A stretch of 64,000 nt of DNA from Giardia intestinalis. Taxonomy: Eukaryota. Positions 1 through 64,000 of the stretch are shown here, one piece after another. The stretch lies in the NCBI GenBank assembly GCA_000002435.2, contig CM018792.1; one strand, given 5' to 3'. The notes under the pieces are model-generated. The model was not told where the DNA came from, did not search any database, and saw only the letters and a list, made by a program, of their open reading frames with translations. Both the position numbers and the translations under genes were made by a program. Numbering within the stretch: position 1 is the first letter of the stretch; each line of letters begins with the position of its first letter.

Positions 1-31
1 CCGTGTTACAAATAAGTTCACATTGCGGCTA

Positions 32-3000
32 ATGCTCAATTTCTACAAGATTCAATCCAGTATTATCTTGGGCTCTGGACTCCCCCCTCACCTAACCGAT
101 CCATCCATTACATCTCGATTTAAGGTAGACATTTGGAGGAACGCCATGCAGCGCCATCAATTCTACAAAGCAGGAGAGGATCTTGAGCTAGATCTGTCTC
201 TTCCCCTGACACAAATGATTCTAAAGAAAAATTACGTCACTTTCCTCACAGACATGGTCTCAACTATGGATCCATCTAACGAGCATTCTGCGAGTTTCCT
301 GATAAGCCTTGCACTTATGGGAACAGACGGGGATCTTGACGTTTATTTCTACTCTAAGTTTATACGGTTGTTTCTCTGGGGTGTTTCCAGCAAGCGCACT
401 ATGGATACGTACTGGAGCGATATAGCCTATCTCCTCTACAATAATATGAACTACAAACGGTTGCACACCTCGAGGACCCTCAAGGAACTGAACTTCCCGT
501 CTATACATTCCACAGACTCTGAAGATTCTGAAGAGCAGCATGTCATGTTGCTAGGCAAACTGGAACAAGAGTTGGCCCCTGAAATATGTAATCTGGATAT
601 GGGATGCAGCCCCCTCTTTGAATTTGAACAAAGAAATCACTATTTCGTAAAGGACATGTTTTGGAACTTTCCGCTCAACGCGAGTTTTGCACGCACACGC
701 ATACTTTTGATGGATCAAGGACTGCGGCCTCCCCAGTTGGTTTTCTATGAGATGTGCATGCTTAAGCATGATCTTTCAAAGTCCCATGGACTCGCTACCT
801 CCCTCTACGCGTCTAAGAGTGATAAAAAGGGAAACTCCAGTGACCCTCAGGCACGGTTCAGATCTGCCTGTGCATCAGTGGTGAAAAGACTAACAGCTAA
901 CGATTCATCAGCAACTTCGTTTCTGACGGGTGCCAATTACGGCTCTAGTGCCTTGAACACGGAGGGTGGCAAAGACGCCGACGCCATGCACTTTGTCGAA
1001 GAGGATGCATATGGAATGAAGGGCTATGATGGCGGAAATTTGCTATCGTCAACTTTAGGAGTTATGAGCGGAACTGGAGAACCACATTGTCATGGCCCTG
1101 CTGCATCTGCAATTAAAGGCGTTCCCTCAACCCTGGGAGATGGGGCCTCCAGTGCCTCTGCCCTCGCTGAGGATCTCTTTGAAGAAGAGATAGACCTCGC
1201 CAAGCTATCTAGTCTTTTCTCTAAGCAGTATATTTCAGAGCAGGACATAGCCGGCACGGGACTATATGTAGATAACTTCTCCTTTGGCTCCGGGGAAAAG
1301 GCCAGCAAGAACAAGGTATGTGTTGTGGCAGGAGGTAAAGCAGATCCGAGTGCTACCGCTCCGTTCATGAAGGACCTGTTCAATCTCGACAGTAGAAAAG
1401 ATCAGAACAGCATGCTCGGACTAGGAAGCTTTTCGCTTAGTACCTTACAGCATAGAAAGGCGTCTCCGGCCAAAAAGAAGACTTTGCACGTGAATTCCGC
1501 GGGCCAACGGAAAGAGGGGACTAGTCAAGCTGATGCACATACCCCCTCAGATGCGACAGATAAGAAACAACTTCTGAGCGATAGTAGCTCTGATGACGGT
1601 GACATTGTGGCCGTCGCAGCATCTGACTCTGACGACATGGACCGAGCCTTTGGCCTGGAGGAGGAGGCCGCCAAAAAGTCAGGTACATCTAATGGTAGTG
1701 ATATTAGCGATGATGATTCTGATATTGAGTTTGTCGGGTCCAATTCTGATAATATGGACGCCGCGTTTGGCCTGATTAGCAGCTCCGATGAGTCGGATGT
1801 CCAGGACATTATGGATATGACTGACTCTTCTAGTGAAGGTGATGATTATAGTGATGGGTACAGTAGCGACGGTGATATAGTTGCTATAGGCTCCGATTCA
1901 GAAGAGATGGACGCGGCTTTTGGTCTAGAGAAAGAGCCAGTGAAGAGAGAGAGCAAACAGCTCTCTGCGCCGGTTTCCAAACCTCAACCGGAGGCACGCG
2001 GCTCCTTCGATTCTCTTATGGTTCCCGAAACCGTCTCAGGCGAAAAACGAATGGAAAAGCCAAAGCCCAAAATGACACTGATAGCTCAGAGCTTTGATGC
2101 ATTCGACGAGGCCCTAGAAGACAAGTACATGGAGAGTCTTCCAGATGATGAAAAGCAACTATACAGTGTTGGTGGGCCGTTGTCTTATCCCCTGATAGGA
2201 ACAGGTACTGTACTACCACCAAACGATGATGAAGGTATACAGGAGGTGCCCCTCAGGGCTCAAGGCGCTGAGAACACGTTCAGCTTCGGGAGCTTCGCGT
2301 CACTCCGAGACTCTGCGATGCAGCTTTTCTCCAAGCGACCACTATCAGATCAGCAGGCACAGGATGCACATTCAGATGCTATTGAAACTATTGGAGAGGA
2401 CTCCACCCTTATTCTAGAGCCGCTCGTCGGAGTTGATCGCCAAAAGGGGGGAACTTTGCATAATTCGTTTACCTCTGAGGGGCGTGCTGGCAACCATATA
2501 GACTCTGTCTCACTCAAAGATCCAACATATGAGCTCAAGGACAAGGACACAAGCCCGCTAACCTGTATGTCTGTCGGCAAGCTAGATATGGGTTTGGACA
2601 TAGATGATGAAGAATCAAACGTATTTTCTCAGCCCTTTCAGATGTTATCACTGACTGTTGACAAAAGTGTGAAAAGACTTGATGCCGTTTCAGTAATGGA
2701 CCCTTTGACCTCAGAAATCCATGACACTCAAGCAAGTAGCCAGGAAGCCTTTGCACTCGACATTAATCCGGAAGACAGTGAGAGCATAGACCGAGGAATC
2801 AACATTGGATTCGCACAAAATCTTCCGGAGGACGCTGGTGCTTTGACAAACCAGGATGACAACTTTGATTGTCTGCACTTATCCTTCCACAATGACAATA
2901 TAGAGTATCCTCACTCAGACTCTCATCTTTCATCCAGGGAGCATCATGATGATATAATAGCCAATGCAAATATTAGTAACAGCTCTGGAGAGTATGATCA

Positions 3001-6000
3001 GTCATTGAGAGTTGGACATGTTGCACACATGGCAATCAGCCAGGATTCCGATGAAAAGGTGAATGCCTACCTCAAAGATAGTGAGATGCACATTCCTGAG
3101 GAACACATGGCTCTCCTTATGACCAGGACTGTCATTCTGTTGATATATTCTACGTGGGCTGTGCTTCAGCGGTTTGGCCACAGGTATTCCAAAAGCATGT
3201 CACTAGCAGATGCATACTCCAAATTTCATATCCTGGTCGATCAAGTTCTCAGTGAAGGTACTCATCTGTATGGTAAGTGGAGAGAGTATAAAGATAAAGC
3301 GCAAGCAAGTAAGTCGACGAATGAGGAAGTTGATCCGCGTGTTAGGATGCTTTTAAAGTACGGCACTGATAAAGCCCATCCCTATGCCTTGACAAGAACT
3401 TTGGCCACCAACATTTTGTCTGTTGGAAGAGCATACATTCAAGCTCTCTGTGAAGAGCTGGGCACGCCCACTTCTTTTGATGATGACTGGGTATCATGGC
3501 CACTGTTAGTCAACGACTGTACACAATTGCATGAGGTAGACCTCGATAGCTTCTTGCGTTTCACACCAGATAACTACAAGACGTACCTGCAAAACAAGCT
3601 AACGGGCTCTGTGCGCAACAGTTCATTCTCCCAACTTACTGATGCTTCCGCCTTTGATCAGCAAAACTCTAGCTTCAGTGGCTCGATGGAGTTCTTTGAT
3701 AACCCCATGCTGCCCTTAGAGAACAACACCCTTGCGTATGATGTGCACTTTGGCAAGAGCAGCGTTATGGCTACTCTCCCAAGCATAAGTTTCAGTAAGA
3801 ACCAGACAACAACTGGACTGCTAAGCAGAGGCCCTAGTGCTCTACCGCCAGGGCGAAACTCGGTGAGTGGATCTAGATCAGTGTCAACCAATTTATCAGT
3901 TCATGACAAACTAGTTTGCTCACTTTTACATCCCCAAGTTGTGACTGACCACAGTGTGATTTTTCAATCGCATTCCAACAATCTTAATAACAACGAATTA
4001 ATGAAAAGGAAATGCGCTTCATGCAGCGATTTCTCACTCATGGCTGACGCAGCTCATTCTACTGAAGCCTTATTACACGCGTCCTCTGTGCCGTTGACAA
4101 AACTAAATGGTTTTCAAGACTTACTTGATCCTCCATCAGATGATCTTGCTTCAGATTCTAACGTCAACGCTATTGAGCCCCATGTCTCTCAAGTTAATCG
4201 AGTTTCCCTTGACGCTGATGAGTCATATGCTAAGACTGCCGAGGGAAGCTTTATTGAGCAGAACGTTCCTGCCACCATTGATTATTGTACAACTACATCT
4301 GCTGACTCTTCGCTACCCCACTCCTTGAGGAGTCGTAGCACCTTTTGCGGCTTATCGTTATGCACAGAAAGATTAAGACTGATCGAAAACTCTGCCAACT
4401 TCGATGTACCGCTCACCTTTCAATCACGGTCTGTATCCCTGCGGCACAAGGCAAGAGCTCCTCATAAGATGTCTAGATTGAGCTTGCACACCCATCAAAG
4501 ACATCACTACGGTATTAGGCCCATCGTAGAGATTGTAAAGACTCCTTCCATTATGGATAGCTCTATCAGTACCTCTCCTACAAATGTCAGTCTTACAGAA
4601 GAGCAGAACGTGGGCAAAGAAAAGGGGGACGATGGCCTCTTTGAACTCTCTGCCCAGAGCTCATCGCTGGAAACAGATAATTTGAAGATAGAGCTTATTA
4701 CAAATGACGTTGTTGATTTGATTACTCCGTTAAAGGTATCCTCTGGTCAAGTTCGCTCTTCTTCGCAAGAAAAGTGTACCCGTGATAGCCCATTGGAAAA
4801 TTCTGATAGCAACAGGTTAGCATTGCGGCCAGTATCTCAGAATCTTCACGCTTCTAACGCTCACTCCACCACTGACAACATCCCTTTGCTATCCCTCTCG
4901 GATAAGCAACAGCGTTTGGAGAATCTGATCTCTCATTCCATACATCCATTCCTCGTATCGAGCTGGAAGTTGACGAAGCAAAGACTCACACTAAATGCAT
5001 CTGGTCTGAATCCCAATAAAGGCTGGGTTATTCTGAGCATTATTGACGTAGCCCACTTCCTGCAGGGGATCGCGAAGATTATAAACGTGAGATCCACTAC
5101 GTCGTCATACGGAACTGATGCGCCTCAGGTGCGGCTTTATTGCAATGAGAACATTGTCTATGAGCCTCGCTCGCTTCAGAATACCGTCGCACACAGCAGG
5201 CTTCCAAAGACAATAAAGGAGACAGTCAAGCTGCGGCAAAACGTCCACGATCTATGGGTTAATATTGGTCTAGATGCAGCTGAGCGATCTCCCCTTGTGG
5301 GTATTCGCCACAGCACGAAAGAGCGACAAGGGTATATCATCCGGCGAAGTACTCAACACCACGATGATGAGATTAATAAATATGAAGGAGATCTGGATGT
5401 GACGAGAGCCCAAGTTTGTTCTAGAAAGGCCAATGGAAAGGTTGAGCTTAGGCTGAAGTCCCTCTTCGATCTCTTAGAAATTAAAAATAAGGATGTCTTT
5501 AATGCTGACAACGCCCCAGCCACCATGAATGTGGGTGGCAAGGAGATCTATGGTAACGACTGCTCTGACTTTAAGCAAAGCGGCCACAGCTCATCGGATG
5601 ACGGATATAACATTCCTTCAGGGTATAAGATCTTGAACACCTGCATGCCCGCAATGGGGGACATGGGTAAGCCTGTGTCAATATACCGTTTTTCTCGCAA
5701 CGCTCCCACAGGCGATTACTTCACTTTTCTGTATGCCAATTCTGTTGAAGGCAATAGAGCCGACTTCAAAGATAGTTTGGTCCCAGGAGACCAAAACTAT
5801 CTTGCCAATTGGTTAATTGAGACGGACAAGATAGAGCGGCCACAGGCCCAGATGGATGAGGTCATTGTACAGACCCAGGACTCTGTCAAGATAAAGCCAC
5901 TTCAGATTGATAGTGACGCAAAGGTTATGCCTAGCATACTTTCTACGGCGGCAATCTCCATCAACTCGCAAGCAAACTTGAAACGAGTGGGGTCCAGCAA

Positions 6001-7000
6001 CATATCTCATTCTGTGCTTCGCAGAAAGTCTGTCTCTGCGGCTAACATGTTTGCACTATATCCTCGGTCAGCCATTGGGCACATGTCAGAACCTTCTCCA
6101 CAGGCTCCAGTGGAGCAACCATTCGAGAATGTGTCTACTCCCTCTGTAAAACTTGATGATTATCAAATTGCGGCTGTCAATGAGGAGAATAGCATCGAAG
6201 GACTAAGTACTTTCCAAATAGAGCCTGTAACTAGCAACATGGATATGTCGTCAGAGCAGCAGACTGGGACTAACGACTTGAACGGCTATGACTTTCAGCT
6301 TGCCAGCTCAGAGATGGACAGTAAGGCGTTGACAGATGTTCATTGTTTCACCATCAGTACTCTTGTAAGTCAACCGTCGCTACCTGCACCACTCATTACT
6401 GAACAGGATAACAACAGCGAACCGGAGCATCCCAACGATGCAGAGAAAAGGCCTCTAGCAATGAAGAGCTGCACCACAGGCACCAGACCCTTGTTTCCGA
6501 CAATTACACGTCAAGACTATGAAGCAATGGAAAATGCACAGAGGCAGGCCTGTACAGAGGGCTTTGCTGATACAGGTGGCAATAGCACTCTTCAGGCTCT
6601 CTGTATAGATACGGGTGTCTACGTCAATCGAATGAGCTTTGAAGAACATGTGTTCATGCCGCACATCTTCCTCGAGATTCTCCTCGATCTGGTTGTCAAT
6701 GCAAGGCAATACTCTAAGCCCTCAATTGTCCGTGCTGCCCTATTTAACTGCCAAGAGTCGCTGTACCTTGTGGTCAATGATTGTGGAATAGGTCTTCCCA
6801 AGCAGTGCTGGCAGCATGCTTTCTTCCACCAGCAGGAGCTGGCAGATATCTCACAGTGCCTTGGGTCGGGTCTTGCCCGTGCCATCCTCATTACTCGTGC
6901 CTACGGCGGTATTATTAACGTAAGCTCGTGCAAGAACGGCGGAACTCGCCTCATACTCAAGATACCTCTTCCCAAGGAGTCAACATTTATCGACGCTTGA
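32..7000 (+). CDS. Large (~2,320 aa) hypothetical protein with three acidic 'D(G/S)DI(V/E)..SDS..MDxAFGL' tandem repeats near the N-terminus and a C-terminal GHKL/histidine-kinase-type ATPase (HATPase_c) domain. The 5' end is uncertain.
   Basis: The ORF is uninterrupted from 23 to 7000. Position 23 is TTG, the first ATG is at 32, and the frame stays open to the window edge, so the gene may start upstream of the window. The C-terminus (nt ~6640-6997) carries ordered histidine-kinase motifs: N-box LLDLVVNARQY (compare EnvZ LSNLVVNAARY), G1 VVNDCGIGL, an F-box-like AFFHQQ, G2 GSGLARAIL, and GGIINVSS-x4-GGTRLILKIPL. The stop is at 6998-7000. Confidence 0.8.
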   Translation: MLNFYKIQSSIILGSGLPPHLTDPSITSRFKVDIWRNAMQRHQFYKAGEDLELDLSLPLTQMILKKNYVTFLTDMVSTMDPSNEHSASFLISLALMGTDGDLDVYFYSKFIRLFLWGVSSKRTMDTYWSDIAYLLYNNMNYKRLHTSRTLKELNFPSIHSTDSEDSEEQHVMLLGKLEQELAPEICNLDMGCSPLFEFEQRNHYFVKDMFWNFPLNASFARTRILLMDQGLRPPQLVFYEMCMLKHDLSKSHGLATSLYASKSDKKGNSSDPQARFRSACASVVKRLTANDSSATSFLTGANYGSSALNTEGGKDADAMHFVEEDAYGMKGYDGGNLLSSTLGVMSGTGEPHCHGPAASAIKGVPSTLGDGASSASALAEDLFEEEIDLAKLSSLFSKQYISEQDIAGTGLYVDNFSFGSGEKASKNKVCVVAGGKADPSATAPFMKDLFNLDSRKDQNSMLGLGSFSLSTLQHRKASPAKKKTLHVNSAGQRKEGTSQADAHTPSDATDKKQLLSDSSSDDGDIVAVAASDSDDMDRAFGLEEEAAKKSGTSNGSDISDDDSDIEFVGSNSDNMDAAFGLISSSDESDVQDIMDMTDSSSEGDDYSDGYSSDGDIVAIGSDSEEMDAAFGLEKEPVKRESKQLSAPVSKPQPEARGSFDSLMVPETVSGEKRMEKPKPKMTLIAQSFDAFDEALEDKYMESLPDDEKQLYSVGGPLSYPLIGTGTVLPPNDDEGIQEVPLRAQGAENTFSFGSFASLRDSAMQLFSKRPLSDQQAQDAHSDAIETIGEDSTLILEPLVGVDRQKGGTLHNSFTSEGRAGNHIDSVSLKDPTYELKDKDTSPLTCMSVGKLDMGLDIDDEESNVFSQPFQMLSLTVDKSVKRLDAVSVMDPLTSEIHDTQASSQEAFALDINPEDSESIDRGINIGFAQNLPEDAGALTNQDDNFDCLHLSFHNDNIEYPHSDSHLSSREHHDDIIANANISNSSGEYDQSLRVGHVAHMAISQDSDEKVNAYLKDSEMHIPEEHMALLMTRTVILLIYSTWAVLQRFGHRYSKSMSLADAYSKFHILVDQVLSEGTHLYGKWREYKDKAQASKSTNEEVDPRVRMLLKYGTDKAHPYALTRTLATNILSVGRAYIQALCEELGTPTSFDDDWVSWPLLVNDCTQLHEVDLDSFLRFTPDNYKTYLQNKLTGSVRNSSFSQLTDASAFDQQNSSFSGSMEFFDNPMLPLENNTLAYDVHFGKSSVMATLPSISFSKNQTTTGLLSRGPSALPPGRNSVSGSRSVSTNLSVHDKLVCSLLHPQVVTDHSVIFQSHSNNLNNNELMKRKCASCSDFSLMADAAHSTEALLHASSVPLTKLNGFQDLLDPPSDDLASDSNVNAIEPHVSQVNRVSLDADESYAKTAEGSFIEQNVPATIDYCTTTSADSSLPHSLRSRSTFCGLSLCTERLRLIENSANFDVPLTFQSRSVSLRHKARAPHKMSRLSLHTHQRHHYGIRPIVEIVKTPSIMDSSISTSPTNVSLTEEQNVGKEKGDDGLFELSAQSSSLETDNLKIELITNDVVDLITPLKVSSGQVRSSSQEKCTRDSPLENSDSNRLALRPVSQNLHASNAHSTTDNIPLLSLSDKQQRLENLISHSIHPFLVSSWKLTKQRLTLNASGLNPNKGWVILSIIDVAHFLQGIAKIINVRSTTSSYGTDAPQVRLYCNENIVYEPRSLQNTVAHSRLPKTIKETVKLRQNVHDLWVNIGLDAAERSPLVGIRHSTKERQGYIIRRSTQHHDDEINKYEGDLDVTRAQVCSRKANGKVELRLKSLFDLLEIKNKDVFNADNAPATMNVGGKEIYGNDCSDFKQSGHSSSDDGYNIPSGYKILNTCMPAMGDMGKPVSIYRFSRNAPTGDYFTFLYANSVEGNRADFKDSLVPGDQNYLANWLIETDKIERPQAQMDEVIVQTQDSVKIKPLQIDSDAKVMPSILSTAAISINSQANLKRVGSSNISHSVLRRKSVSAANMFALYPRSAIGHMSEPSPQAPVEQPFENVSTPSVKLDDYQIAAVNEENSIEGLSTFQIEPVTSNMDMSSEQQTGTNDLNGYDFQLASSEMDSKALTDVHCFTISTLVSQPSLPAPLITEQDNNSEPEHPNDAEKRPLAMKSCTTGTRPLFPTITRQDYEAMENAQRQACTEGFADTGGNSTLQALCIDTGVYVNRMSFEEHVFMPHIFLEILLDLVVNARQYSKPSIVRAALFNCQESLYLVVNDCGIGLPKQCWQHAFFHQQELADISQCLGSGLARAILITRAYGGIINVSSCKNGGTRLILKIPLPKESTFIDA
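1592..1936 (+). repeat. Three imperfect tandem coding repeats (~23-25 aa core, period ~140-155 nt) encoding acidic 'DGDIVAVAASDSDDMDRAFGLEEE', 'DDSDIEFVGSNSDNMDAAFGLISS' and 'DGDIVAIGSDSEEMDAAFGLEKE'.
   Basis: Seen directly in the translation at 1592-1666, 1714-1782 and 1868-1936. The protein motif is conserved while the DNA differs by many synonymous changes. Confidence 0.75.
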
Positions 7001-7080
7001 TCTTCACCGTACGGAGCGTAGCTATCTAAAAACCTCAGTATTTAAATCAAAGTCTAATTGTATTAGAAGCAATCTGCACC

Positions 7081-7677
7081 ATGAGAAGTAAATTGTTAAT
7101 GATAATTCTAGTTCCGGCGCCGCTTCTTCGTGGCTGGAGAATCCTGACCCTACAGGCCCAGCGCTGGCACAGAACAGTGATCTATCTGCTTCGCCCCCTT
7201 TACCTCATCAGGTATATCTCTCTTCTCATTCTAGGACTTATCTTCATCTTTCGCTACCTCTTGGTAATCAAGAACATGCTCCCAATATTCCAGTTTATTA
7301 CTTTTCTATTGACTGTCTGGACTGGAGAGTGCATGAAAGCCCGCTACTCTGGAATTTACGAGTTACGCCCTCTCCTTATAGACGAGCCCTGGAATAACCT
7401 CAATCAGACGTTTACTGATAAATATGTTTTCTACGAGGCAGACGTGTGGATTAAGCTTTTCACGTCCAACGTTCTGGCGATCATCATGAGCTTCACAGAA
7501 CTCGGAAAGAGAGGCCTTCGCCTTCTTCCATTTGTGTTTTCACTGATAGCTGATGTTCTTCTCCAGATACTGAGACCATATGGGAAGTTTCGAGCCATGG
7601 GCTACAACAAGGGCTTGTTGCACTGCATCATAGACAGCTGCCAATACATGAACAGGGCTCTCCGGAACCGACTTTAG
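7081..7677 (+). CDS. Possible small (198 aa) multi-pass membrane protein, hypothetical.
   Basis: The ORF starts with ATG and is preceded by an AT-rich 80-bp spacer (7001-7080), which looks like a Giardia-type short promoter. It has 4-5 hydrophobic stretches (LLMIILVPAPLL, ISLLILGLIFIFRYLLVI, MLPIFQFITFLLTVW, VLAIIMSF, LLPFVFSLIADVLLQIL). It fills the gap between two convergent genes that would otherwise be unusually long. No homology was recognised. Confidence 0.4.
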   Translation: MRSKLLMIILVPAPLLRGWRILTLQAQRWHRTVIYLLRPLYLIRYISLLILGLIFIFRYLLVIKNMLPIFQFITFLLTVWTGECMKARYSGIYELRPLLIDEPWNNLNQTFTDKYVFYEADVWIKLFTSNVLAIIMSFTELGKRGLRLLPFVFSLIADVLLQILRPYGKFRAMGYNKGLLHCIIDSCQYMNRALRNRL

Positions 7678-7680
7678 TCA

Positions 7681-10600
7681 CTAGACGTCATCTTCTGCTA
7701 CCACATATAAGCTATTGACCTTGATAATGTCACGGAATATTGCATCGTGGACAGCAGTTAACCGTGCCTTCAAACGCTCGTCCCCAATGACTTCCACCGC
7801 GATTATTAGCTGGTCGACAAGGTTTATTAGACGCCTGAACATCCTTACTATGTTCCCTTCGAATTGGCTCCGGTCTATGTCGAGGATCTCCTGAAATGTC
7901 TGACCTGCCGCCCATGAAAAAGCAATTACCGCTGTGGTGTCGTCCACGATGTGATCAACTGTTGTGCAGCGCAACTCTAACGTTGTGTCCTCTGTTGCAC
8001 AATCCTTTAGCAACATAGATACAATCTGTTTTAGCTTCGTCAACGCTTGAGACAGCTTCGGGTCCATCTGGAGTTGGTTACTCTTCGATGATCCCGATGC
8101 TCCAGTTCCCTCTCCGAGAAGGGAGGCCAAGACGCCAGCGAGGACTCGTGGAGTTAGGTCAGTGAATTGGGCCTCAAACAGACACTCAACGAGTATTACC
8201 TCATTTGCAGAGCTAACATGACATGCAACACGCCCCTTGTCTGTGAGAAGGTATGCAGCTTCGCTATCTGTGGCCCCAGGAATTTCTTCTATGAAGTGTT
8301 CACGGCGCAAGAAGTTTTTCAACTTTACCAGCTCTGAGCTCAGTATAAGGTCGTCGGCTTCTTGGATATATTGCTTAAATATCTGCTTTTTGGCATCTCG
8401 TCTCATACAATTGAGCATGAGAGAAAAAATCATACCCGATACCTCCAGCTGACCGGAGGCATCCTCATCATGTGGAGAGTTATCGATGTATTCCTTCACC
8501 ATTTGATAAACAATCAGCTGTTCTTCTTTTAATGCCTGCTCGTTGGTGTCTTCCATGCGCGTCGAAATCTTAGCATAAATTGCAGGAGAGCACACGGCAT
8601 TAAGCACTCTATGTAGAGTGGGCGCACTGTGTGCTGGTGATGAGAGTATACGCGTCAGAATCCCATATTCGTTGTCGCAAGTGATAGCATGTTCAACTAA
8701 CTTTATGTTACAGTCTAGATCGTTAACCTCTGATGTAACGTCGGCATAGGCCAACTCAGAAAGGTTAACGTGCGGCTCCATAAGATCAGCTAGAGTAGAG
8801 GGGAAGCTGTGAGATTCGTCTGATGGTATGAGAGAGGCTATCATTTGATAATAGAAAAACATTGCCTCGGACTTATCATCATACCTAGAAAGGCTTTCCG
8901 GTATGGTCTTTAATATCTTTCCAGAAGCCCTTCGGATTGCTCTCACCGGAACGCGAACAATTACACAAGCTGTTGCTTCTATTTCGCTCCAGAGATGTTC
9001 ATGCAGCTTTCCTTTCATCTGCTTCTTCTTAGACGATGCCCCACACTTGTCGATTGCTGTCAGGACACTGAGAAGGACGTCTCGAGGAGCAAGCATCTGA
9101 TAGGACGCCTTGTTTTCACGCACGAATGGCTGGAGAGGATCAATGAACGAGTACTCATAAAGATTTTGTGGGGTGATGGACTCTGAGGAGTCATTAGCGT
9201 AAATGAGGTCATTTATATCTGCATGTGACACTTTCTGCTTTTCGACTGGTTTGGAACCTACCTTTCGAAGTGGCCTCCTTTTTACAGGGGGTTGACTCTC
9301 GTCAGCAGATGCGTCTTGGGCATCAGCTGGGCTATCCTGCTTTTGCAAGGTCGACATATATTCTTGATAGTATGGCTTGTTAATTAGTGCAGCGTGGGCA
9401 AGCTCTTTATCAACTCCTCTCGAGCTAAGCGAAGAAGGGACGGTGTCGCTAAACGCAATTAAGTGTGTTTCTGAAGCATTAGTGTACTTCGCCGGGACGG
9501 AGCCGAGAGAACAGGGAACCAAACAATCCACAAAGCTGTCAGAGCCTAGTCTTGTAACTTTCAGGACTGGTACCCACCCCAGGTCCAACCCATCGGCATG
9601 CACATGAACTATTCGTCCGCGAACTAATAACTGCTTCATAGAGTCTTGGGACAACAAACGAGACCAATCCACATAGTAACTAGTCTTGAGTGCAAAGAGA
9701 TTAACATACTCAGTCAAGAGACCGTATAACCTTTGAGCATCCCAAGATGCTAGGTTTGCAAGTGACTGAAGCATATCTGGACCAAAGAATTGAGCGAGCT
9801 GCTCATACTCTCCGAAGGCTCTATGCAGGACATTAAGTATGCTTAGTAAAAGTCTGCCCAGTTGCGTTTTATCTACGGCATTGGCATTCTCTAGTGCAAG
9901 GATCTTGTCTATGCAGCGCGGCAACCTAAATAACTGCTGGAACTGCAAGAACGACCGCTTAATCACCTGCTCAGGAGAGGTATCTTCTATTTGCATCAAT
10001 TTAAGGACACTATTAAAAGAGAGTCTATATGCACTGTTTAGTGGTTCAGTGGTTCCTTGAATTACCTTTACAATGTTGTCACATTCGTCTGCTGTGCTGA
10101 ACATGCATATTGACATGCCCTGTTTGTCTATTCCTCGCCGGCCAGCGCGACCAGCCATCTGAACATACTCACCAGCAGTCACTAATCTGGAAGTCAATCC
10201 GTCGAACTTTTTAAATTCAGAAAAAATAATCGCACGAGCAGGAAGATTCAGGCCCATAGCGAATGTTTCGGTCGCATACAGAATCTTCACTAGCCCCTCA
10301 ACAAACAGTATTTCTATAATCTCCTTTGCCCAGGGAAGTAACCCTGAATGGTGGACTGCGATTCCTCGTCGTAACATGCCACGAAGAACGACAATAGGTC
10401 TTAAGTTGCGATCTTCTTCTGGAAGGCACTTGAGCGCTGCGTCAAATATATTATCTATAACACGTGTTTGTTCAGGAGTCACCAAGCTCTGTATAACGGG
10501 AGGCTGCGCTTGAGTGGCCTGCTGGTTATCCTGTGGAATCAATGCCTGGGGTTCTTCACCGTAAGTCCGCTGCAAGGGTGGCCGGGAGGTGGCTCTTTGC

Positions 10601-11766
10601 CCATTATTAAAGTAGTCACTGATAAAGTCCATGGCGTACGTCTCACATTTCTTTTTCCCAAAGGCAAACACAATAAGGGGGAAGCAATCTCGTGCTATGA
10701 GGTTTTTCATTACTTTATGAAGAGTATCGCGAACGGCCTTCTGCTGCTGCTTCTTGTTTGAGTGGCCGCTGGTTCCTTCTTCTTCCCCGCGAGCTACTGC
10801 TTGAGCATTATCATGAGGGAGATTTGCTTTTGCTTTTATAACCTGATCATGTCTGATTTTATTTTTGTCAATAGATGAACAAATAGGGTACAGGCCATCT
10901 CCTCCTACTGGACAAAGGAAGTGCATAAGGGGTACTGGGCGATATTGGGTGTACACCACGTGCACCGGTATGGAGTGTAGAGACGCCACCCACCCAGCAA
11001 ACTCGGATGCATTGGGCACCGTCGCCGAGAGGAAACAGAACTGAATGTTAGAACTGAGCATGGCAATACAGTCTTCCCAAACCAAGCCACGCTCGCTGTT
11101 CCGCATGTAATGAACTTCATCAAAAATAACATATCCTATCTCTCTCAGGAGTTCTGCACCTTGATGTAGCATATTACGCAGTATCTCAGTGGTCATAACC
11201 AAGACCCCAGCCGTTCTATTCAGGGTGGTGTCCCCAGTCATGATACCAACAGACCCCTTGGTGTATGCTGCAAGCTTTAGGTCCTGGTACTTTTGGTTTG
11301 ATAAAGCCTTTATTGGGGTAGTATAAACCACACGTTGATTTTGAGCTAGTGCCGTTGCAATAATGTACTCTGCCACGGTCGTCTTTCCTGCACTGGTGTG
11401 AGCTGCAACAAGAACAGAGTGACCGATATGTAGGGCACCAATAGCTCGACGCTGGAAGGGATCGAGCTCGTACGGAAACTTGACCGGTAACTCCGCCGGA
11501 GGTTCACAGGTATAAATCTTGTTGGCAGGATCTCTGGGGATCTCATATCCGTGTGGGAAAACAACAGAATGGTGAATCTTCTTGAGAGGATCTTCGGTTG
11601 CTGACTCGCTAACGTCCACCACAATGGGCAGCTTCTTGGTCTGCTCTAGGAGCCCTTGGTCCATGAGCACGGCCTGCAGCTGTTCCCTGATGTTATCCAC
11701 ATTAGTGGCTTCTCTGGAACCCCCCTCAGGGCTGCTATTCTCGTCCCGACCCAGTAATGCAATCAT
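7681..11766 (-). CDS. Ski2/Mtr4-family DExH-box RNA helicase (exosome-associated helicase), 1361 aa.
   Basis: Motif I is ...LVAAHTSAGKTTVAEY, motif II is FDEVHYMRNSERGLVWE, and motif III is LSATVPNASEFAGWV. RecA2 has the TGEYVQMAGRAGRRG arginine finger. A C-terminal DSHCT-like region follows (...LINLVDQLIIAVEVIGDERLKARL...). The reverse-strand ATG is at 11764-11766. Confidence 0.9.
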   Translation of the reverse strand: MIALLGRDENSSPEGGSREATNVDNIREQLQAVLMDQGLLEQTKKLPIVVDVSESATEDPLKKIHHSVVFPHGYEIPRDPANKIYTCEPPAELPVKFPYELDPFQRRAIGALHIGHSVLVAAHTSAGKTTVAEYIIATALAQNQRVVYTTPIKALSNQKYQDLKLAAYTKGSVGIMTGDTTLNRTAGVLVMTTEILRNMLHQGAELLREIGYVIFDEVHYMRNSERGLVWEDCIAMLSSNIQFCFLSATVPNASEFAGWVASLHSIPVHVVYTQYRPVPLMHFLCPVGGDGLYPICSSIDKNKIRHDQVIKAKANLPHDNAQAVARGEEEGTSGHSNKKQQQKAVRDTLHKVMKNLIARDCFPLIVFAFGKKKCETYAMDFISDYFNNGQRATSRPPLQRTYGEEPQALIPQDNQQATQAQPPVIQSLVTPEQTRVIDNIFDAALKCLPEEDRNLRPIVVLRGMLRRGIAVHHSGLLPWAKEIIEILFVEGLVKILYATETFAMGLNLPARAIIFSEFKKFDGLTSRLVTAGEYVQMAGRAGRRGIDKQGMSICMFSTADECDNIVKVIQGTTEPLNSAYRLSFNSVLKLMQIEDTSPEQVIKRSFLQFQQLFRLPRCIDKILALENANAVDKTQLGRLLLSILNVLHRAFGEYEQLAQFFGPDMLQSLANLASWDAQRLYGLLTEYVNLFALKTSYYVDWSRLLSQDSMKQLLVRGRIVHVHADGLDLGWVPVLKVTRLGSDSFVDCLVPCSLGSVPAKYTNASETHLIAFSDTVPSSLSSRGVDKELAHAALINKPYYQEYMSTLQKQDSPADAQDASADESQPPVKRRPLRKVGSKPVEKQKVSHADINDLIYANDSSESITPQNLYEYSFIDPLQPFVRENKASYQMLAPRDVLLSVLTAIDKCGASSKKKQMKGKLHEHLWSEIEATACVIVRVPVRAIRRASGKILKTIPESLSRYDDKSEAMFFYYQMIASLIPSDESHSFPSTLADLMEPHVNLSELAYADVTSEVNDLDCNIKLVEHAITCDNEYGILTRILSSPAHSAPTLHRVLNAVCSPAIYAKISTRMEDTNEQALKEEQLIVYQMVKEYIDNSPHDEDASGQLEVSGMIFSLMLNCMRRDAKKQIFKQYIQEADDLILSSELVKLKNFLRREHFIEEIPGATDSEAAYLLTDKGRVACHVSSANEVILVECLFEAQFTDLTPRVLAGVLASLLGEGTGASGSSKSNQLQMDPKLSQALTKLKQIVSMLLKDCATEDTTLELRCTTVDHIVDDTTAVIAFSWAAGQTFQEILDIDRSQFEGNIVRMFRRLINLVDQLIIAVEVIGDERLKARLTAVHDAIFRDIIKVNSLYVVAEDDV

Positions 11767-12599
11767 TTAGAGAAATGAAAAGAAAAATTAAAATGGAGGA
11801 GTCGGGGCCTCGAACACCCTCTGAATGGTCTTTGTCCTTCCACGTCAACCTCCGCCGTGAAAAGCAGAGTTATAAGGTAAACGACTTTAGAACGTCTACC
11901 CTCCGTATTTGTGACTACACATCTGATCTCGACAAACTGCTTTGCTACTTGAATACAATTCCTTCCATTCAGGAAATGGTCCAGGGGTCCATCTCCCTGT
12001 TCCGCGATAACATTGAAAACCTATGGGAAGACCCTAAAAATGAGGGAGGCACCATATTACGTTTTATGTGTTGCAAGAAGGGCGTACACAGAGAGAGCGA
12101 GATTCATGGTGAGAATAACGATCAGGAACGCCAGGATACCCAGAAGAGGTTTATGGGGTCCGCCCCTAACTCGGGTAAGTATACATCTCAAAAGTCTCAA
12201 ACTCCTACGCCAGTACTAGAGGTAGAGAAGATAACAGATCTGTGGAAGCTGTTGCTTGCCCTCATTCTTTCATCAGCCTTTGAGAAGAGCCCTTCTGAGC
12301 AATCCAGTCGGGCAATTAACGGCATATATTGCAAGGTGTCAAAGGAGGGCACCGTTACGTTTGAGATCTGGTTCAGCAGTTATGGTGGAAGCAACTCCAA
12401 GCAGAAGACCGTAAATAGTGTGAAAAGTCTGCTCACTGACATCTTTAACAGCCCCGAGCTAAAAGATTATGAGAGTGGGGCGGAGTCAGAAGGAAAAGGG
12501 TCTGGAATTAGTATTGCATCTACCTTTAAAGTTACCGAGTTAATCCTCAACGCCCCGAATAAGCATAAGGCAGGGATGCGCTCATCCATGTCTCATTAG
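11757..12599 (+). CDS. EIF4E: eIF4E-family mRNA cap-binding protein.
   Basis: It contains the diagnostic LWEDPKNEGG motif (compare eIF4E WEDEKNKRGGRW) and downstream conserved Trp residues. The first ATG at 11757 overlaps the helicase start codon on the other strand by 10 nt. In-frame ATGs at 11775 and 11793 are preceded by the AT-rich gaaaagaaaaattaaaATGG, so the real start is probably one of those. Confidence 0.7.
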   Translation: MQSFREMKRKIKMEESGPRTPSEWSLSFHVNLRREKQSYKVNDFRTSTLRICDYTSDLDKLLCYLNTIPSIQEMVQGSISLFRDNIENLWEDPKNEGGTILRFMCCKKGVHRESEIHGENNDQERQDTQKRFMGSAPNSGKYTSQKSQTPTPVLEVEKITDLWKLLLALILSSAFEKSPSEQSSRAINGIYCKVSKEGTVTFEIWFSSYGGSNSKQKTVNSVKSLLTDIFNSPELKDYESGAESEGKGSGISIASTFKVTELILNAPNKHKAGMRSSMSH

Positions 12600-12760
12600 A
12601 TGTAAATGTGAGTGCGATGACCTATGCATGCACGGCTGTTAAGGCACGGGTACGCACAGGCTCCAACGGTAAATTTGCTAAAGATGAGTGCTCATCAAGA
12701 AAGTGACACAATGTCCTTCTCGCTTACCAATGAGGAGAAGAGGCTTCTGGCTTGCATATG

Positions 12761-14377
12761 CTACAGAAGATATACATAGAGGCTATACTGGCACAGTACT
12801 ACGAGAACACTTAATCCAGCATGGGTAATGATATTACAAGCAGTGATCATACTAGACCAGAGAGCTGGCTTTGGAGTCAGGAAGTGGGTACAGGGAGACG
12901 CTATGTGTGTGAACCCGACTCTACAAATATCTTTGGACAAACAGCATAATGACTGCTTATATGCACGTTGCGCTAAAGCCAATTCAGCACATGTGCATGT
13001 CCTAGTAGTTATGTGTGCAGAAACATGTGCGTGTATTGACTCTGATTTGCCGTCTGTATGGTTAGAAGTGCCTATAGTACCTATATACACTCCTCTTGTT
13101 GTTATATGCTGACCTGCGTGGCAGGGTCTGCGGAGCTTTCGCTCCACGTACCTATGGAGCAATGCTCTGAGCTTTTGCTCCATCTCCGTCGCTCTAAGAG
13201 TAGGTTTGCTTTGATCACATGTATATTCCTGCGCAACCCTAGAGATAATAGTACGCAAGAGATTCGCCTTCTGTGTGGGAGGCATGCTTACACCTGAGTC
13301 TGGTCTACATGCTTCTATGGCCTCTTGAAGCCCCCTGTCGAGGATGGCCTCGTGTAGCATGTCTTTCAGCGATCGAAGCTGGCGCTGGTTGCTGTGTTGA
13401 TGGCCGGTTTCAGAGATGCAAAGGTAATAACCAACTGGCACGTCAATTGCCCCTGAGAGATCATTACCCAGCGCAAAGCGTAAGCCGTGTAAGACGCACC
13501 TGCTGTCCATTGTTTCTCGAAAGTAAAACAGGAACTGTGTTGCACCAGTGTAGTAATCGGAGGACGAGCTGCCCCTCGTCAACAACGGGGTAAGTGGAGT
13601 TAGTTGTTTCTTCTCGACGTCAAGCTCAAAGCAGCACTTGCTTGTGAGACTGATGATTAGACTTTCGCGACAATTCCCGTAATCTAGTCTGTGCAATTTC
13701 ATACACTTTTCTATGGTAACTGGGGGCAAAACCAGCTCCTTCAGGGCCTTGCCACGTACTTCGTAACTTCCTATGTCCTGTTTACCTATCAATCTGAGAA
13801 GATTGCTCGTACTATGAATGTATAAAAAGCTGTGCTCAAAGATCCATAATTGGTGCCTATCAGTGATTGAGATGCAAATTCCACTACGCCCAAGTTGGAA
13901 GTATGCATCCAGATCACCAATCTTAGTCACCTCACAAGCAAACAGCGGAGAGCTCCTGCTGAAGCTAAAAATGACGTAACTGTCTAGCATAAGCAGTGAG
14001 CCAGGGGCATTCAGGCAACGACTGCAGCTCTCCTCGGTAAACATCTGAACGCGAGCTACTCCGGAGTATGTGTATTCATTGGTGCTAGAATTATAGATAC
14101 TGAGAAAGGGTGCTTGGCTAGTATATGATAAAATGAGTATGTTTTGGGCGAACATTTGAGCGTTCAATATATTGCGGCCGCTCAGCTGCAAAAAGGGTTC
14201 AAGGACTGTTCGCTGTGAAAGGGCTAAGAATAGTTGAGAGATTGAAAACCCTGAGACCTGCAGCTCAGAAAAGAACAAGATATGCGTATCAGTTGCACTG
14301 GAGCGAGTACAGCCTTCCAAGTGTCGCCAACAACCAGCAGCATCGGGCTGCAGGATCAGCTTACGATTGCAAGACAT
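12761..14377 (-). CDS. Hypothetical protein (~539 aa), no recognisable domain.
   Basis: A 1.7-kb uninterrupted reverse-strand ORF. The ORF-track start at 14467 is TTG. The first ATG is at 14375-14377 and lies 28 bp from the divergent neighbour's ATG across an AT-rich spacer. The C-terminal ~80 aa are Cys/His/Thr-rich and low-complexity, so the end is less certain. Confidence 0.55.
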   Translation of the reverse strand: MSCNRKLILQPDAAGCWRHLEGCTRSSATDTHILFFSELQVSGFSISQLFLALSQRTVLEPFLQLSGRNILNAQMFAQNILILSYTSQAPFLSIYNSSTNEYTYSGVARVQMFTEESCSRCLNAPGSLLMLDSYVIFSFSRSSPLFACEVTKIGDLDAYFQLGRSGICISITDRHQLWIFEHSFLYIHSTSNLLRLIGKQDIGSYEVRGKALKELVLPPVTIEKCMKLHRLDYGNCRESLIISLTSKCCFELDVEKKQLTPLTPLLTRGSSSSDYYTGATQFLFYFRETMDSRCVLHGLRFALGNDLSGAIDVPVGYYLCISETGHQHSNQRQLRSLKDMLHEAILDRGLQEAIEACRPDSGVSMPPTQKANLLRTIISRVAQEYTCDQSKPTLRATEMEQKLRALLHRYVERKLRRPCHAGQHITTRGVYIGTIGTSNHTDGKSESIHAHVSAHITTRTCTCAELALAQRAYKQSLCCLSKDICRVGFTHIASPCTHFLTPKPALWSSMITACNIITHAGLSVLVVLCQYSLYVYLL

Positions 14378-14405
14378 ACCCTTAAAACAAAAAATTGTAC
14401 TTAAA
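14378..14405. promoter_or_regulatory. Putative 28-bp AT-rich bidirectional promoter shared by two divergent genes.
   Basis: The spacer cttaaaacaaaaaattgtacttaaa lies between reverse-strand ATG 14377 and forward ATG 14406. Giardia promoters are known to be short AT-rich elements immediately upstream of the ATG. Confidence 0.5.
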
Positions 14406-17400
14406 ATGGATGGTGCCGACCTTCTGGAGCGCAATATTCGCACAATGCTCGAAGCTTCGTCCCGCAAGGTGCGTGAGGAAGCTGCGGTGCAACTTCAGCT
14501 AGCACTTAACGGCGGATCTCTGGCCCCGGAACAGGAGCGTAGTATTCTTGGTGCATACCTCACTCGCTTTCGCGATCCTTCTGAAGCCATGCGTCTTTGC
14601 GTTATAGAGATTGTCAGGGGGAGCTTTTCCAACCTTAGTTGTCTGGATGCTATCCTTCCACGTGCAATCCATGAGATTTATACCATCCTCGCCTGCGCAC
14701 CAGTCACAGAAGTAGAAAAATCCGAGGTTGTTCGGCTGCTCCTTTTGAAGCTGCTGCTTCGGATCATTCACACCTGCAATGAGAGCAATCCCTCTTTGAT
14801 CGAAAGCCTGTCACTTTTCTTTAAGGAGGTCACAGAAATTCTCAAGGCCCAGATGAAAGACCAGGCACCCGACAATCGCATAATAATCAACAAGTGCTTG
14901 TTCAAGCTCTCCAAAACGTATCAAAAGAGAAGCCATCTCTGGAATAAAGAGATAGTTCGCGATGTCACAGTTGCGATGCTAGAAAACTATAGGCACACGG
15001 TTTACACCGTCCGCATGACCACCATCGATACTCTATGCAGCATCCATCTTTCCCCAGCATCAGAAGACATAGCCACTCTTGTGGCCCCATACGTCTCCCT
15101 GTTTGTTAATGATTCTAATTTTAATGTGCGCCGGTCAGTAGCCACCATGGCTGCTGTATGGCTTGACGAACATATTGATCGGCACGTCTACTTGGACTTT
15201 TTCTGTGGGATTCTTTTGTCCTTGGCATTAGACAAGGACATTAACAAAGAGGTATTTGATCTCTTCATAGCTTGTGGAGAGACGTATGAGCGCGAGCATA
15301 AAGATGATCTAAGACTCTCCAAAGAGCTTAACCAGCCCCCTGTCATCGTTGGTTATAATAAGTTTCTCCAACGAGTGGCTCCACGTAATTACCTAGAAAA
15401 TGTCGCTAGATTGATTTCGGGGTCTGAGAGCATAGAGTCTCTAGAGTCGTGCCATCCGCTGCTGCGTTTAGGACTCGGCTGTAGGTGCCTTGCGGAAAAG
15501 ACAGCTGTTAAAGTCATCAAAGCTGTTCTGGCTGATATTACGGGGTCAAATGACGGCTACAGATCCAAGGCATGTGATATGCTTGCCATGCTTTTAATAA
15601 CTAATGAGCATAACAATATTCGTTATTCCCCAAGCATTCTGGAGCAATTGATATCATTTTTTGTAGGCGAAAGGATCCGGAATAACGTGCAGGAGCAACT
15701 GGACCACATCATGGATCTTGTTTTTTCATTCCTCATTCCACAAGAGATCATTTGCTTTATCCTGAGCTTTTACCGACGAAGCCAGTTGAGTGTTCGACAG
15801 CTAGGGGGGCTACTGACCCTCGTTAAAAAGTTTATTGATATTAGAACGTTTTTTATCCTGGAAGGCATACAGTACACCATAAAAGAACATAACTTAGACA
15901 TAGGGTACATAGTTAAAGTCATCAATGAGATCCTATTGAAGGATAACGTCCTTTACAACGATGATGCATATGTGCAGAGCTGCTTTCAAGGCTCAATCTA
16001 TTCCATCGTGAAGTACGTAATTCTTCTTTGCAACAATAGTACCAGTGAGGCCTTTGAGGCCAGTTTACGAGAAGTAGGAGAGGGAAAAGATGCTTCTGAC
16101 GTCTCAGACCTCCTGGCGAAGCTAACTATCTGTATAGTTTCAGCGGAGTCCAAGTCGATACCTGACAACGCCATTGCAGCAGCGCTGGAATCCCCATACG
16201 GAACAGCCAAACGCAGCCTCGATCAGCGTCACAAGACATCGGCAGCTTCTCTTGAGGTAGATCTTAATAGATATGAATCCAGGACAATAACAGAACTACT
16301 TAAGGCTTATTTTGGGAGGAAGTGCATCGATAACACCATTTTATCCGCCTATTTCACCAAGAGCTTTGACCTTATAAATCTTGACCCCACATCTTACGAC
16401 TTAGAGAAGCGCATGAGCTTCCTGATGAGAATGATGCTTTCATTTATTTCTGCTGGCTATCAACTGCCTCCAGAAGTCGAGAGCACCATGAGGAGGCTCT
16501 TCGTTCAACTTATGCGTTTAACCAATAAGACTGATTATCCTACGTGCATACGTACTGCTGCTTGTCGTTGTGTGTATCTAGTTGTCTCTTGCTTGACACG
16601 TACTCTGTCGATGAGCAATCCTAACATGCGATATTTCTTTGCGCAGATCCTACTTGTGTCTACATGGCAGTTTGGTGCGAGAACACCAGAGTGTCTGGAG
16701 TACCTTCTACGTGCACTCGCCTCCATGACGAGTAGCCTTACCATTGAGTCCTTTAACCTTCTTGGTCAGGCTCACAAAGATTGTCACGGGACACTCCTAG
16801 GCAGAATTGTCAGTAACTTAGATGCAGATACGCCTGGCTGCCGCATCGCTGCCCTCGATATCCTTAAAGGGGTGTATAGATATGTTGACTATGTCCGCAC
16901 CCTTGAACTATTGTATCAGCTAGTTCAGCGGGTGAATGATTGTGTCAGCAGAATTACTGTGGACTCGCTGCATCTCTGCGGGGAGATCTTATCTTTTCAT
17001 CACGAAGAAGCAATGAAAAGCCCCAAGAAGATGGCACGTCCTGGCCAAACAAATGTATTGGTGATTGCAAATAAGGAGCTTCTTAAGTTGCTAGTGCTGC
17101 ACATCGATGACTCCGTCTCTGAGATTTCAGATGCATGCATGGCTTTGCTCAAGCAGATGCGTTGTATGTGTACACAGCTGACATGCTATAACATCAGACA
17201 GCTTTGTGAAGAGCGGTTAGAGAGGTGTAGTCGGAGGGCGCTATATTCAGACTTGAAAGCTCTTTATGAAGATGTGCAATCAGAGCCCGCTGCTAACGAA
17301 GAGGAGATGCTCTTGACACGAGAGTATGAGGAGGAGGTTGCAAGAAGAGAACGTGAGCGCGAGCGCGAAAACTTAAGTAGTACGCCGAGTCATCCTGACT

Positions 17401-17438
17401 CCTCCACTCTGGACACCGTGCAAAGACTCAATAAATAA
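14406..17438 (+). CDS. Large (~1,010 aa) Leu-rich, probably all-alpha (HEAT/ARM-like solenoid?) hypothetical protein.
   Basis: A 3-kb ORF. The track start at 14367 is TTG and the first ATG is at 14406 (MDGADLLERNIRTMLEA...). Composition and periodic hydrophobic helices suggest a helical repeat protein. The C-terminus has an acidic/RE-rich tail (EEEVARRERERERE). No family could be assigned from sequence alone. Confidence 0.7.
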   Translation: MDGADLLERNIRTMLEASSRKVREEAAVQLQLALNGGSLAPEQERSILGAYLTRFRDPSEAMRLCVIEIVRGSFSNLSCLDAILPRAIHEIYTILACAPVTEVEKSEVVRLLLLKLLLRIIHTCNESNPSLIESLSLFFKEVTEILKAQMKDQAPDNRIIINKCLFKLSKTYQKRSHLWNKEIVRDVTVAMLENYRHTVYTVRMTTIDTLCSIHLSPASEDIATLVAPYVSLFVNDSNFNVRRSVATMAAVWLDEHIDRHVYLDFFCGILLSLALDKDINKEVFDLFIACGETYEREHKDDLRLSKELNQPPVIVGYNKFLQRVAPRNYLENVARLISGSESIESLESCHPLLRLGLGCRCLAEKTAVKVIKAVLADITGSNDGYRSKACDMLAMLLITNEHNNIRYSPSILEQLISFFVGERIRNNVQEQLDHIMDLVFSFLIPQEIICFILSFYRRSQLSVRQLGGLLTLVKKFIDIRTFFILEGIQYTIKEHNLDIGYIVKVINEILLKDNVLYNDDAYVQSCFQGSIYSIVKYVILLCNNSTSEAFEASLREVGEGKDASDVSDLLAKLTICIVSAESKSIPDNAIAAALESPYGTAKRSLDQRHKTSAASLEVDLNRYESRTITELLKAYFGRKCIDNTILSAYFTKSFDLINLDPTSYDLEKRMSFLMRMMLSFISAGYQLPPEVESTMRRLFVQLMRLTNKTDYPTCIRTAACRCVYLVVSCLTRTLSMSNPNMRYFFAQILLVSTWQFGARTPECLEYLLRALASMTSSLTIESFNLLGQAHKDCHGTLLGRIVSNLDADTPGCRIAALDILKGVYRYVDYVRTLELLYQLVQRVNDCVSRITVDSLHLCGEILSFHHEEAMKSPKKMARPGQTNVLVIANKELLKLLVLHIDDSVSEISDACMALLKQMRCMCTQLTCYNIRQLCEERLERCSRRALYSDLKALYEDVQSEPAANEEEMLLTREYEEEVARRERERERENLSSTPSHPDSSTLDTVQRLNK

Positions 17439-17448
17439 AGAAATATTG

Positions 17449-17679
17449 ATGCGTGAGGATACTCTCAGCTTGATACAGGCAGCTATCGAACGGGTAGAGA
17501 CCCAACAGACCCAGATTCTGAAGCTTGTGAGCAAATTGAGGACTGCAGAGCCTCTTGGCTTGAGCAACTTTGAGGAAGTTGTAATATCCCTAAATCCGCA
17601 GTCAACTTCGTCGTCGCTTTCATATTCTACTTATAGCTCATCATATACTACAGGCCGGAGCCTAGAAGAGGACTCTTAA
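17449..17679 (+). CDS. Possible small (76 aa) ORF with an N-terminal amphipathic/coiled-coil-like segment and a Ser/Thr/Tyr-rich tail.
   Basis: The ATG at 17449 sits in the 270-bp spacer between convergent genes. The translation is MREDTLSLIQAAIERVETQQTQILKLVSKLRTAEPLG.... No homology was recognised and it could be a chance ORF. Confidence 0.25.
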   Translation: MREDTLSLIQAAIERVETQQTQILKLVSKLRTAEPLGLSNFEEVVISLNPQSTSSSLSYSTYSSSYTTGRSLEEDS

Positions 17680-17710
17680 GACACTTACAGATGCTTTACT
17701 CATGCTCCCC

Positions 17711-18655
17711 TTAATAGCCCTTGACCTTTGTCACTAGCTCCTTCTTTCTGGCGTCTACATCTGCAATGACGGCGGCTTCTATGTCTGTAGATGCATGTCG
17801 AATGGCTTCGTGGGCCTCCACTGTCATCTGCACCAAATCATAGGGGCTGATCGGTGTGCCTGCCAGTTTATAGAGCCCGTTGGTGAGCCCTGACTTATCG
17901 AGGACTATGGTTGTGCAGCCTGCACAGAGCTCTAGCTCCTCCCGGCAGCAGTCTATGAGGTAGTCGTGCTGAATGCCAGCCCCTTGCTTGTGTTCGTCCT
18001 CGCCTCTATCAGAGATATCTTCCATGTTTGCAGCTGAAGAGAGCTGATAGAGTCCTATTCTTCTTTTATCCAAGTGTCCAAATGTAACAGAGAGCGGTAT
18101 ATATCTCATGGTGACCAGTTCGTCCCTCGGTAACCCCATGATGTGCGTGGTAAACTCTTCAACCTGTTTCTTGTTGCACGTGTCAATGCTGGATCCGCGG
18201 TAGGCCTGCACATTAGGGATCCCCATGTGATAGATGCTTGTGCCAGCTGCAATGATGCACGCATCCCGAAGTCCGCCGTCGTCTTGGAGGACCTCGACTG
18301 AGCAGCGAATGACGAAGTACATGGCGCCAGGTATTATAACGAGAGTATCCTTAGGGACGACCTGGTCGCTTGCGAAGGTGTTATTCAGTAGGTCTGCGAG
18401 ATTCACATGCTCTATGGTCTCCTTTAATTCGGAAGGGAGATTGCACGTGACAGTAATACGACCGCTTCTGAGCTGTTTCCCAGATAGAATTGCCAGCTTG
18501 GAAGACGCAGCGACCTTCGTTTTCCCCTTTTCAACCAGTACAGACCCCCTCGCAGTAAAGAACGAAAGGGAGATGTCTCTCGTCTCACCAATCCCTCTGC
18601 CATCTATCCGTGTATCAGTATACAGTATTTCGAGAGCATGGGGGATAGCATTCAT
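17711..18655 (-). CDS. Exosome complex RNase-PH-like subunit (Rrp41/42/43/45 family), 314 aa.
   Basis: The N-terminal RNase PH signature is R-x-DGR-x(4)-E-x-R ... GS-x-L-x(5)-TKV: ...TRIDGRGIGETRDISLSFFTARGSVLVEKGKTKVAASSKL.... The size fits the Rrp45/42/43 class. The reverse-strand ATG is at 18653-18655. Confidence 0.8.
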   Translation of the reverse strand: MNAIPHALEILYTDTRIDGRGIGETRDISLSFFTARGSVLVEKGKTKVAASSKLAILSGKQLRSGRITVTCNLPSELKETIEHVNLADLLNNTFASDQVVPKDTLVIIPGAMYFVIRCSVEVLQDDGGLRDACIIAAGTSIYHMGIPNVQAYRGSSIDTCNKKQVEEFTTHIMGLPRDELVTMRYIPLSVTFGHLDKRRIGLYQLSSAANMEDISDRGEDEHKQGAGIQHDYLIDCCREELELCAGCTTIVLDKSGLTNGLYKLAGTPISPYDLVQMTVEAHEAIRHASTDIEAAVIADVDARKKELVTKVKGY

Positions 18656-18759
18656 TTCTGCCTAACCCTTTGCCTCCGTCAGAAATAAAAACTCAGTGAG
18701 GATCATTTTGTGGCACTTTCAAATCCCCCTACTATTAATCCCGTCGATAGCCTTAGCGG

Positions 18760-21700
18760 ATGGCCGCTATGCTAAAAATTAAGGGTGTTCACTTCCAGTT
18801 TCCGTTTGAGCCATATCCCTCGCAGATAGAGTATATGAGTTCCCTTATTACGGCCCTGAATAAGAAGGAAAATGCCTTGTTGGAAAGCCCGACAGGCACC
18901 GGAAAGACACTTTCTCTGCTTATTCCCGCAATAGCTTATCAGGAACAATGTATTAGCTTTCTAAGTCTAGTAACCTCGCTTTTGAAGAAGTGCAAAGCTG
19001 GAGCAATCATAGCAGAGCCTACTGGAGCACCTACGTTATCTAGCAGTGCACCGCTAATGCCGCCAGACGTGGGTAAGCTTTTAGAGTGGACAGATCAAAC
19101 GTTAGACTTTCGAGACAGTGTCATCATAGATAGCAAGCTCAAAAATATAAGGCTCAATGATACAGCTAGGTGGGTAGCAGAACGACCTCCACCCAAGATT
19201 CTTTATGCTGCCAGGACCCATGCACAGATAGAACAGGCCATAAGACAACTAAAGAAGCATGTGACCATCTCTGATGCATCAGGTGACAGCAGATCTTTCT
19301 TATTATGGCCTATCGCCATGCTAGGAAGCCGCCGTATATTCTGCATAAACGAAAGAGCACACACTTATGCTGCAGCTGCAAATATCACACTAGGTATGGC
19401 ATGCAAGAAACTTTGCGACGACAGACAGTGTAGATATTACTCTAGTGACGGAGATAGTGATGATCTTGCACAGAAATACAGGGAGTATTACTGTGAGAAT
19501 AGTAATGGGCGATTGGATGATTTAGAAGACTTCCTGGGATACTGTAAGAACGAATCAAGGTGTCCATACTATTTGGGAAGAGCTCTCGTGCCACAGGCTA
19601 GGGTGGTTACTGCCCCTTATAACTATATACTCTCCAGTAAGAACAGGACATCCGAGCTTTCTTCTATGCTTCGAAATAGCATACTCCTTGTAGATGAAGG
19701 TCACAATATCGGCCAAGCATGCTGTGATACTTTTTCTGGCAGTGTTACTACTGACGCTCTTTTGAAGGCCTCCGAGGAAATTCAGTACTTACAGAAGGTA
19801 GCAGCAGCACAGCGGATGGGACCCGGTAATAAGGCTGCAACAATAGAGTTAGAGGGAAATTGGCTTTCAAAGACTAATCCTTGTGGACCCGCCACCTCCT
19901 ACACAGGGCTCCATGAGCCCAAAACAAAACTTATTCGGCAGTCAGTGACACGCCTCTACAGCTTATCGGATGCTCTGCCGCCGCAATCAGACATTGATGT
20001 GATATTCAATTTGATTAACCTCGTTTCAAAATACTTTGTAGACAAGCTTGCAGAGATAAGTGGGAATGCGCCCTTCAGCTTTGCCGTTCACGATCTTTCT
20101 AAAAAAGTTTATGAGCTGCTCTTGGCCACAGACTTCGAGTCTGGTGACCATAGTGCACCGTCAACACGTGTCTCTAGAGCGGCAACCGATATCGAAACTG
20201 CCAGATTCTATCTTTCGTCAAAGCCTATAGCAACTCATACAGATGCGGTCCAAACTTTACGCAAGAAACAGCAGCAGTTCTCCCTGTTAATTGACACCCT
20301 ATCCATCCTCATCCAATGTAACCCAGGCCTAGCGCCAGAGTATGCAGACAAGCCCTTACATTTACTAGAAGCAAGTGATTTCATATTGGCAATCAGTGAC
20401 ATCATGGTCTACTCTCAAACAGGATCTGAATTTTGCTTTGTTGTATCCAAACAGAAAGAAAATGACACTATTTCTAAACCAGCTAAGCCCAAATCTGCAT
20501 GTAGAATGAGTGAAGTTTTGAATAACGTCATAAGGAAGCATTCGGCTACTACAGTGCCGGCCATATCTAGCCAGGCTGGATGGCAAGTGCACCTACTCTG
20601 TATGACTCCAAAATCCATCCTCAAAACCATAGTCCTAGGGGAGAGTGTGCATTCTCTCGTCTTGACAAGTGGAACCCTAGCGCCCTTCTCGGCGCTCCAA
20701 GCAGAGCTTGGATTGTCTTTTGGCATATCTGTATCATGTCCTCACATAGTGCCACCCAGTAATTACTTATTTAGGGCTATCACGGCTATAACAGGAACTC
20801 CGTTATTGGGTATATATAAAAATAGGGAAAGCAAGTCATATCAGAAACAGTTAGGGTATGCTCTCCAAGCATGCGTACGTGGTGTGGTGGGAGGAACCCT
20901 GGTGTTCTTTCCATCATACAAGTATATGGCGCAGGTTCTGGATTCTTGGAAAGCGGACGGTACTGAAGCAGAGCTTAAGTCTAGCACCCATGGAGATCCT
21001 CGTGACCTGTTTGTCGAACCATTGAGGCAGCAAGATTGTAACGCAGTGATAAAGAAGTACAGGGATAGCTGTGACGCAGGACGATCCCCGATACTTTTTG
21101 TGATTTGCCGCGGAAAACTAGCTGAAGGAATTGACTTCAGCAACAACTACTGCAGATGCGCCCTTGTCATATCACTCCCCTATCCAAACATCTCTGACCC
21201 TCTGCTTAAGGCAAAAATGGATTGGCTTGACAAGCACTCTGTTCTGAAGGGAGGTGACTGGTATTCTGTACACGCATATAGGAGTGTCAACCAGGCGTTA
21301 GGCCGTGTCCTACGACACAAAGACGACTACGGATGCATGTTCCTCCTAGATCAAAGGTACTCCATAGAGATAAGCAGAAAGCAGCTCTCCGGATGGCTGG
21401 CTGATCAACTTGTTTCTACAGAACTGGCTGGGACAGGCGTACAAACGGAGAAAATATTTGCAGAAACACGCGCCTTTTACTCTAAGCGCACATTGTCTTC
21501 GTCCCCAGAAAGTGCGAAAGGTAGTAATCCATTTGACAGGATGTCAACTACAAGAAAGCTAGAAGAGCCAATATTTAAAACAAAGGACGAATTGGGCCTT
21601 TTGATGCAAGAGTTTTCCAATCCATTGAAGATTAAAAAGGCTACGGAACATTCTACTGCAATCTTGGATGAAACATCATCGGCTACTTATCAGCTACTGA

Positions 21701-21939
21701 CGAAGTTCAAGGGAAGGCTTACGGAAGTAAGATACAAGCAGCTAAAAACTCTTCTGCGTGATGTACAGTTGGTACAGAAAAGCGACCAAAAGAGAGTTCA
21801 GAAACTATGCAGTGATCTGGCAATTTTGCTGTATAGCCGTACTTTCTCCCAAGAGGTGAGTGACCTACTCAAGGTTCTAGAGCCTCACGTTGCGTCGGAA
21901 CTAGAAACCCAGATCAGATTCCTACAGAAACGATCTTAA
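18760..21939 (+). CDS. Rad3/XPD-family iron-sulfur DNA helicase, RTEL1/FANCJ/CHL1-like, 1059 aa.
   Basis: The N-terminus is ...KIKGVHFQFPFEPYPSQIEYM...LLESPTGTGKTLSLL (Walker A), which is typical of RTEL1/FANCJ. Motif Ia is ILYAARTHAQIEQ. A Cys cluster (CKKLCDDRQCRYY...C...CPYY) fits an FeS domain, and the DEGH box is LLVDEGHNIGQAC. A second ATG at 18769 (MLKIKG...) may be the real start. Confidence 0.9.
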   Translation: MAAMLKIKGVHFQFPFEPYPSQIEYMSSLITALNKKENALLESPTGTGKTLSLLIPAIAYQEQCISFLSLVTSLLKKCKAGAIIAEPTGAPTLSSSAPLMPPDVGKLLEWTDQTLDFRDSVIIDSKLKNIRLNDTARWVAERPPPKILYAARTHAQIEQAIRQLKKHVTISDASGDSRSFLLWPIAMLGSRRIFCINERAHTYAAAANITLGMACKKLCDDRQCRYYSSDGDSDDLAQKYREYYCENSNGRLDDLEDFLGYCKNESRCPYYLGRALVPQARVVTAPYNYILSSKNRTSELSSMLRNSILLVDEGHNIGQACCDTFSGSVTTDALLKASEEIQYLQKVAAAQRMGPGNKAATIELEGNWLSKTNPCGPATSYTGLHEPKTKLIRQSVTRLYSLSDALPPQSDIDVIFNLINLVSKYFVDKLAEISGNAPFSFAVHDLSKKVYELLLATDFESGDHSAPSTRVSRAATDIETARFYLSSKPIATHTDAVQTLRKKQQQFSLLIDTLSILIQCNPGLAPEYADKPLHLLEASDFILAISDIMVYSQTGSEFCFVVSKQKENDTISKPAKPKSACRMSEVLNNVIRKHSATTVPAISSQAGWQVHLLCMTPKSILKTIVLGESVHSLVLTSGTLAPFSALQAELGLSFGISVSCPHIVPPSNYLFRAITAITGTPLLGIYKNRESKSYQKQLGYALQACVRGVVGGTLVFFPSYKYMAQVLDSWKADGTEAELKSSTHGDPRDLFVEPLRQQDCNAVIKKYRDSCDAGRSPILFVICRGKLAEGIDFSNNYCRCALVISLPYPNISDPLLKAKMDWLDKHSVLKGGDWYSVHAYRSVNQALGRVLRHKDDYGCMFLLDQRYSIEISRKQLSGWLADQLVSTELAGTGVQTEKIFAETRAFYSKRTLSSSPESAKGSNPFDRMSTTRKLEEPIFKTKDELGLLMQEFSNPLKIKKATEHSTAILDETSSATYQLLTKFKGRLTEVRYKQLKTLLRDVQLVQKSDQKRVQKLCSDLAILLYSRTFSQEVSDLLKVLEPHVASELETQIRFLQKRS

Positions 21940-22989
21940 GCCGCCGTTCTCTCGTTTCTCAGTAACACCAACCTTATTAGCAAAGTATTGACCTACTGAA
22001 AAATATCTAGCTTAATGCATAAAAAAGCGTTCACCAATAATCTAACTTTCCAACGAAGTATAGCTATATGTACTTACAGAACTCGGTAGATTTATAGACT
22101 AGAAGTGTGGTTCCTTCAGAAGCATGCCCTCTGTACGTATTGATACAATAGTAACGAGTAACCACGTTTCTCGTCAATACGTGCAGCACAGAAATCACTA
22201 GAGCTTATAGAGAGCAACAATCCAAGTACGAAGATGGATATCTCACAGTTATGCGCCTCAAAGTAATGTTGATTCACTTGTGATATCCGAGGAACACAGA
22301 GCATGTGAGCTAGGCACACAGCAGAGAAACTGGTCGCTTTACTAGCTAAGCTGTCCGAGCAGACGTGCCTGTTGCCCTGCAGAAGACAACTGCTGCACTG
22401 CTCAGGTGGAGCGAGCAGCTGAAAGGCCGGTAGATAAGTGTCCCTTATCGCACCGAGGCTGTGGTGCGTGAACGGGGCGAGTGTGCCAATCTTGCTCGGA
22501 TACATGCGCTGCGACAGTCGAAGACGAGAGTCTATGTCTCCACACATAAGGGAAGCAACAAGTGAGTGCTGCAGCGCGCCCGACTACCGGTGCAAGGGGG
22601 ACGATGAGGCACCTCTGGCTGCGTTAAGGATGACAGCGTACAGCAGCCCTAGCTCCCGAAGAAGGCCTTTGAGAGCAACCGAGACTCGGGGGCTGAACAA
22701 GGGGCAGCATGGTGCGAAGGGCTAACAATTTAACCCGGATTGACTCTAGTGCAACACAACGGTTCTCTCGGACCGCTCTTTGCAGCTTGGGATCCTGGGA
22801 AGCGAAGAGACCAGGAAGTCAGGTCATATCCTTACGACCGCAGGCACAACAGAGGACTGTGCAGGCACCCATTCGTCACACAGGGTAGTAAATCGTTAAG
22901 GGGGCTCAAGACAGTTGAATCCCACCAGATCTCTCAGCCGACAGCCAGAATGGCGGGTGTCCCCCTACGTTCCACCAGGCAGCGTCAAA

Positions 22990-23460
22990 CATAGCAGAGG
23001 TCTGCCGGAAATGCACCAGATGCAGTCAACGCTTTTCTGGGTGTAGTGTTAACAGAATCACACACTACGATGCGCCTCAGACAGGCTCCACCTGGCAGCG
23101 GCGCCCCAGAGACGGGCCCCGAGGGACAAAGTATCTCCGGCCCTGTCCCTGCTCCAATGCGAGGGGCCTGTAGACAGAGCCGAGGATGGGGGCCAGTGCT
23201 CGGCCTCCTGCTGGTGCGGTGGCGCCGGGAGACCACCGGACCATCGACTCGGCCGCGGCAACCGGCGGAGCGCCCTGGGCTGCTGCTGTGTCCACACGCC
23301 TGGAGCGCGCCGCAGCAGCCCGGGATGGGTCCGCAGACAGGCGTGCCGCCCCAGCCGTCCCGGGGGCCGGCTCCTCGTGGCGGGCGGTCCTGCTCCCTTT
23401 GACTTTTCAAATGGAGAACGCAGTTATGGACCCTAGCTCTGCTGCAGAAGGTGCCTTATG
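22990..23460. other. Very GC-rich (~70%) apparently non-coding block inside a ~2-kb gene-free spacer (21940-23972).
   Basis: Overlapping ORFs run on both strands and encode Pro/Gly/Arg-rich nonsense (for example 23046-23402 on + and 22985-23410 on -). No protein-like periodicity or Cys pattern is present. This contrasts with the <150-bp spacers elsewhere in the window. Confidence 0.5.
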
Positions 23461-23972
23461 AGACGCAGCACAATCACACCAAGCGGTATTGGGGCTGAGC
23501 ACTCCTTGGGACGGGCTCTTGGCGTATCTGAGAGACGCTCGTTGCTGTGCACTGCCTCTTGGGCCTTGGATGCACGTTGTGCAGAGCTGCAGGAGTCGCC
23601 CTTGCAGTTGTCGGTGGGCCGTTGATGGAGCCATTGAAAGCTCTGGACCGCTACTGGACCGTACTGTCCCAGTGCACGTGTGGCAGCTTTGATTCGCACT
23701 GGATGATCCGTACAGATTGCAACGGAGCCACGAGGTGCACTAGTATGACATACGCATTGAGACAGTCGCAGTTCTGTTCGGCTCAATCCACCTCCTTCTG
23801 GCCCTGTGCCGAGATTGCAGATTGCAGAGTAGTGTCAGCGATAGACCCGGTGAGTGTTGATTCCATCAGCGCCTGTGGTCAACGTGCGTCCGAAGGATCA
23901 ATCAACTGCATCAATCGACGCGGATTGACTGATGTACCGCGAGTATGTTCCTACCAATCTATCAATCGGGCA

Positions 23973-26186
23973 ATGTTTGGCAGTTTTGTTCTCGCGGGGG
24001 TACTCGCTCAGATTGCATGGGCAGGAAAAGCAACAGAGCGCGCGGCTCACTGCGCAGATAACACTAATTGCGCAGCAGACGCATGCAACGTTCTGATCGG
24101 TGGTAAATTGTATTGCTCTCGATGTAACACAGGATTTGTTCCTATCAATGGACAATGTGCAGACAAAGAAGGTGCAACAGATAAGTGCAAAGATGGCTCC
24201 GGAGGCGATACAGCTGATCAGACCTGTGGACAGTGCGCCGAGCAGACTTTCATGTACAAGGGCGGCTGTTACGAAGCAGCCCAGCAGCCCGGACAGACCA
24301 TGTGTCAGGCGGCAGATGCTGGAGTATGCACACAAGCCGCGCAAGGATACTTCGTGCCGCCGGGCGCAGACGCCTCTCACCAGTCGGTCATACCATGTGG
24401 AGACGAAGAGGAAATAACAGTTAAAAACGATAAAAAGTACAAGGGCGTGCTGCACTGCACTCGGTGTAACGCTCCCACAGAAGCAGCAGATGCTAACGCC
24501 AAGGCCGCCACGTGTACTGCGTGCGGCGATAGCAAGATCGTCAAGACAGCCAAGGACTCAGCCACCTCCTGCGTGACAGAAGAAGAGTGCACCGGCACCG
24601 AAGGGTTCTTCGTGAAAAATGGCGGCACCAAAACCTGTGAGGCGTGTGATCCTGGTTGCAAGACCTGTAAGACCGAGGCTGCGAAGTGCACCTCCTGTAA
24701 GGACGACAAGCCGTACCTGAAGAAGGATAATGGCAGCGACACTGGCACGTGCGTCACCGAAGCTGAGTGCAAGACTGGAAACACCCACTACCCCGACGAC
24801 ACTGAGCCGAAGACGTGCAAGACGTGCGCCGAGGGGACCTCCGACGGGTGTGCGACGTGCGAGAAGGGCGCCGATGGAGCAGTCGCCTGCAAGACGTGCG
24901 GGTCTAATAAGAAGGTCCAGCCAAACAAGAAGGGGTGCATAGCAAAGTGCCCGGAGACGGTGAGTGCCGAGAAGGATGGCGTTTGTGAGTGCGTCGAGGG
25001 CTACGTTCCCGACAACGCGGGCACCGGGTGCACGAAGAAGCCCGACCCCCAGTGCAACACCCCCGGCTGCAAGACGTGCAGTGAGCCGAAGACAAGCAAG
25101 GAGGTGTGCACAGAGTGCGAAGACCCCAAGGCCCTCACGCCCACGGGCCAGTGCATCTACGGTTGTGAGCACCTGGAAGGCTACTACGAGGGCACCAGCG
25201 AGGGGGGCAAGAAGGCCTGCAAGAAGTGCGAGGTCGAGAACTGCCTCCTGTGCAACGGGCAAGGACAGTGCGAGACCTGCAAGGACGGGTACTACAAGAG
25301 CGGAGCCGCCTGTGCCAAGTGCAATACCTCGTGCAAGACGTGCGCGAACGGGAACTCCAACGGGTGCACGAGCTGCGAGCCTAAGCAGGTCCTCAGCTAC
25401 GAAGGAGAGGGCACGGGGACGTGCAAGCCAGGCTGCAAGCCAGTGAGCGGCGGCAAGGATGGAACGTGCAAGAGCTGCGACCTGAACATAGACGGGACAA
25501 GCTACTGTTCTGCCTGTAACGTGGGCACGGAGTATCCAGAGAACGGCGTGTGCGTCAAGAAGTCGGCCCGCACAGCCTCCTGCCAGGCAGAACCGAGCAA
25601 TGGTGTGTGCGGGACATGTGCAAGGGGCTTCTTCCGCATGAACGGGGGCTGCTACGAAACGACCAAACTCCCTGGAAAGAGCGTCTGTGAGGAGGTAGCA
25701 TCGGCCGGCGATACCTGTCAGACTCCGGCCGACGGATACAAGCTGAATAATGGCGCGCTCATCACTTGCTCGGCCGGATGTAAGACGTGCACCAGCCAGG
25801 ACCAGTGCGACACGTGTAAGGCTGGATATGCTAAGGATAGTGGTAACACTAAGAAGTGTGTTCCCTGCGCCACTGGGTGCTCCGAGTGCAATGCGGACGA
25901 CGCCACCAAGTGCACGGTGTGCGCTGCAGGGTACTACCTGTCCAAAGAAAAGTGTATAGCATGCGACAAGAGCGACGGGGGATCCATCACCGGCGTCGCC
26001 AACTGCGCTAGCTGTACTCCCCCAACCAACAATAAAGGGTCTGTCCTCTGCTACCTCATACAGAACACCAACAAGAGCGGTCTCAGCGCGGGCGCTATCG
26101 CGGGGATCTCCGTGGCTGTCATCGTCGTTGTGGCTGGTCTCGTAGGGTTCCTCTGCTGGTGGTTCATCTGCAGAGGCAAAGCGTAG
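23973..26186 (+). CDS. VSP: Variant-specific surface protein (VSP), ~737 aa.
   Basis: The signal peptide starts MFGSFVLAGVLAQIAWA. Dense CxxC modules run throughout (for example CKTCKTEAAKCTSC and CATCEKG), with GGCY motifs. A C-terminal TM helix is followed by the invariant tail ...GLVGFLCWWFICRGKA* (stop 26184-26186). The open frame extends upstream to 23547 through GC-rich sequence without VSP character. I call the start at the signal-peptide Met, nt 23973. Confidence 0.9.
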   Translation: MFGSFVLAGVLAQIAWAGKATERAAHCADNTNCAADACNVLIGGKLYCSRCNTGFVPINGQCADKEGATDKCKDGSGGDTADQTCGQCAEQTFMYKGGCYEAAQQPGQTMCQAADAGVCTQAAQGYFVPPGADASHQSVIPCGDEEEITVKNDKKYKGVLHCTRCNAPTEAADANAKAATCTACGDSKIVKTAKDSATSCVTEEECTGTEGFFVKNGGTKTCEACDPGCKTCKTEAAKCTSCKDDKPYLKKDNGSDTGTCVTEAECKTGNTHYPDDTEPKTCKTCAEGTSDGCATCEKGADGAVACKTCGSNKKVQPNKKGCIAKCPETVSAEKDGVCECVEGYVPDNAGTGCTKKPDPQCNTPGCKTCSEPKTSKEVCTECEDPKALTPTGQCIYGCEHLEGYYEGTSEGGKKACKKCEVENCLLCNGQGQCETCKDGYYKSGAACAKCNTSCKTCANGNSNGCTSCEPKQVLSYEGEGTGTCKPGCKPVSGGKDGTCKSCDLNIDGTSYCSACNVGTEYPENGVCVKKSARTASCQAEPSNGVCGTCARGFFRMNGGCYETTKLPGKSVCEEVASAGDTCQTPADGYKLNNGALITCSAGCKTCTSQDQCDTCKAGYAKDSGNTKKCVPCATGCSECNADDATKCTVCAAGYYLSKEKCIACDKSDGGSITGVANCASCTPPTNNKGSVLCYLIQNTNKSGLSAGAIAGISVAVIVVVAGLVGFLCWWFICRGKA

Positions 26187-26192
26187 ATGTAC

Positions 26193-26207
26193 ACTTAGGT
26201 AGTAAAT
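26193..26207 (+). terminator. VSP extended polyadenylation signal ACTTAGGTAGTAAAT (consensus ACTYAGRTAGTRAAY).
   Basis: An exact match to the VSP-specific extended poly(A) motif, including the general Giardia AGTRAAY core, lies 7-21 nt after the VSP stop codon. Confidence 0.8.
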
Positions 26208-26446
26208 GCGTCGATGAATTCTGTTTGTAGGTCTGACTCGGAAGTTGCATGAATAACTCAATCTGGCTGTATTAGGAACAGGGACAAACCACAACTAATA
26301 GGTTAAAGATTTTCTTCTTCAGTTTTGAGCTCAATTCCAGGGTGGTCTCTGGATCTCTGAACTTGATACGCTGGCCCCCGGGTTTGACGACAGTACTACC
26401 TCCCGTCTCAAAAAGCATCACAAAGTGGTTTACAATCACCGATCAG

Positions 26447-28108
26447 TTAACTATCCCCGACCACGGGAGTCAGCTCTGCCAACTGAGGGGTAACACCGTA
26501 CTCCACGTCGGTACTGTTGTTGAAGGAGCCCCCACCAACAACGTGCGCCATTATATTGTTGCAGCCCTTGCGGTTCACGTCAGAGAACGGCGTGCCAAAG
26601 ACGAGGACAACTGCGTCTCCACGCTCCGCCTGCCCTGATTCAAGCGCATGTGTGTCAGCCACACTGATCAGAGTCTTCATGCTGTCAATGTTTCCGGGGT
26701 GGAGAACAGGGCGGCATCCCCAGCACATGTGGAGCCACTGGTAGGATCGCTGCTCCGATGTGATGCAAAGGACAGGGCAGTGCGGGAGTTGACGAAGAAC
26801 ACGACCAGTTGAGTTGCCACTCTTCGAGAAAACAATGATTAGTTTCGCTCCAAGCTCTCGAGCGAGTAGACACGCCCCCAGTGCTATGGAATCAGGACGC
26901 TTGTGCTCCTTCGAGGTGCGTTGGTTGATATAGTTGTCTGTCAGAACCTGCTTGATAAAGGCCTCAGACTGTTCTGTGGTAGTAAGGATTGAACGGAGGA
27001 CCTTGACAACGTTGACCGGGTCGTGTCCGGCCGCGGTTTCGGCGGTGACCAACACAGAATTAGCCCCGTCAAAGCACACCGACGCAACATCTGTCACCTC
27101 TGCTCTTGTGGGAACGGTGTTCTCGATAAGAGACTCAACCATCTGCGTCGCGACCATTGCCTGGCAGCCGTGATAACGCGCTCGTTCACAGATGTACTTC
27201 TGGATAGAGCAAACCTTAGATAGGCATGTTTCGATAGCCAGGTCCCCGCGAGCGACCATGAGCATGTCAGAAAGTAGTGCAATGTCGTCGATGTCAAGGA
27301 CTGCCGTGGGCTTTTCAATCTTGCTGCATACGCGCGGGCAGAAGCTTGCCGGATTTTCTGCGTGGAGCTTCGCAATGTAATCTCGGGCTTCAATAACGTC
27401 AGCCTTAGTCTGCACAAACGAGAGGGCAATCCAGTCCATCCCGAGTCTGCATGCATTTCTGATGTCTCCCAGATCTTTGGGTGATAGTCCACTCAGTGGG
27501 AGAATGCGCGTGGGAATGGTTATCCCCTTGCGGGCTCCGAGCTTCCCGCCGGTTTTCACTCTCGTGACGATTCTCATGGCTTGACGATCAACGCTCGTGG
27601 CAACCAAACGGATGTAGCCGTCGTTGAGGATGATGTCATCGTTAGGCTCGCAGACAGCAAAGAACTCTTTATGGGGAAGATACACCCTGGACTCATCGCC
27701 GTTCACGTTGTTATGATCCAAAGTGAACTCCTGGCCTTCCTTGAGCTCTATACAGTTGTCTGGGTTAGAGAAGCCGGCAATCCTGAGCTTCGGTCCCTGG
27801 ATATCCCCCATTATTGCGACAGTCTTGCCGGTCAGTTGCATTGCCTGCTGGACTTTGTGGAAAATTTGAGTATGATCGTCTGTGTTGCCATGAGAGAAGT
27901 TGATGCGAATAATATCGGCACCTGCCCTGATCATTCCTGCTATGACCTCAACGTTGAACGAAGACGGGCCCAGCGTGCAGCAAATCTTCACGCGATTGAA
28001 GTGCGGGTGATTCTTATCCACACCTTTGAGGCCCTGCTCGACGAGCTTCTTGAGGTTTGTGAGGTTGTACTCGGTGATCTGATTTGCTGTAAACTTATTG
28101 TTAAGCAT
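26447..28108 (-). CDS. PYK: Pyruvate kinase, 553 aa.
   Basis: ...RVKICCTLGPSSFNVEVIAGMIRAGADIIRINFSHGNTDDH...AIMGDIQGPKLRIAGF... are canonical PK N-terminal and active-site motifs. A full-length barrel plus C-terminal domain is present. The reverse-strand ATG is at 28106-28108. Confidence 0.92.
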   Translation of the reverse strand: MLNNKFTANQITEYNLTNLKKLVEQGLKGVDKNHPHFNRVKICCTLGPSSFNVEVIAGMIRAGADIIRINFSHGNTDDHTQIFHKVQQAMQLTGKTVAIMGDIQGPKLRIAGFSNPDNCIELKEGQEFTLDHNNVNGDESRVYLPHKEFFAVCEPNDDIILNDGYIRLVATSVDRQAMRIVTRVKTGGKLGARKGITIPTRILPLSGLSPKDLGDIRNACRLGMDWIALSFVQTKADVIEARDYIAKLHAENPASFCPRVCSKIEKPTAVLDIDDIALLSDMLMVARGDLAIETCLSKVCSIQKYICERARYHGCQAMVATQMVESLIENTVPTRAEVTDVASVCFDGANSVLVTAETAAGHDPVNVVKVLRSILTTTEQSEAFIKQVLTDNYINQRTSKEHKRPDSIALGACLLARELGAKLIIVFSKSGNSTGRVLRQLPHCPVLCITSEQRSYQWLHMCWGCRPVLHPGNIDSMKTLISVADTHALESGQAERGDAVVLVFGTPFSDVNRKGCNNIMAHVVGGGSFNNSTDVEYGVTPQLAELTPVVGDS

Positions 28109-28175
28109 GGTCGCTCCCCGACTTTTGGCTGATGCCTACTTTAAAACTTTCTAAACTGACTTTAATTTTGAATCC
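28109..28175. promoter_or_regulatory. Putative 67-bp AT-rich bidirectional promoter between pyruvate kinase (-) and tRNase Z (+).
   Basis: The spacer ...ctactttaaaactttctaaactgactttaattttgaatcc is flanked by divergent ATGs at 28108 and 28176. Confidence 0.45.
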
Positions 28176-29180
28176 ATGTTTCCGTTTATCCCAAAGGTTA
28201 CTGTGCTTGGATGCATATCTGGAAAGCCTACTGCAAATGGTGGAACATGTGGCATCCTGGTGGAATATTCCCCTAAGCACTACCTCATTTACGACTGTCC
28301 GGAAGGCACTTATGTCAAGCTCCTTCAGTACAACATTCTGCTGAGTTGCCTCCACTATGTTGTGATATCGCATATGCACCCCGATCATATGGCAGGGCTC
28401 CTAACCCTAATTTCTGGGCTCTCAGAGATATGTGGAGGCAGCCTTCCTTCGATCTACGGCCCCCAAGCTCTCGTCAAATATTTGGAGGTGGCTCTTCCAC
28501 TTACTGACCTTGCAGAAAGGTTTTCGCGTCCCCTAAAGCTTATTCCCATTGCTCCATTTCAGACGTTATCGAGCGTCATCACTGCAGATGGACCTTGGTC
28601 ATTTATTTTCTTTCCGCTTGCACACAGAATTGAGTGCCATGGATTGGCTATGGTGAGAGACACGTTTTCCGTGTTTGATACGAAGAAAGCTTTGGACTCA
28701 GGTGTTCCTCTGGACAAGCTTCCGGAGCTCAAGAAGACAACTGAGGGAATAAAGTTTTCTACGGTGTGTCCTCGTTTGAAGATTATCCTCTGCAGTGATA
28801 ACGACGCCAAGAGACTCCTTGCCGACCGTGCATACGGAGGCATCGACGGGGCTACGTTTCTTCAATTCATAGACCGGACTGATCTTCGAAACCCAGACCT
28901 TCTCCTCCATGAATTTACATTTACCAATTATCATCAGGAAAAGGCGTCGTTGTATGGACATAGTTGCACTACCGCAGTCGGGGATCTGTGCAATGAGTTA
29001 CGCCCAAAACGCGTTCTACTCAACCACTTCAGTGTTCGCTACAAAAGAACGGCCTGCTCAAATAGGTTTGGCGTAGCGCCCCCCAAAGAGTGCGTCCAGC
29101 TCACTGAGTGGCATAGACTTTTCGGCAAGGTTTATAGCACGGCCTATGCAACCGAGGATAAAGTATATCCCATCGAATGA
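28176..29180 (+). CDS. Metallo-beta-lactamase-fold ribonuclease Z (tRNA 3'-processing endonuclease, short ELAC1-like form), 334 aa.
   Basis: N-terminal VLGCISGKPT...GGTCGILVEY...LIYDCPEGTYVKLLQ matches the tRNase Z pattern LGTG..P...R..S / DCGEGTQ.Q. The His motif is VISHMHPDHMAGL (HxHxDH). The C-terminus has further His/Asp residues (LLHEFTF..., LNHFSVRY). Confidence 0.85.
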   Translation: MFPFIPKVTVLGCISGKPTANGGTCGILVEYSPKHYLIYDCPEGTYVKLLQYNILLSCLHYVVISHMHPDHMAGLLTLISGLSEICGGSLPSIYGPQALVKYLEVALPLTDLAERFSRPLKLIPIAPFQTLSSVITADGPWSFIFFPLAHRIECHGLAMVRDTFSVFDTKKALDSGVPLDKLPELKKTTEGIKFSTVCPRLKIILCSDNDAKRLLADRAYGGIDGATFLQFIDRTDLRNPDLLLHEFTFTNYHQEKASLYGHSCTTAVGDLCNELRPKRVLLNHFSVRYKRTACSNRFGVAPPKECVQLTEWHRLFGKVYSTAYATEDKVYPIE

Positions 29181-29337
29181 CATTCGTGGAGATTAAATGT
29201 TACTGGCTTAGCTTTAAGGCCTTCACAAAGATCACTAGTCAGTTGCGACCTGGGTATATTGGAGTTGCTAGAGTGGCTTAAAACTTGTGGTCAAAATTAA
29301 TTCCAACATTTTCGCCTCTTGTGGTTTAAATAGGCTA

Positions 29338-32300
29338 ATGCTGATACTGTCATGGTTGTTGCCATGCCTCCTCACGGTATCTGTCAGCACAGAAATGGAG
29401 CTTAGGAAGGCCTTAAGCAACGGAAGAGACGTCACACTAAACGATGACATAACTCTCAAACTGCCGTGGATGCCTGTTCCTGCATATGGAAAAGTGTTCG
29501 ATGGCAAGGGTCACACTATCCGAAACATCTCAGTGAGCTCGACTGTCCCAGCCAGCCAGGGATCAGGGCTTTTTTCTGAATTGACTGGAGGAAGTATTTC
29601 CAATCTAAATTTGCAATTCAATACAACAATTGATAGTGGATTGATACTTTTTGGTGGCGTGTCAGCAAAGGCTTCGGACAAGGCCAGGGTTACAAACGTC
29701 AATGTCAGTGGAACGGTCTCGATTAAATCACACGCCGATGGAAACGTGACTGTTGGTTGTATCTTCGGAACAGCCGGAGACACTGGAACTCGAGAGCCTT
29801 CTGACGCAGTCCGATCAGACTGCATCGTCACTGTTAATGCTTCTAACGCGAATCTCAGGCTCGGCGGATTCATCGGAATTCTGGAGAACACTGCAGTGGC
29901 CATGCACTACACCGGGAAGCCGCGCGTAGGCTGTCATGCAAAGCGGTGCTACGTCGGAGGCTTCGCATCGATGGCAACAGGGCCTATTCAAGATGTCCAC
30001 TTTACAGATTCGGTTGTCAACGCCACTGCCCTTCGACACTCGATTGTGGGAGGTATTGTAGGCCATGGCAATAACATTCAGCTCTGCAGCTCATACAACT
30101 CGACCATCAGTGTCACCTCTACTGGCCGTGTCCTTGCTGGTGTGTCTGTCGGAGGGGCAGTCGGCGAAACTAATGCCGAAAACTATGTGATCAACACGAC
30201 ATTTGTTAAGGCATCAATGATTGTTCTGGAGACACGCTCCTCATCCTATCTCGGGGGTGTTCTGGGATATGGCAAGCATAGGGGTGGAACCATGACGAAT
30301 AGCTACGCTGTTGTTCAATCGCTGCGAGGGTATAATAATGGTGGCCATATGTACGGTGGAGGATTTCTGGGCTACGGTAATGCGTCTTCTCTTACCCTTT
30401 CTACGTGTTACATGTTCGTTCCAGAGTTTCAATTCTTCGAGAAGCCCGGGGCCGGTGGGCAGTCATATTACGGGGGATTCTTTGGACTTATCAACGGGTC
30501 ATCGTCAGACACACCATCAGTTCACAGCATTCAGGCTGGGATGGGCAAGTTTGAGGTACGGATGGTTGCGCAGGGGACCAACGCTGGAAACTTCGGAGGC
30601 GCGATAGAAGCAGCTCGTGAAACGCTTATTGAGCGCATAGTGCTTATGGGAGCCGCAGGTATCTGGTCTGGCGAAGCTCCGGAAAATGCAGCGATCTTCA
30701 TCGGCAAGGTTGGTCCAGGGATAAACCTTAAAACAATCTTGGTCAATATTTCCATCGGTAACGGAAACAATCTACCCAATACCGCAAACTTTGTCAACAC
30801 ATTCACTGGTACAGCGACAGACATTGTCTACAATTCTGGCATTGTAAAGACGTCGCAATTTATGCCTGCCTCAGGGACATATCAGAACTTTAATATACGT
30901 GTCAATACAACCACTCAAGTCTCCTGCGAAAACTACCTCCAAAAACACGGACTCGACAGCAGCAAAGTTAATTGTGCGGATGACTTATATCTAAATAAAA
31001 CCACTTCAAGCGCTCAGATCAATACCGATTGGAAGTTTGAAACTGTCGACAACTGGGAACATGATCCAAAGGGATGGTACTTGCCCAAGGGAATGCCGGT
31101 CGCCAACTCAGCAATTAACAACCCGGCCCTCTTTATGACTATATACCTTGATGCTAAGGGGAAAACAGGCCTTTCATGGCAGAACAGTGGATGGGATAAT
31201 GAAACTATATGGCGCTTTGGAAACACTAATGAAGCCGATACTACGAAGGCAATCCCACCCTCTTTTCCTGCCCTTTGGAAGAATCCCGAATCGTTCCTAG
31301 CGTGCACCCCTCAAAGCTGTGGGCGTGAAAGCTTCTTTAGCCCATTCATGTGCAATTGTCTGCACGGCTGTCCTGACCTAAAGAACGGACAGTGCAGTTC
31401 ATACAATGGCGCGACGTGTGACGAGGGCTGGAAAAATGTTGGGACTTCTTTATGTTCTGGTTTCAGTTGCGCAGGTAAGGATCAGCTGTGCGGAGGTAGT
31501 CAGGTAGCTGAGTGTGATGCTGGCAGCAGCCTGTGCAAGTGCAAGGAGCATGAAAAATACTACAACATCTCCACAAAGACCTGCGAAATGGGATGCCAAG
31601 GCATTGGCCACGGGTTTTGCACAGGCCCTGGTGTGGCAATGTGTGACAAAGGGTGGAAAGATGGTGAAGCCGGTCTTTGCACCGTGTACAGTTGTTCTTC
31701 AGATGATCCCACAACGGCATGTGGGGGCTCCTCAGTTGCTAAATGTATTACTGCATACGATGTTTGTAATTGCACAGTTCAGACCTCAGCCTATAATCCT
31801 GAGAATAAGCAATGTGAGCCTAATAAGTGTACTATAGCTAGCGGGGATCACATTTGCATCGGAGAAAACAAGGCCATTTGCATGTCCAATACTTGGCCAA
31901 CCAGTGGAACGTCTGGCGAAACACTCTGCGCACACTATGACTGTATGAGGCACCAGCAGTGTGCCGCTGGAAGTGTTTGTGATATTGATACGTTTGCTTG
32001 TAGATGCGCTAATCCAACACATTACTTCGACACCGCCGACAATACTTGTAAAGATGGCTGTACTGGCCTCAATGCGCATACCGGAGTATGCATAGGATCT
32101 AACAAGGCTCTCTGTTATAAGGGTTACACATCACCAAGTAGTGGAGGACCCCTCTGCTCACAATATTCATGCGCTGATGCAGATCCCACCTGTGGAGGCC
32201 ATGGAACGTGTAATAGTGGGACATGCACTTGCAACGAGGGAACACTGAAGTTGAACAACACATGCTACGCAAATATCTGCATCCGAGGAACAGTCTCAAA

Positions 32301-34755
32301 TCAGAATGCATGCACTTGCACCAGTGGTTGGCAGGATGATACTGATCTCGCTCCGCTGAAATGTACCAAGCCGTCTACCTGCCCTGACTCTATAAATATT
32401 AACTCAGACGCCGACCTTATTTACTTATATTCGTGTGGAAGCGCTACGTACAATCTTCTTGGGAACGTTACCGTCAGTTATCCATGGCTACCGGTTCCTT
32501 CGTTCACAGGAGTGTTCAATGGCAATGGCTACGCACTTAAGGGAGTCAGGCTTTATGAGAACGATACCGTTGCAGCCCTATATAAAACCATCGACGAGAA
32601 TGCCAATATCACTAATCTCATTGTAGAATTCGCGACCAACATTTCTTCTAGTACTATCAAGAAGATTGCTGGCATAACCCCGGATCTCAATGGTAAGGTC
32701 TTGGCGAATGTCACAGCAGCGGGGTCTATATCTGTTAAAGTAGGTGCTATTGAGGTTGATGTCGGAGGCTTAGCAGACACGTGCATGGGTCTTGGAAACG
32801 TGACGTTTTCGGGATATCTTGCCGTAGATAGCCATGCTGCCGTCCGTGTGGGTGCTTTGTGTGCTTCTGCGTCGTCTCCCCTTTCTGATCTAGCAACGAG
32901 TGGGTCCATAAGCTGCACATCTCGTGGGCGCTGCTTGGTCGGTGGGCTTGTTAGCAATACCACCCACAATATTAGCTCATCATCATCCAATATAAGCATA
33001 ACTGTTTCCTCCATCAACGGACTGGTTGGCGGAGTAGTGAGCAACACAACCGGAAACCTGACTAACCTCACATTCACGGGGATAGTGTCATCTCCATTAG
33101 ACAGCACTGCTACTGTTGGAGGTATTGTCGGGGTAGCAAAACCACAGTCCTCTCAGTCGCTTACTATCAAAGGGTGCAGTGTAGTATCTAAAGCTGTATC
33201 AGCCTCATCGGCTGGAGGTCTAGTGGGGGCCATTGAGGACGGAGTAATAGAGGAGTCTTCTGTGACGCTAACGGCTCTTGAGGGGAGCATCTGTGCAGGT
33301 GGTCTTGTATGCAATGCTACTCATACCACCATCGCCAAGTCAAATAGTAATATAAACGCACTCAGGTTTACTGCTAGCTATACTGAAGAATCAGCAAAAC
33401 AATATTGTGGTGGTTTCGTAGCGAGCGCGACTGAGACAACTATTGAAGACAGCTACTCCATTGTCACTGCAAGCACCGTCAAGACCAGCAGCGAGGCTTT
33501 TGTCGGAGGTTTTGCAGGAAGCACGGATGGGCTTACTGTCAAACGCTCATACGCATCAGGTGATTCAGTTAATCTAGCACCCGACAATATTCTGCACTTT
33601 GGTGGCTTTGTAGGGTCATGCATCTGCAATATAGACTCTTCCTTTAGTAAGATTACTCTGATGGCTCTCAACAAGAGAAAAATCAACAATGCACACTTCG
33701 GTGGATTTGTGGGTATTATTAAGAGAAATTCAGCAAGTGACGGGCGGACAGCCTCAGCTTCTCCCCAAATAAGCAACTCATGGGTCTCGTCTAGCATGTC
33801 TGTTCTTCTTTCAAGTCCTGAAGCAAGCAGGGTCTTCTACGGAGGATTCTCGGGAGAAGCAGATGCCTCTACGATAACTGATTCATATACTAGATCCAAC
33901 CTTTCTGTGAACAATGACATAAATCTCTATCACACAGGGTTCGGGGCATTCAATGGACGCTTCAATGAACTAGAAACGAATATAACGCGCTGCTATGCAG
34001 ATGTAGGAATAGACGGTGCAACAGATCTGAACTTTGAGGGGAACAGTGCTTATGGAAAGAAGTGTGCTAAGTGCACTAAAGTATTGATCAATAGTGACCA
34101 GCCTGGAATTAGTGATGAAAATGCTTGTGGAAGGACCGCTGCGGAATTACAGAAAAGCGAGACGATTATGAAGGAATTCGGGTCTACTGATGCATTTGCA
34201 TTCGAGTCTGGACGTATGCCTATGATTGTCACCACTCCCAACCTTGATTCTGTAACGCATACTTACGTCTATCCTAGCTGCAATCCGTCCACACAGGGTA
34301 ACTGCTGGGATTACAAGAACACCTGGATAGTTTCTCCGGACGGAATAGGGTCTGTAGCTACGGCACCTGACTGCAAGGTGAGTAGTTGCACTTACTGCGA
34401 CGCTAGAGACTCAGGCATCTGTAGGATATGCGCCTCACGAACATTCCTTGACAGCCGTAAGACCTGCAGCGCATGCAGCAGTAGTTGTGCCGAATGCGCG
34501 ACAAAGGAATCATTCTGCACTGCTTGCAAGAGAAGTGGAGCAATGCCGAATGTGGACGGAGTGTGCATTATGCCCAGGCTCTCAAGCGCCGCCATCGCCG
34601 GTATCTCCATCGTTGTTATTTTGGTGATCAGCGGAGTTGTTGGCTTCCTTTGTTGGTGGTTCATATGCAGATCCAAGAGCAGGCCTACTGAAAATCCTGT
34701 TCATACTCTCGAGCCCTCTGTGAGCACGGTAAGTATCAACGAATCCATACTCTGA
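29338..34755 (+). CDS. HCMP: High-cysteine membrane protein (HCMP; VSP-like, EGF-like Cys-module-rich type I membrane protein), ~1806 aa.
   Basis: The ORF-track start at 29287 is GTG. The first ATG is at 29338 and gives the signal peptide MLILSWLLPCLLTVSVS. The protein has a large Gly/Ser/Thr-rich N-terminal region, then many CxxC/Cx(n)C modules (for example CDEGWKNVGTSLCSGFSCAG and CTCNEG). A C-terminal TM helix ...AGISIVVILVISGVVGFLCWWFICRSKS is followed by a ~30-aa cytoplasmic tail. Confidence 0.85.
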   Translation: MLILSWLLPCLLTVSVSTEMELRKALSNGRDVTLNDDITLKLPWMPVPAYGKVFDGKGHTIRNISVSSTVPASQGSGLFSELTGGSISNLNLQFNTTIDSGLILFGGVSAKASDKARVTNVNVSGTVSIKSHADGNVTVGCIFGTAGDTGTREPSDAVRSDCIVTVNASNANLRLGGFIGILENTAVAMHYTGKPRVGCHAKRCYVGGFASMATGPIQDVHFTDSVVNATALRHSIVGGIVGHGNNIQLCSSYNSTISVTSTGRVLAGVSVGGAVGETNAENYVINTTFVKASMIVLETRSSSYLGGVLGYGKHRGGTMTNSYAVVQSLRGYNNGGHMYGGGFLGYGNASSLTLSTCYMFVPEFQFFEKPGAGGQSYYGGFFGLINGSSSDTPSVHSIQAGMGKFEVRMVAQGTNAGNFGGAIEAARETLIERIVLMGAAGIWSGEAPENAAIFIGKVGPGINLKTILVNISIGNGNNLPNTANFVNTFTGTATDIVYNSGIVKTSQFMPASGTYQNFNIRVNTTTQVSCENYLQKHGLDSSKVNCADDLYLNKTTSSAQINTDWKFETVDNWEHDPKGWYLPKGMPVANSAINNPALFMTIYLDAKGKTGLSWQNSGWDNETIWRFGNTNEADTTKAIPPSFPALWKNPESFLACTPQSCGRESFFSPFMCNCLHGCPDLKNGQCSSYNGATCDEGWKNVGTSLCSGFSCAGKDQLCGGSQVAECDAGSSLCKCKEHEKYYNISTKTCEMGCQGIGHGFCTGPGVAMCDKGWKDGEAGLCTVYSCSSDDPTTACGGSSVAKCITAYDVCNCTVQTSAYNPENKQCEPNKCTIASGDHICIGENKAICMSNTWPTSGTSGETLCAHYDCMRHQQCAAGSVCDIDTFACRCANPTHYFDTADNTCKDGCTGLNAHTGVCIGSNKALCYKGYTSPSSGGPLCSQYSCADADPTCGGHGTCNSGTCTCNEGTLKLNNTCYANICIRGTVSNQNACTCTSGWQDDTDLAPLKCTKPSTCPDSININSDADLIYLYSCGSATYNLLGNVTVSYPWLPVPSFTGVFNGNGYALKGVRLYENDTVAALYKTIDENANITNLIVEFATNISSSTIKKIAGITPDLNGKVLANVTAAGSISVKVGAIEVDVGGLADTCMGLGNVTFSGYLAVDSHAAVRVGALCASASSPLSDLATSGSISCTSRGRCLVGGLVSNTTHNISSSSSNISITVSSINGLVGGVVSNTTGNLTNLTFTGIVSSPLDSTATVGGIVGVAKPQSSQSLTIKGCSVVSKAVSASSAGGLVGAIEDGVIEESSVTLTALEGSICAGGLVCNATHTTIAKSNSNINALRFTASYTEESAKQYCGGFVASATETTIEDSYSIVTASTVKTSSEAFVGGFAGSTDGLTVKRSYASGDSVNLAPDNILHFGGFVGSCICNIDSSFSKITLMALNKRKINNAHFGGFVGIIKRNSASDGRTASASPQISNSWVSSSMSVLLSSPEASRVFYGGFSGEADASTITDSYTRSNLSVNNDINLYHTGFGAFNGRFNELETNITRCYADVGIDGATDLNFEGNSAYGKKCAKCTKVLINSDQPGISDENACGRTAAELQKSETIMKEFGSTDAFAFESGRMPMIVTTPNLDSVTHTYVYPSCNPSTQGNCWDYKNTWIVSPDGIGSVATAPDCKVSSCTYCDARDSGICRICASRTFLDSRKTCSACSSSCAECATKESFCTACKRSGAMPNVDGVCIMPRLSSAAIAGISIVVILVISGVVGFLCWWFICRSKSRPTENPVHTLEPSVSTVSINESIL

Positions 34756-34781
34756 TGGTGACGTAAACAATCGCTTGTCCT

Positions 34782-37700
34782 CTACACATCTGCTATGTTG
34801 ATTACTGGAGGATCCTCGACTGAAGCATCCTCACTTTGAGGGAGCAGTAGCCATGAAAGTGGTATGTATCCTACTTGGATAGAAATGGAAATATAGCCTG
34901 CAGGTGGCTGTATTGTGGACAGTGGACAGGCTTCAGGAAGTGCAACTGCCGTAATATATGCGCTAATAGTGTGGACATATCCTTGCTCTTGCTCTGCTGT
35001 AGCCGAGACAAGAGATTGGATGGAGGAGTCATAAGTGCCTGCGGAAAACACTAGATTAGTAAGTTGCAGACAAATGGGAAAACGATATAGTTCAGTGCAG
35101 CTTCTATGTGCATCGGTATCTGCAAAGGTAAGAACTCCAGAGCTAGTTAGATAAAGCCTCCCGGGCGGGTCGTTGAGAAAAGCGAGGAAACAGACTCTTT
35201 CAGCGGGAACATTCCTATGCAATGCTAGCGACAATTGTAGGATTGATAGTAAGGTTTGTAAGCCATTTTCTTTCTGGACCGAAGAGACCTTCCAAGCCCC
35301 TTCCTCAATCTTACATGCAGGGTCTAGTAGCATCTGGATAAGGGAAGACTGGACAGAACAGACGGGAATATCTCTGCATGAAAGCGAATGCAACATGGAG
35401 TTCTTTGTCGTATTCACGTGCCCATTAAGGATGCTTCGAAACTCTGCTAACTCGCCATACGAGGGGCCTCTCATTGAAGATGGCTCCTCGTTGGCAAGCA
35501 AAGTCTTCAATACGCGATCGAAAATAGACACTATCTTAGAACCTGTCAAGCACTTAATTGGGGCATGAGATGGTAGCTCGAGTGTAAGTAGTGGAGAGAT
35601 AACGCTCTCTATAAGCCTATCTGGAGATATTAGTGCCATGATATCCTTAAGAAGACGAGGGGTATTTTCTGAATCAAGTTTCCCGTCAGTGCCATGGTTT
35701 GCGTTAGAACCTCTCCACTGCTCTTGTGAACATAGCCCCTCTACAACGACTGTATTGGAACTGATAGGGTCTTTTTCCTTCTCCGCCAAACGAAGACTAC
35801 TTTTTCTCCATTTATACTGTACTTGAGACCGACACACTCTGGTCGCAAGCACCTGTTTGCTTCCATGTAGTGGGAGGCTCCCTTTGATGCCCAGAACCTT
35901 GAGCACTATGTAGTATTCAAAGCAGCTTTGTACTGCACATCTGGCTCTATCATTCATGAAGTAGCGCGGATCTCCTGAGCAGAGAAATAAAAACCTATTA
36001 AGACTCCGGGTGAATAGTAGCGCGGGACAAGGGGCTTGATCTGCACCGTGTTGTGCAGTGAATAAGAAGTCAAGATATCGGAGAATCCCCGGTCCAGATT
36101 CGATACCGAGCTGTAGTGTTCTATGGGTGCACGTGTGAAGCAATCCTACAACTAGTAGGTCGAGTTGATGGATTGTCGGTGCTCTGCGGGTCTCTGTTTG
36201 TAAAAAATAATGTGTCAAAGCAGCTTTGTAAAGATCTGATGGCACGGATGGCTGTTTGTATCTAACAATTATGGGTCTGCTTAGATATAATAATTGCTCT
36301 AGTATGTGGCTCAGCCTTGCTCCCATTGCGTCAATTGCCCGGTTAACGGTATGTTGTGGAATGATCAGCCAAACGGGGAATGCTGGCATACCAGTTGTAT
36401 TAAAGTACTGGTGCATGTTAATAAGGCATAAGAGGTTCTCTAATTCGTCAGCTAAGCATGCAGGACTGGATAGTAAACACACTGTAGAATGCCGATGGAA
36501 GTCTGTCCACGACGATGGAAACTGGTAAACAATTGGTACATCCCCAAATGAGTATTGTGTCACATCGCCATAACCACGCCGATCCAGAGCAAATAGTTCG
36601 TCTAAGGAAAACATCTCTCCCTCAGAGAACACTATGGTCAAAGGGAAGTAGCACCTGCAGTGCTCAACTACCTCCTCAATAGCTTCTACTGAAGAACCAC
36701 AAGCATGCGCATCGCAAACTAAGGATGAGACTTGTTGATTGGTGAGATTGTTAGACACTGGTGTCAGCTCGTGACGCTTTGAGACCAGAGTTAGGGTAGA
36801 GTCTATCATGGCATGAGCTGCCCGGAGTAGCGAAACGACTGAGTCACAAATGCACGTTTCTGGAAGCGCTTTGCCTTTCTCATCCACTTGGAGAAAGCCT
36901 GCAGGAAAGGCACAATGCTTCTCTTCATGCGACATGACTGGTAGCCTTGGCCTTTGAGGTTGCTCCGATACGAAGATAGAGGGTTTGTTCGACAGGTTAG
37001 GACCGTGTCCCAATGGAGATGTATATTGTCCCCAAATCTGGAGCAGTAGCGTAGATGCAATTGTAAATGATTCTGGACGCAGTAAAACAGAAAGAAGGAA
37101 GGCGAGATACATACCTTTCATGGTCGGTTTCTGAAATAGTAAGGGCACATAGGTTAAATTTAGGTGCTTCCTGTCCTTTTCTAGTTCTGCGTCCATCAAG
37201 GAAGCAATGCAGTGCTCCAAGTCAGCGCATCGCTTTGCGGCTACAGAAGGGTCTCTATCTAAGAGATGCTCTAGTGAGCTCCTTGCACCGACATCTAATA
37301 GGTACAAAGACACAAGTGTCACTAGTAGACAAGAATACTGAGAGCACACCAAGATTGCAGCTGGATTTTCAGCCAAATACGATAGAAGGTCAACGGAGTC
37401 CTCGCTAAATCGTGAAATAACTACACAAGAAAGGAAGAGTTGCTTAGCTTCCTTCGTAATAGAAAACTGTGAGGGTACAATTTTGTCTAAAGCGTAGTTA
37501 ATACTGGGGTCTGGTAGAGTAGTTGAATGAGACGGCAATGGTGGTGACAGCAGGCAGGTATGGATAAAAGAAGCCATCTCCTCAAGAGACTGAGGACACA
37601 AGCATGTCAGCAACTTGATGTCGATATCATGTGTCTGCTGCGATCCGAAATGAGGCTGTGCGTCCATCAGTAAGCGCAAATCGTTGTGCAAAATAGCCAC

Positions 37701-40700
37701 TTCTAAATCTCCCCTCGATATAGTAGATCTATCATTACAAAGCTCATCTTCTAAGGGCCCTAGTCTTGACAGCGTGCATAGCGTAAGAAACAATTTGTGA
37801 ATGTGAGCGTGGGGAAGTGCTGAGGTTGAAGTTAGACGAGAAAGCATATATCTAAGAATCTGTTGGAGGACAAAGTCTATGAGTATGCGAGGGTAGAGCA
37901 CTATGTAATAAAAGACAGGATACTTTAAGGAATCGTAGCGAAATGTAATCAGGTCTGCTATGAAGTTAGTCTGTAGAAGCGTTGTCGGCTGATCCGCATG
38001 ATCTCGAGAATCACACTGATTGTCGATAGAAGATGCTGTACTAACGGATTTTAGTGGTGAGTGAGCTGAGAAAAACCGCTTTAATTCAGTCTTGATTGTA
38101 CTATTATAGAAGCTCGTTAGTTGACCGCAGAGTGTTCTTTGAAAGGGCGTTAGTGCAGCCCTGTTTGTTTCGATCAATAGTGTAGGGTCCCTTTTAGCCT
38201 GTGTTCGCAAATACCGAAGCAGGTCACACGTCAATGTAGCGCACTCTTCAATCCAGACATGCCATCGAGACCGCAATAGATAACCGAGCTGAATCTCATT
38301 GAGAATATTGACTGATTGGCCCACTGAAAATTGAGACACCTCATCTCCGATCGGATAGGAACTCCTGTTTTGCAGATCCATCAGAGGAAGAGCACGATCT
38401 GCGCCTGGAATAAGTGCATAGAATAATAAGCACACCTCGCGAAGCAGGTCTAATAATATAGAAACTGACGAGGCGGCCTTTGCACCGCTACTATGAGCAC
38501 AAGTGAGCTGCTTGTAGCCACGGTTTGTACTTTGGAAGCTATTTGATCCAGTAGAATAAGCGCTCGAGAAATCAGAAAGCATCACTTCTATCTCTGCTCG
38601 GCGTTGTGTGTACGCTTCTGCTGTCATAATTGTTTTTTCGCTACGGAAGGATTCGTTAATAGGAAAGACCCCAACGCCGTACTCTAAAAGATAGGAGTGG
38701 AATGTGTCGATAAATGTGTTTAATGACAGAGAAAGCTTAGCGAACATAGTACTTCTTCTGTGGAGTATGGACAAGCTAGTAAATTCTGGACCGAATACAG
38801 ATTCCGTTAACATATCTGTGACAGCTGCACACTCTGCTGGCTCTGGGTCGTATCCAGGACAAGGTGAGAGATTACAGAGGAAGATCACAGACCCTAGCAT
38901 GCCTGATCTGTGCATCTCTGCCTGGTGGAGAGCATGTAAAACTGAGACAGGCGTAAGACTGGGGTCGTAATCTGGTGAAAGGCTAATGATGAAAATATAC
39001 TCAGAAAGGGGTTGAAATAAATATGTAATCTGACTACCAAGAGTGATCTGCTGTCGTGCATCAACGCGGGTTGTAGCTGCCAGCAGAAGCAGCTTTCTGA
39101 GAAGAGAGTAGTTATTTTGTGGAACTTGTCGTGCACCCACATCGGAGAACACAATCGCCTTATCAGACTCGGCCAGAGCCTTTGCCACCGATGCACAGAA
39201 TTGTTTATATGGTTGACGGACACTCAGCTCAACCCTTCTTTGCCTGATGTGATGTATGTATGTGTATAATGCCTGATTCGTTGATCTAAGAGAATGAGCA
39301 GGATCTGCCGTATTTGACACTCCGACCAATGCTTCATAGAGACGGCAGAAAGGAGTTTCAAAGCGACGCAGGCTAGCTACCAGCGTGAAGATAAGAGGTG
39401 GAACCAGCACGCTATATGTTAGAAAGATTCGTCGTCCCAAAAGAAGAAATAGCATACCGGCATAAAGAAGATGCCTATAGACTTCGTGATTATTGAGGGT
39501 GTCCCTAAAGAGTATCTCGGCCAGAAAGAGAGGTGTATCCAGACACAGAGAAACCTGGAAGTGTCTAAAGAAGAGATCGGTGGATTGTAGGTCATGCTCA
39601 GTCCAAACTGAGAATAACTTAAGTCTATTAGAAGCCGAAGACGAACTGCTTGAGCGACTCCTTGAACTGGGAAGCATGATGGTTAATCCATCCTGTTGCA
39701 GTGCTTCAATCAGGATTTCTAAGGCAGTTGTGCGTGCGCCATCACTTGTGGGGCGATCTAATAGTCCAGTGACTCCATAAAGCATACAAGCAACCAGAAC
39801 TGGGGCTTCGTAACATACATGTCCTAGTATAGAAGCAAGCAGCTTACTATATCCCTTACACGCCTCCAGACACGAATAAAGGCAATTTCGCATGTAGCAA
39901 AGCTCTCCGAAGACCTTGCTATCATGCGACACCAGATTGCCCACAAAATATTGCAGGTATTTAGACGACATTGATTCTATTGGAAGGATAGAATCTTGCG
40001 CATTATTAAAGCGGGTGACATAAATGTCAGGATACAGAGAGTCGTGGGTCTTTAACCCTTGCAACGGAGCCTCTCTTGTCATGTATGCATACGCCTTGAA
40101 TAGGCTATTGATGCTATTGACATTGGCATAATATTGCTGTGCACGTGAGAAGATCATCCCAATGGCATCAACCGTAAGCTTGATATACGCCTGGAGGGGG
40201 ACCTGCCAATTGTGAGAAGAACGAGAGCACGCCCTGTGAAGTGAGAGACAGGATAGAAGTACTGCCACCTTGTGTGCTTCCCAGTTTATGCTCAGTTGTT
40301 CTGGGAGATTAGCGACCTTGGACAGCTGACAGGCGTTAACCTTACAGTGAATAAGCAGCTGTTCGGCCGTATACTTTGCTACAGGAAATAAGGGATTGAG
40401 GGAAATGGTGTGCACACTAGGAAAATCAATCTTTGTAGACCTGATAGAAAACTTTGAGAGCACATCAAAGAACATAGCTAAGGAGCCATCAAATGTATCA
40501 TCAGGAGACCGCAGGAGCTTCTTTATGCCAAAATTCCTAATGTCTAGAGGATGTGACATTGTGGCTAGACAGTCAATCGAGCCGTTATGCAATACATATA
40601 TTTTAAGATTGGAGGCTAGAATGGAATGTAGTTCTTCTGCCTTGAGATGCCTTCCAAGGCCAGCATTGAGTGACAGGGATGCAAGAATGATAGAAAGCTC

Positions 40701-43700
40701 TTCGGAAGTGAACAGTGCCCTAACAAGATTGCCTGGAGTGATCGTTGTCTGAAGGAGACAGCTCAGGGCGGGCCATCCGGTGGCTGCGCTCATGAGGATA
40801 TCCATTGAGGAAAGGATAGTAACGCAAGAGGGCTCTATGAGGTACTTTTTCATAAGAGACTCTCCTTGCTCCAGCAGGCCCTTCATTCCGCCACCTTGTT
40901 CAAAACGATGAGCGAACTCAGACATTGTGCCGCAATTCTTATTGAATGTGTGCATAACATAATGCTCCAAGTGACCTGGAACAGAAAGTATAGACGGCAA
41001 ATGAGTGTGCAGCAGCGGCTCATCAGTGTACATGCAAGTGAAGGCGGCCCCACTAGAAACCCCAGAATCAAAGTACTTTGTACTGGGAGTGCGCAGAAGA
41101 CTTTCTGCAAGCGGGGCCAGCAATCCAAATTGACTGATGCTGTGGGCAGTTGTATGATTGATAGTATACAAAAAGTAAATCGGGTTAACACCTGCAGCAA
41201 GACAAACTGCGGTTCTCAGTAGCATAAGAGTAGCGAGAAAGTCAGAATCAAAACTAGATAGATACGCAGAAAGTTCCAGCACAGCTATTGACAGATTCTT
41301 CACAAAGCTCTCCGCCGTGCGGTTAGAGGGCTTGTCAGTGCTCTTCTCCTTTTCGCCTGCAGACACATGACTAACTGAGGCTACGATCGTGTCAATGTCA
41401 ACAAGAACACGATCATTCAGTCGGCCTCGACAATCCTTGGCAGAGCCTCCGCATACTGGTGAGCCCTTGGTTCTAGAGGAAAGCAGTTGATCGGATGCAA
41501 GTGAAAGCGCAGGGGTATCATTAGAATAATTACTTAAGTAAAGGTGTTCAAGCTTCAGATCTAAAAATGATGTGTAGCCCTCCAATGCTTGGAGCAGATA
41601 TGAAATTTGTTGAAAGTGCTTGTAGTCAGCAAATGGTGTGTATAGTCTATAGCAGGGAATAGTGATTATAGAAGTAGACAAGTTAATAGGCAGTAGCGGA
41701 GTTGTGGGCCATTGAACAGGAAGATAGTTGTGAGGTAGAATGACAGACGACGAGGCAGGCTGCAAACTGAAGGAGTCCTTGAGGTCCGATAGCCTGAGGT
41801 CCAAAGAGACCCCAAAATTAGACGGCCTTTGTGGCTCTTTGCTCATTGGAGGTTCTTTTTCAGTAAGAGCAAGAGATAATAGGCATGGTGAATCAGTATG
41901 CAGTGAAAGCAGCTCGTCGATGATATGGTCAGTGGCTTCATCGGAAAAGCTTCCAGAAGTGGTATGGGCTTGTATGACTCTGTATGCATCAATGTACTTT
42001 CCAGAAGATTCTGTGGGCCAGTCACGCATAGAATTCAGTATCAGCCTGCTCAGCTTTGCTGGTGACATCAGCATGCCCCACAAAAAGAGCTTCCACAAGC
42101 ATGAATACAAGTTATGGGTGGGGTGAATGCATGGAAGAGGAGAACGTAAATACTCTTGAAGACACGATATAACTTTCACAATATGCTCTCCCATGGCTTT
42201 TGATTCTGTGTGCATTTCAAAGACACGGAGAGCCAGAGATGGGCTTATGTACCGTGGGGTATCTGGTGGAGGGATATGTCTCATCTTTGCCTCGGCAAGC
42301 TGGCGATCGTACGCCACATGTTCAAGATATAGGTCAGCTGTGAAGAGCTCAAAGTAACGAGGGAACCTTTGAAGCCAGTCTAAGTTGATATTAATGCATC
42401 CACATGCGCAGCCGACCTCCAGTGGATTGACCTTGAATTGCGAATAGATCTTAGATGATAGAGGGGCTGCTGAATCAAATCTTTTAGTATCCTCTCGACG
42501 AGGAAGAGACTCAACTGAATTAACCAAAGAATTATCATCTTGACTGACTTTCTGAAAGAGGATGCCGATCAAGTAACATAGTCCATCTGGTATCCCGGCG
42601 ACAGCAGCACTGCAAGTATTGTAGAAGGCTCTTAAATCATGCATCTCTGTAGTTAGTTCTTTAGCTCTGGGTACTTGTGAAGGCTTGCTCTCATCATTGT
42701 TCTCTGATTGGCCTGTAGTTGGTGGCTGACCATCGTCTTGTTCCAATGCTCTACGATCTTCTTTATTGTGCGCTTGCAAATAGGTCTCAATCACATCAAC
42801 TTGCCACTGCGGTGCTAACGCTTGCAGGCTGCATATGTTGAGCGCTCGAGCACCAATAGCAGGAAGTAACCCGTCCAGAATGGATACCAATTTGGCATTG
42901 GACATACTAGGAACATTCCGAAGGGCAGCAGCAAGAGCACATACGGTGCAGTGCGCATAAGCTTCCCTAATAACAAAGGCTTCAGTCTCTAGAGCCGAAG
43001 AAGAAGGCAGCTGAGGAAACCAGAATAGACAGCGCTGTAGATCAGCGAGAAAATCATAATTAGAAAAAAGGTCTGGGTAGCTAGAGAATAAAAATGATAC
43101 GGCTTTGTTCAGCATCTCATAGCAAATGCTTCTATTTGAGGAAAATGCTAATTGGACCAAGGATAGAACGTGGTCTAGGGTTAATTGTGGTAATGATACG
43201 GTGATTTTGTCTATTGTTTCTTTACATGAATGAGTAGACAAGCGAGTGTCGTGTCGTCTTTCAACTATCAACGTGGTATTCATAAGGCTGAACTCTCCAA
43301 CAATGTGAGACCCGTCTCCAAGTGTCCTTTGCCTAGGAGGTGCCGAAGCTGACAGCTGTGCTAGTTGGGAGAAAAGTGAATCCCGGTCATCCTGTTTAGA
43401 AGTGTTTGGTACGTGTAGCACGCCAGCAGACCATCTGGATAACTTATTCAGAAAAAGGGCAGCTGTGCCCTGCTTATCGTAATAAGAATGAAATGCATTA
43501 CAGATCTCACCAGCAGAAGCAGTAGCAGTCTCGGTGAGACGGGCCCACGGACCAAAGGTGTCTTGCATCAAAAGTTCAGCTATCTCAATCAGTGATGTCT
43601 TGCCCATACTTTCATCTCCGCAAACCTCTAGAAACACACCCGAAGGGTAGAGCATCGCTGAGGTGGAACATGCAGCAATAAGCACCACTATTGCGGTGCG

Positions 43701-46700
43701 AGGCTCATCAATAAATAATGTAGGAGACAGTGGTTTTTGGATGGAAAATTGATAGCAGCTAGGAATGCCATATGAATAAGCTATTGTACTGAGCACGAGA
43801 TCGTCGCGCAGCTTTGCCAATCTTGCCTGATGATCAGTCGCATTATCTTTGAAGTTGTCAGAGCACAACTTCTTGTATTGGTCTTTTATGTCCCCCTTTT
43901 TCAGCTCGTATAGTATTGCCCCGTCAAGTGAAATGTTGTCCAAAATCTGAGTCTGCGAGGCACACGACAAAGTTGAGAGTATTCCCTGCCCTATCTTGTA
44001 GCTCAGGTATGAAAATGTAATGCGCTGGCATCCAGGGTCCTTGTTCTCGAGAGATGGCACGACATAAGCAAACACCTCTGAAAGGCCGGGGCTTGATGAG
44101 CTTACAAACTTACCTATAAGGTTCTGGAGCGATCCATGGATAGAGGACGCTGCAGAGGCAAAGGCCAATGCACAATCAGATGCCGTAACGTTGAGGGTAG
44201 TCCATATGGAATCTCGTAGACAGAAACGTTTGGTAGCAACTACTTTGCTGATGTACTCACTAAGAAGTATATGCTTATCCCGCTGTTCATATGTCATAGT
44301 AGCCATTGGTGTATTGATACCCTTCTCCCACAAATCCAACAGGACGGTTATGTGCAAAGCTGAAAGGAGATAGCCTGATAGAGTGTAATGTCCAGCGGCA
44401 GAGGGACTGGCATTGCGATCTGGCGCATTAAGTTCAAACCCAAAGAGTGTGAGAAGCCGGCAAATAGATGCACGAAACGTTTGACTAATCTCAGAAAGAG
44501 GTCCTGGCGAACTAATATCAGACATTCTGCTAATCAAGTACGTCAAGGAGTATGCGTTCCATGCTGCAAAGAAGATGAACATGAGAAGATGTACAAGACC
44601 CAAGGTCGCATTAGGGGAGACATGGAAAAGAGACTGGATTGTCTCCTCACAGAACTTAAGGGTACTTATGTTTGATGCATCAGATATCCAGTGAGTGCCA
44701 TTAATGAACTGAGAAAATAAATCCGATTTAGGTGGGATCGACTTTTTGTCCAACCCCTGAAACTCGGGAAAGTACGCATACTTCGAAGGATTGGGGCTAC
44801 TAGGGGCTTTTTGAAAGGCTGTGAGTTCTCCTGAAAGATAAGCATCATAACTGTCCGGGGAAAAGTAGAGGGGGAAAGTATCTAAGTCATTAGAAGACCT
44901 CTTCTCATTGGTAGGGTTTGCAGAGAACTCTCTGCCAGGAACACAATCGCTGCGCTGCACAAGCTTAAATTGAATAAGGTTATACCAGATCAGACTAGCC
45001 ATGACCTTGGTCGGAGCGACAGAAAGGAGCTTATGCTCACCTCCAAAGACAAGGGTAAACTCCTTCCTCACCACTTCAACTATGCCCTGAAGACAGAACG
45101 GAAAAATGATCCGGATGAACAGGCTATAAACTCTTTGGATCACGTAATCGGTTATTCGCGTAAATGAATACACAGAACGCTCTGCAATCCACGCGCTTGT
45201 AATATGAGAGACGCTTGGGAGCGGAACAATAAACGATGGATCACTGTCGGAGAGCAACAGAGACACCTCCCGTTGCAGATTCATCCCACATGCCGACGGA
45301 TTCAGCAGAAGAGATGGATAGAAGGAAGTAGCGCTGTGGCTTGCATCCTGTGATAAGCATAGACTACTAGGTGGTATCTCCCTATCCATATTCCTGTGAG
45401 GTAATATCGGAGACAGTAAAAATTCCATCTCGTGGGGAATAGAACGAGGTACGATTGGTAGAATGAACTGCCTCTTATATACGTAAGTGATCGCCGGCAA
45501 GTGTTGCTGATAAAACGAATTGGACACTACTATAAGTACTGGGGTAATGTCAGAGAGATCGAACATTGCAGCTGAGATGGAGTGAAGATCGGACAGAGCT
45601 CGTACTTGGTAAACAATGAGGCTCTGCACACACAAGTCTGCATGTCGACCCAGTAACCGCTGGACTTCAGCATGGTCTGTTGTGCGGATAGCTGTCAACC
45701 CCTTCATATCACAGACCAGCTGAGCAACTTCACATGCAAATTCATACGAGCAGGACACCATCAGAATAGGGGAAATACTAATCTCAAGCATTTGCGAAAT
45801 TGTAACAGCAGTATAGATAAGCGTGAAGGACTGATTGTACTTGATCATGAGGAAGGAGAGACGGTTCTTATAGCATTGAGTAAAGAAAGGATAGAAATAC
45901 TGAACAGTATATCTATAGAACAGTGAATCGCTAATACCATTGATTTGTAGTGACAAGTATGCCTCTATGGCGTTGGTAAGGATGTCAGAATCTGCCTTAG
46001 GCAACATGAAGCTAGTCACTAAAGCAGTTCTGACCGACCAGAGTGTGTTCCGAAGAGCACTCGCATCCTTATTGTCTAACGGCACACGGGTCAGTAGGTA
46101 GTGCAATGCCGAGAGCGCTACAGATGTAGGAGAGTCTGAAGCAGATCTAGAGAGTATCATCAACTCGTCTACCTCACCGATAATGAAAGAGCTAATCTGT
46201 GCAAGACGCACTGAAGCAATCGAAAGAGCTGACAAACGACCAACCGGAGCAATCCACTTGACATCGAGAACGCTGGATAGGACCGTCATAGAACTATGAC
46301 TAATAATGTCGTATGCACTATAGAATGAAAAGTAAATCAGCTCTGGGGCATATATGTTGTCTAGAATAGATTTTGCATGCTTATCCACACACAACGGATG
46401 CCCGAACTGATCAATAAGTGGGGCAGGCGTCTCACTTGTCGGACATTGTGAAGAGGCTATCTTGGCACCTGCGCTACCTAAGTCCGCAGGTAGTAAGCAG
46501 TGCATAAATATCACAATCTTACCCATTCCATGGGGCTGAGGCAGCACGTCAGAGACACAAGCATCACGAATAGTGACGTAGGTGCCCAGGAAGCTGCCCT
46601 GGTCGTCAATAGTCATAGATGACCACTTGTTTCCAAATTCAAGACTTTCTATGGTTGCCCGAGCCTTCGCAGAGATGGGCGAGACCACAGCTAGGCCAGG

Positions 46701-49700
46701 GATTAGACCGGTAGGGCACTGCAGCTCTTTTAATATATGCGTCATCAGAATCTGCTGTTCCGTTTCAAGTAATTCAAAGCCGACAATCCCTACAAGAAGA
46801 CCAGCTGCAAGGCGGATCATCAGATGGACGATGTCTTTCTCGAAGGTGGTAGGAGTCATAAAAAGCAGAGTGGACTGGCACAACATAAGTCGTGAAAGTC
46901 GGCGCAAGATGAAGCGTGGAAAAGAACAGCAGTCTAGCTGAGGAATCTTGTCAAGTAGCAAAAAGACTATGTTTGTGCGTCTAAAGCTCTCCAAAACACG
47001 AAGCATGCTTATTTGAAGCTGGGGAGGAAGCACGCAATAGAGATCCTCTGCTTGAGGAGCTCCAATCCAGTGTGCCGACGTTTCGAAGGAGGTCATATCA
47101 TTAGACAGCGTAATATCGATGGACTGAGTGTTGGAGTCGTTTGTTGTGAATTGTAGAAATATCATAGGATAAATGGTGCAGCGCAAGTAGTCATCCATGT
47201 GTGCCCCAGCAAACTCAAACGTCTTGTTAGCAGACAAATAAGCAGCATGCGTGTGAGCAAGAGTCTTATCATCCGAGATTGCTTTCAGCAAGTGCGCAGT
47301 AGCTGCCTTGTGTCTGGCCTGCTCTCTTCTCAGTTCTACCCAAAGATCGTGCTCTAGCATAAGAAGCAGCATGTACCGCTCAATGATCCAAATATTCAAT
47401 GCATCTCCATACGAGGCGTTATACTTCACTCGCGGGGAATCCTTACATGCCTTGTTGCTCATCAGGACAAGGGGATCATGACACTGACTTTTAGCGTCTG
47501 CTCGTACCTTAAAAGTGAACAAAATAATATGCAGAAATAAGTAGGTACGCTGAAGAATAGGCCTCTGGTTCTTGAACTTCTCCACAAAATCCTCTGGGGC
47601 CATGCATCTTAGTTGATCCTCTAAAAGTATTTTCAAGGTTGTAGAGATAGCAACGCACAGCGCATCGTATACTGCTGAGTTAACTATGACAACAACGGAG
47701 TTGATAATAGTGTGGAGCTCAAATGCTAAGTCGCTTTTGCAGGACGGGACTGACGCCAGACATGCAAGCGATAAGAGATCGAGAGTTTGTTGCAATGGGA
47801 GACGGTCCATAGCAGCCACAATCTTCAGAAGCCCCGTCAGTACCTGGGAGGTACAGCGTAGCAGGGCAGACGATATTGGCTTAAAAAGGATATCTGGGAG
47901 AGAATACAACTGCGTAGGGCACCTCACTGGCTGCACTAGACTCAAAGTCTCACTGTGAGACACCAACTCGGTAATCTGCTGTTTGCCATTAGGAAAGAAC
48001 GGTGCGGTTAAGCTAGTAATACCCGGAAACGCATGGCTTCGAACCCACCGAGTGCAGATTGACAAATCCTTAATATTAGGTATAAATACATGAGACCCGG
48101 GTGCCCACAGAGGAAAAAGGAGACTCATGAAGTGGTGCGAGCCATTTAGGTAAGGCACTAGATGCTTAAGCTGCATTGTGTCATGCCCGCCTAAAGAAAT
48201 CGTTGGGGAGAACTTTGGTTGGTACTCAGTGAGTAGTAACGTACCTCGTTGCGCAACACTTTTGGGTGCCTTTGGTGGCTGCTGATTGCTACTCAGCAGC
48301 TTACTGAAGAGAAAAAGGTGTGGAGCAGTGATAAGACGATGAACAATAGTATCTAGATCTTTTAGCACTGATCCCACAAGTTTATAGACCGGTGCACTTG
48401 TTGCACAACAAACCAGTGGTGTACCTGTGCTGAGCTTTGAATTGATAAGCGACGAGTACTGCCCATATATGTTGAAAAGCGTCGTAGCCTCTTGCATGGT
48501 GAGAACATTTACCGAGTATAGCAGTGTTGGATGGTCTGCCATTGACCTAACACCTCGGTTGATTACGCTTGCTTCAATAAATGACGCGTACCCGTACATA
48601 GTCAGTGCGTACCTAAAGAGGCGAGGAACGTAACAGAGACTGTGGTAAAGAATGGTTGTAGCGCGCAGAGCAGCACGCAGGTCTTGGATGCGCCGATGAA
48701 CCGCGTCTGAATATGTCGTGCAGAGTAGAAGGCTAGAATATGGAAGTAGGGGAAGCGGCAGACAGTCTAAGCTCTGTACCACTGAAAGGATTGCACCCTT
48801 CAGTGTTCCGACTTCTGCTACCGGAATCTTATCATGATGGTGTCGAGGCCCAGCCGCCACAGAAGTTAGAATAGATTCGGACTTTGAAAGCTGGAGAGAG
48901 GAAGCTTCAGGGACAAAACGGACTAGGGGAATTGGACACCTGGACAGATCGCTAGAATATGAATTTTGTGAGCGCGGATTGGTGTATCCCGGGGGCGAGT
49001 CGAGCTGTATATGATCGATAGCAGATATGAGAACGCCTCCCAGCAGCTTTTCTGCCTCTTCCAACTCTGCAATCGCATGACTATCTGCCTGGGCCTTGAT
49101 GTAGAGGTAAGCAAGAAACTCCGAGGCACATGCAGTGCTGTGAATAGCCACAAGGATATCATCAACAGGTGGGGAGTCTGGTATGTGAAGATACGACTGT
49201 ATCTCTTTCTTGTGGAAAGTAGTAAAGAAAGGTGCACCCAAAAGATCCAGGCAAACTATGTCGTTGGCTATGTGCTGGAGAGAGGATTGGACGAGTAGAA
49301 GATAGCGCCTCCAGCCAGATGGAATAACTTTTGCTAGCATTGAGCCAGTTCTCGCTAGTATGGAAAACCCGCCACCAGAAAACCCGTAGCATTCATGACG
49401 TGGTTCCCAACTTCTAAGAAGTGTGCTCCCTTGTGCAAAGGAGTTCATATACAGCTCAGTAATATGTTGCATATTATCCACCAGAGGCTGAGTCCACAGG
49501 GAGAGTACTTGGACCGCATTTAGAGTTGAGTCTAGTACTGAGTAAAGCCTGGGAATAAATGGTAAAAGCATAGAAAGGTCCCAAGACCCTGCTTCTTGAA
49601 GAAACGTGTTCAGCTGTATGGGGTAGACAGTCGCGGTATAGAAAACCTGGATGCAGAGGTGTAGCTGTTGCAATGATGGTGCAGAACTTAAAAAGCCCCT

Positions 49701-52700
49701 TGTCTGAAGCAGCTCATCAGTTGAAACTAGTGCACCACGCCATCTCTCCAATAGCGTTTCAAGGGAAAGTAATTCAACACTGACGTAATATAATACCGAT
49801 AGAAAGTGTGCTACTGAAAGCTGATTGGATAATGAATCGTGTTGTGGTTGATGGAGAGATTGGGCCGACTTGAGTCGGAACGGAATTATGCTGTCGTTCA
49901 TAACGAAGGTCTTCAACATAGCATCTTCATGACAAATACTTTGAAGCAATATGGGCGTATCCAGATCAGGAGAAGGAAGATTCAGAAGCGAAGTTGCGCC
50001 GAATATGCTATTGAAAAATGCCAGATCGGCATCAGAATCCGCTGGGAGACCGTCTATTGTCTTAGATCGATATATAGGTGGCACAGTGAACATCTTCATT
50101 ACAGTGAAATGATCTTCATATGAAGATAGAGAGACCTTCTCACAGCCCTCAGCATCGGGAATAGTCAAGGAAGAAACGGTGATAATCTGATCAAGAAGCA
50201 TCCTGGAGGCAGTCTCCAGCCAATCTTCAGTGATAGCTGTGAGCTCCAGAAACCGTGCTCGTCGCTGCTTGAAGATTGCAACTGCCATAGCTTGCTTCTC
50301 CTTGAGAGACAGGATACGTTGTAACAGTGAGAATGCCGAGTCTTCCAGCTCATCCACAGTGAAGACTGATCGAGTGTCAAGGAAGCGTGCGCACAAGCTC
50401 TCGTATTGCACGATGGAAGCATCATATATAAACGAGTACAGCTCATGTAGCTTAATCCCAGCAAGCTGATCTAGCAAGTTCTGCTGTGCAAGAATACTGT
50501 CAGGGCTGTCTATAGGCCTTTGCAAATCTCTTTCGAGACTCTCCAGCTCACAAGATAGTGTCTTTGTGATCAGAATAAGAGAGGCATACTGTATGTATAA
50601 ATAAAGATAGCGATAGTAGGTTAGGAGGGATGCCATGCTTTTCTTAAGCTCGTGAAGTGAGATGGCAAAAATGGTCTGATAGACATTGGCAGGGAGAACG
50701 TGGAATCCATTGCCATATAGCGAAATTCCATCCAGCGTTTTGTCGATTACTGAAAAGTCTAGCTGCGGGATTAGTTTATGAAACTGTGGGTGCAGAAGGC
50801 TATATTTGGTTAAATTACTGGACACATCAGGGTCCTGAATACTAAGAAAACTTCTTGCTGATAGAAACGGGCAATCTGGAGGATTCGGATCAACCTGTCC
50901 CTGTCCCTGTACGTGTGCACGCAGTATGTGAGAACTGCCAAACTCTGAATATAGCGATGTTTCGGGATCATAAAGAGAGATGTTTCCGACGTCTTTTCCG
51001 TAGGTTGAAATGTAAGCATACACGTTCTTCATAGAACTAGTTGTAAGCGCACTCTGAATTGCGCTATAGCAACTCCCAATCATAAGCTCATCCATCACCA
51101 TGTCGATGACAAGGCGGGCAGTGGATGCAATGCTCTCAAACCTGTCATTGACCATGCGGTGGTCCAGGATGTTATGGTCAGTAATGTGCAGAAAGCTGCA
51201 ATAACCGAAGTTCTCAAACGCTGTGCCAGTCATAAGTGAAAACTGCGAAGAATCCAAGTACAGTTCTTGGAGGCTGGTTCCTGCCAAAAAGGTGTCCTTA
51301 AAGGTAAGGGGTTTTGGCAAGGCCAATGCTTCTTGTGTGGAAAGCAGCGTAGAAAGTGACGATGACTCAGTTAACGTGTTCCAGAGACGCAGAAACTCAA
51401 CAGCTTCTCCTTCTAAGTTGCTGGAGGGAAAGATCCCCATGTTACAAAAATGCTTGAGAGCGTCGAGCTGCCTGTCCGTAACAGTCAATTTTCCTGCGCT
51501 CCGTGTTGATTTGCGTGTGGAAGAAAATCTGGAGGAGCAGGAGCCCTTAGCCGAAGCCACCTCATCTTGAAAAGTATCTGAGTAGAAATCTATTAGCGAA
51601 AGAGACAATGCGCTTGTGTTCTTGTTTGGTGAAGCCGGGTTCTCTAACTGGAGCTTTATATTGAGGGTAGTTGGAAAGAAGTAGTCGAAATAGAGGGAGA
51701 CCATGATTGGTAGAGTGAAGAAAATGGTTGAAAGGTCTAGTGCAAGATTCCATAAAGGTACCAAAGAGCGCTCAACCTGCGGCACGTAGCTAATCAGCAG
51801 CGAAGAAACCAGATCGGATGTCAAGGCAGGATCCATAACGTCTGCCAAAGAGTGTGGCTGAGAGTAAACTACTATGAGCTGGTGATCAGAAGCATCACAG
51901 TTTGAAGAAAAATAGTACCCATTAAGGCGATTCTCTTCAAGAAGGCTCTCCAGATCGTCTGTTAGTGCCGTTACTTCTTCAGATTGTTTAGACTCAACAA
52001 GAGATTGAGTGGAATGCTGCACTAATTTAAGGTCTTCTTCTGAGAGAATCTTGCTAGCATCATTCATTTTCCAAATAACTTGCTGCAGTTCATAGTCTAG
52101 TGGAATTTTGACGCTCTTCAGACGCTCGGCGTAGTCTGCGTCTAGCACAGCGAGAGATGCATACAGCTGTGCATTATCGGCCTTTGCAGTCAAGTAGAGA
52201 TCATCAATGGTGAGAGATTTGTTCCTAGTAAGCTGATCGCTGTCTCGCTCGATAGCTAGCCTCATTGTCTTCTGCTTCTGCTTGTGGATATCCTCTCGCT
52301 GGCTCCTTATTCTGCAAACAGAGTCTTCCAACTGCTGTATGGAGTGAAAGTAGTAGCCATATAATGTCCTTGCTTTCGGAGAAACAATGTCCACACTACA
52401 ACGACGCAGGTGACGCGTAAACGTTATAGTCAGATTTAGCGTAACCCGATAGAGAACTCCTGGAAAGTCGAGGCTTGATGGGGAAAACCCAAGGTGGTAC
52501 AAGCGGCGCAAAATCACCCGTGCAGCAGATGGAAAGGCGAGATTGTCGTGCATGTCAGTATTACTAGTAGCTATGCAGACACCTCCCCGGGGGGCTGTAA
52601 CACACAGATCCTCTTCTGAGTCCGCAAACTCAGACTCGCTATTGTGACTAGAATCACTATTACTGCCAGACAAGCCAGAAATTCCCAAAACGTCCTTTTC

Positions 52701-55700
52701 ACCATGGTCTATTTTTGCGGCTAAAGTCCTCCGTCCACGCTTGAGGCGTTTAATTGCTCTGCGCTCCAGTAGATGTCGCTGATCAGAGACGTCGGTGTTG
52801 GCAATAATAGTACTGGTGAAGAGGCTTGTGAAATCCAAGAGAAGTGGATACATTGCAGCCGAAAGGTGTCTTGCAGCAATCAGGAAGGTATCTGGAAGAG
52901 TTCGAAATGGACAGGATAGCACGATACGTAGTTGTTGCTGCAAACCTACGCGTGATGGGTTGTAACTTAGTCTAGCATAATCCTTTTTTACAATTAGTCC
53001 AAACACGTCCTCCATGCGGGGGGCTTGACACTCTAACGGGAAGCCCGACTCAGCCAACTTCTGTAAATGGGGAATTGCCATATATTGATGCTTTATGCAG
53101 GCTTCAACATAATCGTCATAGGAATCCGTAGGTCTCGGGGTAGGAAGTAAGATCTGTCGAATCAGTTCGTTAGTCACGGTTAAATTACGGCCCGCCTGAC
53201 GTGTATTAGCGCGAGATACAGCTCTTGAAGCGGTCTCTCCTCTATGGCGAATAGCCGAACTATAGTCTTCTTCAGAGTAATAGTGCTTCTGAAATTCTAA
53301 ATTAATCAAGTAGCTTATTGTACGATAGTAACATTTCCCAGCGATAATTGTAAGCTGAAAGGGTACTATGCTTCGCCAATAAAGAAAGAAGAGGGACTTA
53401 ATGCATAAAAGCTGATCTGTGTGCTCGTGAAGGAGGATTTTAACGATGAGATTTGCCGCCAGTACAAGCTTATCTAGTACCTTAGTGTAATTATAGCTAC
53501 GTAAGTGAAGAGCGCTCTTGAGGTATGTGCTTGCCAGTTCTGACAATAAGCCCCGGTCCTCTGGGCAAACGTTTCCAAGTCGTGTCTGGAACGCATCACC
53601 TTCTGTGTTACAGTCACAAACACATTGCAGGTGTAAGCCAGAAAGGTCGGAAACATCTGTTCTTAGCTGCAGGAGAAGCTTTTGTAGCATTGACGCAATC
53701 GCGGAAAACTCGCTGTTGAAGAAATAGTTGGTCAGTTGGCCTGTTCTGGAACAAATGTCCTGCAGAGCAGGTAAAGCAGTGGACCGATAAGTACAGCCCC
53801 AGGTTACACAGTTTCTTAGGGCAGTAACGGCCTTAAAACGGGCTATCAGGCTTGATTGTCGATCCAAGACAGACATGAGAATGGGTTGATAGCGATCCTT
53901 TAAGGCACTGGAGAAGTGGTCGAGACTGTCCGATGCATTCAGCTCATCTCTAATACAAGTCAAAGAGTATCTCGAATAGTAAGAATGCAGCGAGACAGGA
54001 GCATATCGCAGTAGGCCAAGAACATTCAACTGAGTAGATATCTGTAGGCGCCGATCCTCTGGCATCGTGAGCCAGTTATCCCCTACAGACAAGAGAGTAG
54101 AAAGACTTATTTTCTGAACCCCTGCAAGGTGCTTGTTGTGGACCGCAGTAAGATGGAGTTTATATTCATGCAAATAATCCACTTGCAATTGCCTCAAGCG
54201 CTCGGGGAAGATGCCCATGGCTTGCGCCACAGAGTTAATGCGCCTCAACGTTCTGAAGAAAACGGGGTGTTGCAAATATCCAGTGTCCAAGGTGATATCG
54301 TACGAAGAATCAGCCTTGGAAATTTCCCAGTTGCAAATTGTATAGAAATTCTCCTGGGGCTCAGGGATAATGGTCTTAACAAAATCATTAGCGAGGGCAT
54401 TGGAGAGCTCGGATTCAACAACGTCCTTTGCTGAGAAAAGCTCGTCGATGGAGCATTCGGAATCAGTTACAATTGGGATGCTTGATAGCCTTTGAGGAAG
54501 AGAACTGGCTCTACACTGCCTTCTAGACTTCAAACTAGAGTGAAACATGTTCCTGGCACGCTTCTCGATCGTTGTGCGTTGAAGAGTGAAGTCATCCATT
54601 ATGCTTCCAAGCGTCTTGTCCTGGCCACAGCTGAGGGATAGATCATGTAAAGCCGTCACACTCCCTGATAGTGCAGATGTCTGAGGAGTCATATTAGACA
54701 AGGCTTGCCTAGCGTTCATTAAGTGCCGATCGTGATATGGAGAGGTGTTCCTGTTAATTCCATGAAGATTGACACTAGAGGAGTGGAGCAGGGCTTCTCT
54801 GAACTGAGGGGAAGCACGAGAAGAGGAATCTAAAAGGGGGTTCCGTATGACCTCCATACTTTGTCTAGTAAACGGATTGGTGACCGTAAAAAGTGCCTCA
54901 TTGATGCTGGAAGGCATCAGAAAAGGGTTAGCGCCATAATCAACAGGGTATTCTTCTTCTAATAGACGCATGCTTGGAAGTAGGGTCAGACGAGACACGG
55001 GAACACTATATGTTTCCCTATGAAGAACTAAGTCAGACTTTTGCAATCTGGCTTTGTAGAATGCCAATTCATCAGGTAGATCCAACAAGCTCGTCTCTGG
55101 AATTGTCGTTGCACTATTTGATTTGGCAACAAGATGTACATCCACACTCGCTCTATTGAGCCGCAGATCTAGTGACTCCAATGTTCCCACAAGAAACTTT
55201 ACACTCATCTGCGAAGTGATGCTCTCGCGCATTTCTGAGCAGTGTGCATGCATTGTCGACCTCGCTGGTGCTGCTGGCACATACAAGGACAGCGAATTGA
55301 CTGTCGGGGTGTCCAGGTTATGAATTAGAACGAGCTGAGCATCACATCCGTTATTATCATAAGCAGAAGGCAGAGATGGAAGGCAAACCTGCAGACCTAC
55401 ATCAATTTCCTTCAGCTCTTGGCAACGAGCAAACGCAGTGCGACGCCCATCAGGGCTAGCGGATAAAGCTGCAAAGTTACTAGATAGGATCCCCGAGGAT
55501 CCTGACTCTCTGTTAGACAGGTTGTTGGACCCTAACAAAAGTGGCCGTGGTCGAGTCGACGCATGGTGTGTTGATAAATGGGCCCTGAGCGGAGCGGATG
55601 GACTCTTAAGTGAAGATGTAGAAAAGTCTTTGGTTAACCGTATCGGAGCCATTGATGGGCCTCCGTGAAAAGTAAGATGCTTTAAAAATCGGACTTTTTT

Positions 55701-55706
55701 GTTCAT
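34782..55706 (-). CDS. Giant hypothetical protein, 6,974 aa (a 20.9-kb single exon).
   Basis: The reverse-strand ORF is uninterrupted from ATG 55704-55706 to the stop at 34782-34784. Codon usage matches its neighbours. The only motif I could recognise is a single Walker-A-like VFLEVCGDESMGKTSLIEIAELL, encoded at plus-strand 43596-43619. A second in-frame ATG at 55652 (M19) would leave a 52-bp AT-rich promoter shared with the divergent E2 gene. Confidence 0.8.
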   Translation of the reverse strand: MNKKVRFLKHLTFHGGPSMAPIRLTKDFSTSSLKSPSAPLRAHLSTHHASTRPRPLLLGSNNLSNRESGSSGILSSNFAALSASPDGRRTAFARCQELKEIDVGLQVCLPSLPSAYDNNGCDAQLVLIHNLDTPTVNSLSLYVPAAPARSTMHAHCSEMRESITSQMSVKFLVGTLESLDLRLNRASVDVHLVAKSNSATTIPETSLLDLPDELAFYKARLQKSDLVLHRETYSVPVSRLTLLPSMRLLEEEYPVDYGANPFLMPSSINEALFTVTNPFTRQSMEVIRNPLLDSSSRASPQFREALLHSSSVNLHGINRNTSPYHDRHLMNARQALSNMTPQTSALSGSVTALHDLSLSCGQDKTLGSIMDDFTLQRTTIEKRARNMFHSSLKSRRQCRASSLPQRLSSIPIVTDSECSIDELFSAKDVVESELSNALANDFVKTIIPEPQENFYTICNWEISKADSSYDITLDTGYLQHPVFFRTLRRINSVAQAMGIFPERLRQLQVDYLHEYKLHLTAVHNKHLAGVQKISLSTLLSVGDNWLTMPEDRRLQISTQLNVLGLLRYAPVSLHSYYSRYSLTCIRDELNASDSLDHFSSALKDRYQPILMSVLDRQSSLIARFKAVTALRNCVTWGCTYRSTALPALQDICSRTGQLTNYFFNSEFSAIASMLQKLLLQLRTDVSDLSGLHLQCVCDCNTEGDAFQTRLGNVCPEDRGLLSELASTYLKSALHLRSYNYTKVLDKLVLAANLIVKILLHEHTDQLLCIKSLFFLYWRSIVPFQLTIIAGKCYYRTISYLINLEFQKHYYSEEDYSSAIRHRGETASRAVSRANTRQAGRNLTVTNELIRQILLPTPRPTDSYDDYVEACIKHQYMAIPHLQKLAESGFPLECQAPRMEDVFGLIVKKDYARLSYNPSRVGLQQQLRIVLSCPFRTLPDTFLIAARHLSAAMYPLLLDFTSLFTSTIIANTDVSDQRHLLERRAIKRLKRGRRTLAAKIDHGEKDVLGISGLSGSNSDSSHNSESEFADSEEDLCVTAPRGGVCIATSNTDMHDNLAFPSAARVILRRLYHLGFSPSSLDFPGVLYRVTLNLTITFTRHLRRCSVDIVSPKARTLYGYYFHSIQQLEDSVCRIRSQREDIHKQKQKTMRLAIERDSDQLTRNKSLTIDDLYLTAKADNAQLYASLAVLDADYAERLKSVKIPLDYELQQVIWKMNDASKILSEEDLKLVQHSTQSLVESKQSEEVTALTDDLESLLEENRLNGYYFSSNCDASDHQLIVVYSQPHSLADVMDPALTSDLVSSLLISYVPQVERSLVPLWNLALDLSTIFFTLPIMVSLYFDYFFPTTLNIKLQLENPASPNKNTSALSLSLIDFYSDTFQDEVASAKGSCSSRFSSTRKSTRSAGKLTVTDRQLDALKHFCNMGIFPSSNLEGEAVEFLRLWNTLTESSSLSTLLSTQEALALPKPLTFKDTFLAGTSLQELYLDSSQFSLMTGTAFENFGYCSFLHITDHNILDHRMVNDRFESIASTARLVIDMVMDELMIGSCYSAIQSALTTSSMKNVYAYISTYGKDVGNISLYDPETSLYSEFGSSHILRAHVQGQGQVDPNPPDCPFLSARSFLSIQDPDVSSNLTKYSLLHPQFHKLIPQLDFSVIDKTLDGISLYGNGFHVLPANVYQTIFAISLHELKKSMASLLTYYRYLYLYIQYASLILITKTLSCELESLERDLQRPIDSPDSILAQQNLLDQLAGIKLHELYSFIYDASIVQYESLCARFLDTRSVFTVDELEDSAFSLLQRILSLKEKQAMAVAIFKQRRARFLELTAITEDWLETASRMLLDQIITVSSLTIPDAEGCEKVSLSSYEDHFTVMKMFTVPPIYRSKTIDGLPADSDADLAFFNSIFGATSLLNLPSPDLDTPILLQSICHEDAMLKTFVMNDSIIPFRLKSAQSLHQPQHDSLSNQLSVAHFLSVLYYVSVELLSLETLLERWRGALVSTDELLQTRGFLSSAPSLQQLHLCIQVFYTATVYPIQLNTFLQEAGSWDLSMLLPFIPRLYSVLDSTLNAVQVLSLWTQPLVDNMQHITELYMNSFAQGSTLLRSWEPRHECYGFSGGGFSILARTGSMLAKVIPSGWRRYLLLVQSSLQHIANDIVCLDLLGAPFFTTFHKKEIQSYLHIPDSPPVDDILVAIHSTACASEFLAYLYIKAQADSHAIAELEEAEKLLGGVLISAIDHIQLDSPPGYTNPRSQNSYSSDLSRCPIPLVRFVPEASSLQLSKSESILTSVAAGPRHHHDKIPVAEVGTLKGAILSVVQSLDCLPLPLLPYSSLLLCTTYSDAVHRRIQDLRAALRATTILYHSLCYVPRLFRYALTMYGYASFIEASVINRGVRSMADHPTLLYSVNVLTMQEATTLFNIYGQYSSLINSKLSTGTPLVCCATSAPVYKLVGSVLKDLDTIVHRLITAPHLFLFSKLLSSNQQPPKAPKSVAQRGTLLLTEYQPKFSPTISLGGHDTMQLKHLVPYLNGSHHFMSLLFPLWAPGSHVFIPNIKDLSICTRWVRSHAFPGITSLTAPFFPNGKQQITELVSHSETLSLVQPVRCPTQLYSLPDILFKPISSALLRCTSQVLTGLLKIVAAMDRLPLQQTLDLLSLACLASVPSCKSDLAFELHTIINSVVVIVNSAVYDALCVAISTTLKILLEDQLRCMAPEDFVEKFKNQRPILQRTYLFLHIILFTFKVRADAKSQCHDPLVLMSNKACKDSPRVKYNASYGDALNIWIIERYMLLLMLEHDLWVELRREQARHKAATAHLLKAISDDKTLAHTHAAYLSANKTFEFAGAHMDDYLRCTIYPMIFLQFTTNDSNTQSIDITLSNDMTSFETSAHWIGAPQAEDLYCVLPPQLQISMLRVLESFRRTNIVFLLLDKIPQLDCCSFPRFILRRLSRLMLCQSTLLFMTPTTFEKDIVHLMIRLAAGLLVGIVGFELLETEQQILMTHILKELQCPTGLIPGLAVVSPISAKARATIESLEFGNKWSSMTIDDQGSFLGTYVTIRDACVSDVLPQPHGMGKIVIFMHCLLPADLGSAGAKIASSQCPTSETPAPLIDQFGHPLCVDKHAKSILDNIYAPELIYFSFYSAYDIISHSSMTVLSSVLDVKWIAPVGRLSALSIASVRLAQISSFIIGEVDELMILSRSASDSPTSVALSALHYLLTRVPLDNKDASALRNTLWSVRTALVTSFMLPKADSDILTNAIEAYLSLQINGISDSLFYRYTVQYFYPFFTQCYKNRLSFLMIKYNQSFTLIYTAVTISQMLEISISPILMVSCSYEFACEVAQLVCDMKGLTAIRTTDHAEVQRLLGRHADLCVQSLIVYQVRALSDLHSISAAMFDLSDITPVLIVVSNSFYQQHLPAITYVYKRQFILPIVPRSIPHEMEFLLSPILPHRNMDREIPPSSLCLSQDASHSATSFYPSLLLNPSACGMNLQREVSLLLSDSDPSFIVPLPSVSHITSAWIAERSVYSFTRITDYVIQRVYSLFIRIIFPFCLQGIVEVVRKEFTLVFGGEHKLLSVAPTKVMASLIWYNLIQFKLVQRSDCVPGREFSANPTNEKRSSNDLDTFPLYFSPDSYDAYLSGELTAFQKAPSSPNPSKYAYFPEFQGLDKKSIPPKSDLFSQFINGTHWISDASNISTLKFCEETIQSLFHVSPNATLGLVHLLMFIFFAAWNAYSLTYLISRMSDISSPGPLSEISQTFRASICRLLTLFGFELNAPDRNASPSAAGHYTLSGYLLSALHITVLLDLWEKGINTPMATMTYEQRDKHILLSEYISKVVATKRFCLRDSIWTTLNVTASDCALAFASAASSIHGSLQNLIGKFVSSSSPGLSEVFAYVVPSLENKDPGCQRITFSYLSYKIGQGILSTLSCASQTQILDNISLDGAILYELKKGDIKDQYKKLCSDNFKDNATDHQARLAKLRDDLVLSTIAYSYGIPSCYQFSIQKPLSPTLFIDEPRTAIVVLIAACSTSAMLYPSGVFLEVCGDESMGKTSLIEIAELLMQDTFGPWARLTETATASAGEICNAFHSYYDKQGTAALFLNKLSRWSAGVLHVPNTSKQDDRDSLFSQLAQLSASAPPRQRTLGDGSHIVGEFSLMNTTLIVERRHDTRLSTHSCKETIDKITVSLPQLTLDHVLSLVQLAFSSNRSICYEMLNKAVSFLFSSYPDLFSNYDFLADLQRCLFWFPQLPSSSALETEAFVIREAYAHCTVCALAAALRNVPSMSNAKLVSILDGLLPAIGARALNICSLQALAPQWQVDVIETYLQAHNKEDRRALEQDDGQPPTTGQSENNDESKPSQVPRAKELTTEMHDLRAFYNTCSAAVAGIPDGLCYLIGILFQKVSQDDNSLVNSVESLPRREDTKRFDSAAPLSSKIYSQFKVNPLEVGCACGCININLDWLQRFPRYFELFTADLYLEHVAYDRQLAEAKMRHIPPPDTPRYISPSLALRVFEMHTESKAMGEHIVKVISCLQEYLRSPLPCIHPTHNLYSCLWKLFLWGMLMSPAKLSRLILNSMRDWPTESSGKYIDAYRVIQAHTTSGSFSDEATDHIIDELLSLHTDSPCLLSLALTEKEPPMSKEPQRPSNFGVSLDLRLSDLKDSFSLQPASSSVILPHNYLPVQWPTTPLLPINLSTSIITIPCYRLYTPFADYKHFQQISYLLQALEGYTSFLDLKLEHLYLSNYSNDTPALSLASDQLLSSRTKGSPVCGGSAKDCRGRLNDRVLVDIDTIVASVSHVSAGEKEKSTDKPSNRTAESFVKNLSIAVLELSAYLSSFDSDFLATLMLLRTAVCLAAGVNPIYFLYTINHTTAHSISQFGLLAPLAESLLRTPSTKYFDSGVSSGAAFTCMYTDEPLLHTHLPSILSVPGHLEHYVMHTFNKNCGTMSEFAHRFEQGGGMKGLLEQGESLMKKYLIEPSCVTILSSMDILMSAATGWPALSCLLQTTITPGNLVRALFTSEELSIILASLSLNAGLGRHLKAEELHSILASNLKIYVLHNGSIDCLATMSHPLDIRNFGIKKLLRSPDDTFDGSLAMFFDVLSKFSIRSTKIDFPSVHTISLNPLFPVAKYTAEQLLIHCKVNACQLSKVANLPEQLSINWEAHKVAVLLSCLSLHRACSRSSHNWQVPLQAYIKLTVDAIGMIFSRAQQYYANVNSINSLFKAYAYMTREAPLQGLKTHDSLYPDIYVTRFNNAQDSILPIESMSSKYLQYFVGNLVSHDSKVFGELCYMRNCLYSCLEACKGYSKLLASILGHVCYEAPVLVACMLYGVTGLLDRPTSDGARTTALEILIEALQQDGLTIMLPSSRSRSSSSSSASNRLKLFSVWTEHDLQSTDLFFRHFQVSLCLDTPLFLAEILFRDTLNNHEVYRHLLYAGMLFLLLGRRIFLTYSVLVPPLIFTLVASLRRFETPFCRLYEALVGVSNTADPAHSLRSTNQALYTYIHHIRQRRVELSVRQPYKQFCASVAKALAESDKAIVFSDVGARQVPQNNYSLLRKLLLLAATTRVDARQQITLGSQITYLFQPLSEYIFIISLSPDYDPSLTPVSVLHALHQAEMHRSGMLGSVIFLCNLSPCPGYDPEPAECAAVTDMLTESVFGPEFTSLSILHRRSTMFAKLSLSLNTFIDTFHSYLLEYGVGVFPINESFRSEKTIMTAEAYTQRRAEIEVMLSDFSSAYSTGSNSFQSTNRGYKQLTCAHSSGAKAASSVSILLDLLREVCLLFYALIPGADRALPLMDLQNRSSYPIGDEVSQFSVGQSVNILNEIQLGYLLRSRWHVWIEECATLTCDLLRYLRTQAKRDPTLLIETNRAALTPFQRTLCGQLTSFYNSTIKTELKRFFSAHSPLKSVSTASSIDNQCDSRDHADQPTTLLQTNFIADLITFRYDSLKYPVFYYIVLYPRILIDFVLQQILRYMLSRLTSTSALPHAHIHKLFLTLCTLSRLGPLEDELCNDRSTISRGDLEVAILHNDLRLLMDAQPHFGSQQTHDIDIKLLTCLCPQSLEEMASFIHTCLLSPPLPSHSTTLPDPSINYALDKIVPSQFSITKEAKQLFLSCVVISRFSEDSVDLLSYLAENPAAILVCSQYSCLLVTLVSLYLLDVGARSSLEHLLDRDPSVAAKRCADLEHCIASLMDAELEKDRKHLNLTYVPLLFQKPTMKGMYLAFLLSVLLRPESFTIASTLLLQIWGQYTSPLGHGPNLSNKPSIFVSEQPQRPRLPVMSHEEKHCAFPAGFLQVDEKGKALPETCICDSVVSLLRAAHAMIDSTLTLVSKRHELTPVSNNLTNQQVSSLVCDAHACGSSVEAIEEVVEHCRCYFPLTIVFSEGEMFSLDELFALDRRGYGDVTQYSFGDVPIVYQFPSSWTDFHRHSTVCLLSSPACLADELENLLCLINMHQYFNTTGMPAFPVWLIIPQHTVNRAIDAMGARLSHILEQLLYLSRPIIVRYKQPSVPSDLYKAALTHYFLQTETRRAPTIHQLDLLVVGLLHTCTHRTLQLGIESGPGILRYLDFLFTAQHGADQAPCPALLFTRSLNRFLFLCSGDPRYFMNDRARCAVQSCFEYYIVLKVLGIKGSLPLHGSKQVLATRVCRSQVQYKWRKSSLRLAEKEKDPISSNTVVVEGLCSQEQWRGSNANHGTDGKLDSENTPRLLKDIMALISPDRLIESVISPLLTLELPSHAPIKCLTGSKIVSIFDRVLKTLLANEEPSSMRGPSYGELAEFRSILNGHVNTTKNSMLHSLSCRDIPVCSVQSSLIQMLLDPACKIEEGAWKVSSVQKENGLQTLLSILQLSLALHRNVPAERVCFLAFLNDPPGRLYLTSSGVLTFADTDAHRSCTELYRFPICLQLTNLVFSAGTYDSSIQSLVSATAEQEQGYVHTISAYITAVALPEACPLSTIQPPAGYISISIQVGYIPLSWLLLPQSEDASVEDPPVINIADV
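55653..55704. promoter_or_regulatory. Candidate bidirectional promoter (an AT-rich 52 bp) between the giant gene and the E2 gene, if the giant gene starts at M19. Otherwise this is its first 18 codons.
   Basis: The plus-strand sequence is ccgtgaaaagtaagatgctttaaaaatcggacttttttgttc. On the minus strand it encodes MNKKVRFLKHLTFHGGPS but looks compositionally like a promoter. The E2 ATG at 55705 and the annotated giant-gene ATG at 55706 overlap inside a CATG. Confidence 0.35.
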
Positions 55707-56184
55707 GTCCCAGTCCTACACTAGACGCATTCTCGGGGACATGCGGCGGATGTCAGAGTACAATGGCATCTTCGCCACGGTGGACCCCAACAACATATCC
55801 CTCTGTGACGCTGTGGTCATTGGCCCCTCCAGCACAATCTGGGAACATGGCGTCTTTAGGCTTAAGGTGACATTTACTAATAATTATCCTGCCGAGCCAC
55901 CAGCGGTAAGATTTCTCTCAAGCATTTATCATCCCAACGTCTACAAAGACGGGAAGATATGCCTTGACATCCTGACCAAAAAGGAGTGGAAACCTGTATA
56001 TGATTTGGGTACTGTGCTTACCAGCATACGCTCGTTACTCTGCGACCCCAATCCCAAGGATCCCGCTAACTGTGATGCAGCATATGAGTACATATACGAC
56101 AGACATCTGTACGAAATGAAGGTGCGTGAGTGCGTGCGCAACAGCTGGCTGAACCCTTACGATGTCTACAAGAAAGAAGAGTGA
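55705..56184 (+). CDS. RAD6: Ubiquitin-conjugating enzyme E2, Rad6/UBC2 (UBE2A/B) family, 159 aa.
   Basis: MSQSYTRRILGDMRRM... matches the MSTPARRRLMRDFKRL-type N-terminus. The active site is PPAVRFLSSIYHPNVYKDGKICLDIL (compare UBE2A [26 protein letters not shown]). The C-terminal ...VRECVRNSW is Rad6-like. The track start at 55699 is TTG and the first ATG is at 55705. Confidence 0.9.
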   Translation: MSQSYTRRILGDMRRMSEYNGIFATVDPNNISLCDAVVIGPSSTIWEHGVFRLKVTFTNNYPAEPPAVRFLSSIYHPNVYKDGKICLDILTKKEWKPVYDLGTVLTSIRSLLCDPNPKDPANCDAAYEYIYDRHLYEMKVRECVRNSWLNPYDVYKKEE

Positions 56185-56232
56185 GCAGATCTACCTGCTC
56201 GGCACGTCTGAGCACCTTAGGCTTCTCAGTCC

Positions 56233-56991
56233 TTATTCTATATTGATAAACCGCGCCTCCTGCCCCTGCCGAAGTTTTATGTAAGGGGAGAACTGCTTGG
56301 GCTCTACGCGGATAGTCTTTGTGTCAATGGTTTCTGAAGAGGGCCCCCCAAGATGTGAAATTGTTAGTAAATTCAATTGTTTGTCTACTATTTCAACCTT
56401 AGTAAATCCAGGATTGACCTGGGCCGACCATGTTTTGGTTCTATTACCACTATCTGCGACGCCTATATAACACGGCTCTGCCACAGAGACAATGAAGAAT
56501 GCCCTGTTGTCTAAAACGCGCTGACCGAAGAAACTACCTTGTGTCTTAGCATGCAGGAGAGGCCCATTAATCTCCGCCTTGTCCGACGGAAACCACGAGT
56601 CGATGATGTGCATCTGGCAGCTCCAAACTGTTACTTGCTGGTACGAAAGGTTGATGTTGAATCTTCCAACGGTGGTCGGGGCAAAGCTGAATGCAAACCT
56701 TCCCAGGCGGCTGGTCTCCTTGAGCACCAGCTCCTCTGAATATTGCAGGGTATCAACGCTAGTGTTATGGTGGGTCATACTGAGCCGCAAAAGGTTTGGA
56801 AGCAGGAGCTTTGGGCAGAAATTAGACACTGGGAGGCCTTCTGTGCTGGGAATGTACACGTCTATAAAGCACGTGTACGATTTATTCAGCAACAAGACAC
56901 TGGGCTTGTTGATCCAGTGCACCTCTATATTGTCCAGGGCAGCAGTGGCATTACCATATGCTTCATAGAGAACATAGTTGCTGACACTCAT
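56233..56991 (-). CDS. Hypothetical protein, 252 aa, predicted mostly beta.
   Basis: A clean ATG-initiated ORF. Its ATG at 56989-56991 lies 70 bp from the divergent downstream gene across an AT-rich spacer. No recognisable motif. Confidence 0.6.
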   Translation of the reverse strand: MSVSNYVLYEAYGNATAALDNIEVHWINKPSVLLLNKSYTCFIDVYIPSTEGLPVSNFCPKLLLPNLLRLSMTHHNTSVDTLQYSEELVLKETSRLGRFAFSFAPTTVGRFNINLSYQQVTVWSCQMHIIDSWFPSDKAEINGPLLHAKTQGSFFGQRVLDNRAFFIVSVAEPCYIGVADSGNRTKTWSAQVNPGFTKVEIVDKQLNLLTISHLGGPSSETIDTKTIRVEPKQFSPYIKLRQGQEARFINIE

Positions 56992-57061
56992 GGATTGGTG
57001 CCTTGGCGGCTCGAGAAAGATTTTACTTTAGGTTTTTATTTCAAAAATAGCTGAACAGGTA
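56992..57061. promoter_or_regulatory. Putative 70-bp AT-rich bidirectional promoter.
   Basis: The spacer ...gagaaagattttactttaggtttttatttcaaaaatagctgaacaggta sits between divergent ATGs at 56991 (-) and 57062 (+). Confidence 0.45.
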
Positions 57062-60000
57062 ATGGATCCACAAAGGGCAGACCCGAAAAGTGTCAAATTG
57101 GACAGGGTCAAGCTAGTTGAGGCCGTAGTTGCGTATAGACGTTGGTTCGTGGATGCGCGTGGCAAGCCCAACCCGTCGTTCACTAAGGCACACAGTAACT
57201 TTGATATACTTTACGAGCAAATATCTGCCATTGTTGCTAAGACAGAGGCAAAGAACATGAGCTACGGCGAGACAGTTGAAAACTTTCTTGTCCTTTTGAG
57301 CTCAAATCTTTTTACTTATGCAAACAAGTTCTTCTTCACCGAAGGAGGTGGGCACAACTTCTTTGCGTCTACAGAGCACACAGCGATTGCAAAACAGATC
57401 TGGTGGGTTATCAAAGAGATACACATCTATCTCATCGACGGCGCTCTGCACCCCGTGTTAGGCGCTGGGGAGGAGTCCATCCAGGTAGGCTCAACAACCA
57501 TAACATCCACTATTACTGTGAGCGACCACCGTGCAGTGCGGATTCCTAACGGTGCTAAGTCCAAATACTACGAAGAGATACAGGCCATAAATGTCTTCAT
57601 TGATATGTTTGCGCGAAACGCAAATGCTCTACACCTTAGTAAGACAGACATGATGCAGCTCTGCCGAACGGCCTTCAGTATATGCATTGATACACCAGCG
57701 TTGTCTCTGGAGCTGCCATCATCCATTAGTTCGATGCTCATTGACTTGTCGTGTGGTGAGATAGATGCCATAGAGCTTCTCAATGCTATCTTTGACCGAT
57801 TCAAGGAATATGACATTGAGATCTCGCGTGTCTTCACCATGCTGCTCCTCTTTGTGAAGAACCAGATCAATCTCTGTTTCTTTGACGAGGAGTACGATAT
57901 GCGAGTGTGCACTTCATCAGAGAGCTCCGAGTCTAGCTACAAGCGCGGGCTTTTAAAGATGCTGAAGCGCATTCACCCTTTAGTTATTAATCTAAGATCT
58001 GCATACCCTCCGAAGTATATTGACTCGGAACTTATAGACGTCATTCTCCGCACATTCTTGGTGCACCTAATATCAATCAGTATAACTGACTCAACGCTTT
58101 ACATATACTTAAATACCTTGGCCCATAGCATAAGGTATTGCCGCAATAGCTATAGCTCCGCCGCAAATCAAATTCTTGTTTATCTTATTGTTGGATGTGA
58201 AAAGTCAAAGCTTACGAGCCCCGTTTCCAAGCGTCCCTCGTTGGCAGAAGTAACAAGCCGGATGGATCAACTGACCTCCAGTCTTAAGAAGAATGCGCCG
58301 CGCACTAGTGTAAGCTCAGCCACTCAGTCCATTGATGTGTCTCTTAAGCCCCCAGAGTTCTTAAAAATAGAGAGCTCCTTGGCCATGCAGGAAAAGCCTA
58401 CGCTGTCCTCTAAAAACGTCGCTGCATCTACACCTATTGAGTGGCATACGAAGTCAAACAGTCATTTCACCCGCTCGCCTCTGACAATGAATGATTCTCC
58501 CTCGGCTGTCTTAGAGGACAGCCTGAAAGTGATGGAGATGCCGTCCCCACTATTGTGCAACAATCAGGAGAAGGTAGCACCCATCACAACACAGCCGTCT
58601 GCCGTTCTCTCTAAGCAGATGTCTCCCCCCAGGGTTGTTCCTAAGCCCCCCTCTAAGAAGTACAACGTCAGTATCACAAATGACTCATACAATTACACTC
58701 CCATTTGGAAATATAGCGGATTTATTTTGCACCAGATGGATGCTCTAACCAATCGAGACCAGCCCTTGGATAACTTCATCTATGCAATAAGTAAGGTCGA
58801 CGGATCCCTTGTCCCTATTCTGAATTTCGTGGCTGAAACAGAGCATTATCATTACCAGATGTATTTACCAAACCTTCTTAAGTACATTATATCATTAGAT
58901 CATACGTATTTTTCGTGTCCTGGACACCTTAGTAACGCATACAAGCTGGTATCTGCGTGCATGCACATCTTACAATCTCTACTGGACATAGGATTTGCAA
59001 TGACGATAACTGAACTAGAACAGTCGGTGAAGACGATGATCTCACCCGTTAACAACGTCAGCTGCAATGTGTTACAAGGCTACTCTAGTCCTCTCCCCAT
59101 GCTCAGGAGGAACAATAGATGCTACATGAAAACGATCAGCGACGTCAAGGAGCTGACTGCCAATACGCCCGCAGACACAGCCAAGATGGACATTTACGTC
59201 GAGATAGGGAGAAAATCTATATCAAACACCATCAAGCGGAGTCATCTTTCTGTAACGTTCCCACCAGATATGAGCACACACGTTGCAGGGCTCTTCTCTT
59301 CAGACAGGACACTTAAATCTGCCAGCAGTACGACTCTTTCGGGACTCTGCACAGGGTACAACTCCCCCAAAATAAGCTCGCCAATTCCTCAGCAAGCAAG
59401 AGAGCGGAACCCCATGCTGTTCGCGCAAGAACAGACCCACTCATTCATACTGGATGGAACGGGGACCTTCAAAACAGATGACCTCCCGAGCTCCGTCATC
59501 AATAGCAAAGAGTACCATTTCCAATTTGTGTACATGCATAGTCCTCTGCTATATTTTGCACTGGAGGCATATAGCCATCTCGTAAGAATATCAAATTATA
59601 TCCTCTCCTTCTCTACAGACTCCCTTGAGGAAACGCTTATAAGTAGAGATGCTCGTAACAAGAAGACCTCAGAAATCCTCTTTTGGATACCTCTGCAATA
59701 TATAGAGGATGTGGATCCGTGGCCCAAGTACGGTGCTAAGCTTCCTCTGTCGCTCTCCCTGTTCCGGCTCAGATCTTTCGTTATCAATTTCCGTACAAAG
59801 CAGGTGAACATTGAGCAGACCCTCGACAAAAAGAAGAAGACCAAGAAGCGTAAGATGGACCTGCTCTCCCGAGCTCTACCTGGCAACAGGTTCACCCAAA
59901 GTGCCATCGAACGTAGCCTGAATAACAGTGCCATCGAACAGATGCAGCACTCTAACATCAGTATCGATGATATGATCAGCGGACTGGGCGACGAAGATCT

Positions 60001-60481
60001 TCTGGAAAAGATTCCTTTCTTTGGTGGAAAGGCATCCTCCCAGCCAGATGTCCTGGGGTCCCTATTGAGCATGATTCGGATTGGAACAGGGGTCCTAGAA
60101 AACCTTGTGCTTCTCGATTCCACATATGCAGATTTCAGATATAACATGACCATGGGCGACCTTGCCCTGGAAAATTGGCCATTTCCAATAGGAAAGATTA
60201 GCTGTCACTTTTCACTACACACAGATGGGCAAACCTTGGAAGTTGACCATCCAGTATACATAAATGCGTCCCATACGTGGGATTATTTGTATGGATTGAC
60301 AAGAACCATTGTTCTACGTATGGACAGAGACATTGTATTCAAGCGTACACTGAACTTTGGCAATTTTGTCCTCCTCTCACAGACAAAAGGCGACGAAGCT
60401 GCCCTTCAGGAGGCGCTAGAGCAGATAACGGAGCGGCACTCCAGGATTCTCTGCTATCTCCTAGGTCGGAAGGTACAATAG
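57062..60481 (+). CDS. Hypothetical protein, 1139 aa, with a basic KKKKTKKRK patch.
   Basis: A 3.4-kb ATG-initiated ORF with no recognisable catalytic motifs and a Ser/Pro-rich low-complexity middle. The stop TAG is at 60479-60481. Confidence 0.7.
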   Translation: MDPQRADPKSVKLDRVKLVEAVVAYRRWFVDARGKPNPSFTKAHSNFDILYEQISAIVAKTEAKNMSYGETVENFLVLLSSNLFTYANKFFFTEGGGHNFFASTEHTAIAKQIWWVIKEIHIYLIDGALHPVLGAGEESIQVGSTTITSTITVSDHRAVRIPNGAKSKYYEEIQAINVFIDMFARNANALHLSKTDMMQLCRTAFSICIDTPALSLELPSSISSMLIDLSCGEIDAIELLNAIFDRFKEYDIEISRVFTMLLLFVKNQINLCFFDEEYDMRVCTSSESSESSYKRGLLKMLKRIHPLVINLRSAYPPKYIDSELIDVILRTFLVHLISISITDSTLYIYLNTLAHSIRYCRNSYSSAANQILVYLIVGCEKSKLTSPVSKRPSLAEVTSRMDQLTSSLKKNAPRTSVSSATQSIDVSLKPPEFLKIESSLAMQEKPTLSSKNVAASTPIEWHTKSNSHFTRSPLTMNDSPSAVLEDSLKVMEMPSPLLCNNQEKVAPITTQPSAVLSKQMSPPRVVPKPPSKKYNVSITNDSYNYTPIWKYSGFILHQMDALTNRDQPLDNFIYAISKVDGSLVPILNFVAETEHYHYQMYLPNLLKYIISLDHTYFSCPGHLSNAYKLVSACMHILQSLLDIGFAMTITELEQSVKTMISPVNNVSCNVLQGYSSPLPMLRRNNRCYMKTISDVKELTANTPADTAKMDIYVEIGRKSISNTIKRSHLSVTFPPDMSTHVAGLFSSDRTLKSASSTTLSGLCTGYNSPKISSPIPQQARERNPMLFAQEQTHSFILDGTGTFKTDDLPSSVINSKEYHFQFVYMHSPLLYFALEAYSHLVRISNYILSFSTDSLEETLISRDARNKKTSEILFWIPLQYIEDVDPWPKYGAKLPLSLSLFRLRSFVINFRTKQVNIEQTLDKKKKTKKRKMDLLSRALPGNRFTQSAIERSLNNSAIEQMQHSNISIDDMISGLGDEDLLEKIPFFGGKASSQPDVLGSLLSMIRIGTGVLENLVLLDSTYADFRYNMTMGDLALENWPFPIGKISCHFSLHTDGQTLEVDHPVYINASHTWDYLYGLTRTIVLRMDRDIVFKRTLNFGNFVLLSQTKGDEAALQEALEQITERHSRILCYLLGRKVQ

Positions 60482-60614
60482 ATTCTGCAAAGCCTTTTAT
60501 GAGAGGTACACTTTGGAAAGTGTATCTTGCTCTGATTGGGACAGCCTGCAGAACGGTCTCAGAGTAAAGAATGGACCGGATCTTCTTCAATATAATTTAC
60601 ATTGTTCAGGGTTG

Positions 60615-63600
60615 ATGTCTGCGCAGCTCGCGCTAGAGCTACACTCTGCGGGCGTGACTGTGTACATCCAGACGAGTACCAGCAGATCGCTGCTTGTGGA
60701 AGAATTTGCGGATACCCTGTACTTCTTTTGTGACGGTGAAAAGGAGTTCTACTCCCTAACTCCCCCTGCAACAGCCACACCTTGCTATACGTTCACTGGG
60801 ATTGTACGACGCATGCTGGGAATGCAGATTTCAGAGACGTCTCTGCTTGTCTCTCAATGCTTGAGAATAGCCTTTACTTCTGTGCAACTGATCTCAAAGT
60901 ACTTTGACCTTGTAGTCAATGAAACGCTAGGGAAGACTGCACTGCAAACAAAGGATATTACGTCGTGTTGTATACTCGTTCCAGATTCCCTTATTGTGCT
61001 TTTGGCGCAAACCTTCGTGCAGCTCTTTCCAGCAATCCTTTCTCTTGCACCAGTGTACATTCCGCAATCGCATGTGCGTGCACTGCAGTGCACGCTCCGC
61101 GGCGCAGAGGATCACGGGATACCGACGGGATTGCATTTCCAAGCAGCTGTGCATGTATCTTCTGGTCATATGTCTTTGATCGGGCTCGGTACACGGTTCC
61201 TCTCTAAGATAGCAGCCAGCGGGGACACCCAATACAGTATAGTGTCTCAACTCGCTACCTGCATCCACAGTTGCGGCAGATTCGCTGCCAACGTTGTCGA
61301 TCGGATGCGAGTGCTCTGCTACCAGAAGCTTACTGAGATAAGATCTCGCGGGCTGATACTTGAAGACGAAGAGCATACACTGCGAATGAAGGGGGTTGAG
61401 TTCTTGCAGTCTCTCCATCAACTTCTGCTGGATGGTCTTTCTTGTGCGCTGCATGAAGATTTCGGCGATTTCAGAATCGGTCTTCCGGCAGTCCAAACAC
61501 AAAGTGGTCACGTGATATCACTGTTTCTTCCTGCAGATTTTTCTGAGGTCCTTACACTAAGTGCACACGAGTCATACAACTGTACCGAGATAGATGACAC
61601 TTTTCGCGACGAGCCAATGAATGCAGTTGTCAATAATGTAGAAGAGTTACAACTAGAGGACCTCGCACTTTCTGCAGATTACTCAGGTGAGAGGCAGCCT
61701 ATTGGGATGTACACCATGATTATTAGCGGCGATTTCTTCTACAAAATATCCCAAGAGATTACTTATGCATGCAACGATGTTCTCGATTCAATCGTGAATC
61801 CTCTTGTAGATATCCTCTCTGCCCATGCTAGCACTGGTGTAAAGCACTTACCTCCGTCTATTGCTTTATATCAATCACCCCATGATGCCGATATATTATT
61901 CGATCTCATTGGCGACCTTCTCAAGCAAAGATATCAAGGTTCGGAGCGTTCAATCTCTTTATGCATCGAGCAGCTACCACTGAGAGATTGTATTCCTCTG
62001 TTCCTTAACAATATTTCTGTTTTCAGGAGCTACGTGATACCACACTATGCGCTGAATGTTAGTGTCTCCTACCCTCTGGGCCAACAGGTTATTCATCTTG
62101 TCTATGACGACTCTCCCTCGGATCTGGGTATCATGTCTTGTTCTGACCGAGACCAGTTTATTCAGAATATTGACTTGTTAGAGAGGCACTTCATAGACAA
62201 CTTTCAAACCAATCTATCAATCCTGCGGCCTATTTTCAAGAGCGTTGATATAATTATTGAGCAAGAGGTTGATCTGCGCATTGCAATAACAAACACAGCA
62301 TACTCTCCGTTTCCACAAGAAGATACGCTCCACGGATTGGTACTTCGAAGGCCTTTAGTTTTCAGCCAGTCCGCTATTTGCTTGCAAGCACTACACATCA
62401 TTCTCGAGCCGACGCTCGGGCTGGGTCTTCTAGGTGTTAGTAGAGCACGAGACTATCTCGATACATGTGAGGCTGTAGTAAGGCTGTGCGGTATGTCCCA
62501 GGACATTAACAACGGAGTTCCTCAGGAGAAGGTTATCGAATGGGATGCCATGAAGGATCTCGTGCTTTCGTCTTGCAACAGTAAGTTCCCAGGATGCAAT
62601 CTTCTCAGTCGCTCGAGGCTACTCAGAATAGATTTGGGCACACCAGCCCACGTGCCTCACAAGCTGCCGGAGCCAACGTGCAGAGTGCTTTTAGATCTGG
62701 CTAGGCGATACGCAGGAAGCCCTGTTCCATGGTATATTGATCTAATTATTAACAGAACACATGCTGTTCTCTCTCTTCACTACTTTTTGGAAAAGATCCA
62801 CCTCCTTCTTACGGGAGAAATGCACAACCGCTTTATAACTAGAAATGAAAGCATTGATGGGTTGTTTAGAACGGGAAAGGTCTATTATGGGTTATATAGA
62901 AACAGGTTGCACAGCATCTTTCTATTCGATGTTGAATGCCTTTTTGGCCGAGAAGAAGCTGCACTAGATCATCAAGGTCCGCTAGGGGGATCCAGGTCTG
63001 ACCTTCCATCAACTATTAATCCTGCGTACATCACCCTTATGGAGGCTTCTCTCAACCTGCATATAGGGTGCACTTCAGAGCATATCATACGGGTTGTGGA
63101 CATTTTATACGATAACGAGCAAGAGATGCACTCAAAATATGCTGCAGTAATAACCGAGCTTCTGTTCCCACCAAATCTGTCCCCGCTTCCCCTGTTTGAG
63201 GGGTCTCCCAGGGATATTTGGGCATTCTTCCAAAATATTAAAATCATAGGGGATTTACGTCACTTTATTGAAAGAGCAGGAGACCACGGATTCCTTAACC
63301 ATAGACATCTATATTACAATAGCAGAGGAGTGCTGTGCACGATGGTGAGACCCCGCTGCTTCCGAGATCAGGATTTCCTGAGCCTTCCGAGGCTGTTTGC
63401 TGCGTTTAAAACTGTTGAAAATTACATCACATATCTTTCTAGCTCTGTAGAAGCAGGTCCAGGCCCATTGAGCGACTGGTGTTTCCTGTACAACATGGCT
63501 TCGTCCCTCCTGCCCATAAATTTCAAGACAAACGAGTTTAATGATGCTCTATTGCTCTATAAAAAAATGTATGATTTAAAGGGCATCACTTCCATCACAA

Positions 63601-63908
63601 AAATATCGCTGATAGACTGTGTGATGTATCATATAATGAGGCTGCTTCAAACCCTTAGTCAGGCCCCATCCACCCGAGACTCCCTTTGCCCGTGGCACGT
63701 TGATTGCTTAGCTTCTGATGTCATGCACTCGAATGATAGACTTTTGGCATTCACGTTTATCGCTAAAGATACAATTTCAGATAAGGCTATGCGGCACCAC
63801 TCTGCTGTGATAGCTCTCAAGACTTTGCCCGTATCCATTAGCAGCTTGGGGGATATTTCCATGATTATTCGCGCGTCGTTTGTATATGGGCTAAGCAAAG
63901 AAGTCTAA
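60615..63908 (+). CDS. Hypothetical protein, ~1,097 aa.
   Basis: The ORF is open from 60513, which is TTG. The first ATG is at 60615 (MSAQLALELHSAGVTVYIQ...). It is in a different frame from the upstream tandem gene. No recognisable domain. Confidence 0.65.
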   Translation: MSAQLALELHSAGVTVYIQTSTSRSLLVEEFADTLYFFCDGEKEFYSLTPPATATPCYTFTGIVRRMLGMQISETSLLVSQCLRIAFTSVQLISKYFDLVVNETLGKTALQTKDITSCCILVPDSLIVLLAQTFVQLFPAILSLAPVYIPQSHVRALQCTLRGAEDHGIPTGLHFQAAVHVSSGHMSLIGLGTRFLSKIAASGDTQYSIVSQLATCIHSCGRFAANVVDRMRVLCYQKLTEIRSRGLILEDEEHTLRMKGVEFLQSLHQLLLDGLSCALHEDFGDFRIGLPAVQTQSGHVISLFLPADFSEVLTLSAHESYNCTEIDDTFRDEPMNAVVNNVEELQLEDLALSADYSGERQPIGMYTMIISGDFFYKISQEITYACNDVLDSIVNPLVDILSAHASTGVKHLPPSIALYQSPHDADILFDLIGDLLKQRYQGSERSISLCIEQLPLRDCIPLFLNNISVFRSYVIPHYALNVSVSYPLGQQVIHLVYDDSPSDLGIMSCSDRDQFIQNIDLLERHFIDNFQTNLSILRPIFKSVDIIIEQEVDLRIAITNTAYSPFPQEDTLHGLVLRRPLVFSQSAICLQALHIILEPTLGLGLLGVSRARDYLDTCEAVVRLCGMSQDINNGVPQEKVIEWDAMKDLVLSSCNSKFPGCNLLSRSRLLRIDLGTPAHVPHKLPEPTCRVLLDLARRYAGSPVPWYIDLIINRTHAVLSLHYFLEKIHLLLTGEMHNRFITRNESIDGLFRTGKVYYGLYRNRLHSIFLFDVECLFGREEAALDHQGPLGGSRSDLPSTINPAYITLMEASLNLHIGCTSEHIIRVVDILYDNEQEMHSKYAAVITELLFPPNLSPLPLFEGSPRDIWAFFQNIKIIGDLRHFIERAGDHGFLNHRHLYYNSRGVLCTMVRPRCFRDQDFLSLPRLFAAFKTVENYITYLSSSVEAGPGPLSDWCFLYNMASSLLPINFKTNEFNDALLLYKKMYDLKGITSITKISLIDCVMYHIMRLLQTLSQAPSTRDSLCPWHVDCLASDVMHSNDRLLAFTFIAKDTISDKAMRHHSAVIALKTLPVSISSLGDISMIIRASFVYGLSKEV

Positions 63909-64000
63909 GTCTCTTGTCTGACCTCCTACATCAATACTCGTGTTTTAAAGCGCGACGACCCCTTGGATGACTCCATCGGAACAGGACATTTTAGATCCAG

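What the first reader, a model, noticed from the sequence alone, without database searches (positions are those of the whole stretch)
6440..7000. Bacterial-type histidine-kinase ATPase (HATPase_c) domain at the C-terminus of a ~2,300-aa diplomonad protein, with no canonical H-box
The last ~120 residues carry the full N, G1, F and G2 motif set of HisKA-family kinases. The N-box LLDLVVNARQY nearly matches EnvZ NLVVNAARY. A domain this well conserved is unlikely to be a decayed relic. Diplomonads are generally thought to lack two-component signalling. The domain ends a long, largely low-complexity acidic protein rather than following a recognisable dimerisation/phosphoacceptor (DHp) domain. About 95 residues upstream of the N-box, where an H-box would be expected, the sequence is ...SCTTGTRPLFPTI... 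(nt 6470-6505). It has an RPL like the H-E-L-R-T-P-L motif, but Thr occupies the position where the phospho-His would sit. This could be a divergent histidine kinase, a PDK/BCKDK-like Ser/Thr protein kinase, or a non-kinase GHKL ATPase.
Basis: partly seen in the sequence, partly recalled or inferred. Interest (0 to 1): 0.7.

Follow-up and report, generated by a model that had tools for sequence, protein, structure and literature searches.

The report
Orphan histidine-kinase ATPase domain on Giardia CAMKK
The end of Giardia's giant CAMKK-type protein kinase carries a real, strongly conserved bacterial-style histidine-kinase ATP-binding domain, left over from an old kinase-kinase fusion that deeper-branching relatives still keep intact; Giardia has no recognisable phospho-accepting histidine segment.

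Summary
Window nt 6485-6997 encode a complete histidine-kinase-type CA (HATPase_c) domain: Pfam gives 29.5 bits, a family-specific HMM gives 80 bits, and the AlphaFold core matches only bacterial HK CA domains.

The ORF is the last 2,332 codons of the 2,721-aa Giardia WB 'Kinase, CAMKK' GL50803_96363. Its Ser/Thr kinase domain lies upstream of the window. Manning 2011 already lists the HATPase_c hit in a supplementary table but never discusses it.

What I add:
- The same kinase-plus-CA architecture occurs in G. muris, a third Giardia-like species, Dysnectes and Barthelona.
- The closest relatives are a widespread bacterial family of ~305-aa soluble HK-like proteins with an invariant His ('MHSxLNxLNV') that no Pfam, NCBIfam or PDB entry covers.
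- Barthelona and Dysnectes keep that His domain. No Giardia species has a detectable one.
- Giardia keeps the nucleotide-binding residues under strong constraint (dN 0.03 against 0.20-0.27 in the linkers) but has lost several basic residues that are invariant in the family.

Most likely function: an ATP-binding regulatory module of the CAMKK, not a two-component kinase. This is inferred, not shown.

The parts
2..7000 (+). Last 2,332 codons plus stop of Giardia WB 'Kinase, CAMKK' GL50803_96363 (2,721 aa). The N-terminal Ser/Thr kinase domain (aa ~37-378) lies upstream of the window.
   Evidence: ORF. (2332/2332 identical to P0003 = XP_001709518.1). (names, gene id). (Pkinase 97.7 bits in the full-length protein).
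6485..6997 (+). Complete histidine-kinase-type catalytic/ATP-binding (CA, HATPase_c) domain, aa 2551-2721.
   Evidence: Alignment A2 to the related family from its 'PxxW' start motif to the C-terminus. The A-versus-B conservation island starts at aa ~2557. dN is 0.053 against 0.20-0.27 in the linkers.
6641..6997 (+). CA core (aa 2603-2721): the part matched by Pfam, NCBIfam, PDB and the family HMM, and modelled with confidence.
   Evidence: (80 bits, HMM positions 185-302). (probability 99.9). (pLDDT 76-91). (top 50 PDB matches are all HK CA domains).
6482..6508 (+). It is the equivalent of the family's 'PxxW(V)xxP' motif at the start of the CA domain, with Arg in place of the nearly invariant Trp.
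   Evidence: alignment columns 199-210. (W138 column: R in WB and GS, W in G. muris, Dysnectes and Barthelona).
6698..6712 (+). N box NARQY. The Asn (6698-6700) is invariant. The family-invariant Lys at N+3 is Gln in all three Giardia species.
6776..6793 (+). G1 box N-D-C-G-I-G (DxGxG intact).
6821..6826 (+). F box Phe-Phe. The following family-invariant Arg ('FGxRASN') is missing in G. intestinalis and present in G. muris.
6863..6883 (+). G2 box G-S-G-L-A-R-A. Both family-invariant Gly are kept, and Lys is replaced by Arg.
6935..6952 (+). G3 motif N-G-G-T-R-L (invariant Gly-Thr).
4901..5440 (+). 'Island 2' (aa 2023-2202): the second strongly conserved non-kinase block of the same protein. Fold and function are unknown, and it is not demonstrably part of the HK module.
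   Evidence: 82-90% identity A versus B. (40-62% identity to G. muris). (dN 0.065). (no Pfam hit). (only a weak, non-significant hhalign hint).

Best explanation
**Shown**
- Nt 6485-6997 encode an intact Bergerat-fold CA domain of the sensor-histidine-kinase type. It forms the C-terminus of Giardia's single CAMKK-class protein kinase.
- The same architecture, an N-terminal eukaryotic protein kinase with a C-terminal HK-type CA domain and no HisKA, occurs in G. intestinalis assemblages A and B, G. muris, Dysnectes brevis and two Barthelona strains. Manning 2011 lists it for assemblage E. A third Giardia-like species is known only from a syntenic C-terminal fragment cut by its contig end.
- The closest relatives of the CA domain are a large bacterial family of ~305-aa soluble HK-like proteins. 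They carry an invariant His in 'MHSxLNxLNV' and the N box 'DLxANARKY'. Some members are fused to REC or Hpt domains.
- Barthelona matches that family end to end, including the His. Dysnectes matches it with a ~145-aa insert. Giardia matches only the CA part.

**Inferred**
- An ancestor of these metamonads fused a complete soluble HK to a CAMKK-like kinase.
- In the Giardia lineage the His-bearing domain was lost or diverged beyond recognition.
- The CA domain was kept under strong purifying selection as a nucleotide-binding module. It most likely regulates or scaffolds the CAMKK (for example ATP-dependent control or dimerisation) rather than feeding a His-Asp phosphorelay, for which Giardia has no known partners.
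For: **Identity and fold.**

**Gene identity and integrity.**. Even the linker regions have pN ~0.2 against pS ~0.7, so the reading frame is one constrained gene.

**Orthologues with the same architecture.** (exhaustive phmmer; Pfam; names: G. muris TNJ30186.1, Dysnectes EP00768_P005542, Barthelona KAL0230028.1 and EP00792; only these carry the kinase domain; syntenic C-terminal fragment from a third Giardia-like species; Dysnectes shares the unusual DFSLT motif).

**Bacterial family.** (invariant H27; REC and Hpt fusions; 305 genomes across Spirochaetota, Verrucomicrobiota, Kiritimatiellota, Gemmatimonadota, Bacteroidota, Cyanobacteria and others; 2,122 hits).

**His domain present in Barthelona and Dysnectes, absent in Giardia.**
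- HMM positions 5-301 match in Barthelona, 4-154 plus 185-301 in Dysnectes, and 185-302 only in Giardia.
- no significant match elsewhere in the Giardia proteins.
- the H-box PSSM scores 35.7 and 34.2 bits in Barthelona and Dysnectes, but 3.4, 7.4 and 1.0 in the three Giardia proteins. The null median is ~6.

**Constraint.** dN is 0.03 in the CA core against 0.20-0.27 in the linkers. Amino-acid identity is 94% against ~62%.

**Residue pattern.** The nucleotide-binding invariants are kept: D-4/N/R of the N box, DxGxG, GxG and GT. The family-invariant R204, K212 and (in G. intestinalis) R256 are lost.

**No two-component partners reported.** Manning 2011, Kabbara 2018 and Ansell 2015.
Against: - No biochemical data exist. 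ATP binding, hydrolysis and phosphotransfer are all untested.
- A phospho-acceptor His could sit in a domain too diverged for HMM, PSSM or hhalign to find within the ~2,100-aa linker, or on another protein. Motifs noted by eye are 'NEHSASFLISL' (aa 482, conserved as HSA in all three Giardia species), 'PEEHMALLMTRTV' (aa 1421) and 'SHSIHPF' (aa 2033).
- The loss of Lys and Arg residues is read as weakening catalysis only by analogy with HK853, PhoQ and EnvZ, recalled from memory. Arg at N+2 is retained and might compensate.
- The NJ tree on 117 columns places the metamonads at the base of the family rather than nested inside bacteria. The direction and number of transfers are therefore unresolved.
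- Only the best 150 of 377 hits of the exhaustive search were visible, so further eukaryotic members could have been missed.
Confidence: 0.6

Rival explanations
1. The domain is still an active autophosphorylating histidine kinase. It would use a phospho-acceptor His that lies in a highly diverged helical domain elsewhere in the giant linker, or on a separate protein acting in trans.
For: - All core ATP-binding motifs are intact and strongly constrained.
- The ancestral architecture had an adjacent His domain that is still present in Barthelona and Dysnectes.
- An 'HSA' motif ~100 aa after the kinase domain is conserved in WB, GS and G. muris, roughly where the H-box lies in Dysnectes and Barthelona.
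- Giardia proteins often carry huge insertions. Dysnectes already has a 145-aa insert inside the module.
Against: - No Giardia segment scores above shuffled controls with the H-box PSSM, the family HMM, a metamonad-specific HMM or hhalign.
- No HisKA or Hpt hit at E<=10.
- The family-invariant K212 and R204 are replaced in all Giardia species.
- No REC or HPt partner has been reported.
Confidence: 0.2
2. The CA domain has been converted into a Ser/Thr (or auto-) protein kinase. Precedents are PDK/BCKDK, plant phytochromes and ETR2-type receptors, and anti-sigma kinases such as SpoIIAB/RsbW. The protein would then have two kinase activities.
For: - His-less HK-derived Ser/Thr kinases are an established evolutionary route; phytochromes and ERS2-type receptors are cited in Kabbara 2018.
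- The ATP-binding residues are intact.
Against: - No BCDHK_Adom3 or HATPase_c_2 hit.
- All sequence and structure neighbours are sensor HKs. BCKDK appears only as a partial match with zero qualifying stretches, and only to the bacterial family profile.
- No substrate-docking domain is identifiable next to the CA domain.
Confidence: 0.12
3. The domain is a decaying relic without function, or an artefact such as bacterial contamination, a recent horizontal fragment or a mis-assembly.
For: - The Pfam score of the whole protein is marginal (25.2 against 26.4).
- The F-box/lid Arg (R256) and one Gly upstream of the G2 box (G267) are degenerate in G. intestinalis.
Against: - dN of the CA core is 0.03 against 0.20-0.27 in the flanking linkers, with 94% identity between assemblages whose synonymous sites are saturated.
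- The domain is conserved in G. muris, a third Giardia-like species, Dysnectes and Barthelona.
- The window is 100% identical to the WB reference protein.
- Synteny and eukaryotic neighbours.
Confidence: 0.03

Closest known systems
CA (HATPase_c) domains of class I bacterial sensor histidine kinases (WalK/YycG, SrrB, PhoQ, PhoR, HK853, EnvZ, RstB)
   Same: - N, G1, F, G2 and G3 motifs, and the alpha/beta sandwich fold.
- Best PDB sequence hits are SrrB, YycG and PhoQ.
- Best NCBIfam hits are RstB, LuxQ, TorS, EnvZ, PhoQ and WalK, all through their CA part only.
- The Foldseek top 50 are all HK CA domains.
   Different: - No adjacent HisKA/DHp domain.
- Lys at N+3 of the N box is replaced by Gln, and the F-box Arg is missing.
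- The domain sits at the end of a eukaryotic Ser/Thr kinase, and there is no receiver partner.
Unnamed bacterial family of ~305-aa soluble HK-like proteins (for example P0035, P0037, P0038; annotated only as 'sensor histidine kinase' or 'ATP-binding protein')
   Same: - Nearest relatives of the Giardia CA domain: 80 bits to the family HMM, and the best non-metamonad hits of the exhaustive search.
- Shared signatures not typical of other HKs: 'MP' before the N-box helix, D-L-x-x-N-A-R-x-Y, G-x-G-L-x-K/R-A, G-T-R-x-x-I-x-I-P-x-P.
   Different: - Bacterial members, Barthelona and Dysnectes have an N-terminal ~140-aa domain with an invariant His ('MHSxLNxLNV'). Giardia has none detectable.
- Giardia also lacks the family-invariant R204, K212 and, in G. 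intestinalis, R256 and W138.
Eukaryotic and bacterial hybrid proteins that combine a protein kinase domain with a histidine kinase: fungal group X HKs with an S/TKr domain, Dictyostelium DhkG with a TyrK domain (Kabbara 2018), and cyanobacterial HstK-type proteins (from memory)
   Same: One polypeptide carries a eukaryotic-type protein kinase domain at the N-terminus and an HK catalytic domain further C-terminal.
   Different: - Those proteins have canonical HisKA plus HATPase_c, usually with a REC domain, and count as bona fide hybrid HKs.
- The metamonad proteins use a different, Pfam-invisible His domain (Barthelona, Dysnectes) or none (Giardia), and have no REC.
- Their kinase belongs to the CAMKK class.
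Degenerate or repurposed HK domains: DivL and RetS pseudo-kinases, plant phytochromes and ETR2-type receptors, PDK/BCKDK
   Same: An HK-derived ATP-binding domain is retained after loss of His phosphotransfer and is used for regulation, scaffolding or Ser/Thr phosphorylation. RetS and DivL appear among the PDB profile hits of the related family.
   Different: - No homology beyond the shared GHKL/HK fold.
- The PDK-specific N-terminal domain is absent.
- Which of these functional outcomes applies to Giardia is untested.

Membership tests
GHKL / HATPase_c, histidine-kinase CA subtype | N box with the Mg-ligand Asn (and the polar residue at N-4) | tested here: met
   D2618 and N2622 align with the family-invariant D205 and N209. 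The Pfam, PDB and NCBIfam alignments run through this helix.
GHKL / HATPase_c, histidine-kinase CA subtype | G1 box DxGxG and G2 box GxGxG/L | tested here: met
   D2649-C-G-I-G and G2677-S-G-L are present. Both Gly of the G2 box are kept. Only G267, a family-invariant Gly two residues upstream of it, is Cys in G. intestinalis.
GHKL / HATPase_c, histidine-kinase CA subtype | Score above the curated Pfam threshold | tested here: met
   29.5 bits against GA 26.4 for the 232-aa fragment. The 2,332-aa translation scores 25.2, just below. G. muris scores 34.6, Dysnectes 47.8 and Barthelona 51.8.
GHKL / HATPase_c, histidine-kinase CA subtype | Bergerat alpha/beta sandwich fold | tested here: met
   AlphaFold2 with a 115-sequence alignment gives pLDDT 76-91 for the core. 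The Foldseek PDB top 50 are all HK CA domains, with 111-137 columns aligned at 3.4-5.6 A. The N-terminal third of the domain is modelled with low confidence.
Classical two-component sensor histidine kinase | A dimerisation/phospho-acceptor (HisKA/DHp) domain with a conserved His immediately N-terminal of the CA domain | tested here: not met
   No HisKA, HisKA_2, HisKA_3 or Hpt hit at E<=10 on the whole protein or its pieces. NCBIfam HK models match only through their CA part. The sequence upstream of aa 2551 is poorly conserved (43% A versus B) and has pLDDT below 50.
Classical two-component sensor histidine kinase | A cognate receiver (REC) or HPt partner in the genome | not testable with these tools
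   The Giardia proteome could not be searched here. In the literature, Manning 2011 reports no classical HKs, Kabbara 2018 reports 0 HKs, and Ansell 2015 found no response-regulator candidate.
Classical two-component sensor histidine kinase | ATP-dependent autophosphorylation on His | not testable with these tools
   Biochemical assay needed.
~305-aa 'MHSxLN' HK-like family (bacteria, plus the C-terminal modules of Barthelona and Dysnectes) | CA domain with the family signatures (MP..DLxxNARxY, GxGLxKA, GTRxxIxIPxP) | tested here: met
   78-84 bits over HMM positions 185-302 for WB, GS and G. muris. hhalign probability 99.9. Fifteen family-invariant positions are retained.
~305-aa 'MHSxLN' HK-like family (bacteria, plus the C-terminal modules of Barthelona and Dysnectes) | N-terminal ~140-aa domain with the invariant His (H27 of P0035) | tested here: not met
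   In Giardia there is no HMM match to positions 1-184, no hhalign match, and PSSM maxima of 3.4, 7.4 and 1.0 bits against a null median of ~6. The feature is met in Barthelona (35.7 bits, HMM positions 5-301) and Dysnectes (34.2 bits).
PDK/BCKDK mitochondrial protein kinases | N-terminal four-helix BCDHK_Adom3 domain preceding the HATPase_c domain, and closest similarity to PDK-type ATP-binding domains | tested here: not met
   No PF10436 hit at E<=10. No PDK or BCKDK among the PDB sequence hits of the Giardia fragment or the Foldseek top 50.
Anti-sigma-factor Ser kinases (HATPase_c_2; SpoIIAB/RsbW) | Match to PF13581 and a small stand-alone architecture | tested here: not met
   No PF13581 hit for Giardia. 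The domain is the terminus of a 2,721-aa protein.
CAMKK class of eukaryotic protein kinases (the host protein) | ePK catalytic domain with the K/D/D catalytic residues and CAMKK-class placement | not tested
   The domain lies outside the window. Pkinase scores 97.7 bits in full-length P0001. The 'Active (K,D,D present)' note and the CAMKK class come from Manning 2011 Additional file 1 and were not re-derived here.

The most novel reading that the evidence does not exclude
Early metamonads carried a 'two-kinase' signalling protein in which a complete soluble histidine kinase of an undescribed type was fused to the CAMKK. Its His sits in an 'MHSxLN' helix with Ser, not Glu/Asp, at H+1. The CAMKK is the only candidate activator of AMPK in Giardia, which lacks LKB1. 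In Giardia the surviving CA domain would work as an adenine-nucleotide (energy-state) sensor or ATP-driven switch gating CAMKK-to-AMPK signalling. That would give the parasite a GHKL pocket with no host counterpart on the homologous kinase.
Probability: 0.12. Interest if true: 0.8.

Novelty: new variant of a known kind. Interest (0 to 1): 0.5.

Why it matters
**A qualification to the textbook view.** Giardia and other diplomonads are described as lacking histidine kinases and two-component signalling. That remains true in the strict sense. However, Giardia's sole CAMKK carries, under strong constraint, the catalytic half of a histidine kinase, and free-living or deeper-branching relatives (Dysnectes, Barthelona) keep the whole kinase including the phospho-acceptor His.

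**What this offers.**
- A dated series from complete kinase, to kinase with an insertion, to orphan CA domain, showing how an HK module is repurposed inside a eukaryotic kinase.
- A large bacterial HK-like family whose His domain is absent from Pfam, NCBIfam and PDB.
- A testable idea for how the parasite's only candidate AMPK-activating kinase is regulated.
- A GHKL ATP pocket, a druggable site with no counterpart on the host CAMKK.

**Limit.** The bare domain hit is not new. It has sat in a 2011 supplementary table and in precomputed Pfam annotation.

Tried and rejected
1. **Single-sequence AlphaFold of the last 232 aa.** pLDDT was 40 and the model was unusable. It was replaced by a run with a 115-sequence alignment.

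2. **Word-index searches for distant relatives.** The whole protein returned only two Giardia clusters, because low-complexity words saturated the candidate list. The C-terminus alone returned one fragment. The exhaustive phmmer search was needed.

3. **My first idea about 'island 2' (aa 2023-2202).** I thought it supplied the H-box ('SHSIHPF') and the first strand and helix of the CA domain, with a ~400-aa insertion in between. I rejected this for three reasons:
   - The first His is not conserved in G. muris.
   - The motif lies too close to the supposed 'W' motif.
   - G. muris 'DWVNFPGIT' immediately upstream of the CA core shows the CA domain is contiguous.

4. **Other candidate H-boxes found by eye.** These were aa 482 'NEHSAS', aa 1421 'PEEHMALLMTRTV' and 'KVDIW' after the kinase domain. 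None scored above shuffled controls.

5. **Genomic context of the bacterial family in three genomes.** There was no conserved neighbour and no adjacent response regulator, so it gave no functional lead.

6. **Looking for a name or structure for the family's His domain.** Pfam run on all 50 members at E<=10, NCBIfam and a PDB profile search matched only the CA part.

7. **dN/dS.** Synonymous sites between assemblages A and B are saturated (pS ~0.7), so only dN contrasts are meaningful.

8. **NJ tree of the CA core.** The family separates from HisKA-type HKs, but the metamonads fall at its base on long branches. The donor lineage and monophyly are unresolved, and no bootstrap was run.

9. **Literature.** I found no paper that discusses this domain beyond the supplementary table.


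Full report
**1. What is at the coordinates**

A single + strand ORF runs from the first base of the window to a stop codon at 6998-7000. No ORF of 100 aa or more lies on the opposite strand in this stretch.

Pfam finds one domain in the 2,332-aa translation: HATPase_c (PF02518) over the last ~100 residues.
- The whole translation scores 25.2 bits.
- The last 232 aa alone score 29.5 bits, E 1.1e-6, against a gathering cut-off of 26.4.
- No HisKA, HisKA_2, HisKA_3, Hpt or BCDHK_Adom3 hit appears at E<=10, either in the whole protein or in four separately scanned pieces.

The hits point to sensor histidine kinases specifically.
- phmmer against PDB returns only bacterial sensor histidine kinases at E<=0.2 (22 chains); the best are SrrB, YycG/WalK, PhoQ and PrrB at E ~2e-5.
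- NCBIfam returns 40 two-component kinase models (RstB, LuxQ, TorS, EnvZ, PhoQ, WalK and others). In each of the 25 listed, only the C-terminal catalytic part matches.

- N box NARQY, nt 6698-6712
- G1 NDCGIG, nt 6776-6793
- F box FF, nt 6821-6826
- G2 GSGLARA, nt 6863-6883
- G3 NGGTRL, nt 6935-6952

**2. What the protein is**

The translation is 100% identical (2332/2332) to residues 390-2721 of XP_001709518.1, 'Kinase, CAMKK' of Giardia lamblia ATCC 50803. This is gene GL50803_96363 in the Giardia kinome paper. The window therefore cuts off the first 389 residues.

Those residues hold a eukaryotic Ser/Thr protein kinase domain (Pkinase, 97.7 bits). Manning et al. 2011 class it as the single Giardia CAMKK and note 'Active (K,D,D present)'.

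The same supplementary table already lists 'PF02518 HATPase_c, 2e-06' for this gene and for its assemblage E orthologue GLP15_4693. The main text nevertheless says only that 'Giardia lacks classical histidine kinases'.

Kabbara et al. 2018 count 0 HKs in Giardia and Spironucleus. Their filter required two of HisKA, HATPase_c and REC, which this protein fails.

Ansell et al. 2015 proposed a different gene (GL50803_10403) as HK-like and found no response regulator.

I found no paper that discusses the domain itself.

**3. It is a real, constrained part of a Giardia gene**

*Conservation between assemblages A and B (69% identical overall):*

| Region | Identity A vs B |
|---|---|
| Kinase domain | 97-100% |
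| Most of the linker | 40-70% |
| 'Island 2', aa 2023-2202 | 82-90% |
| Block just before the C-terminal island | 43% |
| Last ~165 residues | 85-95% |

*Divergence from the assemblage B locus DNA (L081).* Synonymous sites are saturated (pS ~0.7), so only the non-synonymous values are informative.

| Region | dN |
|---|---|
| CA core | 0.03 |
| Island 2 | 0.065 |
| Linkers | 0.20-0.27 |

Even in the linkers pN is far below pS. The whole reading frame therefore behaves as one coding gene.

*Context.* The gene's neighbours are ordinary eukaryotic genes: a DSHCT helicase, eIF4E, DNAAF5, an RNase PH subunit, an XPD-type helicase and pyruvate kinase. The kinase-helicase arrangement recurs in assemblage B. 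It also recurs in a contig from a third, GC-richer Giardia-like organism (L083).

Contamination, a recent horizontal fragment and decay are excluded.

**4. Relatives**

An exhaustive phmmer search with aa 2010-2721 against 1.84 billion representatives gave 377 hits at E<=1e-3. Only the best 150 are listed.

*Metamonad orthologues.* After Giardia itself, the top hits are:
- G. muris CAMKK, 2,177 aa
- two fragments, P0032 and P0033
- Dysnectes brevis, 779 aa
- further down the list, two Barthelona strains, 662 and 665 aa

Pfam shows the same architecture in each tested orthologue (G. muris, Dysnectes, Barthelona PCE): an N-terminal Pkinase domain, a C-terminal HATPase_c domain and no HisKA. Among all fetched sequences, only these carry the kinase domain. 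Dysnectes shares with Giardia the unusual DFSLT in place of DFG.

*A bacterial family.* Apart from a few multi-domain hybrid kinases, the remaining best hits are dozens of ~300-310-aa proteins that form one family.
- It has an invariant His in 'LLxMHSxLNxLNVL' near the N-terminus.
- Its other signatures are a 'PxxW' motif, the N box 'DLxANARKYTxPGG', 'VEDxGxGIP', 'FGxRASN', 'GGGFGLTKA' and 'GTRIxIxIPxP'.
- Some members carry REC and/or Hpt domains N-terminally, which places the family in the phosphorelay world.
- The family is bacterial and widespread. It was found in 305 genomes, including Spirochaetaceae, Opitutae/Verrucomicrobiota, Kiritimatiellota, Gemmatimonadota, Fidelibacterota, Desulfobacterota, Bacteroidota, Thermosynechococcus and Ectothiorhodospira. 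A profile search gave 2,122 hits.
- Its His-bearing N-terminal ~140 residues match nothing in Pfam (all 50 members scanned at E<=10), NCBIfam or PDB.
- No conserved gene neighbour was seen in three genomes.

**5. How much of that module do the eukaryotic proteins retain?**

I built an HMM from 65 bacterial members and ran it against the metamonad proteins.

| Protein | HMM positions matched (of 305) | Score |
|---|---|---|
| Barthelona | 5-301 or 9-301, including 'DFHSIVNVINIV' | ~185 bits |
| Dysnectes | 4-154 ('LTYHSAVNVFNII') | 33 bits |
| Dysnectes | 185-301, after a ~145-aa insert | 109 bits |
| Giardia WB, GS, G. muris | 185-302 only | 78-84 bits |

Three further tests looked for the His domain in Giardia, and none found it.
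- **hhalign.** Sliding windows of a three-species Giardia alignment were compared with the family. Only the CA part was significant (probability 99.9). Everything else stayed below 1%.
- **Metamonad-specific HMM.** An HMM of the post-kinase region of Barthelona and Dysnectes found nothing in Giardia.
- **H-box PSSM.** A 28-column ungapped PSSM scored 35.7 bits in Barthelona and 34.2 bits in Dysnectes. The 95th percentile of shuffled maxima is ~9. The best scores in WB, GS and G. muris were 3.4, 7.4 and 1.0, below the shuffled median of ~6.

So no Giardia orthologue has a detectable family-type H-box. Several His motifs that I had noted by eye (aa 482, 1421, 2033) have no statistical support.

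**6.

In a MAFFT alignment of the metamonad and bacterial sequences, 'GTRPLFPTIT' (Giardia) and 'SDWVNFPGIT' (G. muris) fall on the family's 'PxxW(V)xxP' motif. Barthelona has 'EAWVNMPIA' there. This motif follows the last helix of the His domain and opens the CA domain.

The nearly invariant Trp is Arg in G. intestinalis and Trp in G. muris.

The CA domain is therefore contiguous and complete, spanning aa 2551-2721 (nt 6485-6997). The TRPL motif is its first element, not a decayed phospho-acceptor site.

**7. Structure**

AlphaFold2 with a 115-sequence alignment gave pLDDT 76-91 for the core. The secondary structure runs N-box helix, beta hairpin, F helix, lid helix, G2 helix, then two strands.

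The first third of the domain and the upstream sequence are modelled with low confidence.

Foldseek against PDB returned 97 matches at E<=1e-3. The top 50 are all bacterial HK CA domains (YycG/WalK, ZraS, HK853, CckA, EnvZ chimeras, PhoQ, VraS). None of them is GyrB, Hsp90, MutL or PDK.

**8. Residue pattern**

*Kept in Giardia.* Every family-invariant position tied to the nucleotide pocket is retained (P0035 numbering):
- the Pro before the N-box helix
- D205, N209, R211 and Y213
- D237, G239 and G241
- G269, G271 and A275
- G284, G295, T296 and P303

*Lost in Giardia.*
- R204 becomes Leu or Val.
- K212 becomes Gln in all three Giardia species (NARQY).
- In G. intestinalis only: R256 of 'FGxRASN' is absent, G267 becomes Cys and W138 becomes Arg.

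By analogy with HK853, PhoQ and EnvZ, the N+3 Lys/Arg and the F-box Arg contact the ATP phosphates. This rests on my recollection of those structures and was not tested here. The pattern is what one would expect if nucleotide binding were kept while His phosphotransfer was relaxed.

The Giardia-like species on L083 even carries a ~140-aa insertion in the ATP lid.

**9. Interpretation**

*Shown.*
- The domain is an intact HK-type CA domain under strong constraint at the C-terminus of the Giardia CAMKK.
- The kinase-plus-HK architecture is shared with Dysnectes and Barthelona, where the His domain is present.
- Giardia has no detectable His domain.

*Inferred.*
- A complete soluble HK of this family was fused once to a CAMKK-like kinase in an ancestor of these metamonads. 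A bacterial origin is the parsimonious reading of the family's distribution. An NJ tree of the 117-column CA core only places the metamonads at the base of the family on long branches, so the donor and monophyly are unresolved.
- The Giardia lineage later lost the phospho-acceptor part and expanded the linker to ~2,100 aa.

*Most likely function in Giardia.* A nucleotide-binding regulatory or scaffolding module of the CAMKK, not a two-component kinase. I give this reading 0.6 as a whole: about 0.9 for the identity and evolutionary parts, about 0.5 for the mechanism.

*Rivals.*
- A cryptic, still active His kinase: 0.2.
- Conversion to a Ser/Thr kinase: 0.12.
- A relic or artefact: 0.03.

*A lead, not a result.* Giardia has three AMPK-family kinases and one CAMKK but no LKB1. 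This makes an energy-sensing role for an ATP-binding domain on the AMPK-kinase candidate attractive.

**10. Novelty and score**

The Pfam hit itself is already public (a supplementary table and precomputed annotations). As far as my literature searches show, these points are not described:
- the metamonad-wide fusion
- the specific bacterial family with an uncatalogued His domain
- the graded loss of that domain in Giardia
- the reassignment of the 'RPL' motif

I rate this a new variant of a known kind (protein kinase / histidine kinase hybrids and degenerate HK domains), with interest 0.5.

**Caveats**
- E-values from my own hmmsearch runs use tiny databases, so bit scores are quoted instead.
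- Only 150 of the 377 exhaustive hits were visible.
- Other fornicate and metamonad genomes could not be searched.
- No bootstrap was run on the tree.

Noticed in passing
Loci L001-L080; proteins P0035-P0178 and P0183-P0292: A widespread bacterial family of ~305-aa soluble HK-like proteins. The N-terminal ~140-aa domain carries an invariant His in 'MHSxLNxLNV', with Ser/Thr rather than Glu/Asp at H+1. It has no Pfam, NCBIfam or PDB match. Some members are fused to REC and/or Hpt. In three genomes the genes look orphan, with no conserved neighbour.
   Followed up: partly
window 4901-5440 (+), aa 2023-2202 of the CAMKK: 'Island 2' is a 180-aa block as conserved as the CA domain: 88% identity A versus B, dN 0.065, and 40-62% identity to G. 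muris, including 'WVNIGLDAAERSPLVGIRHSTKERQGYIIRRST'. It has no Pfam hit and only a non-significant hhalign hint. Its fold and role are unknown.
   Followed up: partly
window 1631-1657, 1748-1774 and 1901-1927 (+): Three copies of a short motif, 'S(D/N)S(D/E)xMDxAFGL', each preceded by 'D-I-V/E-F-V' and set in Ser/Asp-rich acidic sequence. All three are conserved in assemblage B. This may be a repeated linear binding motif in the linker.
   Followed up: no
window 2-814 (+), aa 390-660: The ~270 residues directly after the kinase domain are well conserved (82% A versus B; 48-58% to G. muris over aa 485-564). They have no Pfam hit. This is where the His domain begins in Barthelona and Dysnectes, yet no homology to it could be shown.
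   Followed up: partly
L083:114-1172 (protein P0032; Logan SRR14944320): A GC-richer, Giardia-like organism has a syntenic orthologue (kinase, TBCC, DSHCT helicase, ..., pyruvate kinase, ..., Rpb1). Its CA domain carries a ~140-aa Ala/Asp/His-rich insertion between the F box and the G2 box, that is, inside the ATP lid.
   Followed up: partly
window 34782-55706 (-): An uninterrupted 6,974-aa ORF with no Pfam domain at E<=1e-5 in either half. It is a giant protein of unknown function.
   Followed up: partly
window 7081-7677 (+), compared with L081:10020-10364 and L083:1407-2252: The small gene between the CAMKK and the DSHCT helicase differs between lineages. It is a 198-aa ORF with no Pfam hit in WB, a 114-aa called gene in assemblage B, and a 281-aa TBCC-domain gene in the Giardia-like L083.
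   Followed up: no
window 29287-34755 (+) and 12761-14467 (-): Two further long ORFs (1,822 aa and 568 aa) have no Pfam match at E<=1e-4.
   Followed up: no

Follow-up and report, generated by a model that had tools for sequence, protein, structure and literature searches.

The 2-kb gap in front of a Giardia intestinalis VSP gene is probably an extended non-coding flank, partly duplicated with related VSPs

A single long gene-free gap is found in the 64-kb stretch of Giardia intestinalis WB DNA analysed here (the window), directly in front of a VSP gene, and its length and composition raise the question of what it contains. The upstream helicase ORF stops at 21939 and the start codon of the VSP lies at 23973, leaving 2033 nt between them (21940-23972). 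The remaining intergenic gaps of the window range from -101 to 272 nt. A second apparent gap of 526 nt (55707-56232) was discarded, as it holds a ubiquitin-conjugating enzyme gene (PF00179, E 1e-42). These measurements agree with a preliminary description of the window, which had noticed a spacer of about 2 kb upstream of the VSP and had put the other spacers at 0-270 bp. The GC content of the gap is 55.4% against 47.3% for the window, and it is 52.5% over the 200 nt preceding the VSP. The composition is far from uniform. From 22400 to 23100 the GC content is 55-59% with more A than T on the + strand, and the richest 200 nt, which start at 23188, reach 78.5%, every other 200-nt interval of the 64 kb remaining below 68%. 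The stretch 22990-23460, previously said to approach 70% GC, is indeed GC-rich, although slightly less so (66%). The VSP that follows is 100% identical to the NCBI WB protein P0134, matches PF03302 and carries the CRGKA tail; its body is a mosaic of paralogs.

The gap encodes no protein. It contains no ORF of at least 150 aa, the longest open stretch in any frame being 156 codons, and a Pfam search of the six frames of the gap in WB and in the assemblage E isolate P15 returned nothing relevant: the single match, to DUF2243, is below threshold (E 0.014, 16 bits for a cut-off of 25) and was taken as noise. Between WB and P15, the substitutions in the gap have no three-nucleotide periodicity (p 0.8-1.0), in contrast to the VSP coding sequence used as a control (68/74/120 per codon phase, p ~1e-4), and the indels are not multiples of three. 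In the GC-rich core (23100-23400), GC per codon phase is flat (0.76/0.73/0.73) and the WB-P15 substitutions are evenly distributed (24/27/24, p=0.89). A relic of lateral transfer from a high-GC source was ruled out because GC is flat over the codon phases. The only points in favor of a spliced or frameshifted gene spanning the gap are several overlapping ORFs of 90-143 aa and the minus-strand ORF of the GC-rich core (P0133), which gene callers annotated in some assemblies. However, the longest ORFs lie in different frames in WB and P15, so that no frame is kept between assemblages A and E, and a search of 5.8 billion protein clusters with P0133 yielded no sequence but its own copy. Together with the phase of the substitutions and the Pfam result, this search effectively refutes a protein-coding gene, whose probability is negligible. 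The earlier call of the spacer as non-coding is thus borne out by the flat codon phases, the absence of Pfam domains and the aperiodic substitutions.

The same holds for the 142 codons that are open in the VSP frame upstream of the ATG (23547-23972), which the preliminary description had regarded as foreign to the VSP. They form the 5' part of a GTG-initiated ORF of 879 aa. In assemblage E (P15) the VSP frame is open for only 46 codons upstream of the ATG, the WB and P15 sequences differ by indels of 1, 11, 1, 1 and 3 nt, and the substitutions are spread evenly over the codon phases (44/41/38, p=0.80). The translated stretch is included in some NCBI 'partial' VSP models (P0146, P0138, P0143, P0147). 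Some public 'partial VSP' proteins therefore wrongly contain translated upstream DNA.

No structured RNA was detected in the gap either. The first candidate put forward earlier was one or more structured ncRNA genes (RNase P/MRP, telomerase RNA, snRNA or snoRNA), for which an Rfam search had been suggested. No Rfam family matches the gap at the gathering score when the whole window is searched, and with E values up to 10 the interval 21500-24500 yields three chance matches (a miRNA, an L31 leader and a flavivirus stem-loop), the best at E 0.41. The rRNA models (SSU, LSU, 5.8S, 5S) have no match even at E up to 10, which speaks against a fragment of the rRNA genes, and a tRNA scan found none. 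The 12-nt motif of Giardia ncRNA 3'-end processing, [TAC]C[CA]TT[TC][ATC][CTA]T[CTA]AA (PMC3510501), matches three times in the window, where 2.8 matches are expected by chance, and never within 21940-23972. A scan with bacterial-type promoter and terminator models, a model type not relevant to Giardia, stayed at chance level.

Folding gave a similar picture. A stable fold is predicted for the GC-rich core (-222 kcal/mol), with marginal z-scores of -2.1 and -1.9, the two strands being alike; over the gap the z-scores range from -2.1 to +0.3, with -0.9 and -0.4 in 21940-22598 and an unremarkable -0.6 and +0.3 in 23761-23972. The stable fold of the core, and the possibility that Rfam misses the divergent ncRNAs of Giardia, would favor an ncRNA gene. 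Against it stand, besides the Rfam and motif results and the likeness of the two strands, an unfavorable covariation term (+3.3 kcal/mol), in which the seven compensated pairs are far outnumbered by pairs disrupted in one or more copies (about 44), and the distribution of the region, which is missing in a B-like lineage and present in several copies beside VSPs. The ncRNAs known in Giardia are conserved in all of WB, GS and P15 (PMC3510501). An ncRNA gene is thus very improbable and this reading is already close to refuted. Annotation of the gap with ORFs or ncRNA genes is inadvisable.

On comparison with other isolates, the gap splits in two (Table 1). The part adjoining the helicase gene is private to the locus, whereas the part adjoining the VSP (22599-23972) belongs to a repeated module that travels with a subfamily of VSP genes. 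In comparisons with paralogous loci, 21940-22598 reaches 46% identity, which is the random level. The interval 22599-26214, in contrast, aligns with the CAP-Gly locus copy L012 (reverse strand) at 91.1% over 3631 nt and with L013 at 92.8%. The left boundary at 22599 is sharp in the alignment and the L012 homology ends on the right at 26214; between L012 and P15, homology begins about 35 nt further left. In addition, 22961-24127 is 91.9% identical to positions 9077-10245 of the DH contig AHGT01000020 (L014), where the module lies in a head-to-head VSP pair near STT3 with a spacer of 1994 nt (56% GC, peak of 76% GC). The helicase-locus copy of DH is itself 95.2% identical to L014 over 1643 nt, and the DH genome consequently has two module copies. 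At these two other loci the module precedes the related VSPs P0136 (L012) and P0143 (L014), with 91-95% identity. Its outer boundary differs by locus, at 22599 or at 22961, and the VSP alleles begin to diverge where it ends, just after the signal peptide. The VSP coding sequences that follow the module are mosaics. Further copies are probably present in WB itself, judging by DH, by ENA assemblies and by paralogous VSPs of WB with the same N-terminus. Three short-read contigs (L008-L010) end at about 22559, so that contig breaks fall at the edge of the module. Searches for direct, inverted and tandem repeats within the region gave trivial matches only, and two metagenome scans with module motifs found nothing.

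Table 1. Features of the gap and of the adjoining VSP gene (positions in the window)
Feature	Position	Strand	Remarks
Locus-specific non-coding part	21940-22598	.	Alignment restricted to this locus in DH, L007 and P15
AT-rich 3' flank of helicase gene	21940-22300		Within the locus-specific part; 37-42% GC
Fast-evolving, indel-rich stretch	22301-22598		Within the locus-specific part
Outer part of the VSP-linked upstream module	22599-22960	+	Common to the CAP-Gly locus copy, missing at the STT3 locus
Core VSP-upstream module	22961-23972	+	At least three loci: helicase-PK, CAP-Gly, STT3 head-to-head VSP pair
GC-rich core of module	23100-23400	.	74% GC, peak 78.5%; non-coding, without supported RNA structure
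142-codon open stretch in VSP frame	23547-23972	+	Chance open frame, non-coding
Conserved proximal upstream region of VSP	23761-23972	+	Putative promoter/regulatory region
VSP initiator CAatgTT (PyAatgTT) around start codon	23971-23977	+	Read from sequence
VSP gene with 28 nt of 3' flank (remainder of the duplicated unit)	23973-26214	+	737 aa, stop at 26186

Comparison of isolates indicates which portions are under constraint. Four-fold degenerate sites are 97.7% identical between WB and DH and about 72% between WB and P15 (about 71% once orf568, which was read in a wrong frame, is excluded); blocks of the gap reach 90-97% and 57-78%, respectively. In the locus-specific part, the helicase flank and the stretch that follows it (22301-22598) are 96.4% and 90.0% identical between WB and DH, with 21 gap positions, and 74% and 69% identical between WB and P15. 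An insertion of about 750 nt is found in P15 only, whose version of the gap extends over 2.9 kb. In a B-like isolate (L004), the helicase gene is followed by PK after a spacer of 760 nt, with neither a VSP nor a long gap. Over most of the gap, divergence thus equals or exceeds that of synonymous sites, and indel lengths are arbitrary. Absence or lack of conservation in other isolates, which the preliminary description had held to count against its proposal, is largely what is observed over most of the length. Clear constraint is confined to the ~210 nt adjoining the ATG and to the PyAatgTT initiator (PMC2996952), a few short islands being conserved besides. This proximal region is 98-100% identical among four assemblage A copies (98% for WB-DH) and 81-84% identical to P15 (82% for WB-P15), above the ~72% of four-fold sites, and it includes two islands of at least 90% WB-P15 identity (23807-23836 and 23838-23879). 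The initiator, CAatgTT, is kept in all module copies and in P15 (five-copy alignment). The GC-rich core evolves like four-fold sites (97.0% WB-DH, 76% WB-P15). It has few indels, and islands of at least 90% WB-P15 identity lie in or near it (23005-23045 and 23165-23234), which could mean some constraint if four-fold sites are not truly neutral.

The origin of the high GC content of the core was also considered. Recent polarised substitutions in the core comprise nine from S to W and four from W to S, and the module as a whole is slightly less AT-biased than its flanks; both comparisons rest on small counts. Ongoing GC-biased gene conversion is not favored as the cause, W to S changes not being in excess, with counts too small to conclude.

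The association of the module with VSPs recalls another of the candidates proposed earlier, a recombination or epigenetic control region for the adjacent VSP, and this candidate comes closest: the right-hand 1.0-1.4 kb of the gap is co-duplicated with VSPs and ends where the alleles diverge, whereas a control function could only be inferred. Under one such reading, the distal part of the module (22599-23760, including the GC core) would be a functional cis element, serving chromatin or epigenetic control of mutually exclusive VSP expression, a dedicated recombination that favors cassette exchange, or as a template for a regulatory lncRNA or antisense transcript. This would fit the finding that the module has been kept in assemblage E and, at three loci, in front of related VSPs, the islands of WB-P15 identity and the onset of allele divergence right after the module and signal peptide. 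Epigenetic control via VSP upstream regions has been proposed, and a 100-nt VSP upstream region was found to be weakly active in cells expressing another VSP (bioRxiv 10.1101/2022.03.07.483299). Nevertheless, most of the module diverges at least as much as four-fold sites, large indels separate assemblages A and E, no conserved RNA structure was found and the outer boundary varies by locus. Co-retention is, moreover, equally expected from plain co-duplication without function. A functional distal element is accordingly quite unlikely. A related proposal, in which the ~1-kb module made of the GC core and the proximal 210 nt would be a dedicated cis element, either a gene-conversion homology arm building mosaic VSPs or a chromatin or lncRNA element in VSP choice, is likewise quite unlikely.

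The remaining candidate, a degenerate VSP/HCMP gene or a retroelement, would make part of the gap a decayed former gene brought along when the VSP cassette was inserted. Such relics are plausible neighbors, since retrotransposon remnants and pseudogenes are reported between or beside WB VSP genes (PMC7000408; bioRxiv 10.1101/2022.03.07.483299). The composition of 22400-23100 resembles that of a VSP coding strand, and P15 keeps about 1 kb more than WB, which would fit an ongoing deletion of dead DNA. Direct searches nonetheless gave no positive evidence. In the six frames of the WB and P15 gaps, Pfam has no match to reverse transcriptase, endonuclease, integrase or transposase domains, and none to the VSP family at E up to 10. 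The best tblastn matches with VSP queries (E 0.05-0.09) are noise, as is the outcome of tblastn with every protein of the window plus two VSPs as queries against four spacers with composition correction off, where only matches with E of at least 0.01 appeared. No codon-phase signal persists, and the only ORF product searched, P0133, has no relatives. A decayed gene is therefore unlikely.

The gap is best explained, with good confidence, as the long non-coding 5' flank that VSP genes with an initiator typically have. Part of it is a module co-duplicated with the gene, and the gap encodes neither a protein nor a detectable structured RNA. The locus-private part would consist of the helicase 3' flank and decaying sequence. 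The module of about 1.0-1.4 kb has been duplicated with the genes of one VSP subfamily, whose N-terminus reads MFGSFVLAGVL..., and occupies three or more chromosomal sites. Its proximal 210 nt and the initiator probably act as a promoter or regulatory region, and the rest would be largely unconstrained DNA that persists through carriage with the gene. Together with the signal-peptide codons, this DNA may passively act as the 5' homology arm when paralogous VSP loci exchange sequence by gene conversion, the other arm being presumably the conserved 3' end of the VSP gene.

Such an arrangement can be compared with that of the Trypanosoma brucei VSG genes, in which 70-bp repeats located upstream serve as 5' homology tracts of antigen-gene cassettes. 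In both systems, conserved upstream non-coding DNA and a conserved 3' end would surround a variable, exchanged coding body. The analogy is partial: the Giardia module is devoid of tandem repeats, and its role in recombination is inferred only. Moreover, VSP switching in Giardia is thought to be epigenetic or post-transcriptional rather than driven by gene conversion.

The closest counterparts are found in Giardia itself. VSP intergenic regions have a median length of 1280 nt and a mean of 2131 nt, compared with 79 and 392.5 nt genome-wide, their upstream GC content is 53.9% over 2 kb and 50.6% over 200 nt, and groups of VSPs have upstream sequence in common (bioRxiv 10.1101/2022.03.07.483299). 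Around VSPs, genes are sparse and sequence variation is higher (PMC7000408). The gap agrees with these 5' regions in lying directly upstream of a CAatgTT VSP (PMC2996952), in its length and GC content, in being non-coding and gene-poor, and in sharing its upstream sequence, with a divergent coding body behind a near-identical upstream region. Nothing essential sets it apart; its GC peak of 78% is at the high end, and the VSP stands alone among housekeeping genes instead of in an inverted pair or array. Duplicated WB VSP pairs, arranged head-to-head or tail-to-tail with 2-4 kb of shared intervening DNA, likewise have upstream DNA co-duplicated with the VSP, and the L014 copy sits in a pair of this kind. 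Here, in contrast, the copies are dispersed over several loci and are 91-95% identical rather than identical, and no reverse-transcriptase remnant was detected with Pfam in the WB and P15 gaps. The 2-kb gap is therefore genuine yet ordinary for Giardia, where a long GC-elevated non-coding flank normally precedes a VSP gene and is a feature already described in the literature. No new kind of element needs to be invoked, since both the long GC-elevated flanks and the sharing of upstream sequence have already been recorded across the genome of WB.

The regions upstream of VSPs are an obvious place to look for the means by which Giardia restricts expression to a single VSP and renews its VSP repertoire. 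For one VSP, the present analysis narrows this search: signs of constraint are limited to the ~210 nt nearest the ATG, and the rest of the gap has the character of freely evolving, co-duplicated DNA marking the limit of exchange between paralogs.

The gap between the helicase gene and the VSP gene is non-coding, mostly unconstrained, and in part a repeat that is scattered over several loci together with VSPs of one subfamily; its proximal 210 nt and the VSP initiator are constrained. In this window, which comes from Giardia intestinalis WB, it extends for 2033 nt from the stop codon of a TFIIH/RTEL-like DEAD_2 helicase gene (21939) to the start of the VSP (23973-26186), whose product matches at 100% a WB protein in NCBI encoded on a 2.76-Mb chromosome. 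No ORF of at least 150 aa is present on either strand. The unusual length noticed in the preliminary description was borne out, as all remaining intergenic gaps across the 64 kb measure at most 272 nt when the 161-aa ORF at 55699-56184 (+) is counted as a gene. This ORF codes for a ubiquitin-conjugating enzyme (PF00179, E 1e-42), closes a would-be 526-nt gap and overlaps the start of a 6974-aa minus-strand gene by 8 nt. The GC content of the gap is 55.4% vs 47.3% for the window, and its richest 200 nt reach 78.5%, unmatched elsewhere in the window. The GC-rich core is present, although slightly poorer over 22990-23460 (66%) than had been described; the value for 23100-23400 is 74%.

The proposed lack of a protein-like gene was upheld. 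GC is flat across codon phases in the core (0.76/0.73/0.73). Six-frame Pfam searches (E up to 10) of both the WB gap and its 2.9-kb counterpart in assemblage E isolate P15 returned a single sub-threshold hit, taken as noise; tblastn, with every window protein and two VSPs as queries, gave only noise. Indels between WB and P15 are numerous and not multiples of three in length, and the two genomes have their longest gap ORFs in different frames. Substitutions are spread evenly over phases in the core (24/27/24) and in the 142-codon extension, i.e. the open stretch 23547-23972 in frame with the VSP (44/41/38), as against 68/74/120 in the VSP coding region used as control (p about 1e-4). A protein gene in the gap was thus rejected. 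A minus-strand ORF across the core, called by some gene callers, has one relative (P0133) in 5.8 billion protein clusters, itself another copy of the same DNA. Transposon relics were reported in some VSP spacers (Rodriguez-Walker et al. 2022, bioRxiv 10.1101/2022.03.07.483299), and descent of part of the gap from a decayed gene or retroelement would be compatible with a non-coding, partly repeated gap; it is nevertheless unlikely, since the Pfam and tblastn searches left the suggested VSP/HCMP or retroelement remnant unsupported.

The NCBI models of four 'partial' G. duodenalis VSPs (P0138, P0143, P0146 and P0147) begin in translated non-coding upstream DNA, and that of P0146 takes in the entire 142-codon extension. 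Translated upstream residues ...SINCINRRGLTDVPRVCSYQSINRA precede MFGSF in public partial models, involving positions 10001-10087 of L014, the STT3-locus contig of A2 isolate DH. These upstream starts are probably an annotation artefact.

Structured ncRNA genes had also been proposed and found no support. Rfam gave nothing at gathering score over the whole window and three chance-level hits only on the gap region, and ARAGORN detected no tRNA. The gap lacks the 12-nt 3'-processing motif typical of Giardia sno/snRNA genes (PMC3510501). Fold energies are unremarkable compared with shuffles: the two strands of the core score z = -2.1 and -1.9, the proximal 240 nt give z-scores of -0.6 and +0.3, and values in the AT-rich left part are -0.9 and -0.4. 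Across five core copies, the RNAalifold covariation term is unfavourable (+3.3 kcal/mol), with 7 compensated pairs vs about 44 that are disrupted in one or more copies. Exact matches to this ncRNA/trans-intron type motif occur in the window at 40805-40816 (-), 41534-41545 (-) and 63001-63012 (+), all within long ORFs and at chance level (3 vs 2.8 expected).

Orthologous loci were retrieved via the helicase. In P15, the order is helicase, 2.9-kb gap, VSP and pyruvate kinase. In a distant lineage (L004, helicase 72% identical), probably assemblage B, the VSP is absent and 760 nt of unrelated non-coding DNA (13184-13943, 43.7% GC), without detectable similarity to the A/E gap, separate helicase and pyruvate kinase. 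The gap and VSP are therefore lineage-specific. Between WB and DH, identity is 98.2-99.2% in flanking genes, 97.7% at 4-fold sites and 90-97% in gap blocks; between WB and P15 it is about 72% at 4-fold sites and 57-78% in gap blocks, and insertions of about 750, 150, 82 and 52 nt are present only in the P15 gap. Only 23761-23972 (98% with DH, 82% with P15) is clearly slower than synonymous sites, so that over most of the gap the rate of change equals or exceeds the neutral one. No GC bias was seen among recent substitutions in the core. Two WB-P15 islands of at least 90% identity (21981-22010 and 22083-22133) fall 40-195 nt beyond the helicase stop, within the AT-rich part private to this locus, and have no counterpart in the B-like spacer. 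In two more distant Giardia lineages (L005, ERR3333380; L006, ERR3333379; helicase 67-68% identical), contigs stop 54 and 204 nt past the helicase stop, and the region may be hard to assemble there too.

The right half of the gap is a VSP-linked module that recurs elsewhere. At the CAP-Gly locus, home of P0133, a CAP-Gly gene and 540 nt of unique AT-rich DNA are followed by a 91% match to window 22599-26214, which takes in 1.37 kb of gap sequence, the complete VSP and 28 nt past its stop. A third copy, on DH contig AHGT01000020, precedes VSP P0143, one member of a head-to-head VSP pair near STT3; this copy is 91.9% identical to window 22961-24127 and 95.2% to the DH helicase-locus copy, so that the DH genome holds at least two module copies. 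The paralogous spacers are about 2 kb each; they are AT-rich at the far end and peak at about 76% GC. The match boundaries divide the gap into three layers.

Layers of the gap defined by matches at paralogous loci
Layer	Window coordinates	Distribution
Locus-specific	21940-22598	absent from paralogous loci
Middle	22599-22960	common to one paralogous locus
Inner	22961-23972	common to both paralogous loci

Short-read contigs of many isolates terminate at the module edge or within it, as repeats would be expected to cause. The helicase locus is represented by two A2-type sequences (L007 14350-14823 and L011, the latter from DH) that are identical except for a 5-6% difference at window-equivalent 23101-23570. 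In this stretch one of the two matches the CAP-Gly-locus paralog at 98-99%, the result of either gene conversion or a switch between repeat copies during assembly.

Close relatives of the VSP all share the N-terminus MFGSFVLAGVL... The window 23973-26186 product was compared with P0135, P0137, P0136 and P0138. P0137, a WB paralog from a different chromosome, matches it at 100% over aa 41-160, 241-280 and 361-400 but at no more than 45% over aa 481-560, and P0135, a further paralog in WB, reaches 92-98% identity over aa 481-680. Such a segmental mosaic is a signature of gene conversion among paralogs. At the helicase-pyruvate kinase locus, the N-terminal half of the VSP in DH and P15 is unlike that of WB (23973-24600 vs L011 15234-15864 and P15 locus L003 from 16060 onward). 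The DH fragment shares 51% identity with the WB VSP and about 90% with P0138, P0143 and P0147. Between WB and DH, identity drops from 98% ahead of the ATG to 81% over the first 160 nt and about 60% beyond, placing the allele switch just past the signal peptide. The exchanged VSP body is bracketed by conserved upstream DNA and signal-peptide codons on the 5' side and by a conserved 3' end.

These features fit closely with published VSP flanks. Near-identical upstream regions were described for vsp genes with divergent coding regions (Adam et al., PMC2996952), and low gene density with greater variability was reported for VSP surroundings (Xu et al. 2020, PMC7000408). VSP intergenic regions have a median of 1280 and a mean of 2131 nt, vs 79 and 392.5 nt genome-wide, upstream GC of 53.9% (2 kb) and 50.6% (200 nt), and upstream sequence common to groups of VSPs (bioRxiv 10.1101/2022.03.07.483299). 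The present gap, with its 2033 nt, GC of 55.4% (2 kb) and 52.5% (200 nt) and shared module, is an instance of a feature already documented in the WB genome. The preliminary description's VSP control region was partly right: the right half is repeated with VSP genes, while the control role is only inferred. A genuine chromatin, recombination or lncRNA role of the distal module, which does travel with VSP genes and over most of its length diverges at least as fast as 4-fold sites, is improbable. With the gap read as largely unconstrained DNA and in part a VSP-linked repeat, the slowly evolving proximal 210-nt block would be the VSP regulatory region, and the distal module would have been kept through co-duplication with the VSP, where it may passively supply homology on the 5' side when paralogs undergo conversion.

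Follow-up and report, generated by a model that had tools for sequence, protein, structure and literature searches.

A conserved giant gene of Giardia intestinalis encodes a protein with a single P-loop and a possible AAA+-type module

Gene content and integrity of the locus

The window analyzed here is a 64,000-nt stretch of Giardia intestinalis contig CM018792.1. The locus under study contains a giant gene and, head to head with it, a gene for a ubiquitin-conjugating enzyme (E2):

34782..55652, minus strand: coding sequence of GL50803_0060603, from the public annotation and conservation across assemblages
55653..55706, minus strand: upstream in-frame extension MNKKVRFLKHLTFHGGPS, 18 codons, yielding the 6974-aa "longest ORF"
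55653..55704, no strand: divergent intergenic spacer, 52 nt, from the conserved giant-gene ATG to the E2 ATG
55681-55689, within the spacer: A/T-rich element TTTAAAAAT
55694-55700, within the spacer: T-run
55705..56184, plus strand: Rad6/UBE2A-type ubiquitin-conjugating enzyme (E2-17 kDa), 159 aa, from Pfam and PDB matches

An earlier note on this DNA described a 20.9-kb single-exon giant gene, and this description holds: positions 34782..55706 of the minus strand form an ORF of 6974 aa with an ATG start and no interruption. GL50803_0060603 comprises 6956 aa counted from Met19 of this ORF, has its stop codon at 34782-34784, and encodes a protein of about 770 kDa (our own arithmetic for the 6,956-aa form). 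The exact sequence is already deposited (KAE8303643.1, XP_037901934.1, A0A644F4T4) under the label "hypothetical protein", and a literature search under its UniProt accession and gene ID found no paper.

An ORF this long cannot be explained by chance. Independent assemblies of assemblages A, B and E, like many Logan contigs, carry it unbroken at a length of 6955-6995 aa, with only two indels between assemblages, of 11 aa each, and the dN/dS between A and E is 0.09-0.48 in all 200-codon windows with data. The earlier note had allowed that the ORF might be several genes or contain an assembly error. Such an artefact, by misassembly or by chance fusion of several genes, would fit the seven accessions that the 2007 record, judging from the accession numbers, placed between the flanking genes, and the newer XP number that the giant gene now carries; together these suggest that an older annotation may have split the interval into several entries. 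The artefact is nevertheless effectively refuted, and we give it practically no probability, by the occurrence of the same single ORF in assemblies made independently for four G. intestinalis lineages and in many Logan contigs, by the existence of a colinear ortholog of 7705 aa (P0110), and by purifying selection over the whole gene length. The locus is one real intronless gene under purifying selection, encoding a protein of unknown function.

Translation start and divergent spacer

The DHA2 record of the giant gene is annotated at 6974 aa, and in the current annotation of WB the protein begins at Met19. The extension MNKKVRFLKHLTFHGGPS is missing from the gene models of assemblages B and E, whose start lies at the homologous Met. 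In P15 a stop codon occurs five codons after the upstream ATG. These comparisons suggest that the 18-codon extension is probably not translated, and that the 6,956-aa protein would be made from the conserved Met19. The ATGs of the giant gene and the E2 gene overlap as CATG only under the longest-ORF start, and the "zero-length" shared promoter of the earlier note gives way to a real spacer of 52 nt in assemblage A. In assemblage E the spacer measures about 55 nt and in B about 70 nt. Aligned across A, E and two isolates of B, it keeps a TTTT(T)AAAAA element and the T-run. Promoters in the very compact Giardia genome are normally A/T-rich and bidirectional (PMC1885649), and the head-to-head layout reflects an ordinary short promoter of this kind.

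The Rad6-type E2 neighbor

The neighbor has the UBC fold (Pfam UQ_con, 1e-42; exact match KAE8303644.1). Its best 17 PDB matches are all Rad6/UBC2/UBE2A/B enzymes, with E-values of 1e-44 to 2e-37, compared with 4e-28 for the next E2 class, which bears out its earlier assignment as Rad6-type.

UBR-type ligases pair with Rad6, and RNF213 has a dynein-like AAA core in which few P-loops are active. UBR4 and RNF213, giant E3s that use Rad6/UBE2A or carry AAA rings, resemble the giant protein in size class and, if the scaffold proposed below is correct, in having a large helical scaffold. An enzymatic partnership with Rad6 had been raised as speculation, and a giant E3 ligase or substrate adaptor working with the adjacent E2 would be in keeping with the head-to-head position next to a bona fide Rad6/UBE2A-type enzyme, an arrangement kept in assemblages A, B and E. 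However, the giant protein gave no Pfam match to RING, HECT, RBR, UBR or U-box, and no C-x2-C...[CH] cluster occurs anywhere in its 6974 aa. Short divergent spacers and bidirectional promoters are moreover generic in Giardia, so that adjacency by itself says little (PMC1885649). We consider the ligase reading very improbable; the Rad6-type E2 is a neighbor, and a functional partnership with the giant protein is not supported.

Searches for domains and homologs

Pfam searches of both halves of the giant protein returned no domain at E<=1, in agreement with the earlier observation that it has no recognizable domain besides the P-loop. Tiles from WB, P0106 and P0110 gave only noise, with no match to AAA, AAA_5 and related models at E<=1. 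There was no Pfam match to the dynein families (DHC_N1/N2, AAA_5-9, stalk/MTBD, Dynein_C) or to MIDAS/VWA, and still none to a dynein family when C-terminal tiles of three lineages were taken to E<=10. NACHT, NB-ARC and AAA_16 were likewise negative in Pfam, as were chorein/RBG, BEACH and FAT-kinase-FATC over the full length. The reported lack of dynein, BEACH and PIKK signatures is thereby confirmed at the level of sequence, and the same applies to chorein. VPS13/BLTP, BEACH proteins, PIKK/Tra1 and midasin resemble the giant protein in size and single-chain architecture, but it lacks their chorein, BEACH, FAT/PIKK and MIDAS/VWA domains. Garbarino and Gibbons reportedly found in 2002 that Giardia has its own midasin gene. 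Midasin is a separately studied AAA protein, conserved eukaryote-wide (PMC3017767; PMC5100056), and an identification of the giant protein as midasin was rejected.

Comparison with all PDB sequences, dyneins included, using phmmer and three- to four-lineage profiles gave nothing at E<=10; the queries spanned roughly residues 19-3420 and 3561-6974, with further separate tiles from the N-terminal, P-loop, mid and C-terminal regions. A word-indexed homology search (a 1500-aa tile and a three-lineage profile) also gave nothing, and did not return the known relatives either, indicating that its index does not cover these giants. Two metagenome scans brought up no relatives: one used a profile-derived query, the other the island FFTLPIxVSL[YH]F. 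An exhaustive phmmer search of aa 3981-5180 against 1.84e9 representatives returned only Giardia-type sequences and P0110 (E=2e-12), which is colinear with the giant protein over its full length. The Ala/Arg-rich composition of P0110 hints that its genome is GC-rich. As far as HMMER can see, the giant protein is restricted to Giardia and this one related GC-rich lineage.

Two blocks stand out in the comparison with P0110:

53298..55379, minus strand: N-terminal conserved block, aa 110-803, the strongest match to P0110
40089..41420, minus strand: C-terminal conserved block, aa 4763-5206, blastp against P0110 2e-19

The N-terminal block (blastp WB against P0110, 2e-20 over 760 columns) found nothing as a profile against the PDB. 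The C-terminal block is the best stretch of the exhaustive HMMER match and, together with aa 5200-5600, has the lowest dN/dS of the C-terminal half (0.11-0.15), with an A-B identity of 0.64-0.73.

Self-BLAST revealed no internal repeats. Repeated AAA-like modules picked out by eye at aa ~3310, 4030, 5510 and 6410 were supported neither by self-BLAST nor by hhalign, in which the four putative modules gave E>=0.36 against the whole five-lineage profile. The lack of repeats or repeated modules leaves no evidence for a six-module ring. A single 22-aa segment of the protein is strongly hydrophobic, with no other such stretch.

The P-loop and a second conserved motif

The following features lie in the middle of the protein:

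43596..43619, minus strand: Walker A/P-loop GDESMGKT, aa 4030-4037, the sole [AG]x4GK[ST] match in the protein
43560..43718, minus strand: conservation island around the P-loop, aa 3997-4049, from the WB-P0110 alignment
43260..43283, minus strand: second motif MNTTLIVE, aa 4142-4149, candidate for a Walker-B-like strand whose last residue is an invariant Glu
42777..43718, minus strand: putative nucleotide-binding module with helical "lid", aa about 3997-4310

The earlier note had singled out one Walker-A-like P-loop here, quoting a 23-aa string that corresponds to nt 43569-43637. Across five lineages the P-loop reads GDESMGKT, GERSVGKT, GNKSTGKT, GNKGIGKT and GSPCSGKS, with G, G, K and S/T fixed and the x positions varying, and it is preceded by GVFLEV, at a homologous position kept in all five. 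Chance alone would place a lone Walker A in about 16% of proteins of such size and composition (15.6% of composition-preserving shuffles carry at least one), which counts against reading an AAA+ domain from the motif. The conservation island, with the pattern LF[IM]D-x2-R-[TA]-A ... strand ... G-x4-GK[ST]-x-LI-[ED] ... D, ranks third of about 6,900 40-aa windows in the WB-P0110 alignment, at 45% identity against a mean of 20% (99th percentile), and its surroundings belong to the least conserved third of the protein. By this pattern of conservation, the GKT motif is a real, deeply conserved P-loop and not a chance match.

The earlier note had also proposed a search for a Walker B downstream. 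No canonical hhhhDE motif was found, nor any hhhhD/E match within 250 aa of the P-loop. The candidate MNTTLIVE was picked by the locus-finding tool as the most conserved peptide in aa 3990-5250. Its consensus is M-[ND]-T-[TS]-h-I-h-E, in which all five lineages share M, T, I and E without exception, and a beta-strand is predicted at this position. The segment T-L-I-V-E (aa 4145-4149) places the invariant Glu on this strand, with no Asp and only three hydrophobic residues. R4091 and R4125 are also invariant in the five-lineage comparison. Two other readings were rejected: a first Walker B candidate, AALFL(NK), because the strand is deleted in lineage P0106, and a GTPase (DKQG as G3, NKLS as G4), because these residues lack conservation and stand at the wrong spacing.

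A possible AAA+-type module

AF2 predictions were run on alignments 3-4 sequences deep. In the model of the P-loop tile (pLDDT 48, core 30-55) the order of elements fits an alpha/beta core with a helical lid, and Foldseek on this tile returned only noise. An equally poor control model of the C-terminal tile (pLDDT 32) gave no dynein, midasin or MoxR match. The modeling provides a weak structural signal toward an AAA+-type module of the dynein/MoxR clade. The suggestion of a STAND or AAA NTPase module is retained in part: the AAA+ side has this weak pointer; the STAND side is not supported, with a negative Pfam result and no STAND-type hhhhD-[GA]-x-DE Walker B.

We infer a fold, nucleotide binding and a mechanical role as follows. 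Most of the giant protein may form a non-repetitive, largely helical scaffold. Embedded in it would be a very degenerate module of ASCE/AAA+ type, whose shape comes closest to the dynein/midasin/MoxR/McrB clade, a reading that we put forward tentatively, as possible but somewhat short of probable. The module would consist of a beta-strand, the Walker A loop (G-x4-G-K-T) and a helix, followed about 110 residues past the P-loop by the conserved strand with the terminal invariant glutamate (T-L-I-V-E), and then by a helical bundle. It would bind ATP, possibly with slow hydrolysis, and its use of ATP could switch or remodel the giant scaffold.

No sequence method supports AAA+ or any other P-loop family, and this has to be weighed against the module. 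A structural scaffold that is passive and lineage-specific, such as one of the cytoskeleton or flagella, would account for the lack of family-level homology by any sequence method, the missing canonical Walker B, the inconclusive fold prediction and the fast evolution of the protein, whose A-B identity is 61%, compared with 76% for the neighboring CXC-rich protein and >90% for the E2. G-x4-GK[ST] would then be a structural or phosphate-contacting turn whose function does not depend on nucleotide, or a relic site at which nucleotide serves only as a structural cofactor. The deep conservation of the P-loop and of the second motif fits the ATP-dependent module, and we regard the passive scaffold as unlikely, though as an alternative to be taken seriously.

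At the other extreme, the protein could be an extremely derived "ghost" dynein heavy chain, with the P-loop as a remnant of AAA1, the motor degenerated over the next ~2,900 aa, and the tail expanded to the N-terminal 4,000 aa. Ghost or orphan dyneins (human DNHD1; the diplomonad DHCs of Kollmar 2016, PMC5100056) are likewise giant, aberrant and fast-evolving, with degenerate nucleotide sites, and the tail of one diplomonad orphan DHC is not alignable to known classes (PMC5100056). Those orphans, however, were found via recognizable motor domains, which ghost dyneins keep and which the giant protein lacks in five lineages. No dynein Pfam family appeared in any lineage, the profiles missed all PDB dyneins, the putative modules have no detectable similarity to one another, and the C-terminal model gave no dynein match; the motif-by-motif parallels were drawn by eye and may be pareidolia. 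We consider a ghost dynein improbable, and give equally little credence to its bolder form, in which the protein would be the first known representative of giant AAA+-derived mechanoenzymes with a single P-loop, a family peculiar to the Giardia lineage and diverged beyond sequence recognition.

Significance

The gene was already public as a hypothetical protein, and giant orphans are not rare in highly divergent protists. New here are a gene model validated over its full length, the corrected translation start and promoter spacer, the setting aside of the Rad6/E3 idea, the finding that the single P-loop forms a real, deeply conserved island accompanied by a second motif that is conserved and acidic, and a structural hint, specific though weak, at the dynein/MoxR clade of AAA+ ATPases. 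If the AAA+-type module were real, Giardia would hold a ~770-kDa nucleotide-dependent machine unseen by any homology method, which would bear on its unusual cytoskeleton, its missing cytoplasmic dynein-1 and the divergence limits of AAA+ motors. Giardia has been reported to lack cytoplasmic dynein-1 (PMC5100056), and a ghost-dynein family, if it existed, might supply motor or remodeling activity there. Residues K4036 and E4149 and the fragment aa ~3950-4330 provide testable handles on the putative module.

The giant ORF is a single gene with a conserved start

The window is packed with long intronless ORFs, and 9 of 10 proteins submitted to exact-sequence look-up corresponded to Giardia intestinalis WB (assemblage A) records, the named matches including pyruvate kinase, a metal-dependent hydrolase, an XPD-type helicase and the E2-17 kDa enzyme. 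The giant uninterrupted ORF described in the earlier note was recovered at its reported position. The features of this gene (GL50803_0060603) are as follows, with residues counted from the first ATG.

34782..55706, minus strand: giant ORF, 6974 codons, ATG start, no ambiguous bases
55653..55706, minus strand: 18-codon in-frame extension preceding the conserved start, open in assemblage A, closed by a stop in P15 (assemblage E)
43596..43619 (aa 4030-4037), minus strand: Walker A core G-x4-GKT, the sole Walker A match in the protein
aa 4142-4149, minus strand, ~110 residues downstream of the P-loop: M-[ND]-T-[TS]-h-I-h-E, the best-conserved peptide in this region

The 6974-aa version gave no exact match on look-up. 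The shorter, 6956-aa form that starts at Met19 is KAE8303643.1 / XP_037901934.1 / A0A644F4T4, 'hypothetical protein GL50803_0060603', and the gene is already catalogued under that description. No mention of it by ID or accession was found in the searchable literature library.

Orthologous loci were fetched via the divergent E2 gene (55705..56184, plus strand) from assemblage B (GS, GS_B, BAH15c1 and one Logan contig) and assemblage E (P15). Every one of these proteins starts at the counterpart of WB Met19, and in P15 the upstream ATG meets a stop after five codons; the record from the assemblage A isolate DHA2 is annotated at 6974 aa. Choosing the longest ORF, with its 18-codon extension, leads to an apparent overlap of the first ATG (55706-55704) with the E2 ATG (55705-55707) as CATG. 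Because the conserved start is at Met19, the shared promoter is not 'zero-length', as had been claimed, and the spacer to the E2 gene measures 52 nt in A, ~55 nt in E and ~70 nt in B. Alignment of A, E and B showed a conserved TTTT(T)AAAAA element and a T-run inside it. Giardia promoters are as a rule short, A/T-rich and inherently bidirectional (PMC1885649), and the head-to-head layout is therefore ordinary.

The B and E orthologues, assembled with the opposite neighbour (CXC-rich/GLUG) as anchor, are open throughout apart from a ~1 kb mid-gene gap in each, with gene calls of 6955-6995 aa. Their amino acid identity to WB is 61% (B) and 79% (E), and just two indels, each of 11 aa, separate the assemblage orthologues. 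Between A and E, dN/dS (Nei-Gojobori) came to 0.17 in one half and 0.25 in the other, and every 200-codon window with data fell within 0.09-0.48. The 6955/6956-aa product is also present on many independent Logan contigs. The open orthologues, few indels, low dN/dS and independent contigs rule out an assembly artefact or chance gene fusion, and the giant gene is, as first proposed, a single uninterrupted gene, under selection and of 6,956 codons with a conserved start. It diverges faster than its neighbours (E2, >90% identity across A, B and E; CXC-rich protein, 76% for A vs B). Conservation is best at aa 400-600, 1200-1800 and 4800-5600, and lowest at aa 3600-4800, which contains the P-loop.

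Relatives of the giant protein

Leu (14%) and Ser (11%) are abundant in the protein, which contains one strongly hydrophobic stretch (22 aa), no internal repeats detectable by self-BLAST, and no Cys/His clusters, zinc-finger-like ones included. Pfam at E ≤ 1 gave no matches in either half, in agreement with the reported absence of recognisable domains outside the P-loop. Searches of all PDB chain sequences by phmmer and profiles, using both halves, separate N-terminal, P-loop, mid and C-terminal tiles, and three- and four-lineage profiles, returned nothing credible.

The E2 neighbour is of the Rad6 type, as suggested (Pfam UQ_con, 1e-42); the 17 PDB entries that match it best are Rad6/UBC2/UBE2A/B without exception (1e-44 to 2e-37), and the next E2 class follows at 4e-28. 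The speculation that the giant protein is an E3 or partner of this enzyme has nothing beyond adjacency in its favour and was not borne out, the protein giving no RING, HECT, UBR or RBR signal and having no Cys/His cluster.

A word-indexed protein search was empty, and was treated as blind to such giants because it missed known relatives as well. An exhaustive HMMER search with aa 3981-5180 against 1.84 billion representatives recovered five proteins: P0106, P0110 and three short fragments. P0106 (6990 aa, from a Logan contig) is ~56-57% identical to A, B and E alike and is richer in Asn, Ile and Lys. By this comparison it represents a fourth lineage of the G. intestinalis complex, which may belong among the more divergent assemblages. 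P0110 (7705 aa, E = 2e-12, on a 40-kb Logan contig) has an Ala/Arg-rich composition, which implies a genome of high GC content. Nine BLAST segments align it colinearly with residues 110 to 6923 of the WB protein (among them aa 110-803 at 2e-20 and aa 4763-5206 at 2e-19), with 22.9% identity in global alignment. P0110 is an orthologue along the full length, and its source is a distant relative, plausibly a different Giardia species. Two metagenome scans gave no additional relatives. As far as HMMER can see, the family is confined to the Giardia lineage.

A conserved P-loop and a second motif

The peptide quoted in the earlier note occupies aa 4024-4046, and the G-x4-GKT core lies at the nucleotides it gave. 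Taken alone, the motif is not significant, since 15.6% of shuffles of the protein contain at least one Walker A (expected ~0.17 per protein). At the homologous site, five lineages carry GDESMGKT, GERSVGKT, GNKSTGKT, GNKGIGKT and GSPCSGKS, retaining G, G, K and S/T in 5/5 while all x positions drift. The window aa 3997-4036 (LF[IM]D-x2-R-[TA]-A ... G-x4-GK) shows 45% WB-P0110 identity vs a mean of 20%, ranking third among ~6,900 windows. Stray non-homologous matches occur in single lineages (GDAPPGKT in P0110, aa 4980; AHHRWGKS in the L007-derived C-terminal part of BAH15c1, assemblage B); these fit the chance rate, leaving the aa-4030 motif as the only positionally conserved one.

The aa 4142-4149 peptide was also chosen automatically by the locus-finding search, and its invariant Glu ends a predicted beta-strand. 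It looks as a minimal Walker B (hhhE) would, although the canonical Asp is missing. An earlier Walker B candidate, AALFLNK (aa ~4083-4089), was rejected, being deleted in P0106. The P-loop is real and deeply conserved, and its partner is a conserved strand with Glu at its end.

Predicted structure and interpretation

Structure predictions used alignments of 3-4 rows, made up of window sequences and search hits. The P-loop tile (aa 3940-4330; mean pLDDT 47.9, pTM 0.42) is predicted to begin with helix, strand, P-loop, helix and helix, followed by 4-5 short strands with intervening helices (pLDDT 30-55) and a helical bundle (pLDDT 60-83). Foldseek against the PDB gave nothing below E = 1 for this tile. 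Among the best 60 matches listed, all targets of >1,500 residues are dynein or midasin and other giant helical protein classes are absent, so that target size alone fails to explain the ranking. Overall, the hint of an AAA+ fold is specific but weak. Visual comparison with other sequences also suggested further degenerate units of the type 'strand, pseudo-P-loop, helix', near aa ~3310, ~5510 and ~6410. We take these to be leads only, since they were unsupported by Pfam at E ≤ 10, PDB profiles or hhalign (putative modules against the whole five-lineage profile, E ≥ 0.36).

With moderate to low confidence, we suggest that the P-loop and Glu motif form an ASCE/AAA+-like nucleotide-binding module, closest in shape to the dynein/midasin/MoxR/McrB clade, within a giant non-repetitive scaffold. 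With similar confidence, nucleotide binding would switch or remodel this scaffold, perhaps with little hydrolysis, because the canonical Walker B Asp is missing. The earlier observation is largely right, the promoter detail and the E3 speculation excepted; of its proposal of an NTPase in a giant scaffold, the P-loop, conserved at one site in five lineages, stands, and the fold is weakly hinted. The chief alternative is a passive scaffold, with no nucleotide role for the conserved loop. A 'ghost dynein' is attractive, as Giardia is reported to be without cytoplasmic dynein-1, and dyneins of aberrant or orphan type have been described, diplomonads included (PMC5100056), but all sequence-level tests of membership failed. 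The giant protein counts as an orphan of moderate interest and not as a surprise; its interest would grow sharply only if a dynein-like motor module were confirmed, by a confident structure or by biochemistry.

Other genes in the window

A DNAAF5 (dynein axonemal assembly factor 5)-like HEAT/TPR protein (14367..17438, plus strand), ~17 kb from the giant gene, is noted solely owing to the dynein lead. The convergent neighbour (29335..34755, plus strand), whose stop lies 26 nt from that of the giant gene, encodes a 1806-aa CXC-rich/GLUG-motif protein with an apparent N-terminal signal peptide; its orthologues were found solely in G. intestinalis assemblages (98%, 87% and 76% identity). A second large ORF (23..7000, plus strand, 2325 aa) reaches the window edge, its sole recognisable feature being a C-terminal HATPase_c (GHKL ATPase) match (2e-5), just under the Pfam gathering score. 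For the eIF4E-like gene (11757..12599, plus strand), public starts conflict (280 aa in old WB, P15 and DHA2; 268 aa in current WB).

Between the XPD-type helicase and pyruvate kinase lies a VSP gene (23547..26186, plus strand; Pfam VSP, 4e-139), where GC content is high (0.56-0.585) and AT skew is strong. A 578-aa ORF antisense within it (24558..26294, minus strand; no Pfam matches) is probably a by-product of VSP composition and not a gene. Assemblage E has a syntenic VSP (P15 locus L008:4591-6810) and assemblage B only ~760 bp there (L007:6348-7110), making this a lineage-specific VSP insertion or loss.
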